Under the pieces are notes generated by a model, which made no database searches, was not told the origin of the DNA, and saw only the letters and a program-made list of their open reading frames with translations. This document shows, in pieces, positions 1 to 64,000 of a stretch of 64,000 bases of DNA (the stretch's first letter is position 1; the number at the start of each line of letters is the position of its first letter). The translations under genes and the position numbers were made by a program. This stretch comes from an uncultured delta proteobacterium. GTDB lineage: Bacteria; Desulfobacterota; RBG-13-43-22. Where the stretch lies: NCBI GenBank assembly GCA_963743305.1, contig CAVUPH010000013.1:230903-294902 (forward strand), in the 5' to 3' direction.

Positions 1-93
1 AAATTTTCATTTTCTGGTAAGCTCAACATAACCAAAACTAGGGGGTTGATCCCTTTTGGGGGTTTCATATCGGGAATTTCTGAAAATCCCACT

Positions 94-345
94 TCATATC
101 CCACGCCGGTTGAAGGGGCCCTCGATTTGTCCTGAAAAAGAGTTCCAGGACTTGGTATCCGGCTGCTGCCAGTCCGGGCCGAAACGGCGGTCAAAAAAAT
201 CGCCCAGGCGGCCAAACAAACGATTCCAGCCCTCGTCATTTTCGTATTGAAAGGATGTCCTCCCGGAAAGGGACCACCTCGCCCAGTTTCTCTTTGGGCA
301 GGTAGGCCCGAGCCGCTTTCTCAATGGACTTCTTCAGGGCCTCCC
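94..345 (-). pseudogene. C-terminal fragment of a single-domain response regulator (frameshifted, N-terminus missing)
   Basis: The minus strand reads EALKKSIEKAARAYLPKEKLGEVVPF, then after a frameshift GWNRLFGRLGDFFDRRFGPDWQ. This is the receiver beta5/Lys region plus a tail typical of deltaproteobacterial single-domain regulators. Confidence 0.55.
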
Positions 346-457
346 CCCTTTACCTAAAATTCCACAGGAGCATTCCGAGGAATTTGGGCTGAAGTTTCCG
401 TAGGAGGTAGGGAAGAGAAAGCCTCCAAGGGGTGTTTGTTCTTCCGGACCTTTCAGT

Positions 458-1003
458 TCAGGAAGTCAGGGGGCTTCTCCACTCAGGTGGCATTCCCACT
501 GTTGGAAAATTAAACCGTATATTTTCAGAAAGTCGACTCCACCAGGGGGAAAGGGGTTTTGTTAATAGGTGTTCTAAGGAAAAAGAAGGATCTCCACAAC
601 CACCTTCAAGAAAATAGACTTGCGGTTTTTTCCCATTTTGGGACCTCCTGAAACCATTCCAGACTTCCAATGAGGTTGGAGAATTTGAAAGGATAGCAAC
701 CGGCAAGTTCCGAAGTATGGCTATTCCCATAAGTTTGAGGCCACAATTCATAGTCGGATCAAGGACAACCAGATCATAGGTCCAGCATACAATCAATTCT
801 TTGGCTTCCCTATAGGTATTGGCTCTGTCCAGGCAGCATTCTAAAGAAGTTTTGTCTATTTTTTTCTCCATTTCCCTCAATAGATTAAGGCCATTGTCTA
901 CCCCAAGGATCCATTTTTTCGGCACAGCATTCCTTTCCATTTGCTGCCTCCTTTTAGCCTTTGCCAGCGTGACGACCCTTAGCAGGCTCTTTTTTACCGT
1001 CAT
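458..1003 (-). CDS. Degenerate/atypical receiver-domain protein
   Basis: ILGVDN...ANTYREAKELI..TYDLVVLD...GLKLM...LPVAILS follows the REC fold pattern, but the acidic pocket and conserved Lys are degraded. Confidence 0.55.
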   Translation of the reverse strand: MTVKKSLLRVVTLAKAKRRQQMERNAVPKKWILGVDNGLNLLREMEKKIDKTSLECCLDRANTYREAKELIVCWTYDLVVLDPTMNCGLKLMGIAILRNLPVAILSNSPTSLEVWNGFRRSQNGKKPQVYFLEGGCGDPSFSLEHLLTKPLSPWWSRLSENIRFNFPTVGMPPEWRSPLTS

Positions 1004-1105
1004 TCCGGCCCCGCCTTAAAAGCGGGGTGAACTCCAGCCGAAATCCAGACCTCTTATGCTGCTTCTACAGAGACCCTTAATAACACAGGAAAAGTCACCG
1101 ATTGG

Positions 1106-4100
1106 TCACGGATTGACCGAAATACAAGAAAAAATCGACAGGAAAGAAAAAAGTGACAGGAAAAGGTTAATTATGGATCTTTGGCGGGGGTGGTCAGGGT
1201 CCTGTACAGGGTCTTCGGTCTTGGGGGAGGGTTCGACTCCCAGAACGGAGGAGAGGGTGGTTTTCAACCGCCGGTAGACCTGTATCGCCTTGACGGTTTC
1301 ACCGAGACTCCCGTAGCAGGCCATGAGACGCCGATATAACTCCTCGGCCAGGTTATCGACCTCAAGGCCCTTCTGGTAAAGGGCGATGGCCCGCTCCCAT
1401 TGTTCCGATTGTTCCAGGGAACCACCCAGCATCTCCATCAGGAAAATGAACCGATTTCTTAGACGCTCGCGGAGAGGCAAGGCCCAGAAAGGCTCGGATC
1501 CCTCATCGGCCAGGAAAGGACCCTGGTACAGATCAACAGCCTTGACCATCAACTGCAACGCCTTGTCCTTGCTATCGCCCGAATGATTCCCTCTCCAAAA
1601 ATCCTCAGCCTTATTGGGTGAGGTGTTCAAAGGCCCAGACATCCACCCAGCAGTAACGAGGACTCAGGCTCACCCTCCCGGCCTGAACCTCCAGGACTTT
1701 TTCACCCAGCAACTGGCGCAGACGGGAAAGGGTGGTGGTCAAGGCGCTGTAGGCCTGGTCGCCGTCGGCCTCGGGCCAGAGGATGTCCATCAACCGCTCC
1801 TCATCCACATCCCTCCCTCCGAGGGCGATGACGGCCTTCAGCAGGAGCAGCGGCTTCTTCTGAATTTTCCGTGGAAATTGAACTGGGTTCCCGTCTTTAA
1901 GCAGTTCAAACCTTCCGAGGGTGCGGATTTTAACCGGCCAGGGCCAGTTTTCCAGATGGAGCGGGGGCATCTCGGGGATCAATCGCCGCTTCCGGATGAT
2001 CTCCTGCACATAGGGCACTTCAATCCCTTCTTCAAGGGCCTTTATACAGAGCCCGGCCGTAACCGCCGGCTGATCGACAAACGTGTTCAGAAATCCTTTT
2101 TCTTTCCCAATGGCCAGGGCCTTCCGAAGCGAGGCCAATCCGCGGATCTCTTCCCCCTGGTCGAAGTAAAAGTGCGCCTCTATCATGAGGCCATGATATT
2201 CGAATACCTTGCTTTTCAACCTTTCGGTAATGAGGGAGGCCTCCTGGAGATGCCCCCAGGCTTCCCGGTGCTTTCCGCTACCGTGCATGACCTGGGCGAT
2301 CAACAGATGTGTCAGACATAGGCTGTCATACGCTCCGACTTCCGTGTTTGTTTTCAAAGCCAACTCGACCTCGGCAGCCGCCGCGCTCAACTCTGACCGC
2401 AAAAGGAACTGACGGGCCTGGACGAAATGATACAATCCTTTTTCAAATGGTCTGAGACGATCCCGGGCGAAGAGCAATCTTTTCCAGCAGGCCCTGGGCC
2501 ATCCCCAGATCACCCGTGTTCTGGCAACAGATTACGCCATGCGCCAACAGGACATAATCGAAAAGGTATATTCCGGTCCTCTCGGAGGTCTTCAGCCCGT
2601 CGGAAACGGCCAGGAGACATTTCCCGTCATCACCGGTTAAACCGAAGTGCATCGCTTCCGCCAGCCGCGTCATGATGAGGATAAAAGGTGAGGCTTCTTC
2701 GGACTGAGCCAGGTGTTGCAATGACCGGACCCCCAGGGATGACTGCTCATAATCACCGTTAGCCAGGTAGTAATGAACCAGTTGCAAAAGAATCTGGGCC
2801 TTGGCGACTGGATTTCCGGGTTCCGGCACGATGGATTCGGCGCGTCTTATCCAGACCCCGGTTTCCCCATGTTCGGGACGTCGATAGGTCAACGCGGTGA
2901 ACATGCTTGACACTACCTGGAATCCAGACTTCCGGAGGGATAATCCTCTCGGGATTCTGCGGCAACGCCGGGAAGTTTTGAATCCATCGATCCAGGGGTA
3001 AATAATCCTCAAACCGGTAGATGATGGAATACACAACCCCCGACCAGGCGAGCAGGACACCAATTATATCACCGTGGCCCCTGAATTGCTCAAAGGCCCG
3101 CTCCAGATACGATTGCGCGCGGACGGGATCGAACGGGAATCGGGCAGTCCCCTTCCAGTAGAGAAGCCAGGGATCCTGTTCAACGAGATCCCTGGGGAGG
3201 CTGTCCAGCCATTCTTCCAGAGTGCGATATCTTCCCTGGGCGAGAATCGAGGGGGCCTCCTTCAGGATGAGCTGAACCAACGCTTCCCAATCGCCAAGAC
3301 CTCGATAGAGTGAAATGGCGGCCTCTATCCGGCCGGCTTCCTCAAGAAGAAAGGCCGTTTGACGGATCAAGGTCGATAGCCTCTCCTGGGAAAACGTTTC
3401 TCTGGCCCGGGCCGTCAGGAACTCCCGAAACAAAGGATGATACTGAAAAACAGGATCAGCGGAATAATACCTCTCGGTAAAATAATTATTTCTGCTAAGG
3501 GTCAATAGAATACTACCGGCATTAGAGAGGCCGGAAAGTTGTTCCGCCACTTTTATGGTAATCTTAGGCAGAAAAGCGGTCTGGAGTAAGAAATCCTGGG
3601 TCGCTTTGTCTGTTTTATTGAATAATTCATTCCCGAAATAATCGATGATCTCCTCCGGGGCCATCTTTCCAATTAAATGAGGCGCCACCCCCCTCTTCAT
3701 GCTCTCCAACATCAAAACCAGGCCGGCGACCCAACCGTCGGCGGCCTGGTGCAGTTGCCCGATGACCTCCTTTGACCGGATTTCCTGGGCCTTCAACGGC
3801 ACGATCCCGATCGTCTCCTCCAGGGTCAAGCGCAGGTCATCCCAGCCAAGCATTTTCATCAATCCATTGGCCCGCAACCTGGACAAGGCGGGAGGCGGGT
3901 CCTGGCGGCTGATGACGATGACCTGGATCCCGTCGGGTATCGTGCTGATCCCCTGGTTGATCACCTCATGAAAAAGGGATTCGGCCGGTACCGTCTGGTA
4001 ATTATCCAGAACCAGGATGGAAGGGAGCTTAAGCCGGCTGAAAAGGTTCTCAAAGTACCTTAAGGAAAAGGTGGATAGGCCTTGTAAGTATTCGGGGGTG

Positions 4101-4398
4101 AAAAGGGGCAGGGGTTTTCGTTTTTGAGGGGCTGCCTTTTTCGCGGCCAGGCCCAGGTAGCTGAAGAAGGCGGCGATGTCCGCATCTCTTTCATCCACCT
4201 GGTACCAGAGGCAGGGGATCTTATTCCCTCGAGATAGCTGGCGACCAGCGTCGTCTTCCCGGAACCGGCCGGGGCGGAAATCCAGGTCACCGGATATTTT
4301 CGCGTTTCATCAAGCAAGCCAAACAGCCTATCCCTCGGGAAAACACCCCTGATTCTCGGGCGGGTAATCTTGGCGATGGGGGCGAGCCTCTCAGACAT
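1106..4398 (-). pseudogene. MalT-like STAND ATPase-TPR-wHTH-BTAD transcriptional regulator, split by about 4 frameshifts
   Basis: Consecutive ORFs 4060-4398 (KITRP, Walker A APAGSGKTT), 2759-4198 (LVLDNY, ISRQDPP, GWVAGLVL, YHPLFREFL), 2443-3063, 1611-2513 (TLGRFEL, LWPEAD, TTLSRLR, WVDVWAFE) and 1106-1642 (LYQGPFL, EELYRRLM, LGVEPS). The frameshifts may be sequencing errors. Confidence 0.85.
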
Positions 4399-4775
4399 GG
4401 TCAGCCTCTATAACCCGTTATAACCCGTTGTCCATTTTTGGCTTTGGAGTGAGCGTTGGCGTCGGCCTGGTCGGCGGGGTCGCCGTCCCTACGAAAAATC
4501 CTACTCGATTCCTACAAGATAAAAACCACGAATATTGTCGGAATATGAGGTTATTGAGGGAGGAAGTCAAGGGATTTATATTTCTGATAACAGTCCAAGG
4601 CAAACGATTTGTACTGGAAATCCGCGATTTTTAGCCAAAACGTAAAAAAAACATTACAGGAAGTCCTCAAACTCCCGTGAAATTTCCCCTCCATCATAAA
4701 ATTGAGGATAGCACTTACAAGTCCTTTAACAGGATCGATTTCAAGGATAACGATTACCCTTTAAAGTGATCAAAT

Positions 4776-4805
4776 GTTGGGTGGATCAAGCGAAGCGGAT
4801 CCACC
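4776..4805 (+). repeat. REP-like palindrome, family 2 (GTTGGGTGGATCAAGCGAAGCGGATCCACC)
   Basis: Near-identical inverted copy at 52735-52763, which carries a canonical GTAG end. Internal hairpin GTGGATC/GATCCAC. Confidence 0.7.
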
Positions 4806-5041
4806 AACCCTTTATTCAATAGACTTTTTAGAAATGCCAACGGGTTTCTCCGCACCACAATCCGCACAAAAATGACTCCCCTCGATAGCTCGCCGAAAGG
4901 AACGGAAACGTGAAATATTGGTTTTGACATCCGGTCAAGATCTATTATAAAATCCAACGGGTAGAGGCATAAAGTCCCTGATGGTAAAAAAGTCAAATCC
5001 TTAGCCAAGATAGGAACGGAAAGCCACAGGAGGTATTCAGC

Positions 5042-6316
5042 ATGACTATTCATCTGAAACGTACGGTTTTCTTTCTTTGTATCTTGAATTTTGGGTTGGG
5101 TTGTTGCCTGGGCAACCGTGCCAATGCGGGCGAGGACCCCGGGATCATCTATCAGCTTTTTCTTTCAAATGTTTTTTATCAACACGATCCCATGAAAATA
5201 AGAGGACGTGTATTTTTATTAACCGATAATAGAATTGGGTTACCAGATGTCGTGATATACAGTGCGGAACCGTTCCTGGGAGGGTATAGGGCCGGATACT
5301 AAATATGTCCCAGTGGCGGTAACCGACGGCAACGGAAACTATGAATTTACTGCGGAAGATCGTTGGTATCATTTAATACCTCGAAAAAATGGCTACCAAT
5401 TTACTCCTGAGGCTTCTAGCGGCAGCGGCCGTGATTTTATGTGGCCAAACTTTGCTGCTTATTGGCCCCGGGAAATAAGCGGACGCGTAACTTATTCCGA
5501 CGGAAGTGGTTTTGCAAATGTCGGGATATATCATAATACTATCCAAATAGCGGTAACCGATGGCCAGGGATATTATAGGGTAAGTTTATTTCCAAGTGAG
5601 CTCACTTTAATACCTCAAGCAAGCGGCTACCTATTTACTCCTCCGTCTCGTTCTATTCCAGCAGACCAAAGCAACCATGGAAATGAAGATTTTACTGCTC
5701 AAACAGCAGTTACCCTCAGTGGCAATGTAAAATGGAAATAACGGTATTCTCACGCCACGATTCCATCTAATCCATTACCCATGGTAGCGATGGAGGCCTA
5801 TGCGGAAGACGGTTCTCTATACTACAGGGCTGCCACGGATGTGGATGGAAATTATTCCATCCCTGTTCCAAGTGGCTGGAACAGGATGGATCAAGCCTTC
5901 CAAAGAGGGTTTTGAGTTCTCTCCTGAAAAAATTAATCATTCCTCCCTGATACATAACGACATGTATAACTTTTCGGCGCCCAGACCTACGAGTTTTGGA
6001 GGTCATATTTACAAAATTACTGTTTCGGTAAGAGACCAGAATGACCATGTCCCGCTCACGAGTAACCATATTTATATTCACTTTGACGGGATCAACTATG
6101 CCAATGGGAGTCATACTTTCTCAAACGGAGTCGGGACTTCATCCGACTCCTGGGGAATGTCATATCTTATGCTCCTTCAAGGCTGGATAGGAGATATAAC
6201 ACCAACCAATGACGGGTATAGTTTCTATTCTTTATAACTTTAATCCGGCATCAATCCGCTTGAGCAACCCGATTACTTCCGACATGACGTTTTCTTTTAC
6301 GGCCACGCCAAAATAA
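5042..6316 (+). pseudogene. Secreted protein with repeated carboxypeptidase-regulatory-like (prealbumin-fold) domains, frameshifted
   Basis: Signal peptide at 5042. Repeats of ISGRV...TDGNGNY...LIP...GY.FTP run across ORFs 5042-5302, 5262-5741 and 5800-6237, and the last frame ends FSFTATPK* at 6316. Confidence 0.65.
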
Positions 6317-6416
6317 CCAGGCCGGGGAGGCCAGACCCTGATCGGCACCTTCGGCCAGTCGGCCACCTTTGATTATTTCATTGGGTTCTCCCTCATTTTG
6401 TCGACCCAGGTAATTG

Positions 6417-6486
6417 GTAGGGCGTGTTCGCCGAACGCGCCGTCCGGACGTCCGGGGATTCGGACGGCTCGGCGAGCCGTCCCTAC
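6417..6486. repeat. Inverted GTAG-REP doublet (REPIN-like), downstream of RAYT
   Basis: GTAGGGCGTGTTCGCCGAACGCGCCG (6417-6442, +) and CGGACGGCTCGGCGAGCCGTCCCTAC (6461-6486, GTAG on -). Confidence 0.85.
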
Positions 6487-6542
6487 CGATATTCACACGG
6501 TTGGGGGAATGGCCCCTATCGGGTATGTTTCGCCAAAGGGGC

Positions 6543-7151
6543 CTACCCTGGCGGACATTTCGGCGAAACGTCGCTACCATTTCGTCCGATTCCGATTTCC
6601 TCTTTGTTGATCCAGAAATAGGGCCAGGCTTCCGGAGTGGGAACGAGGGCGGCACGAACTGGATTTTGTAAAATGTAATTCCATTTTTCAGCCAGGGATT
6701 CCTCGTTGCGGATGCGGTGGTCGAAGAAATCGCGTTGCCAGCGGATGCCGGCATAGCGGGCGGTGTAGCGTTTCCAGTCGCGAACGATCTTTTCCATTGA
6801 TTGTTCGGGGGAGAAGGCTATCAAGGCATGGAGGTGGTCCGGCATGAAGAGCACGAGACGCGGCCACCATTGTCCTTTTTCGATTCGAACGAGCAGGCTT
6901 TCCGTCAAGGCCTTTACTGCTGAAGGGAAGGCCAACTGATTCTGTCCCCGTGGAACGCAATTGACGGTAATGAAAAATGTCGCCCCATTTGTGACCCAAG
7001 AAGCCACGCCGTGCCAAAGAATTTTTCGTTTCGGTAGGGCGTGTTCGCCGAACGCGCCGTCCTTTGGATTCGGACGGTTCGGCGAACCGTCCCTACCTGG
7101 GATCGGACGGTTCGGCGAGCCGTCCCTACCGATATCGTTGTTTATTGCCAT
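6543..7151 (-). mobile_element. rayT: REP-associated tyrosine transposase (RAYT, Y1 HUH family)
   Basis: TFFITVNC, MPDHLH (HUH), WKRYTA, WQRDFFDHRIR and YILQNPVRAALV motifs, with GTAG REPs on both sides. Confidence 0.85.
7034..7129. repeat. Three GTAG REPs at the 5' end of RAYT
   Basis: 7034-7059 (+) is identical to 6417-6442. 7071-7096 and 7104-7129 (-) are near-identical to 6461-6486. Confidence 0.85.
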
Positions 7152-7169
7152 AAGGCGGCCGCCCGCTCA

Positions 7170-8675
7170 TTACTCCTCGCCGAGGGCTTCCTCCCTCGTT
7201 TTGGAAAAGGCCGGGATAAAAACCAGGAGCATGGCCAGCAGGGCGATCACCAGCAGGGTGGCGCTGATCGGCCGCCGCAGGAAAACCATCGGGTCGCCGC
7301 GGGACATGAGCATGGCCCGTCGGAGATACTCTTCCATCAACGGTCCGAGAATGAAGGCCAGCAGCATCGGCGCCGGTTCGCAATCGAGCTTGCTGAAGAC
7401 ATATCCCAGCAGGCCGAAGAGGGCCATGAGGTAGATATCAAAAACGCTGTTGTTCAGGCTGAACGCCCCGATGGCACAGAAGACCAGGATAGCCGGATAG
7501 AGAAACCGGTAAGGCACCATGATAATACGCACCCAGAGGCCGATCATCGGCAGGTTGAGTACGACCAGGAAAAGGTTGCCGATCCACATGGAAACGATGA
7601 TTCCCCAGAAGAGCCCCGGCTGCTCGGTGATGACCGAGGGCCCCGGCTGAATGCCCTGGATGATCATCGCCCCGACCATGAGGGCCATCACCGGGTTGGA
7701 GGGGATGCCTAAAGTCAGCATCGGGATAAACGAGGTCTGGGCCCCGGCGTTATTGGCCGATTCGGGGGCGGCCACCCCCTCGATGGCCCCCTTACCAAAC
7801 TGCTTGGAGTTCTTCGAGATTTTCTTTTCCAGGGAATAGGCCGCGAAGGATCCCAGGATGGAGCCGCTGCCCGGCAGGATGCCCAGAGCCGAACCTAAAG
7901 CGGTCCCCCGCAGGATCGGTCCGATCATGCGTCTCCAATCTTCCCGGGTCGGCATCAGACTGGTGATTTTCTTGGTTACCAGGCCGGAGCTTTCGTCCCC
8001 CGGCTCCAGGTTGCGAATAATCTCGCTCAGGCCGAACATGCCCATAGCCACCACTACGAATCCAATGCCGTCGGCCAGTTGGGGCAGGCCGAAGGTAAAC
8101 CGCTGGCCGCCCGAGGTTACATCCGAACCGACCAGTCCCAACAGCAGGCCGACAACGACCATGCCGATGGCGTGCAGCAGCGACCCATGGGCCAATACCA
8201 CCGAGGCGACTAAGCCCAGAACCATGAGCGAGAAATAATCGGCGGGCCCGAACTTGAGCGCCACTTCCGCGAGGGGCGGAGCGAAGAGGGCCAGCAGGAG
8301 GGTCGCCACCGTGCCGGCAAAAAAGGAACCGATGGCGGCCGTGGCCAGGGCTACACCGGCCCGTCCTTGAAGCGCCATTTGATAGCCGTCCAGGGTGGTG
8401 ACCACCGAGGCTGCTTCACCCGGCAGATTGACCAATATGGAGGTGGTAGACCCCCCGTATTGGGAACCGTAGTAGATGCCCGCCAGCATGATCAGGGCCG
8501 AGACCGGCGGTAAAACAAAGGTAATGGGCAGCAGCATGGAGATGGTGGCGGTCGGGCCGAGACCGGGCAGCACCCCGATCAGAGTGCCGAGAAAGACACC
8601 GGCCAGACAATACAAAAGGTTGGCCGGGGTTAAGGCGACTCCCAGACCTAAGCCGAGGTTGGCAATCAGTTCCAT
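7170..8675 (-). CDS. tctA: Tripartite tricarboxylate transporter large permease
   Basis: GTLIGVLPGLG, YYGSQYGGS, GVAAPESANNA and LTLGIP motifs; 501 aa polytopic protein. Confidence 0.95.
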   Translation of the reverse strand: MELIANLGLGLGVALTPANLLYCLAGVFLGTLIGVLPGLGPTATISMLLPITFVLPPVSALIMLAGIYYGSQYGGSTTSILVNLPGEAASVVTTLDGYQMALQGRAGVALATAAIGSFFAGTVATLLLALFAPPLAEVALKFGPADYFSLMVLGLVASVVLAHGSLLHAIGMVVVGLLLGLVGSDVTSGGQRFTFGLPQLADGIGFVVVAMGMFGLSEIIRNLEPGDESSGLVTKKITSLMPTREDWRRMIGPILRGTALGSALGILPGSGSILGSFAAYSLEKKISKNSKQFGKGAIEGVAAPESANNAGAQTSFIPMLTLGIPSNPVMALMVGAMIIQGIQPGPSVITEQPGLFWGIIVSMWIGNLFLVVLNLPMIGLWVRIIMVPYRFLYPAILVFCAIGAFSLNNSVFDIYLMALFGLLGYVFSKLDCEPAPMLLAFILGPLMEEYLRRAMLMSRGDPMVFLRRPISATLLVIALLAMLLVFIPAFSKTREEALGEE

Positions 8676-8722
8676 ACGGCTCCTTTTGGATTCAAATCCG
8701 ATACGCTTTCGAATTTACAGAT

Positions 8723-9190
8723 CTAATCCCCGAACCAGGACCCCAGTATCGGTAGCGGGACCCCCAACCCCTTCAGGAAAACAAGCGAGCAAAAAACGGT
8801 CAGTCCGGCCGCCAGGGCCAGGGCCGGGCCCCAACGGAACCGGCGGCTGGCATAAGAGCTGACAAGTACCAATAAGGGCAGGGCCACGATCAGGCCGGCT
8901 CCCCGGACCAGCAGGCCGAACAGAAACGTCGGGACCACGACCAGCAGGAGTCCTTTGACCGTAAAGGCGCCGATAGGGGTGCCCGGCTGGATAAATGAGC
9001 GAACCAGGGAGATGAGTCCGATGAAGATCAGTAAAAAACTGAGCACCAGGGGGAAGTAGGCCGGGCCCATCCGGAGGGCGGTCCCGATGCCGTAATCACC
9101 AAGGATGGCGATCAAAACAGCCCCCGATCCGATCGCCATATAGATCAACCCGGTCAGGAAATCTTTGCTGCTGCGGATGGATGAGGCCAG
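8723..9190 (-). CDS. tctB: Tripartite tricarboxylate transporter small permease
   Basis: MGPAYFP motif, about 4 TM helices, LGVPLP end. The frame extends upstream (SSIRSSKDFLTGLIY) to a CTG 5 nt after GGAGG. Confidence 0.88.
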   Translation of the reverse strand: MASSIRSSKDFLTGLIYMAIGSGAVLIAILGDYGIGTALRMGPAYFPLVLSFLLIFIGLISLVRSFIQPGTPIGAFTVKGLLLVVVPTFLFGLLVRGAGLIVALPLLVLVSSYASRRFRWGPALALAAGLTVFCSLVFLKGLGVPLPILGSWFGD

Positions 9191-9202
9191 CGGACCCTCC
9201 CT

Positions 9203-10180
9203 TTAGTCGGCGTAAATACCGGCCTTCTTGATGATCGGCGCCCATTTGTCCACTTCGGCCTTGAGGTGAGCGCGGAGGGCCTCGGGGGTAGCCCGCTTTT
9301 CGGATACCGGTTCGACGCCTAATTCGGCGAAGCGCTGCTTAACCGTGGCCTCCTTCAAGGCCTCATGCAGGGCCTTCACCAGCTTGTCGATGATCGGCTT
9401 CGGCGTGCCCTTCGGGGCATAGAGGGCATGCCAGACGCTGATCTCAAAGTTGGGTAACCCGGCTTCGGTCATGGTCGGTACGTCGGGCAGCGAGGGCACC
9501 CGCGTCCTGGTGGTTACCCCGTACACCTTGATTTTACCGCCTTTGATCTGGCTGGTGGTATTGGTGGTCTGATCGCACATGAAGTCCACCTGGCCGCCCA
9601 GGAGGTCGTTCATGGCCGGACCCGTACCTTTGTAGGGGATGGTGGTCAGGTCCGTCTGGATCGCGGCCATAAAGAGCATGCCGCACAAATGCGAGGCGGC
9701 CCCCAGGCCGGCGTTGGCATAGGTGACTTTATCCTTGTTGGCTTTAACGTAGGCGATCAGCTCCTTGAGGTTTTTGGCCGGAAAATCTTTTTTGGCCACC
9801 AGGGTCATCGGGCCGTCGGTTACCAGTCCAATGGGTTCGAAATCCTGAAAAACATCATAAGGCAGCTTGCGATACAAGGAAGGGGCGGTGGATTGGCCGA
9901 TGTGGTGCAAGAAAATCGTGTAGCCGTCCGGGGCCGATCGCGCCACCCGGGCCGCCGCGATGGTGCCGCCGGCCCCGCCCACGTTCTCGATGATAATCTG
10001 GGCCTTCAGCGATTCGCCCATGGCCCGGGCGGTCAGACGGCCCACGGTATCCGTAGGGCCGCCCGCCGAGAAGGGAATGATCATGGTGATGACTTTGGTT
10101 GGGTACTGTTGGGCGAACGCCGACGAGGGGACGAGCAACGCCAGGCCCATGAGGATGCGAACAAAAAATCTGACGATCAT
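9203..10180 (-). CDS. tctC: Tripartite tricarboxylate transporter substrate-binding protein (Bug/TctC)
   Basis: Signal peptide, YPTKVITMIIPFSAGGPTD, ENVGGAGG, PDGYT, PYKGTGPAMNDLLGGQVD. Confidence 0.95.
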   Translation of the reverse strand: MIVRFFVRILMGLALLVPSSAFAQQYPTKVITMIIPFSAGGPTDTVGRLTARAMGESLKAQIIIENVGGAGGTIAAARVARSAPDGYTIFLHHIGQSTAPSLYRKLPYDVFQDFEPIGLVTDGPMTLVAKKDFPAKNLKELIAYVKANKDKVTYANAGLGAASHLCGMLFMAAIQTDLTTIPYKGTGPAMNDLLGGQVDFMCDQTTNTTSQIKGGKIKVYGVTTRTRVPSLPDVPTMTEAGLPNFEISVWHALYAPKGTPKPIIDKLVKALHEALKEATVKQRFAELGVEPVSEKRATPEALRAHLKAEVDKWAPIIKKAGIYAD

Positions 10181-10455
10181 GATTTACCTCCTTTATCTCT
10201 TGGTGACCCGTTCTTTGGCTCGGAAAATATAAAATAATAAAAAGACGCGGTCAATGAGAAACATCGGAATGAGGGTATTGAAATACAGACCTTATAAATC
10301 CAAAATACAGCTTTGATAGTATTTACATGGGACCCTTAAGGGATAAAAATATCATTTAACCTATTATCAACCTATATCCAAGAGGAAGGCGGCGAGAATC
10401 GACTTATTCTTTTAAGAAACCCGAAGAGGGATTCAAATTATCAGAGGAGGGAGAC

Positions 10456-10920
10456 ATGAGAATGCTGAAAGTGGCCAGAAACTTGGTTGTGGTTGTTGCT
10501 TTAATCGGGATCGTCATATCTTCGATTTACGTCATGGCCGAGGATCGCGGGAAGGGAGGGGTCAGCAAGGAGTTGGAAAAATCCATCGGGATGCCGGCCC
10601 TGACCGGGGAACTCTGGCAGAAGATGGAGCAAGACGCCAAGGTGGCCTTTATCTGGGGACTCTGGCATACGGTAGCCATGGAGCAGTATATGATGAACAA
10701 GTATCCGGACCTTAAAAGAGAAAATTTTTCCTCAAAAGTCATCGAAGCGTGTGAGAAGACATGTGTGACGATGAATCAAGCGGTGGCCATGATAGATGAA
10801 TACTACCAAACGAACCCGGATCATCTTGAAAAGCCGGTGGTCGGCGTGTTCTGGCACTTAGTGGTCAGGCCGAATATAACAACGGGGATTGCCGGCCGTC
10901 CGCTGAAGCCGGAAAATTAA
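10456..10920 (+). CDS. Exported hypothetical protein
   Basis: GGAGG RBS, N-terminal hydrophobic segment, 154 aa. Confidence 0.75.
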   Translation: MRMLKVARNLVVVVALIGIVISSIYVMAEDRGKGGVSKELEKSIGMPALTGELWQKMEQDAKVAFIWGLWHTVAMEQYMMNKYPDLKRENFSSKVIEACEKTCVTMNQAVAMIDEYYQTNPDHLEKPVVGVFWHLVVRPNITTGIAGRPLKPEN

Positions 10921-10938
10921 ACAAAGAGGAGTGAAAAA

Positions 10939-11184
10939 ATGAAACGCTTGATGATTGTCTTAGCAATTCTCGTTTTTATGTTTGCTTTAACCGGATGCGT
11001 AGGAATGTCCAGAACGCAACAGAGCACTTTGAGCGGAGCGGCCATTGGAGCCGGCGGAGGTGCTTTGTTCAGTACTGTTGTCGGTGGAAGTACTCTCGGA
11101 GGTGCCGCTCTTGGCGCCGGGGTAGGGGCCCTGGGCGGATATTTAGTCGGAGAGTCTGGTGGAGGGTACAGGCATAGAAGATAG
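10939..11184 (+). CDS. Glycine-zipper lipoprotein
   Basis: Lipobox LTGC followed by GAAIGAGGGA...GAALGAGVGALGG. Confidence 0.85.
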   Translation: MKRLMIVLAILVFMFALTGCVGMSRTQQSTLSGAAIGAGGGALFSTVVGGSTLGGAALGAGVGALGGYLVGESGGGYRHRR

Positions 11185-11338
11185 GAAATGACTTCGGCGC
11201 TTATTTAGGGGGCGGGTTGGATATCCTGTTGTCAGCCAAGGGAAATCCCTCTCGTCATTTCAGGCTTGACCCGGAATCCAGGGTTTTTATGTTCGTTCTA
11301 TAGTAAGACTGTTAATAGGTGATGGAAAGGAGTTGACA

Positions 11339-11488
11339 ATGCTGTGGACCATATTTGTGATTCTCCTGATTCTATGGCTTTTGGGATTGATCAGCGGTTA
11401 CACGATTGGTGGGTTCGTTCATGTCCTTCTAGTCATCGCCATCGTTGTAGTACTGATCCGAGTCATTCAGGGACGAAGACCATTTTAA
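11339..11488 (+). CDS. Small membrane protein, lmo0937 family (not in ORF track)
   Basis: Manual translation MLWTIFVILLILWLLGLISGYTIGGFVHVLLVIAIVVVLIRVIQGRRPF*, with AGGAG RBS. Confidence 0.85.
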   Translation: MLWTIFVILLILWLLGLISGYTIGGFVHVLLVIAIVVVLIRVIQGRRPF

Positions 11489-11577
11489 GGCTTTGGAATC
11501 TTCATAAGGACGTCGTTCAACTTAATCTATGGAAAACCGACAACCCCCGGCCAAGGACCTGAAAAAAGGAGGAGATC

Positions 11578-12300
11578 ATGAAGGGGAATTATCTGTGTAA
11601 GAGAATGCGGAAGGCCTTATATACAGCCCTAATCCTTTTAACCTTGGTAAGTCTAACCTTCCCGACGTCCTCGGCCCTGGCCGACGACAAGCAGGAAGCC
11701 TCCGAACTGGTGGTCAAGGCCAAGTTTATGATGGAAAGTTTCATGGCCGACAAAAACCTGGAAGCCTTTGGTGACCTCATCAAACGGGCCAAGGGGGTCT
11801 TTCTTATCCCGGATTTGCTCAAAGGGGCCTTTGTCGTCGGGGCTTCGGGGGGCAATGGCCTGCTTTTGGTGGCCGATCCGAAGACCGGGACCTGGAGCGG
11901 TCCGGCCTTTTTTACGGTCGGCGGGGCTAGCATCGGGCTCCAGATCGGCGGTTCGGCTTCCGAGACGGCCATTCTGGTCATGACCGAAAGGGGGATATCA
12001 TCCTTTTTAGCCAACAGCCTTAAGCTGGGGGCGGATGTGGGCGTGGCCGTCGGACCGATCGGTTTAGGGGCGGCGGTGGCCACCGCCAATCTCAGCGCCG
12101 ATCTTATCAGCTTTTCGCGCTCCAAAGGCCTTTACGGCGGCGTTTCTCTGGACGGCTCCGTTGTGGCCGTTCGCGAGGGCTTGAACACCGCCTTTTACAA
12201 CAGTAGAGTCACCCCGACCGATATTATCGTTCGTCGAGGGGTGAAAAACCCGGAGGCCAAGGTTCTGATCGAAGAGGTGGCCAAAGCGGCAAAAAAATAA
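11578..12300 (+). CDS. Ysc84/SYLF lipid-binding domain protein
   Basis: Signal peptide, KGAFVVGASGGNG, WSGPAF, GLQIGG, SRSKGLYGGVSLDG. Confidence 0.88.
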   Translation: MKGNYLCKRMRKALYTALILLTLVSLTFPTSSALADDKQEASELVVKAKFMMESFMADKNLEAFGDLIKRAKGVFLIPDLLKGAFVVGASGGNGLLLVADPKTGTWSGPAFFTVGGASIGLQIGGSASETAILVMTERGISSFLANSLKLGADVGVAVGPIGLGAAVATANLSADLISFSRSKGLYGGVSLDGSVVAVREGLNTAFYNSRVTPTDIIVRRGVKNPEAKVLIEEVAKAAKK

Positions 12301-12302
12301 AA

Positions 12303-14180
12303 ATGGAGGCTATTCAGGAATTTTGGGCCTTGGAACTGGGGGCCTGGCCCTTAAAGGAAGGGGTTCGATTCAAAGTCTGGGCCCCCAAAGCCTCCCGTCT
12401 CTCTTTGAAAGTCCCTGGAGAATACGAAGAAATCCCCATGACTCCAGAGGAAAGAGGATATTTTACCGCCTGGGTAGACGGCCTGGGGCCGGGAGCAAGG
12501 TATTTTTATCTTCTTCCTGGAAACCAGCCCAGACCCGATCCCGTTTCCCGGTTTCAACCCGAAGGGGTGCACGGACCTTCGGAGGTAATCGATCCGGGCG
12601 CATTTCAGTGGGAAGATCATTTTTGGAAAGGAACTCCTCTGGAGAAAATGATCCTCTACGAGATCCATACCGGGACCTTTACGGCTGAAGGGACTTTTGA
12701 GGCCGTCATCCCTTTTTTAGACTATCTCCAGCACGAGCTGGGAGTGACCACTATCGAGTTGATGCCGGTAGCCCAATTTCCGGGGGAAAGGAACTGGGGC
12801 TATGATGGAACGTTTCTCTATGCCCCGCAAAAAAGCTATGGAGGACCCTCCGGACTGAAAAACCTGATCAATGCCTGTCACCGGAAAGGTCTGGCGGTGG
12901 TCCTGGACGTGGTTTACAACCACTTAGGCCCGGAGGGCAACTACCTTAACGAATTTGGCCCATATTTCACCGATCGTTACCAAAACCCCTGGGGTGCGGC
13001 TATTAACCTGGATGGCCCGGAGAGTGATGAGGTTCGCAAGTTTATCATCGATAATGCCCTCTACTGGGTCACGGAATATCATCTGGACGGGCTTCGGATC
13101 GACGCCGTCCATGGGATCTTTGACTTCAGCGCGCGACATCTTTTGGGTGAACTCAAAGAGGCCGTTAATCGGCAGGCCCGGAAATTGGGGCGCCGAGTGG
13201 CCGTGATAGCCGAAAGCGACTTAAATGACGTCAGGATTATCAACCCCTCCTCAAAGGGAGGATATGCCCTCGACGCCCAATGGAATGATGATTTTCATCA
13301 TGCCTTACATGCCCTCCTGACCGGAGAACGAGGGAGATACTATCAAGACTTCGGCGACCTAAACCAGTTGGCCAAAGCCCTGAGCGACGGATTTGTTTAC
13401 AGCGGTCAGTATTCTTCTTTCCGCCGGAGGCCACATGGAAACCCGTCGGGTCATCTTCCTCCGGCTAAATTCATCATCTTTTCCCAGGACCATGATCAGG
13501 TGGGAAATCGCCTGCACGGGGAGCGGCTCAGCACCCTGATATCCTTTGAGGCCTTGAAACTGGCCGCCGCCATGGTACTGCTTTCTCCCCATATCCCCCT
13601 TTTGTTTATGGGGGAGGAATATGGCGAAGAAGTTCCCTTTCTCTATTTTGTCAGCTATTCCGACCCGGCCTTGATCAATGCCGTACGCCAAGGGAGAAGA
13701 AAAGAGCTTTCTGCTTTTCTGGCCGAGGGAGAACCGCCGGATCCTCAGGATGAAACAACCTTTTTGCGTTCCAAAATTCATCTCGATCTGCACCGGAGAG
13801 GACCCCATAAAATATTGTTTGAATATTATAAATCCCTGATCGTCCTTCGGAAAGAAGTCCCCGCCTTAGCGCATTTAAGTAAAAAAGGCCTGGAAATAAA
13901 GGCCGCGGCAGAAAAACTCCTATTATTCATGATCCGTCGCTATCAAGAGGTACAGGTAGCCTGCTTCTTCAATATTTCTGAAAAGCCTCAAGAAATTCAG
14001 GCCACCTTGGAACAGGGGGTTTGGCGGAAACAGCTGGATTCGTCATCGACGGAATGGAATGGTCCCGGCGGTTTAGCCCCGGCATCCATCCGATCCAGTA
14101 GCTCAGAGGTTTGTTTCGAAATGAGGCCGTCGAGCGTGGTCCTTTATCGGAATTCCAAATCCCGGCCTTCAGAAACGTAA
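12303..14180 (+). CDS. treZ: Malto-oligosyltrehalose trehalohydrolase
   Basis: GH13 motifs VWAP, SRFQPEGVHGPS, WGYDG, DVVYNHLGPEGNY, LRIDAVH, IAESD, QWNDDFHH, QDHDQVGNR. Confidence 0.95.
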   Translation: MEAIQEFWALELGAWPLKEGVRFKVWAPKASRLSLKVPGEYEEIPMTPEERGYFTAWVDGLGPGARYFYLLPGNQPRPDPVSRFQPEGVHGPSEVIDPGAFQWEDHFWKGTPLEKMILYEIHTGTFTAEGTFEAVIPFLDYLQHELGVTTIELMPVAQFPGERNWGYDGTFLYAPQKSYGGPSGLKNLINACHRKGLAVVLDVVYNHLGPEGNYLNEFGPYFTDRYQNPWGAAINLDGPESDEVRKFIIDNALYWVTEYHLDGLRIDAVHGIFDFSARHLLGELKEAVNRQARKLGRRVAVIAESDLNDVRIINPSSKGGYALDAQWNDDFHHALHALLTGERGRYYQDFGDLNQLAKALSDGFVYSGQYSSFRRRPHGNPSGHLPPAKFIIFSQDHDQVGNRLHGERLSTLISFEALKLAAAMVLLSPHIPLLFMGEEYGEEVPFLYFVSYSDPALINAVRQGRRKELSAFLAEGEPPDPQDETTFLRSKIHLDLHRRGPHKILFEYYKSLIVLRKEVPALAHLSKKGLEIKAAAEKLLLFMIRRYQEVQVACFFNISEKPQEIQATLEQGVWRKQLDSSSTEWNGPGGLAPASIRSSSSEVCFEMRPSSVVLYRNSKSRPSET

Positions 14181-14190
14181 ATCCGGTCCC

Positions 14191-17100
14191 ATGGAAAAAG
14201 AGCTTCCCCAGTCCCCTGAAACGATGAAGGAGGTATTTCAATCCGTTGTTGATCATTTAAGCGATTTCAGACGATTACCCGTCTCAACGTATCGGCTTCA
14301 ATTCAATCACCGGTTTACTTTTTCCCAGGCCAAAAGGGTCACTCCTTATCTCCACGAATTGGGGATTTCGGATGTCTACGCCTCGCCTTGTTTTTTGGCC
14401 AGGAAAGGAAGCCTTCACGGGTACGACATCCTGGACCATAATCGGCTCAATCCGGAAATCGGCACGGAGGTGGAATATCAGGAATGGGTGAAAGAATTAG
14501 AAAAATACGGGATGGGACAAATCCAGGATATCGTGCCCAATCACATGTGTATTACCGGAACTGAAAATAACTGGTGGCAGGATGTTCTGGAAAACGGACC
14601 GGGTTCTTTGTATGCCGATTATTTCGATATCGATTGGAAGCCGATCAAGAACGAATTGGCCGACAGGGTGCTGCTACCGATCCTGGGAGACCAATACGGA
14701 CGGGTCCTCGACAATCAGGCATTGGTCCTGACTTTTGAAGCCGGGGCCTTTTTTATCGCTTACGCGGACCAGAAATTACCTCTGAACCCGATTTCCTATG
14801 CCCGTATATTGAAATTAGATCTTGAGGCCTTAACCCATAAAATGGGGGCCGAGCATCCCGATATCCAAGAATTGCTCAGCATTATCACCGCCCTCGAGCA
14901 TTTGCCTCCTCAATCCGAAAAAAATCAGGAAAAGGTCCTGGAAAGACGGCGGGAAAAAGAAATCATCAAAAAACGGATTTCGGCGTTGTCTGAAGGGAAC
15001 AAGTCGTTCGGAAGTTTTATCGATCAAAACGTCAGGGCCTGTAACGGACAAATGGGGATTTCGACGAGCTTTGATTTTCTGGACGGACTGCTTAATGACC
15101 AGGCCTATCGTCTCTCCCATTGGCGGGTGGCCACCGAAGAGATCAATTATCGCCGTTTTTTCGATATTAATGAGCTGTCCGGCCTGCGCGTGGAACGTCT
15201 CCCGGTTTTTCTGGAAACCCATAAGCTGATTTTCAAACTCATCCGGGAGGGGAAAGTCAGCGGTTTACGGGTGGACCATCCTGACGGGCTTTATAATCCG
15301 GCGGAATACTTTTACCGGTTACAAAGGGCCTGCTTTATTCAATCCGGCTTGCGGATGGCCGAACAGGTTATAACCAAGGCCGATCAGCCCTCCTGGAACG
15401 ATGAGGAACTCGGGAAAGAACTGGGACGATGGTATGATGAACAGATAAATAAAGATCCGGCCTTTTCCTTGCGATCCGCTTTTTATGTCATCGGAGAAAA
15501 GATATTGATTAAAAATGAACGGATGCCCGAGGATTGGCCGATCTTCGGCTCGGTCGGATATGATTTTTTAAACTCGGCCAACGGCATCTTTGTCGACACG
15601 GAAAAGGCCAAGGTCTTCGAGGCCGTTTACGGCCGATTCGTCGGAAGTCCGATGAATTTTTCCGAATTGGTTTATGAAAAAAAGAAGTTGATCATGCAGG
15701 TCGCCATGTCGGCTGAAATCAACATGCTCGGTCACACCCTCGAACGACTGGCCGAAAAAAATCGCTATACCAGAGATTTTACCCTCAACAGTCTCAAGAC
15801 GGCCATCGTGGAGGTCATCGCCTGTTTTCCCGTCTATCGAACTTACGTCAATCATTGCCAGGTGCTGGAAAGAGATCGGCACTATATCGAACAGGCCGTG
15901 GCCAGGGCCCGACGAAGGAACCCGGCCTTGAGCGCCTTGATCTTCGACTTTTTGGAAAGAATCCTTTTATTCCGCTACCCGGATGAATTCGGCGAAGAGG
16001 GAAAAATGGAATGGCTGAATTTTGCCATGAGATTCCAGCAATTCACCGGTCCGATTATGGCCAAAGGCCTGGAGGATACAGTCTTTTATGTCTATAACCG
16101 TTTGATATCCCTCAATGAAGTCGGCGGCCACCCGGAGAATTTCGGCACCTCCCTGGAGGCCTTTCATGGCCGGAATATCGAAAAAACCAAATCCTGGACC
16201 TACAGCCTCAACGCTTCTTCCACCCATGATACCAAGCGCAGCGAGGACGTCCGGGCGCGAATCAACGTTCTCTCGGAAATGCCCAACGAATGGAAAAATT
16301 GCCTGATTCGTTGGGGTCGCTTGAATAAGAAAAAGAAAATTCTAATCGACGGCCAATGGGCCCCTGATCCGAATGAAGAATATTTTCTCTATCAGACCCT
16401 TTTAGGGGCCTGGCCTTTACCCCCGGAGCATAAACCGGATCGTCCCTTCATCGAAAGAGTCGCCTCCTCCCTGCTGAAAACTTTACCCATCCATCCGGAG
16501 GATGAAACCGATCCGGCCATTTTTGTCCGAAGAATAAAAGAATATATGGTCAAAGCCATCCGGGAGGCCAAGATCCATAGCAGTTGGATCAGTCCCGATT
16601 CGGCTTATGAAGAGGCCGTGCTGCACTTTATCGACGGCCTTTTGTCCTCTCCCCCGGACAATGCCTTCCTGAAGGATTTTGAGACCTTTCAGAAGGACAT
16701 TGCCTATTGGGGGATGCTTAATTCCCTTTTCCAAACCCTACTGAAGATTGCCTCTCCGGGTATCCCGGATTTCTATCAGGGCACGGAATTATGGGATTTC
16801 AGCCTGGCTGATCCCGATAATCGCCGGCCCGTCGATTTCAAAACCCGTCAGGAGTTGTTGAAAAAACTGAAAAAACAAGTGGTGACCGGGCGGAAGGACC
16901 TGACCGGACTGGTCGAAGAACTTCTCAGAAATTGGAAGGACGGCCGAATTAAACTTTTTGTCATCTTTCAAGCCCTGACTTATCGTCAGGAAAATCGTTT
17001 CCTCTTTGCCGAGGGTTTCTATCTGCCCTTGAAAGCAGAAGGGAAACTTAATAAAAACATTTGCGCCTTCGCCCGGCAGAAAGAGGGCAATACCGTTTTG

Positions 17101-17331
17101 GTCATCGTGCCCCGCTTATTGGCCGGACTGGGATTAAGCCCGGGCGCCCCGCCGCTGGGAAAAGTCTGGGAGGATTCCGGGCTGTTCATTCCCGAGGAAA
17201 TAGCCGGGAATCATTTTCACAATATCTTTACCGGGGAAACCGCTCAGGTGGTGGAACGGGAAGGAAGAAGGACCCTGCCCCTCGAAAAGGTCTTCGCCGT
17301 TTTCCCCCTGGCCCTGCTGACCTCCTTCTGA
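14191..17331 (+). CDS. treY: Malto-oligosyltrehalose synthase
   Basis: STYRLQF, GSLHGYD, DIVPNHM, INYRRFFDIN, LRVDHPDGL, GEKIL, STHDTKRSEDVRAR, DPDNRRPVDF. Confidence 0.95.
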   Translation: MEKELPQSPETMKEVFQSVVDHLSDFRRLPVSTYRLQFNHRFTFSQAKRVTPYLHELGISDVYASPCFLARKGSLHGYDILDHNRLNPEIGTEVEYQEWVKELEKYGMGQIQDIVPNHMCITGTENNWWQDVLENGPGSLYADYFDIDWKPIKNELADRVLLPILGDQYGRVLDNQALVLTFEAGAFFIAYADQKLPLNPISYARILKLDLEALTHKMGAEHPDIQELLSIITALEHLPPQSEKNQEKVLERRREKEIIKKRISALSEGNKSFGSFIDQNVRACNGQMGISTSFDFLDGLLNDQAYRLSHWRVATEEINYRRFFDINELSGLRVERLPVFLETHKLIFKLIREGKVSGLRVDHPDGLYNPAEYFYRLQRACFIQSGLRMAEQVITKADQPSWNDEELGKELGRWYDEQINKDPAFSLRSAFYVIGEKILIKNERMPEDWPIFGSVGYDFLNSANGIFVDTEKAKVFEAVYGRFVGSPMNFSELVYEKKKLIMQVAMSAEINMLGHTLERLAEKNRYTRDFTLNSLKTAIVEVIACFPVYRTYVNHCQVLERDRHYIEQAVARARRRNPALSALIFDFLERILLFRYPDEFGEEGKMEWLNFAMRFQQFTGPIMAKGLEDTVFYVYNRLISLNEVGGHPENFGTSLEAFHGRNIEKTKSWTYSLNASSTHDTKRSEDVRARINVLSEMPNEWKNCLIRWGRLNKKKKILIDGQWAPDPNEEYFLYQTLLGAWPLPPEHKPDRPFIERVASSLLKTLPIHPEDETDPAIFVRRIKEYMVKAIREAKIHSSWISPDSAYEEAVLHFIDGLLSSPPDNAFLKDFETFQKDIAYWGMLNSLFQTLLKIASPGIPDFYQGTELWDFSLADPDNRRPVDFKTRQELLKKLKKQVVTGRKDLTGLVEELLRNWKDGRIKLFVIFQALTYRQENRFLFAEGFYLPLKAEGKLNKNICAFARQKEGNTVLVIVPRLLAGLGLSPGAPPLGKVWEDSGLFIPEEIAGNHFHNIFTGETAQVVEREGRRTLPLEKVFAVFPLALLTSF

Positions 17332-17365
17332 GGTTTCCATCGACTGGTCTGGAAAAAGGAGCGAA

Positions 17366-18055
17366 ATGAAAATGAATCCAAAAAGAGCCGAAAACCCCTT
17401 TGCTTTTACCGGCTGCTGGGAGCTGAAAGGCATGCTGGGCCGTACGGCCTGGGATGAACGACAGCTACTGGAAATCATCGAGGAGATCCCCCTCGACTCC
17501 GTCTATTATCACACCCACAGTTTTTTCCTCCGCCACCAATATATTGCCGGCCCCTATCCCAACGATTTTGCCACCTGGGCGGCGATTCAGCTCCGGGACC
17601 ACGCCCTGGGAGAAAAACTGGGAATTCTCGATCCTTTCGATTATGACAATCTGGAATCCCTGAGAGCCGAGATCGTCAATATTGTCGATAATCATTTGTC
17701 CCGGTTGCCGATTATCCCCCGAATCATTTACGGTGAACCTTTTTATTTCATGCAATCGCGGATCATTACCCTCCCCACGGGACTGGAAGCCCATGATCTG
17801 GCTGAATTCTGCAAAATCTTATCCTCGACCGATTCCAGTGTGGTCTACTTTCATACCTTCGAGGCTATGCTGCGTCTCGGACGCCGGGAAGGCGACTTCC
17901 CCCTTTGGATCAAAAGCCAATTAGGGGAGACCGAATTGGCCTCGGCCATTTCCCGGCTTGATTTGTATATGTCTAACCTCGAATTCATTCGAAAGCAGAT
18001 CATCACCCTGTGCGGTACCGTCCTGGAAAAGGAGGGAATGAATGAACCGTCTTGA
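17366..18055 (+). CDS. DUF5752-family protein
   Basis: Two internal repeats (PFxF...SVYYH...NDFATW / PFYF...SVVYFH...DFPLW); overlaps the start of treT. Confidence 0.7.
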   Translation: MKMNPKRAENPFAFTGCWELKGMLGRTAWDERQLLEIIEEIPLDSVYYHTHSFFLRHQYIAGPYPNDFATWAAIQLRDHALGEKLGILDPFDYDNLESLRAEIVNIVDNHLSRLPIIPRIIYGEPFYFMQSRIITLPTGLEAHDLAEFCKILSSTDSSVVYFHTFEAMLRLGRREGDFPLWIKSQLGETELASAISRLDLYMSNLEFIRKQIITLCGTVLEKEGMNEPS

Positions 18056-19247
18056 GGACTATAAAGAAGTGGTCCCCAAAGGGACCGTGGAGTTCCTGAT
18101 GCTTCTGGCTGAAAAAGTCCAGGGGAAAAAAATTCTGGAAATCAATTCCACTCGGGTGGGCGGAGGGGTGGCCGAGATTCTCCGCAGCCTGGTGCCCCTG
18201 TTTCGAGAGATCGGCCTGGAGTGCCGCTGGGAGGTCATCTCCGGGACCGAGGAATTCTTCAATGTGACCAAATCGTTTCACAATGCCCTCCAGGGCTGGG
18301 AGCAAAACATCTCTCCCCAGATGCTCCAGACCTATCTGGAGATCAATCGGGAGAATGCCGTCCGTCTTTCCTGTGACGCGGATTATGTGGTCATCCATGA
18401 CCCCCAGCCTGCGGCCCTGATCGATAACCGGCCAGCGGCGGGCAAATGGATCTGGCGCTGCCATATCGATATTTCCCGCCCCCAGTCGAAGGTCTGGAAT
18501 TTTTTACGACAATTCGTCGTCAAATACGACACGGCCATTTTCTCTTTGCCCAGCTTTGCCCGCAAACTGCCTATCCCCCAGTTTCTCATTTATCCTTCCA
18601 TTGATCCTTTGAGCGAAAAAAACCGGGAACTTGATCCTGAGGAACAGGCCCAACTCCTGCAAAAAATGGGCATCTTGCTGGATAAACCCATCCTGTTGCA
18701 GGTCTCCCGTTTTGACCGGTTCAAGGACCCCTTGGGGGTGATTCAGGCCTACCGGCTGGTGAAGAAACATCATGATGTGCGATTGATCCTGGCCGGGGGG
18801 AGCGCCACGGATGACCCCGAAGGAGAGATGGTTCTCTCGGAGGTTCGGGAAGCCGCCCGGAATGATCCGGATATTCTGATTCTTTTACTGCCTCCGGATG
18901 CCCATCTGGAGATCAATGCCCTGCAGCGGGCGGCGACGATTGTCCTGCAGAAGTCATTGCGCGAAGGGTTTGGTCTGACGGTGACTGAGGCCATGTGGAA
19001 GGGCAAGCCGGTTATCGGCGGTTTTGCCGGCGGGATCACGGTCCAGCTCGTTTACGGCGTCACCGGATTCACGGTCTATTCCGTAGAGGGGGCCGCTCTT
19101 CGCATCCATTACCTATTGGACAATCCCGAATTAATGACCAGGATAGGCCAGGATGCCAGGGAATATGTGCGACGGAATTTTTTGATTACCCGCAATTTAG
19201 GTAATTATCTGGCCCTGATGGCTTATCTGGACCAGCAATCCATGTAA
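18042..19247 (+). CDS. treT: Trehalose synthase TreT-like GT4 glycosyltransferase
   Basis: INSTRVGGGVAEIL, TKSFHNALQG, IHDPQP, WRCHID, SRFDRFKDP, QKSLREGFGLTVTEAMWK. Confidence 0.88.
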   Translation: MNRLEDYKEVVPKGTVEFLMLLAEKVQGKKILEINSTRVGGGVAEILRSLVPLFREIGLECRWEVISGTEEFFNVTKSFHNALQGWEQNISPQMLQTYLEINRENAVRLSCDADYVVIHDPQPAALIDNRPAAGKWIWRCHIDISRPQSKVWNFLRQFVVKYDTAIFSLPSFARKLPIPQFLIYPSIDPLSEKNRELDPEEQAQLLQKMGILLDKPILLQVSRFDRFKDPLGVIQAYRLVKKHHDVRLILAGGSATDDPEGEMVLSEVREAARNDPDILILLLPPDAHLEINALQRAATIVLQKSLREGFGLTVTEAMWKGKPVIGGFAGGITVQLVYGVTGFTVYSVEGAALRIHYLLDNPELMTRIGQDAREYVRRNFLITRNLGNYLALMAYLDQQSM

Positions 19248-19432
19248 CCGGGATCCTTTTTCATCGGCGCCTGCGGGGACCGGTCTCGATGAGACCTCCA
19301 AGGGTCCGGGGGCACCTAAGCAACCACCCGACCAGGTCCCGGCCTGTGCGGAAAACACCTGAGGCTGGAAAACCGGTCCGGTCGGGCCGCGAGCCGGGAT
19401 GGCTTTCAAATGGGAAGATTGATTCTGACTGA

Positions 19433-19831
19433 TTATTCCAAATTATTTGTCTTAAAAGCTGTGGTATCAGAATAATAAAGTATGGTGCCGTTCCAGCCCA
19501 CGGCGAAGACATCGTTTCCAGAACTCCCCCAGATGCCATAAAGGTTTTCAGTTGTTCCGCTGGTCATGGGGGACCAGGCGCTGCCGTTGTAATGGAGGAT
19601 GGTGCCGTACCCGCTCACAGCGAAGACATTTGTTCCTGAATTTCCCCAAATACCTCTCAAGGAATTCCCTTGGGGTAATGGATTTTGCCACTTCCATTCC
19701 CCGCCCGCTGGTGGAATAGTATGGCTATCTTTGAGGATCAACGGGAGGTACACCGGGGAGTCGCCTTGTACGATAGAATCAGAAAAAGGCGCCAGGATTA
19801 AAAATAGGAGAAAGAAGACCTTCTTTTTCAT
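19433..19831 (-). CDS. Short secreted beta-propeller-repeat protein with VYLPLILK motif right after the signal peptide
   Basis: Signal peptide, then WQNPLPQGNSLRGIWG..NVFAV...GTILHY repeated twice. Only two blades, so possibly truncated. Confidence 0.7.
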   Translation of the reverse strand: MKKKVFFLLFLILAPFSDSIVQGDSPVYLPLILKDSHTIPPAGGEWKWQNPLPQGNSLRGIWGNSGTNVFAVSGYGTILHYNGSAWSPMTSGTTENLYGIWGSSGNDVFAVGWNGTILYYSDTTAFKTNNLE

Positions 19832-20036
19832 TATTCTCCCCCATGCAAAACCTAATCAATGGTTAGACAAGAATTTCTAATAATAAGATGAGGGGAAGTA
19901 TAAAATAAGCCAAATGAAGGGGCAAGTAGAAAAAATAAGAGGAGGGGAAAACGGCTCTTAACAGCCAATGATCACGTCGCCCTGGCCTGCAGCACACGGT
20001 GCTGTGGCGGTGGAGCACGGCGACATCTTTTCTAGG

Positions 20037-20070
20037 GGGAAGGGAACGGAATGGTGGCCGTTCCCTTCCC
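20037..20070. terminator. Strong hairpin downstream of the YWTD-like gene
   Basis: GGGAAGGGAACGG-N8-CCGTTCCCTTCCC, a 13-bp perfect stem with no clear U tract on the minus strand. Confidence 0.55.
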
Positions 20071-20077
20071 TGTCATG

Positions 20078-22283
20078 TCAGCGGAGCAGCAGCGGCAAGT
20101 ACAGCAGATTGCGGAGGTCGAGCGCGATAGCCCAGGGGTCGCCCAAAGACCCATTCAAGTTGCCGAGATCAACGCCACCCGACCCGTCCAGGTTGGCCCG
20201 CACGATCTTGCGGTTCAGGCGGCTGGTGATATACATCTGGTCATGGGCTAAGTCCAGTGCGATGCCAACAGGGTTACTGAGGAAACCGCCCGGGTTGCCG
20301 AGGTCGGTGCCACCCGACCCGTCCAGGTTGGCCCGCACGATCTTCTGGTTGCCGGAACTCGCGATATACATTTTGCCGCCCGTCAAGTCGAGCGCGAGAT
20401 AATTGGGTTCGTTGAGGAAACCGCCGGGGTTGCCGAGGTCGGTGGCGCCCGTGCCGTCCAGATTGGCCCGCACGATCTTGTGGTTCGCACGGCTGACGAT
20501 ATACATCTGGTTATGGGCCAAGTCCAGCGCGATGCCGATCGGGTTGAGGAGGAAACCGCCGGGGTTGCCGAGGTCGACGGCGCCCGACCCGTCCAGATTC
20601 GCCCGCACGATCTTGTGGTTAAAAAAGTTTGCCACATACATCTTGCCGCCTGCCAGGTCGAGGGCCACGTCTGCGGGAAGATTCAGAAATCCACCCGGGT
20701 TGCCGAGGTCGGTTGGGCTGCTGCCGTCCAGGTTGACCTGTACGATCTTGTGGTTGATAGAGCTCGCCACATACATCCTGCCGTTCGCCAGATCCAGCGT
20801 GACGCCGGCCGGCTCATTGAGCAAGCCGCCAGGATTTCCCAAGCTGGCGCCGTTGGTGCCGTCCAGGTTAGCCCGGCTTAGGTTGCCTCCTATGGTAAGG
20901 TTGGTGACGTACAGCTGACGCCCGTAGATCGGCACATTGACGCTGACGGTATTGGTGCAATCGTTGTTGCTTTCGTTGCTCTCGGCTACCCGGTTGTCGG
21001 GGTCGGCGCGGCAGACGCCGCCGGTCGGATTAATCAGTGTCCCCGTCGCATTCGGCCTAACGTTGAACAACACGTCGAACCTGCCGGAAGAGGCGTTTAA
21101 GGTGACGGTTCCACCGGTTCGGTGCAGGTGAGCTCATTGGCGGCAAGGCTGCAATGGATGTTTCCGCTGTTGGTGACATTGTTGGTGCTTGTCACTGTTG
21201 GCGTGCCATAGGTCGCTCCGGCGGGCAGGTTGTCCCGCACCAGTACCTGGCCGCTGAAAAAGGACGCGGGCGCAGTGCCGGTGTTGACCACCAGGAGCGT
21301 CCAGTTGAAATCGCCGCCGCTGGGCAGGCCGCCGCCGATAGTGTTCGTCATGGTCGCTTTAGGTCCGGTGCCAGGTCCAGTGCGATGCCAACTGGGGCAT
21401 TGAGGAATCCGCCCGGGTTGCCAAGGTCGGTCCCGCCCGTCCCATTCAGGTTCGCCCGCACAATGCGATTAGTGTTCGTGACATACATCTTGCCATTTGC
21501 CAGGTCGAGGGCAATGCCGCGAGAGTTGTTGAGGAATCCGCCGGGGTTGCCGAGATCCTGTGGGCTGCTGCCGTCCAAGTTCGCCCGCACGATCTTCTGG
21601 TTACCAATACTTGTGACATACATTTTGCCGTTTGGGAGGTCCAGCGCGATGGCATATGGGCTATTGAGGAATCCGCCGAGGTTGCCGAGGTCCTGCGGGT
21701 CGCTGCCGTCCAGGTTCGCCCGCGCGATCTTGTTGTCAGAGAAGTTCACGACATACATTTTGCCATTGGCGAGGTCCAGTGCGATGCCAACTGGGCTACT
21801 GAAGAATCCGCCGGGGTTGCCGAGGTCCTGCGGGCTGCTGCCGTCCAGGTTCGCCCGCACGATCTTTTTATTTCCTAAGCTGGTCACATACATCTTGCCG
21901 CCTGCCGAGGTCCAGCGCGATACCAACCGGGCTACTGAGGAATCCGCCAAGATTGCCGAGGTCCTGCGGGCTACTGCCGTCCAGGTTCGCCCGCACGATC
22001 TTGCTGCCAGTAGCTCACCACATACATCTTGCCGCCTGCCAGGTCCAGCGCGATGCCTTGAGCATCAGAGAGTAGGCCGCCCGGGTTGCCGAGATCGGTG
22101 CCCCCCGCGCCGGTCAAGTCCGCGCGGATGATCTTGCTGTTATTGAAATTTGCAATATACATCTGGGCGGCAAAAAGAGGCGTCACCGATGCGATCCAGG
22201 CGAGGAACGCCAAGGCGGTCAGCAGGGTAATCCGGAGCTTTCCGCAGGCCCGGAAGAGTTAGAAAAGCATTCGATGTGATCAT
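20078..22283 (-). pseudogene. Secreted protein: two YWTD/LDLR-B-like propellers around a DUF11/CARDB-like Ig domain; frameshifted; C-terminal LYLPLLLR
   Basis: About 44-aa repeats GIALDLANGKMYV...KIVRANLDGS...DLGNPGGFL in ORFs 21971-22213, 21348-21950 and 20078-21073. Middle segment WTLLVVNTG...DNLPAG...VAESNESNN. ATG at 22283 with GGAGG. Confidence 0.8.
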
Positions 22284-22361
22284 GGGGATCCTCCCTTCGG
22301 AATAACTGGTTGGGTTATCTGTTCACCCGAGGCCTCTTAAAACATCCTATCCCACTCCAGG

Positions 22362-23624
22362 TCACGGCCGAAGGAGGAGGGGCAGGAAAATGGAGTACTG
22401 GGCGCCAAGCTCCCCGCCCCGCACGGGCCAGGCATAGTAGCGAGCGTTGAATTTGTCTCCGGAGTTGACCGCGCCGGTAAGCAGGTCATAAGCATGGGCG
22501 GAGCGGGTATTGGATAGAAGCGACGTGGAGGACCAGAGGAAGCGATTCGCCGGGTCCGGATCGATATCGGTAAAGGGATGGCCCGCGGGGAGGGCCGGAT
22601 CATGGGCCTGGTGATCGGTCAGGCTTTGCAGTTCCACTACGTTTGGCAGGCGCCAGTCCTGGCGGCCCAAATAGTGTTCCTGGTTCAGGCATTGGACGTA
22701 CGCCAGGGCCTGGCTCCAGCTTTTCGTTTCCTGGGGCTGGCAGGCTTGAGGGCCCGGGGTTCCTACCCGGCGGGTCCAGCTCAACCCGGTGAGCCGATCC
22801 AGGACCTCTTCGCCGCTCACCGGCGAGCCCCCATCCGGATTGACAAACCGGGGATCCGGCCAGGCAACCCCGCTTCTCAATTCCCCGTCCTGACCCGTGC
22901 CGGGGCAGTCAATCGGGTAATAGGGCGATACCCAATAATAGCATTGGGTTTGTCCCGTAAGGGGCAGGGAAACAACCCCATTTCCCCCCGGAACCGCACC
23001 CCCGCCCCGAACCGGCCAGACCACCGAGTCTTGATCCGCGCCTTTAATAGTGTGATTCAGGGGCAGGAGGTAATAGGGAAGGCCGTAAAAGACCTTATCG
23101 GGACTTTTTACGTTGGTGGTCGAGGACCAGATTTTAGAATAGGGATTGAAAATAAAACCAAATGTTTCCAGCCACTGGTCATCCCGGATCTGGCCGTCAT
23201 GGTGCAGGCTGGCCAGTTCGACCGTATTCGGCATCCTCCAGTCATCGTGATTCAGGTAGCGGGTATCGTTCAAGCACTTGACATATTCGTGAGCCGGGCC
23301 CCAGTCCTTCGACCCCCCCGTGCAAAACCCCCGGGCCGGCGAGGTAACGTCCTTGGCCCAGACGAGTCCGGTGAGCCGGTCCAGGATTTCCTCCCCGCTG
23401 ATGGGCAGGGTGCCGTCCGGATTGGTAAAACGCGGATTGGGCCAGGCCGCTCCGGTCCGGTATTCTCCATCCTGCCCGGAATTCCGGCATTCAACCTGGT
23501 ACCCCCAAACCCCGTCAAAACAGTTTACCTGCCCGGTCTTAGGCAGGCGGATCTCGGCCGCCTGACCTTCCAGGGCCAGGATGACTGTTAACAATAGGAA
23601 CGGAAACAAAATTTTCTTGTTCAT
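22362..23624 (-). CDS. Secreted tandem DUF1566 (Lcl C-terminal-like) protein; C-terminal IFLPLLLRP
   Basis: Signal MNKKILFPFLLL. Two copies of LPxTGQ..C...GQDGE...WPxPRF...DRLTGLxW...DWRxPNxxELxSL...WSST...WPVRGG. Confidence 0.88.
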   Translation of the reverse strand: MNKKILFPFLLLTVILALEGQAAEIRLPKTGQVNCFDGVWGYQVECRNSGQDGEYRTGAAWPNPRFTNPDGTLPISGEEILDRLTGLVWAKDVTSPARGFCTGGSKDWGPAHEYVKCLNDTRYLNHDDWRMPNTVELASLHHDGQIRDDQWLETFGFIFNPYSKIWSSTTNVKSPDKVFYGLPYYLLPLNHTIKGADQDSVVWPVRGGGAVPGGNGVVSLPLTGQTQCYYWVSPYYPIDCPGTGQDGELRSGVAWPDPRFVNPDGGSPVSGEEVLDRLTGLSWTRRVGTPGPQACQPQETKSWSQALAYVQCLNQEHYLGRQDWRLPNVVELQSLTDHQAHDPALPAGHPFTDIDPDPANRFLWSSTSLLSNTRSAHAYDLLTGAVNSGDKFNARYYAWPVRGGELGAQYSIFLPLLLRP

Positions 23625-23631
23625 GGAAATT

Positions 23632-25038
23632 CTACCGCACGTGCGCAGCGGGTGTCGTCGGGTTGTTTCCTGGCCGCGCACCGCTGGAGAAACCTGTGCA
23701 ACTAAATACATGCGTCTTTGCCCCCCCCGGGAAATACAGCGTTTCATCCACAGTGCCGCAGATGGTCGCGGGATGATAGGAATAGGTTCCCGCGGGGAAG
23801 CTTCCATAAAAAGTAGAGCCGCCGCCAAGGTACTTCGGACCTAGGCCCGTGCCGTAAACCTCGTAGTACATTTGACCCCCCGTTTCGTTTTCTATATACA
23901 GGGTACAAATCGCTGGCAGCGGTGACCAGGTATTCATGATCATCGGAAGGTAGAGTTTTTTTTCAAGGATGGGTGCACCCAAAACAAGGTCCAACAGTGC
24001 ACTGGTACTGCCTATGGTCAGGTTCTTGGTTCCGCTGGCGCTGCCGGTGAAGGTCACCGAGTAAGTTCCAGGCGCCATGGTTACCGGGATGGCGTACCCG
24101 CCGCTGGCGGAGGTCACCGCGTAATAGGTGCCGGCATTCGGGGTAACGGTCACTCCTCCAATCCCCTCGCCGGGGTCGTACTGACTATTGCCGTTCAAAT
24201 CGCGCCAGACGGTCCCCACGATGAATTGGTTGTAGTGGTCGGCATAGGAAGTGATCGCTTTGCAGTAGTTGCCGGTGGTCACATAGGGGCCGACACTCGT
24301 GCCGGGGTTGTTCTCATAGACCAGTGCCACCCCTACGTTGGTATAGTTGTTGGGGTCCAAGGACATGATCGCCTGACGGTGGCCACGGCCGGTCTGCATA
24401 CCGTCCGCCGTGCCACTCCCCCAGTCGATGTTCCAGGCCGCGTGGGCATTCAGGCTGCTGTCGGCGTAAGCAAAGACATTGCCGCGGACGGCTTGCCACT
24501 TAAAGCCGGCAGTATTGATGCGATCAAACTGCCCGGTGTGATCCTGAGCATCACGGGCGATCAGGTCATCCGAATGCGCCTTGGCCGCGTTGTACAAGCG
24601 CACGTCGAAGGCCGCGGGCGGCTTGGCGGAATAGCCGTTAAACTCATTCTGCAGCACCGTCGTATTGACGACAAACCAATTCCGGCCGTCGGCGATGTCC
24701 GGGTCAGTCGAGGTAGCCAGCCAGACGCCCTCCGCCGACGGGTTGGCCCGCGCCCGGTTCATCAACCACATCACCTGCTGCTCCCGGCCATCCGGGTGAG
24801 CGCCATCGGCGGTTTTATGGAGTGTCCACTCCACCGTGGGAGCGCCGAGCGATGGGTAGATCGGCGCCGGCAGACTAAGGATTTGCGCCGGGTCGAGTGT
24901 CATTGCCGGAGGATTTTCCGCCGGGCTCCGCGGCGGGTTACTCTCCTGACCGGAAGCGGTTTGGGTCCCTAAGAACGAAAAAGCAACAAGAACGACAAAG
25001 CAAAAACCGATTCGGAGGATTTTCTCAAGCTTGGACAT
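23632..25038 (-). CDS. Secreted CAP/SCP-domain plus carboxypeptidase-regulatory-like protein; internal LYLPMIMN
   Basis: Signal peptide; LMNRARANP, AAKAHSDD, GHRQAIM and NVGV (CAP); GTVWRDLNGNSQYDPGEG; a short extra domain follows the motif. Confidence 0.82.
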   Translation of the reverse strand: MSKLEKILRIGFCFVVLVAFSFLGTQTASGQESNPPRSPAENPPAMTLDPAQILSLPAPIYPSLGAPTVEWTLHKTADGAHPDGREQQVMWLMNRARANPSAEGVWLATSTDPDIADGRNWFVVNTTVLQNEFNGYSAKPPAAFDVRLYNAAKAHSDDLIARDAQDHTGQFDRINTAGFKWQAVRGNVFAYADSSLNAHAAWNIDWGSGTADGMQTGRGHRQAIMSLDPNNYTNVGVALVYENNPGTSVGPYVTTGNYCKAITSYADHYNQFIVGTVWRDLNGNSQYDPGEGIGGVTVTPNAGTYYAVTSASGGYAIPVTMAPGTYSVTFTGSASGTKNLTIGSTSALLDLVLGAPILEKKLYLPMIMNTWSPLPAICTLYIENETGGQMYYEVYGTGLGPKYLGGGSTFYGSFPAGTYSYHPATICGTVDETLYFPGGAKTHVFSCTGFSSGARPGNNPTTPAAHVR

Positions 25039-25093
25039 TCTTCTCCCTCGCTCCATGAATGCAATTTGTGAATTCCCATCTTGGATTCAAAAC

Positions 25094-25135
25094 AAAATAA
25101 AAAGCCTCCATAAGGGTCGGACCCTCTGGAGGCTT
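25094..25135 (-). terminator. Intrinsic terminator inside the 5' leader of the CAP-domain gene (attenuator candidate)
   Basis: Minus strand AAGCCTCCAGAGGGTCCGACCCTTATGGAGGC-TTTTTATTTT, with TTGACA about 120 nt upstream (25255-25260). Confidence 0.65.
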
Positions 25136-25400
25136 CACATTGGAAACGTTTGAAACTCCCACTTCATTTCCCAATCCTCAGTCAGTTGGGGTTAAGTCGG
25201 GATATTTACTTAGTAAATCAGCAGGAAAGAATCAATCGCACTATTAGGGAAAAATGTCAATAGAATTTTGAGGGAGTTTGTCCCGAGGGCCGAAAAAGGG
25301 TTAAGGATTAAAGATCAGCGGCAGGTAGGCCGGGTAGGAAAGGACCGTCGGCGGGGGCGGCGCGGCCTCTCCCCAGACCGAAAACAAACCCAGGATTTTT

Positions 25401-26296
25401 TTATTTTAAGACCATCGGCAGATACAAATAACGACTACCCTTGACATAATTGAAGACCACTTGTGAACCGCTGTCCGGGTCGGCAAATATCTTGTTCAGT
25501 CCGGCCGCAAGGAAGCTCGTATCCTGTGGTTGTCCGTAAACCCGGAGCACGTCGGCCGTGACGTTCCGGTTATAGAGCATCAGGAACGAGGAGTTGTCGC
25601 CATAGAAGGGGCTGAGGGCGGACAGCGCCTTGAAGTCTGCACTGCCAAAGGTATTGTCGAAGATAATTTTGCCGCCTTCGTTGGCCAGATTGTTTGAAAC
25701 GCTGTCGGTGATGAGGCCGTTGTTTGTGATCTGGATATTCCCCAGGGCGCCGTTGGCGGTGAGGTTTAAAGTGGCGGCGGAGATAGTTCCGTTGTTTAAA
25801 ATGTAGGTTTTATTGTACTGGTCAAGAACGTTCAGGGTTCCGGAGAACTGGCCGTTGTTCTGGAGATTGGTGTAGGCCCCGTCAGTGTTAAAGTTGAGTG
25901 TACCGTTGAACGTGCTGTTGCTCAGAAAATTAATAGTCCCCCAGCCGGTGTTAGTGAGATTAAAGCCCTTTTGAAGCCGCTTGGAGACGTAATTGTCGGA
26001 TTTGAGGTTGAATATCCCGTCATAAGACCTCGTCGAAAAAGTTAAATTTCGCATTATTGTTTGAAATGACCCGGAGCCTTGGATCACCACCCGTATTCAG
26101 GAAATCAACCGTTAAACCGCTCGCCAATGCTGATCGTGCCGCCCCAAGTGACCGGCTGCGAAATAAGGAACTGTGTGTTCTCGATAATCGTCAGTGTATT
26201 CCCCTGGCCAGGCAGGTCAGCGCCTGTCAGAGTGGCTGCATGAGACGTCAGCGGAGACAGGACCAGGACCAGGACGAATAGAAGTATCGGTTGCAT
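25401..26296 (-). pseudogene. Secreted Asn/Gly/Thr-rich (beta-helix-like) protein, one frameshift; C-terminal LYLPMVLK
   Basis: ORF 26105-26296 (signal peptide, AGGAGG RBS) continues in ORF 25401-26090. Confidence 0.7.
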
Positions 26297-26400
26297 TATA
26301 GGTTTCCTCCTTTAATAGGGTGCGCGATTGGCTGCATAGACCACGAACTTCGTTATATCAGAGTCTTTTGGCAAGATGGCTTATTAATTACCCCTATCAC

Positions 26401-28463
26401 TTACTTCAGGCCTGCTTTGCGCAGGACGTCGGCCAGGCGATCTTTTGAAGATTGACTGAAAGGAGCTCCTTTTATAAACCGTTCCAGGGAGAACTTGGGA
26501 TCGATCCTCAGGACTTCTGCCCCCTCGGCGCGCGCCTCATCTTCGCGACCTATCGACCCATACTCACCAGCCAGCCCCAGGTGGGCCATCAAGTGGTCGG
26601 GGCCATAGATTTGGAGCATCTTCTTGTATGTGGCTATGGCTTCCTCATGTTGGCCAAGCATCCCATATGATAGAGCCAACATACCCAAGACTTGGCTGTG
26701 TATGGGAATGGGGCTGAGACGAAGGGATTTCTGGAGCATGGGAATGCCCTCTTGAGGTCGACCAGAGAAGCTGAGCCCACTTCCTAAGGCCCAATAGGCT
26801 GAAGCGGAATTGGGGCTGAGGGATATGGCTTTTTCCGCCTCTGAGATGGCCTTATCGAACTCCCTGAGATATATATAAGGAAAAGCCAGATTGGCATGGA
26901 CGGATGAATTGGAGTCATCCAGGGCGATGGCCTTTTTCCCCAGCTCGACGGCTCGCTGCAAAGACTCTTTGGGCGACCCGCTCGCGCCAATAATGACCAA
27001 AGCGATGTGGGCAGTGGATAGAATAGAATATGCCATTGGGTATTCGGGGTCAAGGGCGATGGCCTCCTCCAGCAATTGCCGGGCTCTTTCCACCCGCTCC
27101 CTGTCCTGCGAACCGGCTTTTAGCTGAATCGCCTCCATTACTTTCAAATAGGCATCGAGGTTCTTGGTCCCCTTTTCGTAGAGGCGCGCCATTTCCCCCT
27201 TGGTTAATTTCACCTGCACCGCCGACAGAACTTTCATCGTGATTTCATCCTGTAATTTCAGGATGTCCTTTAGATCCCGATTATACTGCTCTGAGAATAG
27301 GTGACGTCCGTTCAGGGCATCGATGAGCTGGGCCGTAATCCGCACCCGTTTCCCCTCCTGCTGGACGCTGCCTTCAATCACATACCTTACTCCCATCTCC
27401 TCGGCAACCTGCTTGACCTTTACCGGTTTACCCTTGTAGGTAAAGGTGGAATTTCGGGCAATCACAAAAATATTGTCGAATTTGGAGAGGCCGTTAATGA
27501 TCCCCTCAACGAGCCCATCGCAGAAATACTCTAATTCTTTTTCACTGCTCATATTGGTAAAAGGCAGCACGGCAATAGAGGGCTTATCAGGTAGCGGAAA
27601 GGCCAGCTTATCTTTTGAAGCAACTTCAATTTTGGGAGCTGGAGGAGGAGCAGGTTGGGTGGCTTTTTCAGGCAATGGAGGCGTTGCCTTTTCTTTGGGT
27701 GCCGGCTCTACTGAAGGGGCGGGAGAGGTAGGAACAATTGCCGAGGGTTTCTCGGATGGATCGGCTGTAATTTTATCTTTAGAAACTATCTCTGGTTGAG
27801 TAGCAGGGGGCCAATAAAATTTCCAGATTACCAGGGCAGCGACTATCGCGATGGCAGCCGCTGCCAAACCCAGGGTGGTCTTCGGCCATGGTCTGGTCCC
27901 GGCCTTTTCCTTTTCGATCACTCTGCCGACGGCCTCCGGATCCGTCACGACCCGATACACCCGCACCGGTTTGGCGATGTTTTTAACGGCCTGTTCCCCT
28001 AAATATTCATATCCCAGCGGCAGCTTGTTTTCCACCTGATCGTAAGCGGTCCCGGAGATGCAGATGCCCCCGGCTTCGGCCAGGCCCTCCAGGCGGGCGG
28101 CGATGTTGACACCGTCCCCTAAAATCGTATCGCCTTCCTCGACCACATCCCCGAGATTGACCCCGATTCGAAACTTCAGACGCCGATCTTCCGCAACCTC
28201 TTATTCCTCTCCTTGAGCTCCTTCTGTATCTCCACCGCACAACGAACGGCGTCCACCACGCTGGCGAATTCTGCCAGGATGCTGTCTCCCCCGGTTCCAA
28301 CCACCCGTCCCTGATGCTGTGCTATGAACCCGGAAATAACCTCTAAGTAGACCTTCAGGGTGCGAATGGTCCCTTCTTCATCTTCTCCCATCAGGCGGCT
28401 GTACCCTTGGACATCCGCACTGAGGATTGCTGCCAGCTTTCGTTTGACCTGATCCGGGATCAT
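26401..28463 (-). pseudogene. Class III adenylate/guanylate cyclase-TM-TolB-like-TPR protein, one frameshift near 28180
   Basis: RKLAAILSADVQGYSRLMG, GGDS, GDGVNIAARL, TM helix, Pro-rich linker, PDKPSIAVLPF, VIARNSTF, TPRs, ends LRKAGLK. Confidence 0.88.
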
Positions 28464-28554
28464 GGGATCACCTCCATGAGGGGAAGGGTCGATCAAACGA
28501 AGAGTGTCCACCTCGTGTGTGGACTCCCTTCTGGTCGACAACGGAAGTTGAAAT

Positions 28555-28590
28555 AAAAAAAACCCGCTTCTCCTTCGAGAATGGGGGTTT
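28555..28590 (-). terminator. Intrinsic terminator inside the 5' leader of the cyclase gene (attenuator candidate)
   Basis: Minus strand AACCCCCATTCTCGAAGGAGAAGCGGG-TTTTTTTT. A promoter-like TTTACT-N16-TATAAT lies at 28682-28709. Confidence 0.6.
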
Positions 28591-29104
28591 TCCTAAATCT
28601 CCCATTTGGGTGCCTCCCTCGGGTTGTGGTGGCGGAACTGGAAGACGGGTTACTCAACTATTCTGACTTTGGATGACCAGAATTATACACAATTCTGGAG
28701 AATAGTAAATAGGGGGAATCAGACACTGGGGTCAATGGTTCGGGGAAGGGAAGCAACGATTTGCGTTTAAAATCTTGCCGTTTTGAGGAAGTCGGAGACT
28801 GAGGGCTTCAGGAAGAAGTCCCCAATTTTCTTCGAAAAATGCCTCCTCTCCTCGGATTTTGCCGGCACACCTACCAGTGGTTCAATCGGATAATCCTATA
28901 GGTCCACGATTCCCGCCATAACTGGATCGGCCAGCAGATCAAAAATACTACGATTTGCTCCTAAAAATAACGGTTTCAACGGATATATTTCCTATCCTCC
29001 TGACGATATTCTTAGCCAAGAAATGAAATCGAGCACAGGGTGGAGCATCGTTCGGAGGGGGGAAACATGGTCTTCATGTCCAATTTAAAAAGGTTTTTAC
29101 CCTC

Positions 29105-29446
29105 ATGTTAAACAATTTAAGTCCTTTTTTCGCAGTCTTCTTATTTAACCTGGTCTGGTCATCCATCGGCTTTTCTGCGGAAGTTACCCTGGCTTGGGAT
29201 CCAAATACCGAACCTGACCTGGCCGGTTATAAAATCTATATCGGGGTTCAATCGCGTCAATATTCCTGGATCCAAGATGCGGGAAATCGGACCCAAGCCA
29301 CGGTGGAGAACCTGGATAATAATATCAAATATTTCTTATCAATAACCGCCTATAATACCCAAGGAATCGAAAGCGGCGTTTCCAATGAGATAAATTACAC
29401 ACCTCCATCAAATTTCAAGAATTATCTACCAATCATATTGAATTGA
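29105..29446 (+). CDS. Small secreted single fibronectin type III protein; C-terminal NYLPIILN
   Basis: Signal peptide, VTLAWDPNTEPDLAGYKIY...YFLSITAYNTQGIES..SNEI. Confidence 0.85.
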   Translation: MLNNLSPFFAVFLFNLVWSSIGFSAEVTLAWDPNTEPDLAGYKIYIGVQSRQYSWIQDAGNRTQATVENLDNNIKYFLSITAYNTQGIESGVSNEINYTPPSNFKNYLPIILN

Positions 29447-29515
29447 CCTGTTACTCAATTCTTTTAATCACCAGTAGAAATAAAAGAGGCATGATCCAAT
29501 AAGGGACTTGGTCAG

Positions 29516-31357
29516 TTACTCTTTGGCGGCGGGCAAACGCAGGATGACCGAAGTCCCTTTTCCTTTTTCACCTTGAATCGTAACCGTGCCTCCGATGATC
29601 AGGGCCCTCTCGCGCATGCCCACCAGGCCGAGTGAAGTGGAGCGGTCGACCTCCTGTTCGGAAATCCCCTGCCCATTGTCCCGGATCGTTAGGACCAAGC
29701 CCTTTGGGTCGTTCTGAAGAGAAGCCTGAACCCGGGTCGCCCGAGAATGGCGGGCTATGTTGGTCAGAGCCTCCTGAAAAATACGAAAAACACCTATCGA
29801 GAGGTCTGCTTTTAGATCAAGTTTCTGAACAGTCGACCGGAAACTGCAGGTGATACCGGTTCTATTGGCGAACTCCTGGGCCTGCCATTCGAGTGCGGCG
29901 ACCAGGCCGAAATCATCCAGGATCCGGGGCCGCAGTTCGGTAGAAATCCGCCGTATGGTCCGGACGGCATGATCGATCAATTGAGCCATGGTTCTCGCCT
30001 TTTCTTTCAGCTTCGATTGATCTGGGTTCAGATGGCTGGAAAGCCAGGCCAGGTCCAGCTTGAGCCCGGTCAACTGTTGACCCAGGTCGTCGTGAATTTC
30101 CCGGGATATGTTTGCCCGTTCCTCTTCCCGTACCGATTGGATATGGGCAGAAAGGGCTCGCAGCCTATCCTTGGATTCTTTCAATTCCTCTTCGGCCTGT
30201 TTGCGCTCGGTGATATCCAGTGCAAACCCGATTGTTCCGGCAACATTTCCGTCCTCATCGTAGTACACCATCTTATCCGTGCGAATCCAACCATATTCCC
30301 CTGATGCCTTTTGATAGGGCTCCTCGATGCCGGATTCGGGAGTGCCGGAGCTAAGGATCCTCCGATCATCCCTGACGAATTTGTCAGCGATCACAGCAGG
30401 GAGGAGCTCATGATCTGTTTTGCCGAGAATGTCTTCTTCAGAAAGTCCGGAGGCATGGCAAAGCGCCTTGTTCACGGCCACGTACTTCCCCTCCCGGTCT
30501 TTTTGCCAGATTATCGCCGGAACGGCATTGAAGATGAGCTGGAGTTGTTGTTGGGTCTTCCGCAGCGACTCTTCCGCCCGCTTGCGTTCGGTGATGTCCT
30601 GGACGGTGCCTTTGTAGCCGACTAATTCTCCCTGCTCATTGAATACGGTCCTGGTCTCGTCGTGCACCCAAATCGTTTCCCCATCCGAGCGAATCACCCG
30701 GAAATCGATGGAAAAGGGCTCTTTTTTTTTAATGGCCTGCTGTATGGTTTTCTGCCACAAATCCAGATCATCGGGGTGGACGAAAGATTTTACGAGCTGG
30801 TAAGAGCCCTCCTTTCGAGGGGCCTGGAAGATTTCGTAGGTTTGATCAGACCATTCCGCTCGATCGGAAGCGATATTCCACGACCATTCACCAAGTTTGG
30901 CAATAGATTGGGCTAACTTAAGTTTCTCCTCATTATTCCGGAGCGCTGCTTCGTTTTGCCATTCCTTCAGCCGCGCTTCAAACAGCCGGAAGGCCATTTT
31001 GATGGAGGCGATGAGCACCGTCTCCCCCGAATTCTTGACCACATAGCCGTACGAGGTTAGGCCCTCAATTTTTTCCAAGACTTCGCGTTCGGTGTGGGAG
31101 GATAGAAAAATCAATGGAATCTCACGCTGCTGGAGAATAATTTCGGCGGCCCGAATGCCGTCCATTTCACTTCCCAGGTCGATGCCCATGAGGACCAGGT
31201 CTATTTCAGGGTACGTTTGAATAGCTTCTATCGCCTTTTCGCCGGTTTGAACAATGATTATCTTGAACCCATATCGCTTAAGGGCCTTCGCTTCGTCCGT
31301 GGCGATGGCTGCCTCGTCTTCTACGAGAAGGATGGTTTTCCGTTTCTGGGCATTCAT
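29516..31357 (-). CDS. REC-PAS-PAS-HisKA_3 cytoplasmic hybrid histidine kinase
   Basis: ILLVEDE; two PAS/PAC domains ending DITERK; REIHDDLGQQL, FRIFQEALTNIARH, DNGQG, SLGLVGMRER. Confidence 0.92.
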   Translation of the reverse strand: MNAQKRKTILLVEDEAAIATDEAKALKRYGFKIIIVQTGEKAIEAIQTYPEIDLVLMGIDLGSEMDGIRAAEIILQQREIPLIFLSSHTEREVLEKIEGLTSYGYVVKNSGETVLIASIKMAFRLFEARLKEWQNEAALRNNEEKLKLAQSIAKLGEWSWNIASDRAEWSDQTYEIFQAPRKEGSYQLVKSFVHPDDLDLWQKTIQQAIKKKEPFSIDFRVIRSDGETIWVHDETRTVFNEQGELVGYKGTVQDITERKRAEESLRKTQQQLQLIFNAVPAIIWQKDREGKYVAVNKALCHASGLSEEDILGKTDHELLPAVIADKFVRDDRRILSSGTPESGIEEPYQKASGEYGWIRTDKMVYYDEDGNVAGTIGFALDITERKQAEEELKESKDRLRALSAHIQSVREEERANISREIHDDLGQQLTGLKLDLAWLSSHLNPDQSKLKEKARTMAQLIDHAVRTIRRISTELRPRILDDFGLVAALEWQAQEFANRTGITCSFRSTVQKLDLKADLSIGVFRIFQEALTNIARHSRATRVQASLQNDPKGLVLTIRDNGQGISEQEVDRSTSLGLVGMRERALIIGGTVTIQGEKGKGTSVILRLPAAKE

Positions 31358-31717
31358 GTCTGCCTTCCCGGTCCAAAGGGAACCTTTTTATTTTTTCTCG
31401 GCTTTTTCACCGACATCCTATTCATCATTAGGTCCATCACCTGGGTACAATATCATGAAGAGGGGAACAAATAAAACTTTTGTCTCTTTAAAGAGAGGTA
31501 GTCAATAAGTTATTACAATGCTCTCATGATATAATTATAAATAAATTAATTGCCTATGGATAGGACATTTAAAACTGGGCAAACCGGGAAAGTCAAGGGA
31601 TTAGAGATTGACCCGAATAATCGGAGGGAACGTTTATTAGATTTGAGGAAAGGAATAACAGTAACAGGATAGACAGGATATTTTCGTCCCCGCCGGGCGC
31701 CGGGGCGAAACAGTCTT

Positions 31718-31830
31718 TTCCGCCAGGCCCGTTTAGTGTCCCCGGGACTCTTCATCATGTTATGGTCCGGGGGATCGAAGGAATGGAAAATGAGGTCGGG
31801 CCGCGCCAACTCGTACCGGTTTTCCCTCAA
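31718..31830 (+). pseudogene. N-terminal remnant of a Y1 (IS200/RAYT-like) transposase
   Basis: Reads RQARLVSP / GTLHHVMVRGIE across one frameshift, matching the MPRxARLDxPGxLHHVxxRGIE start of this family. Confidence 0.55.
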
Positions 31831-31839
31831 TGACGAAAT

Positions 31840-33095
31840 CCGCACTAAGCGCCATCACCGGCCAGACGCCTCCCAGCGGGCTTCCGTAGGTCCGAACAAC
31901 CACTTTAGCACCGGCCGCAGGGATTGAAACCTTCTCGCCTAATGTCCCGCTTGACCAGAGACACCAGCCATTCTGGATAGCTCCGCCAGCAGTCCTAACG
32001 GCCGCATCCTCGGCTTCGATCACCAATACCACCTCCGTGCAAAGCTGGCCGCTATCGTGTGATTTGTGATCACGTTGCTGAAAGAGTAGGTGGTCACCGC
32101 TCCCACAGAGGTTCCATCGACCAGTACTCTGGCTACGCGGTAGCCTGAACTTGGTGTAACGGTAAAGGTCTTGCTGGCGCCATAACTGACGGAGACCGCA
32201 CCCGATGGGGAGATCGATCCACCGGTTCCGGCAGAGGCGGTGATGGTGATGGTGTTGGTGTTGGCGGTAAAGCTGGCGGCAATGGTGTGATTTGCCGTCA
32301 CGTTGCTGAAGGTGTAGGTGGTCACGGCGCCCACGGAGATTCCATCGACCAGTACGCCGGCCACGCGGTAGCCTGAGTTCGGTGTGATGGTAAAGGTCTT
32401 GCTGGCGCCATAACCGATGGAGACCGCCCCCGAAGGGGAGATCGATCCGCCGGTTCCGGCGGAGGCGGTGATGGTGAACGTTGAACCGGAAGTTCCCGCC
32501 TGGGTGACGGTGAAAATCTTTCCCGCCATGGTGGAGCTGGCTGTTCTGGAGGATGAACTGGTATTGGCGGACATAGAATAGCCCACCGTCCCATTTCCGG
32601 TGCCATTGCTTCCCGAAGTGATGGTCATCCAGGAAGCACCGCTGCCGGCGGTCCAGGGGCACGTTGATTGAGTGGTCACGCTTACGGTGCCCGTTCCTCC
32701 GCGATGCGGTAAAGCTCTGGCTTGAAGGGGAAATGGAGTAAGTACAGGTGCTCGTGCTCACCTCACCGGAATAGCGCGCTCTCAAGGTTCGAGGTGTTAT
32801 AGGCGGTGGCGGCAAAATAATAGGTCAGCCCATCGGTCAGACCGGTTACCGTGGACGTCGTAACCTTTCCAACATCAAGAACCCAGCCGTAATTTTGGGA
32901 GGCCGTACCATAGTAGATCTTATAGCCGGCCAGGGTCGGCTCGGTGTTGGCGTCCCAGGCCAGGCTCACCTGGGCTGAATGCCCGGTACCCGCAGGTACG
33001 ATCAAGGCCATACCCAGTAACAGGGTAACCAGTTGAAAATAATGGACTAATATTCTGGAATAATTGCGCGCCCGTGGGGCGCGTGAAATGAACAT
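31840..33095 (-). pseudogene. Secreted Fn3-BACON-2x InlB-B-repeat-like protein, frameshifted and 3'-truncated
   Basis: VSLAWDANTEPTLAGYKIYYG (Fn3); CPWTA..ASWMTITSG (BACON); two roughly 75-aa copies of ITASAGTGGSISPSG...VLVDGxSVGAVTTYxFSNV..NHTIAASF; runs into the transposase remnant. Confidence 0.78.
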
Positions 33096-33183
33096 AGCAA
33101 TGCCTCCTGCCGAGGTTCTTGCTTCTGAGCGGAACCCGGTACTCAAAAACCCTCGATCATAGTTGTTTTTTCACCTAATACAC

Positions 33184-33199
33184 GCAAGGCCCATGCCAA
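33184..33199 (-). promoter_or_regulatory. Sigma-54 (-24/-12) promoter of the Fn3-BACON gene
   Basis: Minus strand TTGGCATGGGCCTTGC (GG-N10-GC), about 90 nt before the ATG, with an AT-rich IHF-like tract (TTTCAATAAATTA) just upstream. Confidence 0.65.
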
Positions 33200-33647
33200 C
33201 GGAGTTGTTTCGATTAATTTATTGAAATTACTTAATGTTTTACTCTTGAAAGGATTGTTGCTATTAGGATTGAGAAGGCTTTCACATACAGTCCAGGTGA
33301 CGGGAACCAAGCGTACCCGAATCTTTACTGAGTCCCTGTTCTCACTTCCACCCGGGAGCACCGCGTCCACAGAGACGCGGAGGGCACAATAGAAGAGGGA
33401 GAGGGAAGAGGGAAGCAAAAGATAAATGAGGGGAGAAGGGAGAGGGGAGATACCGGCAAAAGAAAACCAGCTCGGCCTCCGGCGGCGGTCCCTCGTGGGA
33501 GATCAGACCGGCGATATTGGCCGAGCCTTCATCCGGCCGAATTTAATCAAATGCCATCCCAGCGGCTTGTGGTAGTTGGCCGTTGCCGGAGAGGTAGAAA
33601 TAAGAGCAGGATGCTTCTATAAGGATCGCCGGAGTCAGGACCAGAAC

Positions 33648-33877
33648 TTAAAAGGCTAAACTCAAACGGAGCGCCTGATTGACCTCCTGCATTTTTTCCG
33701 GAGTGATGGCGCCGAGTTTTTTTTCTAGACGCTCTTTGGAAACGGTTAGAATTTGGCTGGTTTTGACCATACATCATTCTGGATGATTAAGGCCGGCCTT
33801 TTCCCAACCTGTTCGCTACCCCGAGCCGGGTTCCAATTGACCAGCCAGACCTCTCCCCTTTGCGTGGACCTCGTCAT
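33648..33877 (-). pseudogene. mazF: MazF/PemK toxin with internal deletion (not in ORF track)
   Basis: MTRSTQRGEVWLVNWNPARGSEQVGKRPALIIQND is joined out of frame to MVKTSQILTVSKERLEKKLGAITPEKMQEVNQALRLSLAF*. Confidence 0.8.
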
Positions 33878-34107
33878 AGGAGGACTTCCTTTTGAGCAGC
33901 CAGGGATCGTTCCGCCGTCTCCTCATCCTCCCGGGCCATTTCCCGGTAACCTTGAGCCATCAGACTTTCGGTTTTTTCTTTTAGCCAGAGGGTAAACGCT
34001 TCCTGAGCTAATTGGCTCCGGGCCACTCGAAAACGTCGTGAAGCCTGATCAACGGCCGCGTATAAACCTTCATCAATGGTGACGCTAATTTTTTTCTTGG
34101 TCTTCAT
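33874..34107 (-). CDS. Ribbon-helix-helix antitoxin (NdoAI/MazE-like)
   Basis: KISVTIDEGL..AVD...RSQL...MAQGYREMA; ATGA overlap with mazF. Confidence 0.8.
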   Translation of the reverse strand: MKTKKKISVTIDEGLYAAVDQASRRFRVARSQLAQEAFTLWLKEKTESLMAQGYREMAREDEETAERSLAAQKEVLL

Positions 34108-34307
34108 GGGGGGGGGATTTCTTAGGCATACTTTTTGTCGGATATTATATCATACAAAATGTCTTGGCAAATTTTATTCAAAAGGGCATGGCTCCAAGTT
34201 CTGGGACTGGATTGGGGCCAGGCCATTGTGGCCCTGGACGGCTGGCCGGAAAGGGAGAAAATCCCTTGCCGGGGCCGGAAAAGGCCCCGTCGTAGGAGGT
34301 CCGGGAA

Positions 34308-34676
34308 ATGCTCACTGGGCGAACCAGGGTAAACCCGGAAAGTTTGGTTTTCCCCACCTTTGACGGTCGGGAGCATGCCGACACGCCGACCACCTTCAGG
34401 GACGCGGTAGAAGCTATGGGTTTCAACAAGGGGATTACCGATCCGAGGCAAAAGGTTGTTTTTCATACCCTGCGCCATAGCTACGCTTCATGGTTGGCCG
34501 AAGCCGGGACGGATATTTGCACCATTGGGAAACTGCTTGGATATTCCACGGTTCAAATGAGCGCGCGCTATGCTCACTTAGGAGCCGGGGCCATGCAGGA
34601 GGCCGTTAATCAGTTGCCGAGCCTTACCACCGGGGGCCAGGTCGGGCAGGGGAAGGTTTTCACGCTGAAGAAATAG
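34308..34676 (+). pseudogene. C-terminal fragment of a tyrosine recombinase/integrase
   Basis: FHTLRHSYASWL, LLGYSTVQMSARYAHL (HxxR and catalytic Tyr present; second His changed to Tyr); N-terminal domains absent. Confidence 0.82.
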
Positions 34677-34700
34677 ACAATTGCCCAAAAGTAAAACGGC

Positions 34701-34729
34701 TTGCATTATACTAATAATTAGTATAGGAT
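34701..34729 (+). promoter_or_regulatory. Promoter with operator palindrome of the toxin-first TA operon
   Basis: TTGCAT-N17-TAGGAT overlapping the inverted repeat TATACTAAT-A-ATTAGTATA (34707-34725). Confidence 0.65.
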
Positions 34730-34735
34730 TGATTT

Positions 34736-35014
34736 ATGACATGGACGGTTAAAGAAAGGCGGTCTCTGAGCAAACGGGTCAGGAAATTGCCTGAAAATGT
34801 CCAAAATCTGCTCATCGCCCTGAAAAAGGATATGGAAGTGAACGGACCTATTCGGGGAAATTGGCCAAATTTTAGCGCCTTATCTGATAACCGATACCAT
34901 TGTCATTTGAAGAAAGGCCGTCCTACCTTTGTGGCTATATGGGAGGTTATGGATAAGGAAATCAAATTGATTGAGGTGATATATGCAGGAACGCACGAAA
35001 AAGCACCCTATTGA
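34736..35014 (+). CDS. RelE/HigB-superfamily toxin-like protein
   Basis: 92 aa basic protein: KLPENVQ, YHCHLKKGRPTFVAIWEV, YAGTHEKAPY; lies upstream of an HTH gene. Confidence 0.7.
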   Translation: MTWTVKERRSLSKRVRKLPENVQNLLIALKKDMEVNGPIRGNWPNFSALSDNRYHCHLKKGRPTFVAIWEVMDKEIKLIEVIYAGTHEKAPY

Positions 35015-35336
35015 ATCCGTTGAACTGCGGTTCTTGGGTCCCATTGTGAACATGGCAAAAGCCATTGAAAGGTTGAAACCTCTGGGATTTGTGGACACAT
35101 TGGATTCTGTACCTTGGCGCGAGGCATACCCCGAATATTCGGAAGGGCAGCTTATCGGCAAAGCCCTTGCCGGTGCACGATACCGGGAAGGATTGACGCA
35201 GATTCAGCTTTCGGAAATGACCGGAATACCTCAGCGACATATTAGCGAAATGGAAAACGGAAAACGCCCAATTGGTAAAGAAATGGCAAAGCGCCTTGGA
35301 AAGGTGCTTAATATCAGCTACAAAATTTTTTTATAG
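34983..35336 (+). CDS. XRE-family HTH antitoxin (HigA-like)
   Basis: LAGARYREGLTQIQLSEMTGIPQRHISEMENGKRPIG. Confidence 0.85.
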   Translation: MQERTKKHPIESVELRFLGPIVNMAKAIERLKPLGFVDTLDSVPWREAYPEYSEGQLIGKALAGARYREGLTQIQLSEMTGIPQRHISEMENGKRPIGKEMAKRLGKVLNISYKIFL

Positions 35337-35418
35337 GGCATGCAGAGGCACCATGCTGACCACCAGGGACCAGGCTGAGGCCGGAAAGGTTGTTAGGAAC
35401 AAATGGGGGATTGCCCCT

Positions 35419-35640
35419 ATGGAAAAGAAAAAATTCAATAAATTGGTGAAAAGCATAAAGCTGCGCAAAAAAGGCCGAACCTGACCACATCCCGCCTGGC
35501 CGAGTTGACCAGGATTCCCCAACGGTACCTTTCCATGATGGAACACGATAAGCGGACTATCGGGAAGAAAAATGCTCACCTGCTGGTCAAGGTCCTGAAA
35601 GTGGATTCCCGGGTTTTTCCTTACTGCGCTTTCCGGGGAT
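35419..35640 (+). pseudogene. Degenerate second XRE HTH paralog
   Basis: From about 35481 reads LTTSRLAELTRIPQRYLSMMEHDKRTIGKKNAHLLVKVLKVDSRVF, colinear with the preceding antitoxin but out of frame with any start. Confidence 0.6.
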
Positions 35641-35664
35641 AGTTTTCGCGAACCGATAAAGAGA

Positions 35665-35952
35665 TCAAACCTGCATAGGCTCAGCGTGCAGTTTGACTCC
35701 CAAGGCACGCAACACCTTCAAAACCGTGTCATAACGGGGTCTGGCCCCGGGCGCCAGCGCTTTATACAGGCTCTCCCGTCCCAACCCCGTTGCACGGGCA
35801 AGTTGCGTCATGCCTCGGGCTCGTGCCACGTTTTTTACTGCTACCAGAAACATGTCGGGGTTTGGATCCTCCAGTGATGCGGAAAGGTATTCTGCTATGG
35901 TTTCCTCATCGGTGAGGTAATCGGCAGAATCAAAGGGGGAAAAATTCGTCAT
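35665..35952 (-). CDS. Addiction module antidote (HI1420-like HTH)
   Basis: PFDSADYL..EETIAEYL, VARARGMTQLARATGLGRESLYKAL...PRYDTVLKV. Confidence 0.9.
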   Translation of the reverse strand: MTNFSPFDSADYLTDEETIAEYLSASLEDPNPDMFLVAVKNVARARGMTQLARATGLGRESLYKALAPGARPRYDTVLKVLRALGVKLHAEPMQV

Positions 35953-35961
35953 GGTATTCTC

Positions 35962-36255
35962 CTATTTCAAGGCGCGCGCTATCTCAATGGCGTGACTGAA
36001 ATCTCGTCTCTGTGAAGATTTATCGCCGCCGATAAGCAACAGGTATACCACATCAGCGCGACGAGTGAAGTATACCCGATAACCAGGCCCAACATGAATC
36101 CGCATCTCGTAGATCCCTTTACCCACAACCGCCCAGTCTCCAAAATTTCCCGCAATTGCCGCATCGATCCGCTGAACGATGCGCGCCTTGGCCACTTTGT
36201 CCTTGAGGCCGGAAAGCCAACTGTCGAACTCATCAGACCAGAAGAGAAGGTGCAA
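35962..36255 (-). CDS. Addiction module killer (HI1419-like RelE/ParE)
   Basis: FDSWLSGLKD..AKARI, GNFGD, EMRIHVGPGYRVYF, LLIGGDKSSQ. The start is uncertain (TTG with no RBS). Confidence 0.85.
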   Translation of the reverse strand: MHLLFWSDEFDSWLSGLKDKVAKARIVQRIDAAIAGNFGDWAVVGKGIYEMRIHVGPGYRVYFTRRADVVYLLLIGGDKSSQRRDFSHAIEIARALK

Positions 36256-36729
36256 TAAGACTTATCAACACTATGAGCGCGACAAGTATGGATTTTTCCA
36301 GAAACGTCTTCTTCTCTCCACCGCGTTCCGTGTCACCCATGACAGATTTGCCTTTCATTATGTTGAACGAATAATAGCCGGACGGCTATCGGTTTGGTGC
36401 TCTAAGTTATTCTAATGATAAATATTATCATCCCAAATGTTTTAAAAATACCCCCTAAGTGAATAGGTAGTCAAGATTGAAGTTTTCTTCGAAAAAGTTC
36501 CTTCCACTCCGTAGCGCTGGGACCAGGCCACCGGGCAGAACGTCGCACCACGGGCCAGACAGATAGGAGAAAATAGTAGTGGAAACCTGACCGGCCTTTC
36601 AATTTGGTGGGGCCGGGCCGAGGCCAGAAAAAAAGAAGGAAACCCCTTTCCGAGACCCAAAAAGGCTTCCGCCATCCTTAAAGTGGGGACAGAATGCGGA
36701 CAAAAAACCGGTGGACCTCACAAACAGGA

Positions 36730-36763
36730 AAGGGGCTGAAGCCGCGATTGGCTTCAACCCCTT
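36730..36763 (-). terminator. Hairpin downstream of tRNA-Leu
   Basis: AAGGGGCTGAAGCC-N6-GGCTTCAACCCCTT. Confidence 0.6.
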
Positions 36764-36771
36764 GTTTTTAC

Positions 36772-36859
36772 TGGTGCCGGAGGTCGGAATTGAACCGACA
36801 TGACCGCGGGGGTCGGGGGATTTTGAGTCCCCTGCGTCTACCAGTTTCACCACTCCGGC
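36772..36859 (-). tRNA. tRNA-Leu(CAA)
   Basis: GCCGGAGTGGTGAAACTGGTAGACGCAGGGGACTCAAAATCCCC...GGTTCAATTCCGACCTCCGGCACCA; long variable arm, encoded CCA. Confidence 0.95.
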
Positions 36860-36941
36860 GTTTAGGTGGATTTTGCAGGAAAGTTAATTGATTTTAATGA
36901 AAAGATCTTGGAATTGTCAAGAAAAAATGGTTAAAAAAATA

Positions 36942-36970
36942 TTGACAAGGGTTTGTAATAAAAATATAAT
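36942..36970 (+). promoter_or_regulatory. Consensus sigma-70 promoter for tRNA-Ala (divergent promoter for tRNA-Leu at 36891-36920)
   Basis: TTGACA-N17-TATAAT on the plus strand; TTGACA-N18-TAAAAT on the minus strand. Confidence 0.8.
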
Positions 36971-36988
36971 AATTATTTTATCAGTGAC

Positions 36989-37064
36989 GGGGCTGTAGCT
37001 CAGCTGGGAGAGCGCATGACTGGCAGTCATGAGGTCGTCGGTTCGATCCCGATCAGCTCCACCA
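36989..37064 (+). tRNA. tRNA-Ala(GGC)
   Basis: GGGGCTGTAGCTCAGCTGGGAGAGCGCATGACTGGCAGTCATG...GGTTCGATCCCGATCAGCTCCACCA, 76 nt. Confidence 0.96.
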
Positions 37065-37073
37065 GGAATAATC

Positions 37074-37113
37074 AAAGGGGTTAATCCGATCATTCGGATT
37101 AACCCCTTTTTTT
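37074..37113 (+). terminator. Intrinsic (probably bidirectional) terminator
   Basis: AAAGGGGTTAATCCGA-TCAT-TCGGATTAACCCC-TTTTTTT, between convergent genes. Confidence 0.85.
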
Positions 37114-37150
37114 GCCTAAGGATTTGTTCTTTACCCGCAGGTTTCAGTTT

Positions 37151-40123
37151 TTATCTCAAAATCAACGGCAGCCAGAGCTTGTATTGGATAAAGGTCACTT
37201 CCACCCATTTGTACCGATTAAGCCCGGTGAAGGTGCAGGTGGCCTGACCGGTGTCGTTTCCGGTTTCCGTTCCTCCCGCCGCCGAGCAGGTCCCTTTCCA
37301 GGAGGCATTAACCGCCGGATCGGCCGTGGCGGTGATGACCAGACCGGCGCCGGCGGAAAGGACGGACGAGGTCATCTCTTTTAATGCTGGATAGATGTAA
37401 TTGATGCCTCCCAGGTTCGAGACCACCGAACCCGACCCGTTACCGATGGATTTAGCCGTGACCCCCAGATATTTGATCTCCACGTAGCCCACCTCCAGGG
37501 ATGGCGGGGGACCGGAAACCTGGTCTTCATAGACCGCCAGGAAGCTGCCCGGGCCGTAGGCCACCTTGGGAAAATCCTGATCGTTGGGCGCATTGATGAC
37601 CGGGAAATTGGCTCCCTGCATTGTGCCGTCCTCCTTGATCCACTGGCCGTAGATGTTCCGCCCGGCGACGGCATCGCGACTGTCCTGCCAGACGGCTAGA
37701 AATCTCTGGGCCAGGGGATGGAAGGCTAACGAAACGTATGTTTGTTCGTCACCCGTGTTTGAAATCGGAAATATGGCCCCGATGAATGTCTTGTCGAATT
37801 TGAACAGCCTTCCATAAATGTCCGGGTTGCCGGAAGCCGAATCCTCCCAGGCTACCAGGTATTGCATAGTAGAGGGATTGAAGGCAGCGGTGGGGTATAT
37901 CTGATCTCCCGCCCGGTTTTCCGTGATGGAGAAATTGCCGCCGTCGAGCGTGCGGTCGGAGTTGATCACCTGGCCGTAAATTTCTCCCTCGCTTGCGGCA
38001 AAATTCCGATCATCCACCCAGACCACCAGGAACCGTTTGTTGATGCTGTCAAAAGCCACCCCGGGCTCAGCTTGGGAGCTCCCAATTTCGGCACTGACCG
38101 GAAACGCGTCCGCCCCCTGGGCGACGTCTTTCACAAAAAAACGTCCCAGGACATCCTCCTCATTGGTCGGCAAAAATTTATCGTTCCAGACCACCAGGGT
38201 CTGATGGCCGGTATCGTCGTAGGCGATGGTCGGTCTCGATTCATCTACAGCGAGCCGGTTGGAAACGGTGGAATTCCAGCCATCCAGGGTCCCGTCCGGG
38301 TTAACCAGTTGTCCCTGGATATCTTGGTCATTGGTGGAGCCGTTGAAGATGTCCCAGACCACTACAAATTTTTTGTTGAACGCATCGTAGGCCACAGAGG
38401 ACAACAATCGTTTATAGGATTTCTGTTCGCTGATCTGAAAATCGGCCGCGAAAGGCGCTCCATCCGGGTTGATGAGTCGCCCATTGAGCAAGGAGCCGCC
38501 GCTCCCGTCCGCAATGCCATAAACCGCCAGGTAGCGTTGGTTCACCGGGTCATAGGCCAGGTTGGGGTCCCCCCGGCCGGTAACATTGGCGAAAGGAGAA
38601 TTGTCGAACTCATAGGCCCCCATATCCACCGTGGTATCGATGATTCGCGACCGGCCGTCGCGGTCGGAACTGGTGGGGTACAAGGCATAAAGGAACGTAC
38701 CTTCAGGGTTTTCGGTACCGGTGTTTTTGCAGGGGGAGCCGTCGGTCAGGCGGAAATTGGCGCCCGCAAAGTTGACGAAGGCCGGATCGGTGCTGATGTT
38801 GTTGCTTCCGGTGCCACTCCAGCCGTACTGATAGTCGGAGTAATCCACCGAGGTCGTTCCGCTAGTACTCGTATAAACGGGGAATTGGCCGGCGGTGCCA
38901 TTGTCCCAGAAAATCGAGTTGTAAACCGTCAAAGCCTGCACCCTGTTATCAACAGCCATACCGACCAGTCCGTCCGAACTTCCGTTGGATCTGTTTTTAA
39001 CAAAGGTGGAATTGAAAACCTTAACGGTTCTCGGCGACTCCGGACTTGGATCATAAATGGCTATTCCTCCTCCGCGGCCCCAAACCCCTGATTGCCCAGC
39101 GGCATTGTCGGCGATAAGGCTGTTGTAAATCTCGGCGTTGGCGTCCCAGATATGGATGCCTCCGCCCCAGAACCAAGACCGTTTCCCGGAAATGGTGCTG
39201 TTGATCAAACGTAGGTTGCCGCCGTACCCATGGTCTATTGCGCCGCCGCCGGACAGGGTTCCATCCCCTGTAATGGTGCTGTTGCGGATGACGGGCGACA
39301 CCCGGCTGAAAATATCGCCGCCCCCATCATAACATTTACTGACTCCTGGAGTGGTACAACCCACGGTGTATTCCAGTATTTTATTATTATTGAAGGTGCA
39401 GCGTTCCACCAGTGGTTCCAGGGCGTTGGTGAGGGGGGTGACGTAAGTAAAATAGATGGCCCCCCCGCCCCGGGCCGCGTTGTTGGAGAAGACGCTGTCG
39501 TAGATTTCAGCATGCCCATTGGTAAACAATCCACCACCGGAGGTGTTGGATGCCCCGGCCACGCCATTATTGCTCTGGAAGAGACACCTTCTAACAAATA
39601 GGTTGATGGTACCGCCGTTGGCGCAGTTGGAACGAAGCCCGGCTCCGTGAATGCCGTTTACGTTCGCCAGGCCGTTCAAGAAGGCCGTGTTTTCAATTGT
39701 AAATTGGACGGTGACCCCGGCGGTCTCACTCCGTACCTCAAAAACCCGATTTAAATTCTGACCGGTCAGGGCGGTCATCGAAGCCGGATCCATCCCCCGG
39801 TACTGGGCGGTAAATCCGGCATTCCAGCCGCCGGTCAGTTTCACCTCGTCATTCTGGGAGGCGTTATAGGAGAAGGGACCGCCCGAGGCGATATAGGACC
39901 CGGCCAGTAAATAAATGGTGTCCGCTTCCCCGTTGCCCTGGGACGCCGTCAGGGCCGTCTGCAAAGTGGTCGGGGAGCCGGGGCTGGCGCCGCTCCCCCC
40001 TCCGGCCGGTGAAACGTACATCGTAGCCGCCCAGATAGACGGCCCTGATAAAATCAAAGAAAGAAAAATAGTAAACCTGACCGCTCGGATCGGAATTTGG
40101 AATACCCGCCTCAGATTTCTCAT
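37151..40123 (-). CDS. Large secreted protein: pectin-lyase-like beta-helix, choice-of-anchor-Q-like segment, about 6 propeller-type repeats, Ig-like domain; C-terminal LWLPLILR
   Basis: Signal then ATMYVSPAGGG; GGG(I/A)/FxxN repeats; DPAFV..NFRL..GSPC...DMGAYE; repeats P.VAYD....FLVVW.D....DIYGQ. ATG at 40123 after GGAGG. Confidence 0.85.
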   Translation of the reverse strand: MRNLRRVFQIPIRAVRFTIFLSLILSGPSIWAATMYVSPAGGGSGASPGSPTTLQTALTASQGNGEADTIYLLAGSYIASGGPFSYNASQNDEVKLTGGWNAGFTAQYRGMDPASMTALTGQNLNRVFEVRSETAGVTVQFTIENTAFLNGLANVNGIHGAGLRSNCANGGTINLFVRRCLFQSNNGVAGASNTSGGGLFTNGHAEIYDSVFSNNAARGGGAIYFTYVTPLTNALEPLVERCTFNNNKILEYTVGCTTPGVSKCYDGGGDIFSRVSPVIRNSTITGDGTLSGGGAIDHGYGGNLRLINSTISGKRSWFWGGGIHIWDANAEIYNSLIADNAAGQSGVWGRGGGIAIYDPSPESPRTVKVFNSTFVKNRSNGSSDGLVGMAVDNRVQALTVYNSIFWDNGTAGQFPVYTSTSGTTSVDYSDYQYGWSGTGSNNISTDPAFVNFAGANFRLTDGSPCKNTGTENPEGTFLYALYPTSSDRDGRSRIIDTTVDMGAYEFDNSPFANVTGRGDPNLAYDPVNQRYLAVYGIADGSGGSLLNGRLINPDGAPFAADFQISEQKSYKRLLSSVAYDAFNKKFVVVWDIFNGSTNDQDIQGQLVNPDGTLDGWNSTVSNRLAVDESRPTIAYDDTGHQTLVVWNDKFLPTNEEDVLGRFFVKDVAQGADAFPVSAEIGSSQAEPGVAFDSINKRFLVVWVDDRNFAASEGEIYGQVINSDRTLDGGNFSITENRAGDQIYPTAAFNPSTMQYLVAWEDSASGNPDIYGRLFKFDKTFIGAIFPISNTGDEQTYVSLAFHPLAQRFLAVWQDSRDAVAGRNIYGQWIKEDGTMQGANFPVINAPNDQDFPKVAYGPGSFLAVYEDQVSGPPPSLEVGYVEIKYLGVTAKSIGNGSGSVVSNLGGINYIYPALKEMTSSVLSAGAGLVITATADPAVNASWKGTCSAAGGTETGNDTGQATCTFTGLNRYKWVEVTFIQYKLWLPLILR

Positions 40124-40166
40124 GTGTTTTCCTCCTGTGATGTACGATTTTGTTAAGTTAAAGGCC

Positions 40167-40204
40167 AAAAAGCAAAAAGCCCCTCCATTTCAATATGGAG
40201 GGGC
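40167..40204 (-). terminator. Intrinsic terminator inside a long 5' leader of the 37151-40123 gene (attenuator candidate)
   Basis: Minus strand GCCCCTCCAT-ATTGAA-ATGGAGGGGC-TTTTTGCTTTTT. There is no same-strand gene upstream (the next gene is divergent). Confidence 0.72.
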
Positions 40205-40820
40205 CCAAGCCGGTTTATAAGAACCGGATAGGAATGCGATGTCTTACGGGAGGACCATGTGAAGGAAGCCGATGTCATTCGCCTCCCCGTGCCCATCATT
40301 CCGTGGAAAACGGGTGTCCAAGAATGCCGACAGCGAACGAATCCTCGCCCCCCGTCTCCAAACCGGAACGTATCCGAAAATATTTACTTGTTTAATTTGT
40401 GAAAAGGGATAATTAGTATGACTAAAGTTTATCAATAAATTAAAGTATAGGTCAATAAATTTTTTACGGGCGCGATTGGCTTTATCACTTTTGACGTTGA
40501 CAGGTGGTCTTCTCTTTCGTTGGCTAGGGTTAAGGCAGCTGGATTCCTTGTCCTGGTAAAATAGATAGTTAGGACTTGGTATCACCCATGAGTAAAGCCG
40601 ATTATGGAGAGTGGACGAAGAAGGGCTTTTAAGTTGTTCCCTATGGGCAACTTGGCGGAAGGATTATCCGCCCTCCAATTTGGGATTGACAACATCCGGA
40701 TTATTGAATAGAAATTAATTATTTGAGAGGATTCCGGCCCCCGGCTCACTACCTGCCGGGGCAGGTTTCGCCGGAATGTCGAATTGGAACTTTTTCAGGT
40801 GAGGAAAGGAAGGAACAGCT

Positions 40821-41585
40821 ATGAGTTATCAGTTTATTCAGTTGGAAGTGAAAGAGGGGCTGGCGACCATTACCTTGAAGCGGGAGCCCTTGAATGTCCT
40901 GAACATCGCCATGATGAAGGAGATCAACCAGGCGCTTGATTCGCTGAAAGGGCAATCGTTTAAACTCCTCCTGTTCAAGGCGGCCGGCAAGGCCTTTTCG
41001 GCCGGGGTGGATGTGGGCGAGCACCTGGGCGACCAGGTCAACGAGATGATCGAGGTCTTTCATGGCATTTTCCGGCGGATGGATCAATTGCCGGCCATTT
41101 CCATTGCTTCGGTTCAGGGGGCGGCCCTGGGCGGGGGCTGTGAGCTGGCCCTGTACTGCGACCTGGTCGTCGCCTCGGAAAAGGCCAAGTTCGGTCAGCC
41201 GGAGATTCAGGTGGGTGTTTTCCCGCCTATTGCCGCCCTGATTATGCCCCGCCTGACGGCCCGCAAGAAGGCCCTGGAACTGATCCTCTCGGGGGAGATC
41301 ATCCCGGCCCAGGAAGCCCTGTCGCTGGGGTTGATCAACAAGGTGGTACCGGCCGAAGCCCTGGAGGAGGAACTGCAAAAATTTATGGGTAAGTTTTCCT
41401 GTTTAAGCGGGCTGGTTATGGCCCTGACCAAGAAGGCCTTCAACGCCGGGCTGATGGATCCGGCCGATCAGGGGCTTCTGGCCATCGAAAAGATTTACCT
41501 GCAGGAGATGATGAAGACCCACGACGCGGAGGAGGGGCTCAAGGCTTTCCTGGAGAAACGAAAGCCGGTCTGGCAGGAGAAGTAG
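40821..41585 (+). CDS. Enoyl-CoA hydratase/isomerase (resembles cyclohexadienoyl-CoA hydratase type)
   Basis: FSAGVDVGEH, ALGGGCEL, FGQPEIQVGVFPP, EGLKAFLEKRKP. Confidence 0.9.
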   Translation: MSYQFIQLEVKEGLATITLKREPLNVLNIAMMKEINQALDSLKGQSFKLLLFKAAGKAFSAGVDVGEHLGDQVNEMIEVFHGIFRRMDQLPAISIASVQGAALGGGCELALYCDLVVASEKAKFGQPEIQVGVFPPIAALIMPRLTARKKALELILSGEIIPAQEALSLGLINKVVPAEALEEELQKFMGKFSCLSGLVMALTKKAFNAGLMDPADQGLLAIEKIYLQEMMKTHDAEEGLKAFLEKRKPVWQEK

Positions 41586-41636
41586 CGTTTTCAATCCCGA
41601 GTCGAACCAGGCCAGCTAAGACAGGACAAGAACACT

Positions 41637-41960
41637 ATTCACCGCAGAGCCGCAGAGGGCACAGAGAAAATCTATTTTTCCATTGCCGGGAGATGCCGGC
41701 AATGGAAAACCACCTGTCGCTAACGCGAGGAAAAAAGTCCGTCAGAGAGTGTTTGTCATTCAAAACCCAGCGCAGAAGACCGAGACCCTTCGCAGAGTTT
41801 ATCCTGAGCCGAAAACCTAGATCCTTCGCTCCGCTCAGGATGACAAATAAAGAGGCGAAGGGCTCAGGATGAAAGGTTGGGACTTTTTGCGAGGTTATCA
41901 CCCTTCATTGTTTTGATATTCGGTCATTGGGATGTGTTTCGGATTTCGGGTTTGAACTTA
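41637..41960. repeat. Nest of small intergenic repeats
   Basis: CACCGCAGAGCCGCAGAGGGCACAGAG (similar at about 33360-33390); a 63-bp unit at 41783-41845 matching 50030-50092; TGTTTCGGATTTCG shared with 44149-44162. Confidence 0.65.
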
Positions 41961-41970
41961 AAATCAGGGT

Positions 41971-42372
41971 TTAGTTCCTGACGTTTTCCCGGATGTACCG
42001 GATGATATCCGCGGTATACGTCCCCGGGCCGAAGATCTCGGCGATGCCGGCGGCCTTCATGGCCGGGATATCTTCATCGGGGATGATCCCTCCCCCGACG
42101 ACCAATACATCGGGGATTCCTTTTTCCCGGACCAGTTCCATGACCCTCGGGAACAGGTACTCGTGGGCCCCGGAGAGGACGCTCAGGGCAATAACATCCG
42201 CGTCTTCCTGCATGGCCGTGGTCACAATCTGCTCCGGGGTCTGCCTGAGGCCGGTGTACACCACTTCCATCCCCGCATCCCGCAGGGCGTAGCAAATCAC
42301 CTTTATGCCCCGGTCGTGCCCGTCCAGGCCGGGCTTGGCCGCCAGTACCCTTATCTTTTTTGCTCCGGTCAT
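41971..42372 (-). CDS. Cobalamin-binding small subunit of an acyl-CoA mutase
   Basis: [32 protein letters not shown]. Confidence 0.93.
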
Positions 42373-42383
42373 GATCGCACCTC

Positions 42384-44060
42384 CTACAGGGTTGAAACTG
42401 CGGTGTATTCGCCGAACACCTCCCGCAGGGTATCGCAGATTTCCCCCAGGGTGGCGTAAGCCCGGACGGCTTGCAGGATCAGCGGCAGGAGGTTGTCTTC
42501 GCCCTGGGCCGCCTTTTTGAGGGCGGTCAGGGAGGACTGCACCGCCCCGTTATCTCGTTTCTCCTTAAGCCGCTGCAATTTCTTCATCTGCTGTTCGCGC
42601 ACCGCCGGGTCCACCCGCAGCAATCCGGTGGGTTTGGGCTCCTGGACCTGGAATTTGTTCAGGCCCACCACGATCCGCGCGCCCTGTTCGACGGCCTTTT
42701 GATATTTGTAAGCGCTTTCCTGAATCTCCCGCTGAACGAAGCCTTGCTCAATGGCCGCAGCCGCTCCACCCAGCTCATCGATCCGGCGGATATAGTCTGC
42801 GGCCTGGCTTTCAATGGTATTGGTCAGGTGTTCGATGTAGTAGGAACCGGCCAGGGGGTCGATGGTCTCGGTCACGCCGGTTTCGTAGGCGATCAACTGT
42901 TGGGTTCGCAGGGCGATCTGCACGGCCTCCTGGGAAGGCAGGGCCAGGGCCTCATCCATGGAGTTGGTATGGAGGGACTGGGTCCCGCCTAAAACCGCCG
43001 ACAAGGCCTGGAAGGCCACCCGGACGATATTGTTCTTGGTCTGTTGAGCGGTCAGCGAACAGCCGGCGGTCTGGGTATGAAAACGGACCATCAAGGAGCG
43101 GGGGTCCTTGGCCCCGAAGCGTTCCTTCATAATCCGGGCCCAAAGTCTCCGGGCGGCCCGGTACTTGGCCACTTCTTCCAGAAAATCCAGATGGGCGTTG
43201 AAAAAGAAGGACAGCCGGGGCCCGATCACATCCACTCCCAACCCGGCCTTCCCGGCCGCTTCCACATAAGCGATGCCGTTGGCCAGGGTAAAGGCCACCT
43301 CCTGAACGGCCGTGGAGCCGGCCTCCCGGATATGATAGCCGCTGATGCTGATGGTATTCCATTTGGGAACCTGTCGGGTGCAGAATTCGAAAATATTGGT
43401 GATGATCCGGAGCGAAGGCTGGGGCGGAAAGATGTAGGTGCCCCGGGAGGAATATTCTTTTAAGATATCGTTCTGGATGGTCCCGTTCAGGGACTCTGAG
43501 GAAACCCCCTGCTTTTCGGCCACCCCGATGTACATGGCCAATAAAATGGCCGCCGGAGCATTGATGGTCATGGAGGTGCTGACTTTGTCCAGGGGGATCC
43601 CGTCAAAGAGCAGTTCCATATCCTCCAGGGAGTCGATGGCCACCCCCACTTTGCCCACCTCCCCCTGGGAGAGGGGATGATCGGAATCGTAGCCGATCTG
43701 GGTGGGGAGATCGAAGGCGACCGACAGCCCGGTTTGACCCTGATCCAGGAGATACTTGTACCGCTGGTTGGATTCCTCGGCGCTGGCAAACCCGGCATAC
43801 TGGCGCATGGTCCAGAACCTTCCCCGGTACATGGTGGGCTGGACCCCCCGGGTGTAAGGATATTCACCGGGGAACCCGAGGTCCCGTTCATAATCCAGGT
43901 CGGGGATTTCGGCCGGCGTGTAGATACGCTCCAGGGGTATCTCGGAAAGGGTGGTGAATTCTTTTTTTCGCTCCGGGGCCTTGGCCAGCTTGGCCTCAAC
44001 CTTCTGGTTCCATTTTCCCTGTTGCTGTATTAAGGCTTCAAGTTTGGTGGGATCAAACAT
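42384..44060 (-). CDS. Methylmalonyl-CoA mutase family large (catalytic) subunit
   Basis: [18 protein letters not shown] (Tyr at the specificity position), [42 protein letters not shown]. Confidence 0.95.
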
Positions 44061-44208
44061 GGACCGCTCCTTCTAGCAAGGGTAAACCTTAAATCCGAAA
44101 TTCCAGGAATTCGTTGTCTTGAACATTTGGATTTTGGGCATTCGTGCTTGTTTCGGATTTCGTGCTTCGAATTTCGGGTTTAGGTGATCCAGTATCCAGC
44201 ATCGGCAG

Positions 44209-45762
44209 TTAAAGCGGAATATTCCCATGCCGCCTGGGGAGCTTGCGGACATCGATTTTGGTTTCTAATGATTCCAGAGCGCGAATCAACTTGGGCCGGG
44301 TGTACTCCGGCAGGATGATTTCATCGATATACCCCAGTTCAGCGGCCTTGTAGGGGCTGGCGAAAGTCCGCCGGTATTCCTCGACCAGTTCCTTACGGGT
44401 CTTCTCCGGGTCCGCCGATTCATTGATCTGGTTGCGGAAGACGATGGGCACCGCGCCGTCCGGTCCCATGACGGCGATCTCGGCCATGGGATAAGCAAAA
44501 TTGATATCCCCGCCGTGATGCTTGCTGCCCATGACGTCGTAAGCCCCGCCGTAGGCCTTACGGGTGATCAGGGTGATCTTCGGCACCGAGGCGTCGCAGT
44601 AGGCATAAATGATCTTGGCCCCGTGGCGGATGATGCCCCCGTGTTCCTGGGCCACACCGGGCAGAAATCCCGGTACGTCCACAAAAGTGATGATGGGCAG
44701 GTTGAAACAGTCACAGAAGCGCACAAAACGGGCGCATTTATCCGAGGCGTTGATATCCAGACAGCCGGCCAGCGCCCGGGGTTGATTGGCCACAATCCCC
44801 ACCGGCGTCCCGTTCAGGCGGGCGAAGCCGACCACCATATTGGGAGCATACATTTTTTGAGTTTCAAAAAATTTTCGGTCATCCACGACGGTGAGGATGA
44901 TTTTTTTTATATCGTAAGGCGTTCGGGGATTTTCCGGAATGATATTCCGGAGTTCCAAATCGATCCGGTTGGGATCGTCCCGGGTGGGCAGTTTCGGAGC
45001 CTTTTCGTGGCAATTCTGGGGCAGGAAGGACAGGAGTTCCCGGACCTTATCCAGGGCCGCCCGATCATCCTTGGCCGACAGGTGCGCCACCCCGCTGGTG
45101 GAGTTGTGCCGGATGGCTCCGCCCAGGGCTTCCGGTTCCACCTCTTCATGGGTTACGGCCTTGATCACCTGAGGTCCGGTGATGAACATGTGGCTGGTCT
45201 TTTCCACCATGATAATAAAATCGGTGATGGCCGGGGAATAGACGGCCCCTCCGGCGCAGGGTCCCATGATCACCGATATCTGGGGAATGATGCCGGAACA
45301 TTGGACATTCCGGCGGAAAATTTCTCCGTAGCTGCCCAGGCTGAGCACCCCTTCCTGGATCCGGGCCCCGCCGGAATCATTGAGGCCAATGATGGGCGCC
45401 CCGTTGCGCTGGGCCAGATCCATGACCTTGCAGATCTTTTCACCGAAAGGTCCGCTCAGACTCCCGCCAAAAACAGTAAAGTCCTGGGAGAAGACATAAA
45501 CCAGCCGGCCGTTGATGCGTCCGTATCCGGTTACCACCCCGTCCCCGAAAATTTTCTGCTTTTCCATGCCGAAATCGGTACAGCGATGGACTACAAATTT
45601 ATCGAATTCCTCAAAGGTCCCCTTATCCAGAAGGTGTTCGACCCGTTCCCGGGCCGTCAATTTGCCCTTTTTATGCTGGGCATCGATCTTGTCCTGACCA
45701 CCGGCCAATTCCGCCAGGGCGTTCAACTCGATCAATTCTTTGATTCGATCCTCTACCGTCAT
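44209..45762 (-). CDS. Acyl-CoA carboxyltransferase (propionyl-CoA carboxylase beta / methylmalonyl-CoA decarboxylase alpha type)
   Basis: [61 protein letters not shown]. Confidence 0.95.
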
Positions 45763-45784
45763 AGTAATCACCTTGTTATTAAAC

Positions 45785-45820
45785 AAAAAAGGGTTGAGAT
45801 ACCCTTCATCTCAACCCTTT
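45785..45820 (-). terminator. Intra-cluster intrinsic terminator after the biotin carrier gene
   Basis: Minus strand AAAGGGTTGAGAT-GAAGGGT-ATCTCAACCC-TTTTTT. Confidence 0.65.
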
Positions 45821-45832
45821 CGCCGGGGATTT

Positions 45833-46045
45833 TCACTCAGTAATTATGATTACCTGATCGGCCTCCACCGAGGACCCTTTTTCCACTTTGATCTCTTTTA
45901 CCGTGCCGCCGGTATAGGCTAAAATCGGCATTTCCATTTTCATGGCCTCGATGATGGCCACTTCGTCGTCCTCCTGGACCGCATCTCCAATATTCACTTT
46001 AATATCAATTACTTTCCCCGCCATGGGGGCTACTATTTCAGCCAC
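45833..46045 (-). CDS. Biotin carboxyl carrier protein (stand-alone biotinyl domain)
   Basis: APMAGKV, EAMKME; GTG start after GGAGG. Confidence 0.92.
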   Translation of the reverse strand: MAEIVAPMAGKVIDIKVNIGDAVQEDDEVAIIEAMKMEMPILAYTGGTVKEIKVEKGSSVEADQVIIITE

Positions 46046-46272
46046 AATACCATCCTCCTTTAGTTTAGTTTATTTGTCGGCAGTTGAAAACCAGGTTTCG
46101 AGGGCTATCCCCCTCCGCTCTTGGCGGATTGCCGGGTCGGCGGACTCGAAAAAAATGTTATGCTCATTGCAGGGCCACAGCCTTATGAGTGCCGGGCCTG
46201 CAGTCTCTTTTATGGGTAGTTAACAGCGTCATTTAGCTGAATTCCCAAACGATTGTCAAGCAGAAAGATAGT

Positions 46273-48102
46273 TTAGATTTCCCCTTCCTGTTCCATCTTA
46301 ACCAGGTCTTCGAACTTAAGGTCGATGCCCAGGATCCCCACAATATCTTCCTCCGGGTTGCGGACCGGGCCGGAAACGGTGATGCACAGGGCCCCGGTGA
46401 TGCGGGAGGTATAGAAATCGGAGATAAAAATCTTGCCGTCCTTGATGGGCTGGGTGAACCAGGAACGACCGGAAAAATCCTCGTCCAATTTAATTACCTG
46501 ATACTTGGCCCGGTCCACGATGCGGGTAATGTTTTTAGTGATCTTTTTCCCTTCCAGGTTGATGACATAAATAAATTGGATGAAGGGATTGAGCTCGATA
46601 AAATTTTCCAAGACCGGCTCCTGCTGGTCCGGATTCATGGACCGAATTTCCTCCTGTTCCAGGATCTCCTCGACGATATGATAGGCCAGTTGGTAGGCCT
46701 TCTGTTTCAAGGCGTCGAATTCCGAGAGGAAATATTCGGGCAGGTATCTCCGGCTGACCCGCATCATTTCCTGGGTGGAGAGGGAGGTTACCCGGCCTTC
46801 CTCGTATTGCCGCATGACCCACTTGTATATTTTGTGAACCCCCGGATGATTCTTGGAGATCATTTTTGGTCCGGTGAGGTTGAGGTGCTTATTGAGCCAA
46901 TGGACGATCCCCGCGGTTCCGGATTTGTCGGTAATGATGATACTGATCGGGCGGCCTAAGATCTTATCGGTGTTAAAGATATTATAAATCTCTTCGTTTT
47001 TGATCAGACCGTCGGCGTGGATCCCGGCGCTGGTGGCGTTGAAATCCGTCCCCACAAAGGGATAATTGGAGGGAATCTGGAAATGGATTTCTTTTTCAAA
47101 AAAATCCGCCATCTCGGTGATTACCCTGGTGTTGATGCCGTTATTCCGGCCCAGGAGGCTGATATATTCGATCAGGAGCCCTTCAATGGGGGTATTGCCG
47201 GTCCGTTCCCCGAATCCCAGCAGGGCGCCGTTGATGGCGGCACAGCCGTAGAGCCAGGCCGTGGTGGCGTTGATGAAACCCTTGTGAAAATCGTTGTGGC
47301 CGTGCCATTCCAGCAGGCTGCCGGGCACCCCGGCATCTTCGATCATGGCCCGGATCAGCCGGGGCACGCTCCGGGGCAGGGCGGTCCCGGGGTAGGTTAC
47401 CCCGTAGCCCATGGTATCGCAGAGACGGATCTTGATGTCGATGCCCGAGGATTCCCGCAATTTCATGAGCTCGAGGGCAAAGGGAATGCAAAAACCGTAG
47501 ATGTCGGCTCGGGTGATGTCTTCAAAGTGGCAGCGGGGGGTAATTCCCAATTCCAAGGCCCGGTTGACGATTTCCAGGTATTGGTCCAGGGCCTTGGGCC
47601 GGTCCAGGTTGAGTTTGTAAAAAATATGGTAATCGGAGACGGAGGTCAAGATCCCGGTTTCCTTGAGGCCCAGCTCCTGAACCAGTTCCAGGTCCTTGGG
47701 GTGGGCTCGGATCCAGCCGGTGATCTCCGGATAGGGAAGGTCTCTTTCCCGGCAGCGCCGAACCGCTTCCTTATCCCGATCGCTGTACAGAAAAAATTCC
47801 GTTTGGCGGATGACCCCCCGGGGGCCGGAAAGGCGGCTGAGGAAATCAAAAATGTGGAGGATCTGTTCCACCGAATAGGGGGGCCGGGCCTGTTGTCCGT
47901 CCCGAAAGGTGGTGTCGGTGATCCAGATCTCATCGGCCGGGTCGATGGGTATAAACTTGTGATCGAAGTCAATCCGGCAGACCTCCTCGTAGGGGAAAAC
48001 ATCCCTTTGCAGGTTGGGCTCGGAAATATTTTTCAGGTCATATTGCCAGAACCGGGTATGTTCATGGTCCAGGACTTTTTTGAGGGGATTCCAGCGGGCC
48101 AT
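46273..48102 (-). CDS. Re-citrate-synthase-like DRE-TIM metallolyase with a C-terminal Cache/PDC-like domain
   Basis: ITDTTFRDGQQ, TSVSDYHI, RCHFEDITRAD, CDTMG, WHGHND, GERTGN, AGIHADG; tail FSGRSWF...YTSRITGALCITVSGPV...VGILGIDL. Confidence 0.8.
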   Translation of the reverse strand: MARWNPLKKVLDHEHTRFWQYDLKNISEPNLQRDVFPYEEVCRIDFDHKFIPIDPADEIWITDTTFRDGQQARPPYSVEQILHIFDFLSRLSGPRGVIRQTEFFLYSDRDKEAVRRCRERDLPYPEITGWIRAHPKDLELVQELGLKETGILTSVSDYHIFYKLNLDRPKALDQYLEIVNRALELGITPRCHFEDITRADIYGFCIPFALELMKLRESSGIDIKIRLCDTMGYGVTYPGTALPRSVPRLIRAMIEDAGVPGSLLEWHGHNDFHKGFINATTAWLYGCAAINGALLGFGERTGNTPIEGLLIEYISLLGRNNGINTRVITEMADFFEKEIHFQIPSNYPFVGTDFNATSAGIHADGLIKNEEIYNIFNTDKILGRPISIIITDKSGTAGIVHWLNKHLNLTGPKMISKNHPGVHKIYKWVMRQYEEGRVTSLSTQEMMRVSRRYLPEYFLSEFDALKQKAYQLAYHIVEEILEQEEIRSMNPDQQEPVLENFIELNPFIQFIYVINLEGKKITKNITRIVDRAKYQVIKLDEDFSGRSWFTQPIKDGKIFISDFYTSRITGALCITVSGPVRNPEEDIVGILGIDLKFEDLVKMEQEGEI

Positions 48103-48114
48103 AAAAAACTCCTC

Positions 48115-49899
48115 TTATTTTTTGACATCCAATCGGATTCCCAGTTCGTTCAACTGGATCCGGTCGACGGTCGAAGGGGCGTTGGTCAACAGACAGACGG
48201 CCTTCTGGGTTTTGGGAAAGGCGATGACTTCCCTCAGGGAGCCGGCCCCGGTCATCAGCATGACCAGCCGGTCCAGGCCGAAGGCAATCCCCCCGTGGGG
48301 CGGGGCCCCCAGTTCCAGGGCTTCCAGGAGAAAGCCGAATTTTTCCTCCGCTTCCTCGGAAGAGATATCCAATACTTTGAAAATGCGTTCCTGCAGGGCG
48401 CGCTGGTGGATTCGGATGCTGCCGCCCCCGATTTCGCTGCCGTTCAGCACCAGGTCATAGGCCCGGGAGCGGACGGCCTCCGGATTGGTTTCCAGCCGGG
48501 GAAGATCTTCTTCCAGCGGGGCGGTGAAAGGATGATGGACGGCTGCATAGCGGCCTTCCTCCGTCCGGTATTCCAGCAGGGGGAACTGATCGACCCAGAC
48601 GAATTCATACTGGTCCGATCGTGGGGGGGCGATTTTGGGGCCGAGGTGCAACCGGACTTTTCCCAGCACCTCGTGCACCACGGCCGGAATATCGGCCTGA
48701 AAGAGGACCAAGTCCCCCGGTCCGGCTTCCAGGGCCTGATCGATGCTCCGGCGTTCCTCCTCGGTCAAAAATTTTGCCAGAGGGGATTGCCAGCCCTCGG
48801 GGTTGATCTTGGACCAGGCCAATCCTTTGGCCCCCCAGCTCATGGCCAGGGCCACCAGGTCGTCCAGTTCCTTCCGGGAGAAGGACCCGCCGCCCGGCAC
48901 CCGGATGGCTTTCACGCACCCTCCTTTTTGGGCGGCCTCGGCAAAAACCTTGGCCCCTGAATCCTTGACCAGGGGAGTCAGGTCCTTCAGGGGCAACCCG
49001 AAACGCAGGTCGGGGCGATCCGTTCCGTATTGGTTCATGGCCTGGTGGTAGGAGAGACGCTGGAAGGGCCGGTTAACCGTGATCCCCAGGGTTTCCGCGA
49101 AAAGTTGGACGATCATTTCCTCCATCAACTCAATAATTTCTTCTTCCTCGATAAAGGAAAACTCCATATCCAACTGGGTGAATTCCGGCTGCCGGTCGGC
49201 GCGCAGGTCTTCATCCCGAAAACAGCGCACCACCTGGTAGTAGCGGTCAAAGCCGGCCACCATCAGCAGTTGCTTGAACAGTTGGGGGGACTGGGGCAGG
49301 GCGTAGAATTTTCCCGCCTGCACCCGGCTGGGTACCAGATAATCCCGGGCGCCCTCGGGGGTGCTTTTGGTCAGGAAGGGGGTCTCGACATCCACCAAAC
49401 CCCGCTGGTTCAGGAATTGTCGCACGAATTGAGTGACCCGGTGTCGGAAAAGGAAATTCTTTTGCAGGGAGGGCCGCCGCAGGTCCAGATACCGATAGCG
49501 CAAGCGGACGGCCTCGGAAACCTCGGCCGAGTCCTCTAAGGAAAAAGGCGGGGTTTTGGAGGTATTGAGCAGACGGTATTCCTGAACCAGCACCTCAATT
49601 TCCCCGGTTTTTAAATTAGGGTTGGTCATCCCCTCCGGCCTTCCACGGACCAGGCCCTGGATGGTCAGGACAAATTCGTTCCGTAGTTGGTGGGCCTCCT
49701 GGTGGGCCTGGGCATTGGTCTCGGGGTTGAATACCACCTGGGTGATCCCGGACCGGTCGCGGAGATCGATAAATATCAAACCCCCATGGTCCCGGCGGGT
49801 ATCTACCCACCCGGCCAGGGTTACGGTTCGTCCGATGTCTTTAATACTCAGGGACCCGCAATCGTGGGTCCGCCGCCAAGGGTGATCGTGATGGGTCAA
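48115..49899 (-). CDS. aspS: Aspartate-tRNA ligase
   Basis: RTHDCG, RDHGG (non-discriminating-type His), RYRYLDLRR, TPEGARD, FRDEDLRADRQPEFTQ, PPHGGIAFGLDR. Confidence 0.97.
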   Translation of the reverse strand: MTHHDHPWRRTHDCGSLSIKDIGRTVTLAGWVDTRRDHGGLIFIDLRDRSGITQVVFNPETNAQAHQEAHQLRNEFVLTIQGLVRGRPEGMTNPNLKTGEIEVLVQEYRLLNTSKTPPFSLEDSAEVSEAVRLRYRYLDLRRPSLQKNFLFRHRVTQFVRQFLNQRGLVDVETPFLTKSTPEGARDYLVPSRVQAGKFYALPQSPQLFKQLLMVAGFDRYYQVVRCFRDEDLRADRQPEFTQLDMEFSFIEEEEIIELMEEMIVQLFAETLGITVNRPFQRLSYHQAMNQYGTDRPDLRFGLPLKDLTPLVKDSGAKVFAEAAQKGGCVKAIRVPGGGSFSRKELDDLVALAMSWGAKGLAWSKINPEGWQSPLAKFLTEEERRSIDQALEAGPGDLVLFQADIPAVVHEVLGKVRLHLGPKIAPPRSDQYEFVWVDQFPLLEYRTEEGRYAAVHHPFTAPLEEDLPRLETNPEAVRSRAYDLVLNGSEIGGGSIRIHQRALQERIFKVLDISSEEAEEKFGFLLEALELGAPPHGGIAFGLDRLVMLMTGAGSLREVIAFPKTQKAVCLLTNAPSTVDRIQLNELGIRLDVKK

Positions 49900-50016
49900 G
49901 ATGTTCTCCTTATCAATTAAAGTCGCTGAATCGAAATGAATCGTTTTCTAAAGGAAAAACCAGTCAAAGCGTGTCTTGTCATTCTGGAGCTGAATCGCGA
50001 TAGAATCTCGTACTGG

Positions 50017-51366
50017 TTAACAGGATAAAAGATCCCTCGCGGAGTTTATCCAAAGCAGAAAACCGAGACCCTTCGCTTCACTCAGGATGACAGGCGAAGG
50101 TTTTTTTCGATCCAATTCATACCGCTGGCTGATAAAATCCACCAGATCGGCCAGCGGCACTTCCTCCTGGGTTTTATTTTCCATGATCCGCACGATGGCC
50201 CGGCCTTTTTCCAGTTCCTCGCTTCCGGTTATGACCACCAGAGGAGCGCGCAATTTGTCGGCCCGGCGAAACTGGCTTTTAAGGCTTTTCTCCTCCGGTT
50301 CCATCTCGGCCGGGACCCCTTGCTCACGGAGGGACTGTACCCAGTGGAACGCCCGACGGCGGGCGTCTTCCCCCAGGGCGGCGAAAAAAACAAAGGGATT
50401 TGTTTCCCATGGTGGATCCTCTCCCAGCAGCAGCGCCGCCCGCTCCAATCCGATGGCGAAACCGATCGCCGGCAGGTCCGGTCCGCCGAGGGTCTTCAGC
50501 AGTCCGTCGTAGCGTCCGCCCCCGGCCACGGCATCCTGGGCCCCGAGATGTGCGGCGCTGACTTCAAAAGTGGTCCGGCAGTAATAATCCAGACCCCGGA
50601 CCAGTCGCGGGTCCAGGACGATGGGGATCTCCCAGGGAGACAGCAATTCCTGAACCCGTTCAAAGTGGTCCCGGCAGGCCGGACAGCAGAAGTCCGGTAT
50701 GGCCGGCGCCTCCCGCAGGAATTCCTGGCAGCGCTCCACCTTGCAGTCAAAGACCCGCAGGGGGTTGGTCGTGATCCGGCGCCGACAGTCCTCGCAAAAG
50801 GACCCTTTCCGGTCCTCGAAAAAATCCTGGAGCGCGGCGGCAAAGGAAGGGCGGCAGGCCGGGCAGCCCAGGGAATTCAAGCGCAGGCGGATGTCGGCCA
50901 ATCCAACGGCTTTCAGAATCTGGATCAGCAGCAGGATGATCTCGGCATCGGTATAGGGACCGGCCGAGCCCAGGCACTCGGCGTTGATCTGGTGAAACTG
51001 CCGTAAGCGTCCTTTCTGGGGGCGCTCGTGGCGGAACATGGGGCCGATGCTGAAAAGCTTCTGCAAGGGCTGCTGGGTATGGAGGTGGTGCTCGATAAAG
51101 GCCCGCAGGACCGAGGCGGTGGCTTCCGGCCGCAGGGTGACCGAATCCCCGCTGCGGTCGACAAAGGTGTACATTTCCTTTTCGACGATGTCGGTGGCGG
51201 CCCCGATGGTCCGGGCGAACAACTCGGTTTTTTCCAGTATGGGAGTCTTTATTTCCGCGTATCCGTAATTTTGAAAGATTTTTCGGGCGGTCTGTTCCAG
51301 GAAAGCCCATTTCTCGCTTTCCCCGGGAAGCACGTCCTTAAATCCTTTTAACGCCTGAAGGGCCAT
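50017..51366 (-). CDS. hisS: Histidine-tRNA ligase with repeat-derived C-terminal extension
   Basis: KEMYTF, LRPEATA, FRHERPQKGRLRQFHQ, LVRGLDYY, GGGRYD, GFAIGLER. Confidence 0.97.
   Translation of the reverse strand: MALQALKGFKDVLPGESEKWAFLEQTARKIFQNYGYAEIKTPILEKTELFARTIGAATDIVEKEMYTFVDRSGDSVTLRPEATASVLRAFIEHHLHTQQPLQKLFSIGPMFRHERPQKGRLRQFHQINAECLGSAGPYTDAEIILLLIQILKAVGLADIRLRLNSLGCPACRPSFAAALQDFFEDRKGSFCEDCRRRITTNPLRVFDCKVERCQEFLREAPAIPDFCCPACRDHFERVQELLSPWEIPIVLDPRLVRGLDYYCRTTFEVSAAHLGAQDAVAGGGRYDGLLKTLGGPDLPAIGFAIGLERAALLLGEDPPWETNPFVFFAALGEDARRRAFHWVQSLREQGVPAEMEPEEKSLKSQFRRADKLRAPLVVITGSEELEKGRAIVRIMENKTQEEVPLADLVDFISQRYELDRKKPSPVILSEAKGLGFLLWINSARDLLSC
50030..50092. repeat. 63-bp GTCATCCTGAG-type repeat inside the hisS 3' end
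   Basis: Aligns without gaps to the intergenic copy at 41783-41845. Related fragments lie at about 11254, 51430-51525 and 54993-55015. Confidence 0.75.
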
Positions 51367-51646
51367 GGGTTAATAACCTGGAAGAAGAAGTATTAATAAA
51401 TGGTCCAAAATAATACGAACTTCCTGGATCATCCGAGCGTCAGTCCCGCAGCGTCTTCTGAGGGAGGAATCCAGGCTCTTGCTCACGAAACATTGGATCC
51501 CCGATAACGCATTCGGGGATGACTGGTATTAAACTAAATAAAATTACAAATAAATGACCTTTTGTCCAAATAAAGTTTCCTCGTGGCTCGACCCCAGCAA
51601 ACAGCCAATGCTTTTATGCCGGCCTTGATATAACTGGCCTATCCGC

Positions 51647-51682
51647 TTGACAATATTATTATGGTCAGTATAATGACCATAA
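51647..51682 (+). promoter_or_regulatory. TA promoter with operator palindrome
   Basis: TTGACA-N16-TATAAT; the inverted repeat TTATGGTCA-N6-TGACCATAA straddles the -10. Confidence 0.8.
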
Positions 51683-51700
51683 ATGAAATGGAGGACCGAT

Positions 51701-51970
51701 ATGCAAATCATCCAGGACTACATTCCAGTGACCAAGGCTAAAAGCGACTTGCTATACTTAATCCGCAAACTCGAGGATTCCGACGATGCCATTGCGATTA
51801 CCAAAAACGGGACCCCGGAGGCAGTACTGATCAGCATGAGAAGATTTAAGGGACTCCTCGAAACCATCGATATCCTGTCCGATGAACAGGCCATGAAATC
51901 CCTTCGAAAATCCATCCGGGAGGCCAACCGGGGGAAATGGGTCGAGTTCGATGAGGTTTTCGGGCAATGA
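51701..51970 (+). CDS. Phd/YefM-family antitoxin
   Basis: IPVTKAKSDL, AITKNGTPEAVLIS, LLETIDILSD. Confidence 0.9.
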   Translation: MQIIQDYIPVTKAKSDLLYLIRKLEDSDDAIAITKNGTPEAVLISMRRFKGLLETIDILSDEQAMKSLRKSIREANRGKWVEFDEVFGQ

Positions 51971-52257
51971 AGGAATACCGGGTTCGTTTCACTCCGGAGG
52001 CGGCCCAATGTATTTCCCGGCTGCATCCCGATCACAAGAGGATCATACGAGACGCCCTGGACCAACTTCGTCAAGGACCTTACGCCGGCGATGATTTGCA
52101 GGAAGAACTGGCCGAATTCAAATCCCTCAAACCGAAAAGGTTCCGGATTATTTACACCGTCGACGACGATCACCAGATGGTCAAGGTCTATTATGTCGGT
52201 CACCGGAGAGACGTCTATGACCAATTCCGGCTTCTGCTGAACAAGTTAAAACCCTAG
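51967..52257 (+). CDS. RelE/ParE-family toxin
   Basis: YRVRFTPEA, FRIIYTVDD, VGHRRDVY; ATGA overlap with the antitoxin. Confidence 0.88.
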   Translation: MKEYRVRFTPEAAQCISRLHPDHKRIIRDALDQLRQGPYAGDDLQEELAEFKSLKPKRFRIIYTVDDDHQMVKVYYVGHRRDVYDQFRLLLNKLKP

Positions 52258-52313
52258 CCAAAAATTGTTGAAATTTTTGGCTGGAGATAAATTCTCGGCC
52301 TCAAACCCGGGCC

Positions 52314-52649
52314 TCACCCAAGGATTTCAGGGATTCGGGCCAGGTAATCTTTCCAGGGAAGAACGAGGACTTCTTCAATCCGGTAAGGATGTTCCACGCG
52401 GGCGATGACATGGAGGGGTACTTTTGGATATTCTTTGTGAAAAGACCGGAGTCCGCTCAGATGCGGTCCGGCTATCTGGGTCGTGGATTTTATCTCGAAG
52501 GCTCCAACCAGTTCACCATCTGGAGAAGGTCAATTTTCCAGGTATGTTTCTCGAATACGGCGTTCACCAGGGTACTCTTGCCGGTTTGGCGGGGGCCAAA
52601 AAGTGAAAAAAGATTGATTTTCCGGAAGCTTGCATAACCTGGGAATCAT
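52314..52649 (-). pseudogene. AAA_14/DUF4143 ATPase reduced to N- and C-terminal ends (not in ORF track)
   Basis: MIPRLCKLPENQSFF/LFGPRQTGKSTLV..WKIDLL is joined to GAFEIKSTT..HLSGLRSF..VLVLPWKDYL..G*. The central portion is absent. Confidence 0.72.
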
Positions 52650-52734
52650 GATGCAGGATTGTACAGTAATCTGGCATCGATGTAAACATTAATTAAATAA
52701 TCTAAGAGTTCAACAAGTTATGTCTTATTGAATT

Positions 52735-52763
52735 GTGGATCCGCTTCGCTTGATCCACCCTAC
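52735..52763 (-). repeat. GTAG REP-like palindrome, family 2
   Basis: Minus strand GTAGGGTGGATCAAGCGAAGCGGATCCAC; matches 4776-4805. Confidence 0.72.
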
Positions 52764-52816
52764 AGCGACTGCAGTCACGTTGTTTCTTCCCTCTTCCCTC
52801 TTCCTTCTTCTATCTT

Positions 52817-54807
52817 CTATTTGAGCCCCGCCCGGCGCAGGGCTTCAATGTAGTGATCCAATTTGTCCTGATTTTTATGCGAAACGGACCGGGCATACGT
52901 TTCGACAGGGAGAACTTGGGGATTTATTCTTAGAACCTCTTCGGCTTCGGCCCGGGCTTCCTGCGTCGCGTCCCATTAAACTGTACGTAGCCGCCAGACC
53001 AAGGTGAGCCAGGATACTGTCGGGTGAGACGCGTAATGACCTTCTTGTATTGGGTGACGGCTTCCGGATATTGCCCAAGAAATCGATAGGTGTGCCCTAA
53101 ATTGTGAAAGTAAAATGGCGGTCCGTTGGGATTGAGGCGGATTGCCTTTTCAAGCATAGGGTATGGCTTCCCGGGGCTTGTCTGAGTAGTTAAGAATGAG
53201 ACCGAGCCAGGCATGGGCATCCGCTCCCCCGGGATCGAGGGCCACCGCCCGTTCCCCTTCGGCAATGGCCTTGTCGTAATCTTTCTTCAACAGAGAGAGG
53301 AACCCCAGATAGGCATAGGGGCGGGAATCCTGAGGGTCCAGGGAAATTGCTTTCTGCGCCAGGTCAACAGCTTTGTCAATTGATTCCTTAGGAGATTCTG
53401 CGTAAACCCAAGCGACACATCCAGAAAATAGGTGACACAGAGAATGGTGTAAGCGTCCTGAAAATTCAGGATCTAAGGCAATGGCTTCCTCCGCCAACTG
53501 CTTTCCGACGGTCATTCCCCTCTTTAGTGTAGCGCTGCATGTTGGCCTGGGCCTGCAAGGTTTTCAAAAATGCCTCCAGATTCCGTGGGGGTTTTATCCT
53601 CAGAGCTTGTTCCCCTTCCGTCAGTTTCACCCGCATGGAGATCAGGATGTTCATGGTGATTTCATCCTGCACGGCAAAGATGTCCTTCAGATTACCGGTC
53701 ATACCGTTCCGCCCAAAGGTGATTACCGGTCAGCGCGTCGATCAATTGGGCCGTAATCCGGACTCGGTCCCCGGATTTTTGAACACTGCCCTCCAGGACA
53801 TAGCGGACTCCCAGGTCTTCACTGACCTGCTTGACGGTTACCGGTTTCCCTTTTTTGTAGACGAAGGTCGATTTGCGGGCGATCACAAATAGCCGGGGAA
53901 TTTTGGAAAGGGCGGTAATGACGGATTCCGTGATGCCGTCGCTGAAGATACTCCTGCTGGGGGTCGCCGCTCAGGTTCTCAAAGGGAAGCACGGCGAGGG
54001 AAGGCTTGTCAGGCAGCGGATAGGCCATCCTTTCAATAGCAGCGACCGGCAGCGGAGCCGGCTTGGAAGACCGTTTTCCAGATGGCCCAACGTGACCACT
54101 GCCAGAACCAACAGGGACGGCGACCATCCAGGCCACCCGACGATACCGGTTTGGCCGGGGTGTCGGGCTTTCCTCCACCCGGGGCGCTTGAACCCGGGGT
54201 TCCTCCAAAACCGGCTGTCGGGTTCGGCTTCGGTTTTTCTTCCCCACCCTGGAGACCGGCCAGGAAGCTTTCCCAGGCCTCCTCGTTCCGTAAGTCCCCA
54301 TAGGTAATGACGATATCGTCTAAATTGCCTCCTATTTTGTCGATGGCGAACTTGAGCCGGACGTTTTCCTCGCTCCCGATGTAGGCAAAAAGATTGGCCC
54401 AACGGTCTTTTTCCGAGTTCGGTGAATTGATAGGCTTTCCCATTCACCCCATCAAATTCTTTTTTGCCTCCCAGGACCTTGAAAAGCGGGGCCTCCTCCA
54501 GGTTGGGGAGGGCATGCTTCCATTTCCGGTAGATCCGGGGCAGGAGGTTCTCCTTCTCGGACGATCCGGCCGAACCGCCGACCGTCTCGTTCAGCAAAGC
54601 CAGCAGGCCCAGGTGTTCTTCGAGGGAAATGGGAACGACTTTCCCTCTTTTTTTCATCTCCATAACGACCAGGGCGATCAGGGAGAGATAAAACTTTCGT
54701 GAAGGGGTGTTGAAATGAAGGGACAAGGCCATCTTGTCTTTAAGATGGATATGGAGTTTGAATTCGGTCAGGTCGATTCTTACGGGGTGGTCGACATTTT
54801 CAGCCAT
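52817..54807 (-). pseudogene. TM-TolB-like-TPR protein with an unrecognised N-terminal domain in place of a cyclase; many frameshifts
   Basis: Fragments PDKPSLAVLPF, IARKSTF, RVRITAQLIDA and TPRs, ending EALRRAGLK* at 52817. The C-terminal half is closely paralogous to 57110-58999. Confidence 0.78.
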
Positions 54808-54878
54808 TATTTTTCCCCCTCGAATCTATTTGAAAAGACTAAAGATTTTGACAAAAACCGGAATGATCGAAAAAAAGT

Positions 54879-54898
54879 CTGACGGTACGTACGGTCAG
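54879..54898. promoter_or_regulatory. 20-bp palindrome, operator candidate in a divergent promoter region
   Basis: CTGACGGTACGTACGGTCAG (one mismatched pair), adjacent to the IHF-consensus-like TATCAAAGAGTTA. Confidence 0.5.
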
Positions 54899-55139
54899 TT
54901 ATTCTATCAAAGAGTTAAATAAATTCAATAGAAAACCAAATAGTTACGGGATGAACTCCGGGAAGAATCTCAAAAACTCTTGAAAGCGCGTCGAGATTCT
55001 TCGCTTCGTTCAGACAGGAGCGAATTCTTGCCTGCCAACCAAAGGAGATGATTACAAAAAACTATCAAGAAAGGCCACCAGTCTTTTGCAGCCCAGGGAT
55101 TCAGGCATTGATCGGCGGAGGTCCACCATGTCAGTTACT

Positions 55140-55281
55140 GCGGCAGCAAAAGTATCTTAACCTGGAAGATCTGGGAGGTAAGCACTGCACCCGGGTAAAC
55201 CGGATCGCCGTCAGGCGAAAGGTCCTTTCCGACGGAGACCGGATTCATATCGGCCGGGCGGAACTGGTGTTCAAGACGTGA
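55140..55281 (+). pseudogene. FHA-domain C-terminal remnant
   Basis: LEDLGGKHCTRVN..VRRKVLSDGDRIHIGRAELVF resembles DLGSxNGTxVN...LxDGDxIxIG. Confidence 0.55.
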
Positions 55282-55306
55282 GTCAGAGAAAGGACGGTGA
55301 GGCGAT

Positions 55307-55747
55307 ATGTTTAAAAGACGAGGGGTTGCGCTATCGGGTTTGGTGGTCATGGTTTTCTTTCTAACGATCGCTCAGGCCCGGGCCGAAGAGCGAGGATGGA
55401 AAAAGACCCTTACCCTCCCGAATGGCGAGGTGGTTTGCGACTTAAATGGAGAGTGGGATTTTCTGTGGATGGGCCGTGGAGAACTCAAAGCCCTGGGTCA
55501 TATGGCTGATGCCCTGCAAATAACACAACGAGGGAATTCGATTGAAGGGGTACGAATGATCGGAGATCCGGTTATGCCTAAGGGTTCGTTAGCACTGATA
55601 GGCGAACTCGACCAAAACGGATTTAAGAAGTTGATCTTTATAGGAGCAAGAGGAAGCGGTCCCGCTAGAGGCAAAATCAGCCAAGATGGGAATACGATAG
55701 AAATTAAAGTAGGCAATACTTTTGATGGGGACCTTACCAGAAGATGA
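55307..55747 (+). CDS. Exported hypothetical protein
   Basis: Signal peptide (AQARA), GAGG RBS, VCDLNGEWD. Confidence 0.75.
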   Translation: MFKRRGVALSGLVVMVFFLTIAQARAEERGWKKTLTLPNGEVVCDLNGEWDFLWMGRGELKALGHMADALQITQRGNSIEGVRMIGDPVMPKGSLALIGELDQNGFKKLIFIGARGSGPARGKISQDGNTIEIKVGNTFDGDLTRR

Positions 55748-55831
55748 GTAATTTTTATTCCGAAAGAAAGCTTTGCTCTTTTCGTGGGCAGTAGGCGTTT
55801 TCATTCAATGTTCCCTACACGGAGAAAGACA

Positions 55832-57070
55832 ATGAAAATGGAAAGAGCCATATCTTTCGCCTTGATCTTGGGCCTGGCCGTAATGTTTCCCGTTCCGGCT
55901 TCCGCTTTTAAGATCGAAAGCCCCAAAGAAACCTTATTCCAATTTGGTGCCTGGATCGCCACCGATTTAGGGGTCTGGTATCGAAGCAAAGAATTACGGA
56001 ACGGAAAAAGCGACAACACGCAAACGATTTTAGACCTTCCCCGCTGGAGCCGCCTCTACGGTGTGCTGGAAGTCGGTGATGTGGGAGCCTATTGGGAACT
56101 TCGCCTGGGGGGCAATCAACAATTGTCCAATTTAGGTATTTTCCCCTATGCCGACGGGTATTATTTTCTTGATAGCGCGAAAATTTATGGGTGGTATACA
56201 TTCGGGAACTGCACCATACTGGCCGGCAAGACCGATGGCCACATATATTCTGTGATCCCTTATCAGGTTTTAGGGTGGGATAACGGTGCTCACTCAGGCG
56301 GTTTCGGGTGGGGCAGTATTTTTGATCAACGTGACACTCAGGTTCGTTTCTCCCAGAATGTATCCAGGGCTTTTAGTTATGACATCTCTCTGGTACAGCC
56401 CATGTACTATCAAGACAACGGCACCCTAACCCAAGGGACCCCAGGAGCCGCCGCTGCTGTTCAATCCTATGCTTCAATCCCCCTCCTGGCTGCCAAACTC
56501 CTGATAAACTTTACTTGGTTATCCCTGATGCCGGCCGGCTACATCCAATATGTCAAATGGGATAATTTGCCGGCGACACCCCTGAAAACCACCCCTGATG
56601 ACCATATGACCTCCTGGGCGGTGGTGCTGCCGATCGTGGTTAAGGCCGGGGCCTTTAAGGGCACCTTTCAGGGCGCCTATGGTGAAAACATGGGGTCGCG
56701 CCTTTTTGTGGCTGGGGGCCCATTAGGCATGCAGAGCATCTATCATGGCTATGGGAGAACTCCTGCCGGCGCTATTAAGAACACCCGGGGCATGAACGCC
56801 TTTTTGGATTTGGGTTATACCTACGGTCCGTTTACACCGCACATCTATTTCGGTTGGGATAAGGCCCAGAACTCCGACATTTATGTTTTTGGCGAAGACT
56901 ACAATCAACGTATTATGTACGGCGTAAGCGTCAACTGGAAGATCGCCTATAACTTCTACCTGGTCCCGGAATTGACCTTCTACAACTATGGCAAGGACCC
57001 CACCAAACCCAAAAACCCCGACCTCGGGACGGAATGGTTAGGTGGTGTAGTCTTCCTGTTTGTTTTTTAA
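55832..57070 (+). CDS. Probable outer-membrane beta-barrel/porin
   Basis: Signal peptide (ASA), amphipathic aromatic-rich strands, C-terminal GVVFLFVF (terminal Phe). Confidence 0.72.
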   Translation: MKMERAISFALILGLAVMFPVPASAFKIESPKETLFQFGAWIATDLGVWYRSKELRNGKSDNTQTILDLPRWSRLYGVLEVGDVGAYWELRLGGNQQLSNLGIFPYADGYYFLDSAKIYGWYTFGNCTILAGKTDGHIYSVIPYQVLGWDNGAHSGGFGWGSIFDQRDTQVRFSQNVSRAFSYDISLVQPMYYQDNGTLTQGTPGAAAAVQSYASIPLLAAKLLINFTWLSLMPAGYIQYVKWDNLPATPLKTTPDDHMTSWAVVLPIVVKAGAFKGTFQGAYGENMGSRLFVAGGPLGMQSIYHGYGRTPAGAIKNTRGMNAFLDLGYTYGPFTPHIYFGWDKAQNSDIYVFGEDYNQRIMYGVSVNWKIAYNFYLVPELTFYNYGKDPTKPKNPDLGTEWLGGVVFLFVF

Positions 57071-57109
57071 GCTTCCTTGAATTACCCGACACTTCCTGGA
57101 GGTGGTCGC

Positions 57110-58999
57110 GTGATCCCGGATCAAATAAAACGTAAGCTCACGGCCATTCTGAGTGCGGATGTCAAGGGATACAGCCGCCTCATGGGCGAGGATGAGGAAG
57201 GGACCATCCGTGTCCTAAAGGCCCATCTGGAGGTTATATCCAGGCATATCCAGCAGCATCAGGGACGCATCGTTTCCACCGGGGGGGACAGTGTCCTGGC
57301 CGAATTTTTCAGCGTGGTGGATGCCGTTCGCTGCGCAGTGAAGATTCAGAAAGAGCTCCAGGAGCGGAATAAGACGGTAGTGGAAAGTCGACGGTTGGAG
57401 TTTCGGATGGGGGTCAATCTGGGCGATGTGGTCGAGGAAGGCGACACTATTTTGGGGGACGGGGTCAATATCGCAGCCAGATTGGAGGGCCTGGCAGAGG
57501 CGGGAGGCATTTGCATCTCAGGAACTGCTTTTGACCAGGTGAGGAACAAATTAGACATCGGATATGAATATATCGGTGAGCAAACCGTTAAGAATATCGC
57601 CTTGCCAGTCCGCGTCTATAAAGTCCTGACAGAGCCTGAGGCCGCCGGCAAGGTGATCGGAGAGAAAAAGCCTGGAAGGATAAGGTTATCCCGAGCCGTT
57701 CTGGCCGGAATAGCCCTGGTGGTGATCGCCGGGGCGGCCGCCCTCTATCAGTTTGCCCTTCGTCCTGAGGCCCCCAAGACGGAAGTGGCCTCCAAAGAAA
57801 AGATGGCCTTTCCCCTGCCCGACAAACCCTCTATCGCCGTGCTGCCTTTTGTCAACCTGAGCGGGGACCCAAAACAGGAGTTCTTTAGCGATGGGATCAC
57901 CGAAGACATCATAACCGGCCTTTCCAAGGTACCCAGGCTGTTTGTGATCGCCCGAAATTCGACCTTCACCTACAAGGGAAAACCGGTGAAAGTCAAGCAG
58001 GTGAGCGAAGAGCTTGGGGTTCGGTATGTTTTGGAGGGCAGTGTTCAGAGGTCCGGCGACCGCGTTCGGATTACGGCGCAATTGATCGATGCCCTCACCG
58101 GACATCACCTTCGGGCCGAGCGCTACGAGAGTAATCTGAAAGACCTATTTGCCCTGCAGGATGAGGTTACGATGAAGATACTAACGGCCATGCAGGTGGA
58201 ACTGACGGAAGGAGATCAAGCCCTGGGTGGAAAACCCCCACGGAATCTTGAGGCATATTTTAAAATCTTACAAGCCAAAGAGTACATAGCGCGCGTCACT
58301 AAAGAGGGGAATACTAAGGGAAAGCGATTTGCAGAGGAAGCCATTGCTTTAGATCCTGAATTTTCAGGCGGTTACGCATTGCTGTGTATGGCTAATTTTT
58401 TGGATGTGTCGCTTGGTTTAAGTAGATCTCCTAAGGAATCAATTGATAAAGCCGTTGAACTGGCTCAGAAAGCAATTTCCCTGGAACCTAAGGGAGCATT
58501 CCCCTATGCCCTTCTGGGGTACCTCTATACTATGAAGAAAGATCACGACAAGGCCATTGCCGAGGGGGAACGGGCGGTTGCCCTTAATCCGGGGGGAGCG
58601 GATGCCCATGCCTGGCTCGGTATCAGCCTTACCTATGCAGATAAGCCCAAGGATGCCATTCCCCTATTTGAAAAGGCGATCCGCCTTAATCCCAACGGTC
58701 CAGCATTTTACTTTCACAATTTTGGGCACGCCTATCGATTTGCAGGGCAGTATCCGGAAGCCATCACGCAATACAAGAAAGCGTTACGCGTCGCACCCAC
58801 CAATATCTTGGCTCATCTTGGTCTGGCCGCTACATATAGTTTATTGGGACGCGATGCGGAAGCTCGTGCCGAAGCCGAATACGTTCTAAGAATAAATCCT
58901 AAGTTCTCTGTCGAATCTTATGCCAGGACAGTTCCGCATAAAAATCAAGCTCAAATGGATCGCTACATTGAAGCACTGCGCAAGGCGGGGCTGAAGTGA
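57110..58999 (+). CDS. Class III adenylate/guanylate cyclase-TM-TolB-like-TPR protein
   Basis: RKLTAILSADVKGYS, GGDS, GDGVNIAARL, TM helix, PDKPSIAVLPF, TPRs, LRKAGLK; GTG start after GGAGG. Confidence 0.92.
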   Translation: MIPDQIKRKLTAILSADVKGYSRLMGEDEEGTIRVLKAHLEVISRHIQQHQGRIVSTGGDSVLAEFFSVVDAVRCAVKIQKELQERNKTVVESRRLEFRMGVNLGDVVEEGDTILGDGVNIAARLEGLAEAGGICISGTAFDQVRNKLDIGYEYIGEQTVKNIALPVRVYKVLTEPEAAGKVIGEKKPGRIRLSRAVLAGIALVVIAGAAALYQFALRPEAPKTEVASKEKMAFPLPDKPSIAVLPFVNLSGDPKQEFFSDGITEDIITGLSKVPRLFVIARNSTFTYKGKPVKVKQVSEELGVRYVLEGSVQRSGDRVRITAQLIDALTGHHLRAERYESNLKDLFALQDEVTMKILTAMQVELTEGDQALGGKPPRNLEAYFKILQAKEYIARVTKEGNTKGKRFAEEAIALDPEFSGGYALLCMANFLDVSLGLSRSPKESIDKAVELAQKAISLEPKGAFPYALLGYLYTMKKDHDKAIAEGERAVALNPGGADAHAWLGISLTYADKPKDAIPLFEKAIRLNPNGPAFYFHNFGHAYRFAGQYPEAITQYKKALRVAPTNILAHLGLAATYSLLGRDAEARAEAEYVLRINPKFSVESYARTVPHKNQAQMDRYIEALRKAGLK

Positions 59000-59232
59000 A
59001 CTTGTATCGGGGTCAGGGCTTTTATCTTGGTGCTGGTAAGAGGGATTCCAAAACAACTTATTTAGGAAGTCTTCAGGAGGGCCAAGCCTCCATGGAGGCT
59101 TTTTTTAGCTTAACTGCCCACAAAAGCAATAATTCTTCATTAAAAGGAGGAAAAAGAACGAGAGTCACGAAGAGGATTTAGTTCCGCTCGGGATGTTGTG
59201 AAAATAACTTCACCCCTTTGAGAAACCCACGT

Positions 59233-60333
59233 TTACTTGGGGATGATTTCTAGGCGAATCGAAACCAGCCCATTTTGGGTTGGAGGGAGTAGCCCTTTTC
59301 CCTGGACTTCCCCCAGGGAGTTCAACTGATCGAGGAGTTTTGGGATTGTTGGAGAAGCTACGGCGGCGGTAATGATTTCCATCTCCGGCGCTGTCTCCCG
59401 GTGGACATCCCTGGCGCCAGCCTGTTGAAGCAGGTTCAGGGCCTTTTGGGCGGCCTCCCGGACATCCCGAACCTGAATGGTAATCCCTGTCGGCGTGGAT
59501 TTTAAAACGGTGGTTTGACTGAACGTTGAGCGGTCCGAGGCCGATTTACTCTTCTCTTCCCTTGATTCAACGACTCCCGGTTGCGCCTGATCTTTTTCTT
59601 TTGCGGCCGCCCCCAGGGCCGGGGCCGTTTTGCTTTCCATTGGTTCCGTTTTCTTCCGAGGGGCACCGGGAGTTCTGGGCTCTTCCCCTTTATTGGCGGG
59701 AAGCGCATTCGTGATTTCCCTTGCGGGCTGCTCCGGGGATCGGGCCACCAGAGGTAACTTCTCCTCCGGTTTATCCCTCAAACCTCCTGATCCGGACAGT
59801 TGGTGAGCATCCTGCTCTTTTCCCGGGAGACCGCTGGCTGTGGTTTTGGTTTCCAGGGATGGGGGGGGTATCGGGGCTGTCGGGGCGGCGGGAACCGGGG
59901 AGATCTCCTTTCCCTTCTCCCGATAAGCAAAATCCTTGGGGATGGGCGGAACCGATTCCGAAGGCGCCCTGAAGAGCGGCATCTCCGGGCCGGTGGCTTT
60001 AAAGACATAGACGGCCAGAACTACTACCAGGATGGAAGCCACCGCCTCCAGAGGAATTTTAATATGGAGGGGATAAAACAATTTTCTGAGGAGACCCCTA
60101 TTACCTTCGGCTTCTTCCCGGACCCGGGCCATGACCTTCCGGGTGAACCAGGGAGGGGGATCGACCTCTTGAAGACAGCCCAAAAGGTCCCGGGTCTTGT
60201 TCAGGTCCTGGAGGGCCAGGCGGCAGGACACACAGGATCGAAGGTGGTCTTCCAGGTCCTTTTTGTCCGGCCCGGAGATCAGCCCTTCCTGGTACGCCGG
60301 GAGTCTTTTCTCGAAATCCGGGCAAGGGTTCAT
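59233..60333 (-). CDS. Zinc-finger (HxxxCxxC) transmembrane anti-sigma factor, DUF2275-like
   Basis: HLRSCVSC, PPPWFTRKVMARV, KLFYPLHIKIPL plus a TM helix; overlaps the sigma gene stop. Confidence 0.85.
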   Translation of the reverse strand: MNPCPDFEKRLPAYQEGLISGPDKKDLEDHLRSCVSCRLALQDLNKTRDLLGCLQEVDPPPWFTRKVMARVREEAEGNRGLLRKLFYPLHIKIPLEAVASILVVVLAVYVFKATGPEMPLFRAPSESVPPIPKDFAYREKGKEISPVPAAPTAPIPPPSLETKTTASGLPGKEQDAHQLSGSGGLRDKPEEKLPLVARSPEQPAREITNALPANKGEEPRTPGAPRKKTEPMESKTAPALGAAAKEKDQAQPGVVESREEKSKSASDRSTFSQTTVLKSTPTGITIQVRDVREAAQKALNLLQQAGARDVHRETAPEMEIITAAVASPTIPKLLDQLNSLGEVQGKGLLPPTQNGLVSIRLEIIPK

Positions 60334-61001
60334 AGGTCACCAAAACCTTTTTTTAGACAATTCTTGACGGACTCCCTGGCCCGGAAAAGACGGGATTTGA
60401 TCGTCCCCTCGGGGAGTTGAAGGGTTTGCCGGATCTCCTCATAGGAATGTCCCAGGATATCGCGGAGGACCAGCACTTCCCGGTACCCCTCGTCCAGTTG
60501 ATTGATGCATCCCTGAACTTTTTCCTCAATTTCTTTTTTTTCCAGTTGGTCCAGGACCGAGGCCTCCAGGGACGGAGGATCGGGGTCCAACCGTGCCGAC
60601 CCTGAATCTGAAGGGTCATCGAGGGACCTCGAATGAAGACGATCCCGCGAGGCGATCCGCCTCAACCGGTTCCTGGCCTGATTGAGCACGATGCCATAGA
60701 GCCAGCTCGAAAATTTAGCCTCACCTCTAAATTTGCTGATGGCGCGAAAGGCGGAGAGAAAGGCCTCCTGAACCGCGTCACAGGCCTCTTCGTAATCCCC
60801 AAGCACCCGAAAAGCGAGGTTGAGCATCTTCTTCTGGTACTTTTCCACCAGGGCTTCAAAGGCCCGGAGATCTCCCTTTTGAGCCGACCGCACCAGGGAT
60901 TCATCTTCATCGGCCATCGGCCGGATTATTCCAGCCTTAATATTAGACCTGTCCACCGGCTGGTTTGTTCCCGGGTTTTCAAGGGCATTCGTGGTCTCCA
61001 A
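60330..61001 (-). CDS. ECF RNA polymerase sigma factor
   Basis: GDLRAFEALV, DAVQEAF, FSSWLYGI, SYEEI, GTIKSRLFRAR. The true start may be 60917. Confidence 0.92.
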   Translation of the reverse strand: METTNALENPGTNQPVDRSNIKAGIIRPMADEDESLVRSAQKGDLRAFEALVEKYQKKMLNLAFRVLGDYEEACDAVQEAFLSAFRAISKFRGEAKFSSWLYGIVLNQARNRLRRIASRDRLHSRSLDDPSDSGSARLDPDPPSLEASVLDQLEKKEIEEKVQGCINQLDEGYREVLVLRDILGHSYEEIRQTLQLPEGTIKSRLFRARESVKNCLKKGFGDL

Positions 61002-61198
61002 ATAGTGACAACAGCCTATAACGTCATTCCCGCAGCGTTTTTCCCATAAAGATCCAGGGCGGCCGCCGCCTGGATAGCGGGGGAGCCAAGCAACAGGTAA
61101 ACAAACATAACCGGAAGCCGATAAGCCGTGTATTTCATTGAAATGATTTTATCACAATTTGTTTTATAATATAGAATCTTTATGTTACAAGACTACCT

Positions 61199-61939
61199 AT
61201 GGATCTGAACCCCCCCTCATCCGTAACGCTGTTTATTCCCTGCCTGATGGACTCCCTTTATCCTCAGGCGGCCCAGGACCTGGTGGTCCTGCTGAGGAAG
61301 TGCGGCTTCCGGGTGGAGTATCCGAAAGCCCAGACCTGCTGCGGGCAACCGGCCTTTAACCAGGGCTATTTTGAGGTGGCCCGGAAGCTGGCCCGCCGGT
61401 TTCTGGGTATTTTCGAGTCGGCGGAGTGCCTGGTCTGCCCCTCCGGTTCCTGCACGGCCATGGTCAGGAAGCATTACCCGGAACTTCTGGCGGCGGAGCC
61501 GGTCTGGCTGGAAAAGGCCCAGGCCGTGGGGGGGAGGCTGTACGAGGCCTCCCAGTTTTTGTCGTTGTTTGTGCCGGCTTCCAGGATCAAGGCCTCTTTC
61601 CCTGGGAAGGTTACCTATCACGATTCCTGCCATTCCTTCCGTTCGTTGGGGATTTACCAGGAGCCGAGGGCGCTGCTCGCCCAGGTCAAGGGGCTGGAAC
61701 TGGTTGAAATGGCCGATTCCAAGGCCTGCTGCGGTTTCGGCGGGCTGTTTTCCCGGAGGTTTCCCGAAGTCTCGCGGGCCATCGCCGGGGAAAAGGTAAA
61801 GCAAATCCTGGCTACCGGGGCGGAATGGGTGGTCGGCAACGACCCGGGCTGCCTGATGAATATCGAGGACGGTTTGAACCGGGTCAAGTCCCCGATCAAG
61901 GTTAAACACCTCGTGGAAATATTAGCCAAAAATATATGA
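61199..61939 (+). CDS. lutA: LutA/YkgE-like CCG-domain Fe-S protein
   Basis: LFIPCL, QTCCGQPAFN, PSGSC, TYHDSCH, CCGFGGLFS, DPGCLMNI. Confidence 0.88.
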   Translation: MDLNPPSSVTLFIPCLMDSLYPQAAQDLVVLLRKCGFRVEYPKAQTCCGQPAFNQGYFEVARKLARRFLGIFESAECLVCPSGSCTAMVRKHYPELLAAEPVWLEKAQAVGGRLYEASQFLSLFVPASRIKASFPGKVTYHDSCHSFRSLGIYQEPRALLAQVKGLELVEMADSKACCGFGGLFSRRFPEVSRAIAGEKVKQILATGAEWVVGNDPGCLMNIEDGLNRVKSPIKVKHLVEILAKNI

Positions 61940-63297
61940 ACATACGAACCGAACAGTTCAAGAAACAGGCCGCCCTGGCCCTGGAAGATAAGACTATGCA
62001 GGAGGCCATTTCCCGTGCCTCCCGGCGTTTCAGCCAGAACCGGACCAAGGCCTTCGACGAGCTGCCGGAAGCCGACGACCTTCGGACCCGGGCCCACGAA
62101 ATCAAGGCCGAGGCCCTGGCGCATCTGGACGCTTACCTGGAGGAATTCACGGCCTCCGCCCAAAAGCTGGGCATTACCGTGCACCGCTCTGCGGACGGCG
62201 CCGATGCCTGCCGCTATATCGGAGACTTGGCTCAATCGAAGGGGGTCAAGATGGTGGTCAAGGGCAAATCCATGACCACCGAAGAGATCGACCTGAACCG
62301 GCACCTGGAAGGCGCTGGAATCCAGGTCTGGGAGACCGACCTGGGCGAATTTATCATCCAGTTGGCCGGGGAGGGACCTTCCCACATTATCGCCCCGGCC
62401 CTGCACAAGACCCAGCAGGAGATCGCCCTCCTTTTTAATAAAAAATTAGGGGTGCCGCTGTATGATGACCCGGAAAAGCTGACCCAGGTGGCCCGGGAAT
62501 TCCTGCGGGACAAGTATTTTCAGGCCGGTCTGGGGATCAGCGGGGCCAACTTCGCCCTGGCCCGAACCGGGACCATCGTCATCCTGGAAAACGAAGGCAA
62601 CGCCCGTTTCTCCACCACCTTCCCCCGGGTCCATGTGGCGGTGGTGGGGATTGAAAAGGTGATCCCCGGTCTAAGGGAACTGGGGGTCTTCCTGAAAACT
62701 GTTGGCCCGGAGCGCCACCGGCCAGAAATCCTCGACCTACGTTTCCCTGATCCAAGGGCCCCGCCGTCCCGGGGAGCTGGACGGTCCGGAGGAGATGCAT
62801 ATCCTCCTGCTGGACAACGGGCCGTTCCAGGTTCCGCCAGGACGACGAAATGCGGCCGTCGCTGTATTGTCTACGCTGCGGGGCCTGTTTGAATGTCTGC
62901 CCGGTTTACCAGCGGATCGGTGGTCATGCCTGACGGTTGGGTTTACAGCGGACCCATCGGGTCTCTGATGACGCCCCAGTTTTTGGGGATTCAAAGGGCC
63001 AAATACCTGCCCCTGGCCTCCACCTTATGCCGGGCCTGCGCCGACGTCTGCCCGGTCCGGATTCCCCTCCCGGATTTGCTCCTGACCCTGCGCCGGCGGA
63101 TCGTGGAGCAGCACGGTCTTTCCTGGCTGGAAAGGAAAATGATGGAGATCTGGGGGGCCTGCCAGGCAGCCGAAGCGCTACCAGGCAGCCTTTGGTCTGG
63201 CGAAGATCGGCCAGGAATTCACACCGGGCCTCCTGCCTCCAGGAGTTCACCTGCCGAGAAAAACTTTCATCGGATCTGGAAAGATGGACAGGACTGA
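61936..63297 (+). pseudogene. lutB: LutB/YkgF-like iron-sulfur protein, frameshifted after about 62700
   Basis: KGKSMTTEE, ETDLGEFIIQL, PSHIIAPALH, ENEGNAR; later frames give ARSATGQ, GPEEMH, YSGPIG and LCRACADVCPVRIP. Confidence 0.85.
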
Positions 63298-63850
63298 TTG
63301 GCTCGATCGGCTGGAGCTGGAACTCAGTGCCCTGCAGGCCCGAACCTTTCGGGCCGGGGACCCGGGCGCTTTAAAGGAAATACTACTTTCTCTATGTCGG
63401 GACTGCCCCCCTGAAGCCATCGCCCGGGAAGACCGCCCCTGGCTGGGAAAAACTGGATCTGGATTTTCCCGTTTATAAGGGGGCGGATGGGCTGCAATCG
63501 GGAAATGGGCCCTGGAAGCCCCTTCAGGGAATTACCGTGGGGATCACCGGAGTGGATTATGCCCTGGCCGAAACCGGCACCCTGGTTTCGGCTTCGGGTC
63601 AGTCGGGCGGACGAGGACTTTCCCTGGCCCCTCGCCATCATATCGCCCTGTTGCCCCTGGAACGTATTCTGCTGTCCCTGGACCGTTCCTGGATCGTTAT
63701 CCTGAGGAGGATGGCTTTTTGTCCCAGGGCAGCGCCGTGACCTTTATTTCCGGGGCCAGCCGCACGGCGGATATTGAACTGAAACCTGGTCCTCGGCGCC
63801 CACGGCCCCAAGGAATTGAGTGTCATTACCTTGTGTTTTCCGGTGGGAAT
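63284..63850 (+). pseudogene. lutC: LutC/YkgG-like LUD-domain protein, frameshifted
   Basis: GITGVDYALAETGTL, GRGLSLAP; downstream frames give FISGASRTADIE and LVLGAHGPKEL. Confidence 0.78.
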
Positions 63851-64000
63851 AGCGGGTTGACAGACTGAGGGCACCGTAGTATTAGAATAACCAAAAACAG
63901 GGTTCAAGGTCAAAGATTTCAGGGTTCGCCTGCCGGGGAGGGGTTATTCCCCTCCCGTACCCAGCCAGGCCGTCAGAACCTCCCGAGAACTATCGGAATC

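Follow-up and report, generated by a model that had tools for sequence, protein, structure and literature searches.

The window, i.e., the whole stretch of 64 kb analysed here, was searched in six-frame translation with the pattern [YFW]LP[LMIV][ILVM][LMIV][RKN]. Seven matches were obtained, all within 19.7–37.2 kb, and no frame of the window contains another one. These sites, together with a small domain that follows one of them, are:

YLP-box site 1, 19730–19750, minus strand: V-YLPLILK, 10 residues past a signal-peptide-like N-terminus.
YLP-box site 2, 20081–20101, minus strand: L-YLPLLLR and stop codon, terminating ORF 20078–21073.
YLP-box site 3, 22368–22388, minus strand: I-FLPLLLR-P and stop codon, terminating a double Lcl_C/DUF1566 protein (gene 22362–23624).
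Small beta-sandwich domain after site 4, 23701–23910, minus strand: supported by phmmer relatives and an AlphaFold2 model.
YLP-box site 4, 23932–23952, minus strand: L-YLPMIMN, internal in a CAP-like protein (23632–25056).
YLP-box site 5, 25404–25424, minus strand: L-YLPMVLK and stop codon, terminating ORF 25401–26090.
YLP-box site 6, 29423–29443, plus strand: N-YLPIILN and stop codon, terminating a lone fn3 protein (29105–29446).
YLP-box site 7, 37154–37174, minus strand: L-WLPLILR and stop codon, terminating a 990-aa protein (37151–40123).

The ORF hosting site 1 (19433–19831) encodes a 132-aa propeller-like fragment. Site 2 closes the final piece of a frameshifted NHL-repeat gene, which runs from 22213 to 20078 through at least four frames, and the gene of site 5 is also frameshifted, with its signal-peptide part in another frame (26105–26296). 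In the CAP-like protein, 99 residues including a C-terminal beta-sandwich follow site 4; in the fn3 protein, the Pfam match extends up to residue 95, with the motif beginning at position 107. The 990-aa protein scores 24.2 bits against choice_anch_Q (cut-off 25). The tagged genes are interspersed with tRNAs, an integrase fragment and genes for a cyclase, a histidine kinase and toxin-antitoxin pairs; no gene for a receptor, an enzyme or a scaffold was recognised among them.

The first-pass annotation had proposed a portable peptide on seven otherwise unrelated exported proteins. All seven sites are present, exactly where it placed them or a few bases away, and the Pfam domains of the tagged proteins indeed differ (NHL, Lcl_C/DUF1566, CAP with an SdrD_B-like part, fn3, or none). 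Signal peptides, which it assigned to all seven, were read directly as signal-peptide-like N-termini in five genes and only across frameshifts in the other two. Its description as a C-terminal tail holds for five of the seven sites, at which the stop codon follows 0–1 residue after the motif, whereas one of the other two lies near the N-terminus and one is internal, as also seen elsewhere. The five tails are 8–9 residues long and end in R, RP, K, N and R, respectively; a TM helix and basic tail are absent, in agreement with the earlier claim.

When the residues of the six-frame translations were shuffled 200 times, the pattern occurred on average 0.11 times (maximum 2) as compared to the seven matches observed. 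All seven sites fit the consensus phi-[YFW]-L-P-phi-phi-phi-[KRN]. Codon usage differs among the copies; therefore, the peptide is conserved and no DNA repeat is involved. The YLP peptide is portable and under peptide-level selection.

The motif had been considered undescribed. However, NCBIfam release 20.0 contains two curated models, NF050076.1 (sort_motif_YLP) and NF053834.1 (ultrashort_CTERM), compared here by name and by their product line, 'YLP-box putative sorting motif-containing protein'; they label it as a putative sorting motif only, and literature searches yielded no YLP-box paper and no characterised pathway. Four of the seven excised window segments (20–27 aa) match these models, two of them (sites 1 and 4) reaching a curated threshold, which is set at 15 bits in NF050076 and at 10 bits in NF053834. 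The 27-aa segment of site 1 attains 13.2 bits with NF053834 and 13.3 bits with NF050076, that of site 4 attains 13.4 and 12.9 bits, respectively, and for sites 5 and 7 the NF050076 scores amount to 13.8 and 14.3 bits. Excised segments of sites 2, 3 and 6 as well as the full-length proteins gave no match to the YLP-box models, nor did any of 30 control C-terminal segments from other window ORFs. E-values for the window segments are marginal (0.03–0.08), because the models comprise only 10–11 positions. The seven window sites are best read as instances of the YLP-box, a peptide of 8–10 residues.

A small and biased genome sample (at least 120 loci encoding exact YLPLILR, with CTN leucine and CGN arginine codons only) was inspected for long ORFs ending in the tag at most 4 residues from the stop; among the loci listed, these amount to 17 of 22 in Chloroflexota versus 0 of 30 elsewhere. 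'Chloroflexota only' is therefore a result of this sample, among the loci listed. Fourteen of the 17 Chloroflexota tails match the YLP-box models, nine with at least 15 bits (NF050076) and 12 with at least 10 bits (NF053834), and 0–4 residues follow the motif at the C-termini of the Chloroflexota loci listed. Tagged cargo in this phylum comprises GH44, amidase plus MAM, beta-helix, peptidase C25, PKD, Flg_new, FG-GAP, Calx-beta, BNR and fn3 proteins. Both the sample and the model matches bear out the statement of the first-pass annotation that such tails are frequent in secreted proteins of Chloroflexota, and the relatives of HisS support the deltaproteobacterial host that it assumed; the window looks like a Desulfobacterota MAG. 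In addition to its common occurrence in Chloroflexota, the YLP-box is here employed by a Desulfobacterota lineage.

The motif is found just after signal peptides (window site 1 and sample locus L046) and between modules (window site 4, L010 and L055). An N-terminal site in protein P0375 passes NF053834 with 11.5 bits, despite the 'CTERM' in the name of this model. Such placement argues against a C-terminal mechanism of the sortase or CTD type and for a position-independent recognition peptide, though N- and C-terminal sites might serve different ends.

The beta-sandwich after site 4 matches no Pfam family at E<=10, including Por_Secre_tail, and Foldseek retrieved no PDB match for it at E<=1e-3. 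A phmmer search (1.84 billion representatives) yielded 110 matches at E<=1e-3; these relatives carry four Cys, of which the window copy retains those at AIC, TIC and FSC. In this 4-Cys family, collected via the domain and not via the motif, a YLP-like site is present in 87 of 110 representatives versus 13 of 110 reversed controls. The 87 sites give the same consensus as those of the window, with Leu conserved in 79, Pro in all 87 and an aromatic first residue in 75, and Asn as acceptable as Lys or Arg in the last position. The 15 residues following the site contain 35 % Pro plus Thr (16 % overall), and many family members are small, consisting of signal peptide, motif, linker and domain. AlphaFold2 predicts a complete seven-strand sandwich for residues 34–103 of the site-4 segment (pLDDT 94–98) without participation of the motif, which is modelled as unpaired coil beside it (pLDDT 73–78).

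Whether the tail is merely the last strand of each protein's own domain was addressed with the DUF1566 protein, the one protein modelled in this respect. It is predicted with an overall pLDDT of 90.2 (domain about 95), while its tail (residues 410–422) remains below 50 and has no secondary structure; the model thus places the tag outside the folded domain in this protein. The DUF1566 domain usually ends at WPVRGG, and 34 of 120 homologues terminate no more than 12 residues further on; in the window protein, a 10-residue linker and then the tag follow. As read from the sequence, the end of the NHL-repeat protein matches the 'MYI.S' strand found in the repeats before it; this tail may double as part of the protein's own fold.

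The DUF1566 protein belongs to a 90 % cluster; apart from the window copy, all 14 members listed have retained the tail, once as FLPLIIHP. Homologues of the 990-aa protein at 53–77 % identity also keep it, including four that lack the final Ig-like domain; at 53–60 % identity this domain is lost, but FLFLPLIL[KR] is retained as the C-terminus. Independent occurrences of the tag are provided by P0114, an unrelated DUF1566 protein, and by P0299 from Anaerolineae. Among 29 homologues of the 990-aa protein, six have the YLP tail and one has a variant of it. Further members of this set terminate in a TM-plus-basic tail (by regular expression in P0292; by eye in P0294, P0306 and P0310), in an ending of the CFI-box-CTERM type (P0296 by its NCBI name; P0291 and P0293 alike) or, in P0302, in a T9SS tail (PF18962). 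From these sequences a choice-of-anchor pattern is apparent, close orthologues keeping the tag and distant homologues carrying other anchors in the same place.

The reading that we prefer, at about even confidence, takes the YLP-box as a stand-alone, position-independent docking or retention peptide; we infer an envelope component as its binder, both as regards the binding and what is bound. The tag would join the mature N- or C-terminus, or the junction of fused modules, via a short or Pro/Thr-rich linker, the cargo being Sec-exported adhesin-like and enzyme-like proteins. Following Sec export, the exposed hydrophobic peptide would be bound non-covalently by a component of the envelope, either a protein layer or a receptor, possibly by strand addition or in a hydrophobic groove, and would keep the cargo attached and exposed on the cell surface like a miniature dockerin. 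The more far-reaching proposal, i.e., a ligand of an envelope receptor or layer allowing position-independent, non-covalent display unlike sortase-type pathways, in Chloroflexota and a Desulfobacterota lineage, with the module of YLP-box, Pro/Thr-rich linker and 4-Cys domain as a built-in part, is tentative and as a whole somewhat doubtful.

Alternatively, though rather unlikely, the YLP-box may be a processing site, in or just after which an extracytoplasmic protease or transpeptidase would cut, thereby freeing domains from an N-terminal anchor, separating fused modules, or trimming or ligating C-termini. The conserved L-P core and the basic last residue resemble enzyme recognition sites, K/R-R often follows the motif in the fn3-containing subfamily, no more than 0–4 residues extend beyond it at C-termini, internal sites are located exactly at module junctions, and the established sorting signals, such as LPXTG and PEP-CTERM, are all known as cleavage sites. 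However, a transpeptidase would retain the cargo at C-terminal sites and discard it at N-terminal ones, no TM segment keeps the substrate at the membrane, Asn is tolerated equally with Lys/Arg in the last position, and no candidate peptidase is encoded near the tagged genes in the window.

A self-sufficient, receptor-free anchor that dips into a hydrophobic layer of the envelope, or into the cytoplasmic membrane from its outer side, appears clearly improbable, since the conservation of Leu-Pro (79 and 87 of 87) and of the aromatic residue (75 of 87) is over-specific for a generic lipid anchor and the run is presumably too short to span a bilayer. This holds even though seven consecutive hydrophobic residues followed by a basic or polar one could act on lipid, the adjoining Pro/Thr-rich spacers look like wall-spanning linkers, and such an anchor would be workable in principle at either terminus.

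Still less probable, indeed very unlikely, is that the motif inserts as a donor strand into the 4-Cys beta-sandwich of the next protein, or into another acceptor, generating fibres or a matrix on which tagged cargo docks. The coupling of motif and domain in cis (87 versus 13 of 110) and the small proteins described above, which have the general layout of donor-strand pilins, would suit this arrangement, but the predicted sandwich is complete while the motif is coil (pLDDT 73–78), and most tagged proteins of the window and of the Chloroflexota sample have no 4-Cys domain. The absence of any functional unit (chance, a DNA repeat or each domain's last strand) is of negligible probability, since, apart from the NHL tail that aligns with its repeat's own strand, seven sites face 0.11 expected and differ in codons, the DUF1566 tail is predicted to be disordered outside the fold, the tail survives loss of the preceding domain in homologues of the 990-aa protein, and curated YLP models exist to which none of the 30 controls responded.

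Tagged proteins include glycosidases, proteases, amidases and proteins resembling adhesins; read as a docking or retention peptide, the tag may serve a major route by which Chloroflexota, an abundant environmental phylum, display them. Desulfobacterota are normally diderm, and the presence of the tag in a Desulfobacterota MAG suggests that this route can move between very different envelopes. PMC13319060 describes the Chloroflexota envelope as multilayered, with no clear outer membrane. What binds or cuts the YLP-box has become a clearly framed, testable question.

Among the known systems, LPXTG/sortase likewise involves a short Pro-containing motif on Sec-exported surface proteins, often adjoined by Pro/Thr-rich spacers, but the YLP-box lacks T-G, the C-terminal TM helix and the charged tail, and also occurs N-terminally and internally. 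An LPXTG signal was ruled out, the C-terminal copies ending 0–1 residue past the motif and no sortase-signal model matching at E<=10. The tripartite signals PEP-CTERM/exosortase, GlyGly-CTERM/rhombosortase, PGF-CTERM/archaeosortase and MYXO-CTERM/myxosortase occupy the same slot, represented by the TM-plus-basic tails in homologues of the 990-aa protein; the YLP-box differs in having three aliphatic residues after Pro and no TM helix. The PEP-CTERM, GlyGly-CTERM and MYXO-CTERM class was dismissed, there being no TM segment and no such NCBIfam match at E<=10. The T9SS C-terminal domain (about 80–100 residues) recalls the C-terminal beta-sandwich of about 80 residues after site 4, and a true T9SS tail is present in one homologue of the 990-aa protein; tails of 8–9 residues are far shorter, and neither these nor the site-4 domain, lacking a Por_Secre_tail match, qualify. 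A BAM beta-signal, i.e., a terminal aromatic residue closing a beta-barrel, was rejected on account of the R/RP/K/N/R ends and the soluble folds.

Donor-strand systems (N-terminal extensions of chaperone-usher pilins, type V pili, TasA) similarly combine a hydrophobic strand and linker with a beta-sandwich, whereas the sandwich modelled here is complete (pLDDT 94–98) with the motif predicted to be unpaired, and Pro stands at the centre of the motif, whose hydrophobic residues are contiguous instead of alternating. The dockerin-cohesin pair resembles the proposed function in that a portable terminal module holds diverse secreted enzymes non-covalently on a scaffold, and dockerin PF00404 takes the position of the tag in three DUF1566 homologues (P0030, P0063, P0070). 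Dockerins, however, comprise about 70 residues, fold into a Ca-binding module and have an established partner, as opposed to 8–10 residues in the YLP-box, and PF00404 matches none of the seven window proteins. Closest are the NCBIfam YLP-box models, with which the window sites share consensus and length and, in five of the seven cases, the location at the C-terminus of exported proteins, as in the multidomain proteins that the models cover. The window sites diverge from these models by W or F in first position, Asn in the last and Met inside, and mostly score below the cut-offs; two of them are not C-terminal, and the host is a Desulfobacterota MAG.

When the consensus read by the first-pass annotation from seven exported proteins is applied as a regular expression, exactly seven matches emerge from the 64 kb window translated in all six frames. 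They fall within 19730–37174, and shuffling the translated residues 200 times leads to a chance expectation of 0.11 matches on average (maximum 2), confirming the observation of seven tagged sites. The copies of this hydrophobic peptide of 8–10 residues (YLP-box) are located at the following positions (lower coordinate):

19730, minus strand, site 1
20081, minus strand, site 2, NHL protein
22368, minus strand, site 3, DUF1566 protein
23932, minus strand, site 4, CAP-like protein
25404, minus strand, site 5
29423, plus strand, site 6, lone fn3 protein
37154, minus strand, site 7, 990-aa protein

Since codons for the same residues vary among the seven copies, conservation resides at the peptide level, and an origin of the box as a DNA repeat or the end of a mobile cassette is ruled out. 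A stop codon follows the box after 0–1 residue at five of the seven sites. The site at 19730 is located 10 residues downstream of a signal-peptide-like N-terminus, and that at 23932 is internal with 99 residues remaining after the box. The carriers belong to unrelated Pfam families (NHL, Lcl_C/DUF1566, CAP with an SdrD_B-like part, fn3, or none); beyond site 1 (98 residues), beyond site 4 (99 residues) and in the C-terminal half of the 990-aa protein, no Pfam match was obtained.

Two of the seven tagged genes and two other genes nearby are broken by frameshifts, reflecting either assembly indel errors or pseudogenes; the signal peptides of the two tagged ones are visible only in other frames:

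20078–22213, minus strand, NHL protein gene, split across frames
25401–26296, minus strand, gene of the protein ending at 25401, split across frames
26401–28541, minus strand, adenylate cyclase-TPR gene, split across frames
31760–33146, minus strand, fn3-BACON-Flg_new_2 protein gene, split across frames

The product of the last gene looks exported, and none of the frames read shows a YLP tail. Its N-terminus (32763–33146, minus strand) and the tagged lone fn3 protein (29105–29446, plus strand) have the fn3 subtype LAWD.NTEP.LAGYKIY.G in common; both are likely paralogues with the tag on one only. The frameshifted cyclase gene is one of two adenylate/guanylate cyclase-TPR paralogues in the window, the other being located at 57077–58999 (plus strand). 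Among 40 other window ORFs analysed with Pfam, none in the neighbourhood of the tagged genes is a candidate peptidase, transporter or scaffold. A trehalose cluster is located immediately upstream of the first tagged gene, and the region 34308–37061 amid the tagged genes looks like what is left of an integrated element:

12303–19247, plus strand, trehalose cluster (two alpha-amylase-family genes, DUF5752, TreT-type trehalose synthase)
34308–34676, integrase C-terminal fragment
34736–35336 and 35665–36255, two toxin-antitoxin-like pairs
36775–36859, minus strand, and 36989–37061, plus strand, two tRNA genes

Among the 120 best homologues of the DUF1566 protein, 34 end within 12 residues past the closing WPVR motif of the domain, and only three possess a YLP-like tail, of which two are close relatives and the third (P0114) is independent. 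Other endings in this set comprise dockerins, a recurrent '...APMVGKK' tail and TM-like ends. A second recurrent C-terminal tail, '...RRVLEVIAPMVGKK', closes 10 of the 120 (P0034, P0037, P0049, P0053, P0054, P0055, P0076, P0090, P0100, P0104) and may represent another uncharacterised tag. Within the 90 % cluster of the DUF1566 protein, all 14 members listed besides the window copy keep the YLP tail (one as FLPLIIHP), and relatives at 80–82 % identity (P0002, P0162) display FLPLLS variants. In the AlphaFold2 model of the window protein (70 aligned sequences; pLDDT 90.2, pTM 0.89), linker and tag (residues 410–422) are without secondary structure (pLDDT <50), ruling out that the tag forms the last strand of its own domain; for the NHL protein such a strand is possible. 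A CARDB-like stretch of the latter ('NPTGGVCRADP...ESNE.NNDC', 20900–21073) is also found in a Chloroflexota protein from an Anaerolineae MAG (L085:1-357), where YLPLILR directly follows this stretch in place of NHL repeats.

In case of the 990-aa protein, LWLPLILR is retained in a homologue of 77 % identity, four homologues (53–60 % identity) are devoid of the last Ig-like domain and nevertheless terminate with FLFLPLIL[KR], and VYLPLVLR closes an Anaerolineae protein of 28 % identity. The endings of the remaining homologues include TM-plus-basic tails, a CFI-box-CTERM-type end and a T9SS tail. An anchoring or sorting module would be expected to alternate with other anchors at the same position in this way. 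Weak matches to choice_anch_Q precede the tail in the 990-aa protein as well as in Chloroflexota carriers.

A phmmer search against 1.84 billion representatives with a query of 125 residues that surround and follow site 4 retrieved 110 proteins with a common small beta-sandwich of ~80 residues, containing four Cys in most (4-Cys domain). In this set, which was chosen via the domain and not via the motif, 87 of 110 proteins possess a YLP-like site (consensus [VIL]-[YF]-L-P-[LIM]-[VI]-[MLI]-[KRN]) vs 13 of 110 reversed-sequence controls. Pro and Thr together make up 35 % of the 15 residues after the box vs 16 % overall, and the distance from box to domain amounts to 10–28 residues, or ~104 with an intervening fn3. 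Many members are small proteins composed of signal peptide, spacer, YLP-box, linker and domain, and all three clusters bearing an organism name are of the class Anaerolineae. Throughout the family (window 23701–23910, minus strand; P0313–P0422) the box nearly always precedes the domain. Among loci from the GTDB genome sample, the box of L046 is at residue 49 and leads into a Pro/Thr linker, L055 shows the order Pro/Thr linker, box and VWA domain, and in L010 the box separates two glycosidase-like units. Since boxes thus occur after signal peptides, next to linkers and between modules, the YLP-box delimits mature modules, its internal copies resembling fusions. The window copy of the 4-Cys domain has no matching Pfam model, and Foldseek against PDB yielded no matches at E<=1e-3, only generic beta-sandwiches. 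Atlas provided sub-threshold leads only (0.88; DUF6759 on 17–36 % of cluster members), which were not confirmed by Pfam.

Scanning of GTDB species genomes with the back-translation of YLPLILR yielded at least 120 loci, representing a biased sample rather than a census, since the pattern covers one exact peptide with Leu as CTN and Arg as CGN only. Chloroflexota account for 24 of the 120 loci listed.

Reading frames at the 120 loci listed
Chloroflexota (24 loci): at least 70 open codons upstream, 22; of these, 0–4 residues before stop, 17
Others (96 loci): at least 70 open codons upstream, 30; of these, 0–4 residues before stop, 0

The remaining in-frame matches among those listed belong to unrelated conserved families or to short ORFs in non-coding frames. 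Listed Chloroflexota carriers include GH44, amidase plus MAM, beta-helix, peptidase C25, PKD, Flg_new, FG-GAP, Calx-beta, BNR and fn3 proteins, with two adjacent tagged genes at one of the loci listed. By its HisS, the window organism falls outside Chloroflexota; the best named relatives are from 'Deltaproteobacteria bacterium' (85 %), followed by Thermodesulfobacteriota (64–67 %). This placement would imply a diderm envelope for the window organism; Pfam detected no envelope marker among the window ORFs.

The YLP-box may act as a linear recognition peptide that would be bound after export and thereby hold its cargo at the envelope. Such a role fits the specificity of the box (near-invariant L-P and aromatic first residue), its exposure on linkers, its occurrence at either end of exported modules, its exchangeability with other anchors and the very broad cargo range. 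For this reading, including identity as YLP-box, we consider the chances about even, and the docking step by itself is proposed more tentatively. A processing site, the main rival though rather unlikely, would account for the basic last residue and for the positions at junctions, but if processing were transpeptidation, cargo would be retained in one orientation and lost in the other. Direct insertion of the box into lipid appears improbable. Donor-strand assembly with the 4-Cys domain is more improbable still; AlphaFold2 models the window domain as a complete seven-strand sandwich (pLDDT 94–98) and the box as coil (pLDDT 73–78).

The first-pass interpretation, which had proposed a candidate undescribed sorting or surface-docking system, is supported in part. 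"Undescribed" is wrong, because NCBI curators hold two models, NF050076.1 (sort_motif_YLP; 11 positions, cut-off 15 bits) and NF053834.1 (ultrashort_CTERM; 10 positions, cut-off 10 bits), labelled only "putative" in their identical product line, "YLP-box putative sorting motif-containing protein". The further statement that no characterised pathway is known holds within the full-text literature outside subscription journals that was searched for the YLP-box, the models or Chloroflexota sorting/anchoring, where nothing on the motif was found. The NCBIfam scan of full-length window carriers gave no sorting-signal model and no YLP-box match; the YLP-box models first emerged with related proteins and then on excised segments. 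Four of the seven window sites, excised as 20–27 residue segments, match these models and two attain a curated cut-off, as compared to none of 30 control C-terminal segments from other window ORFs. Of 17 C-terminal tails of Chloroflexota proteins in the genome sample, 14 match (nine with at least 15 bits on NF050076, 12 with at least 10 bits on NF053834). The window contributes divergent YLP-box members from a Desulfobacterota lineage and, together with the searches, the position independence of the YLP-box and its link to the 4-Cys domain.
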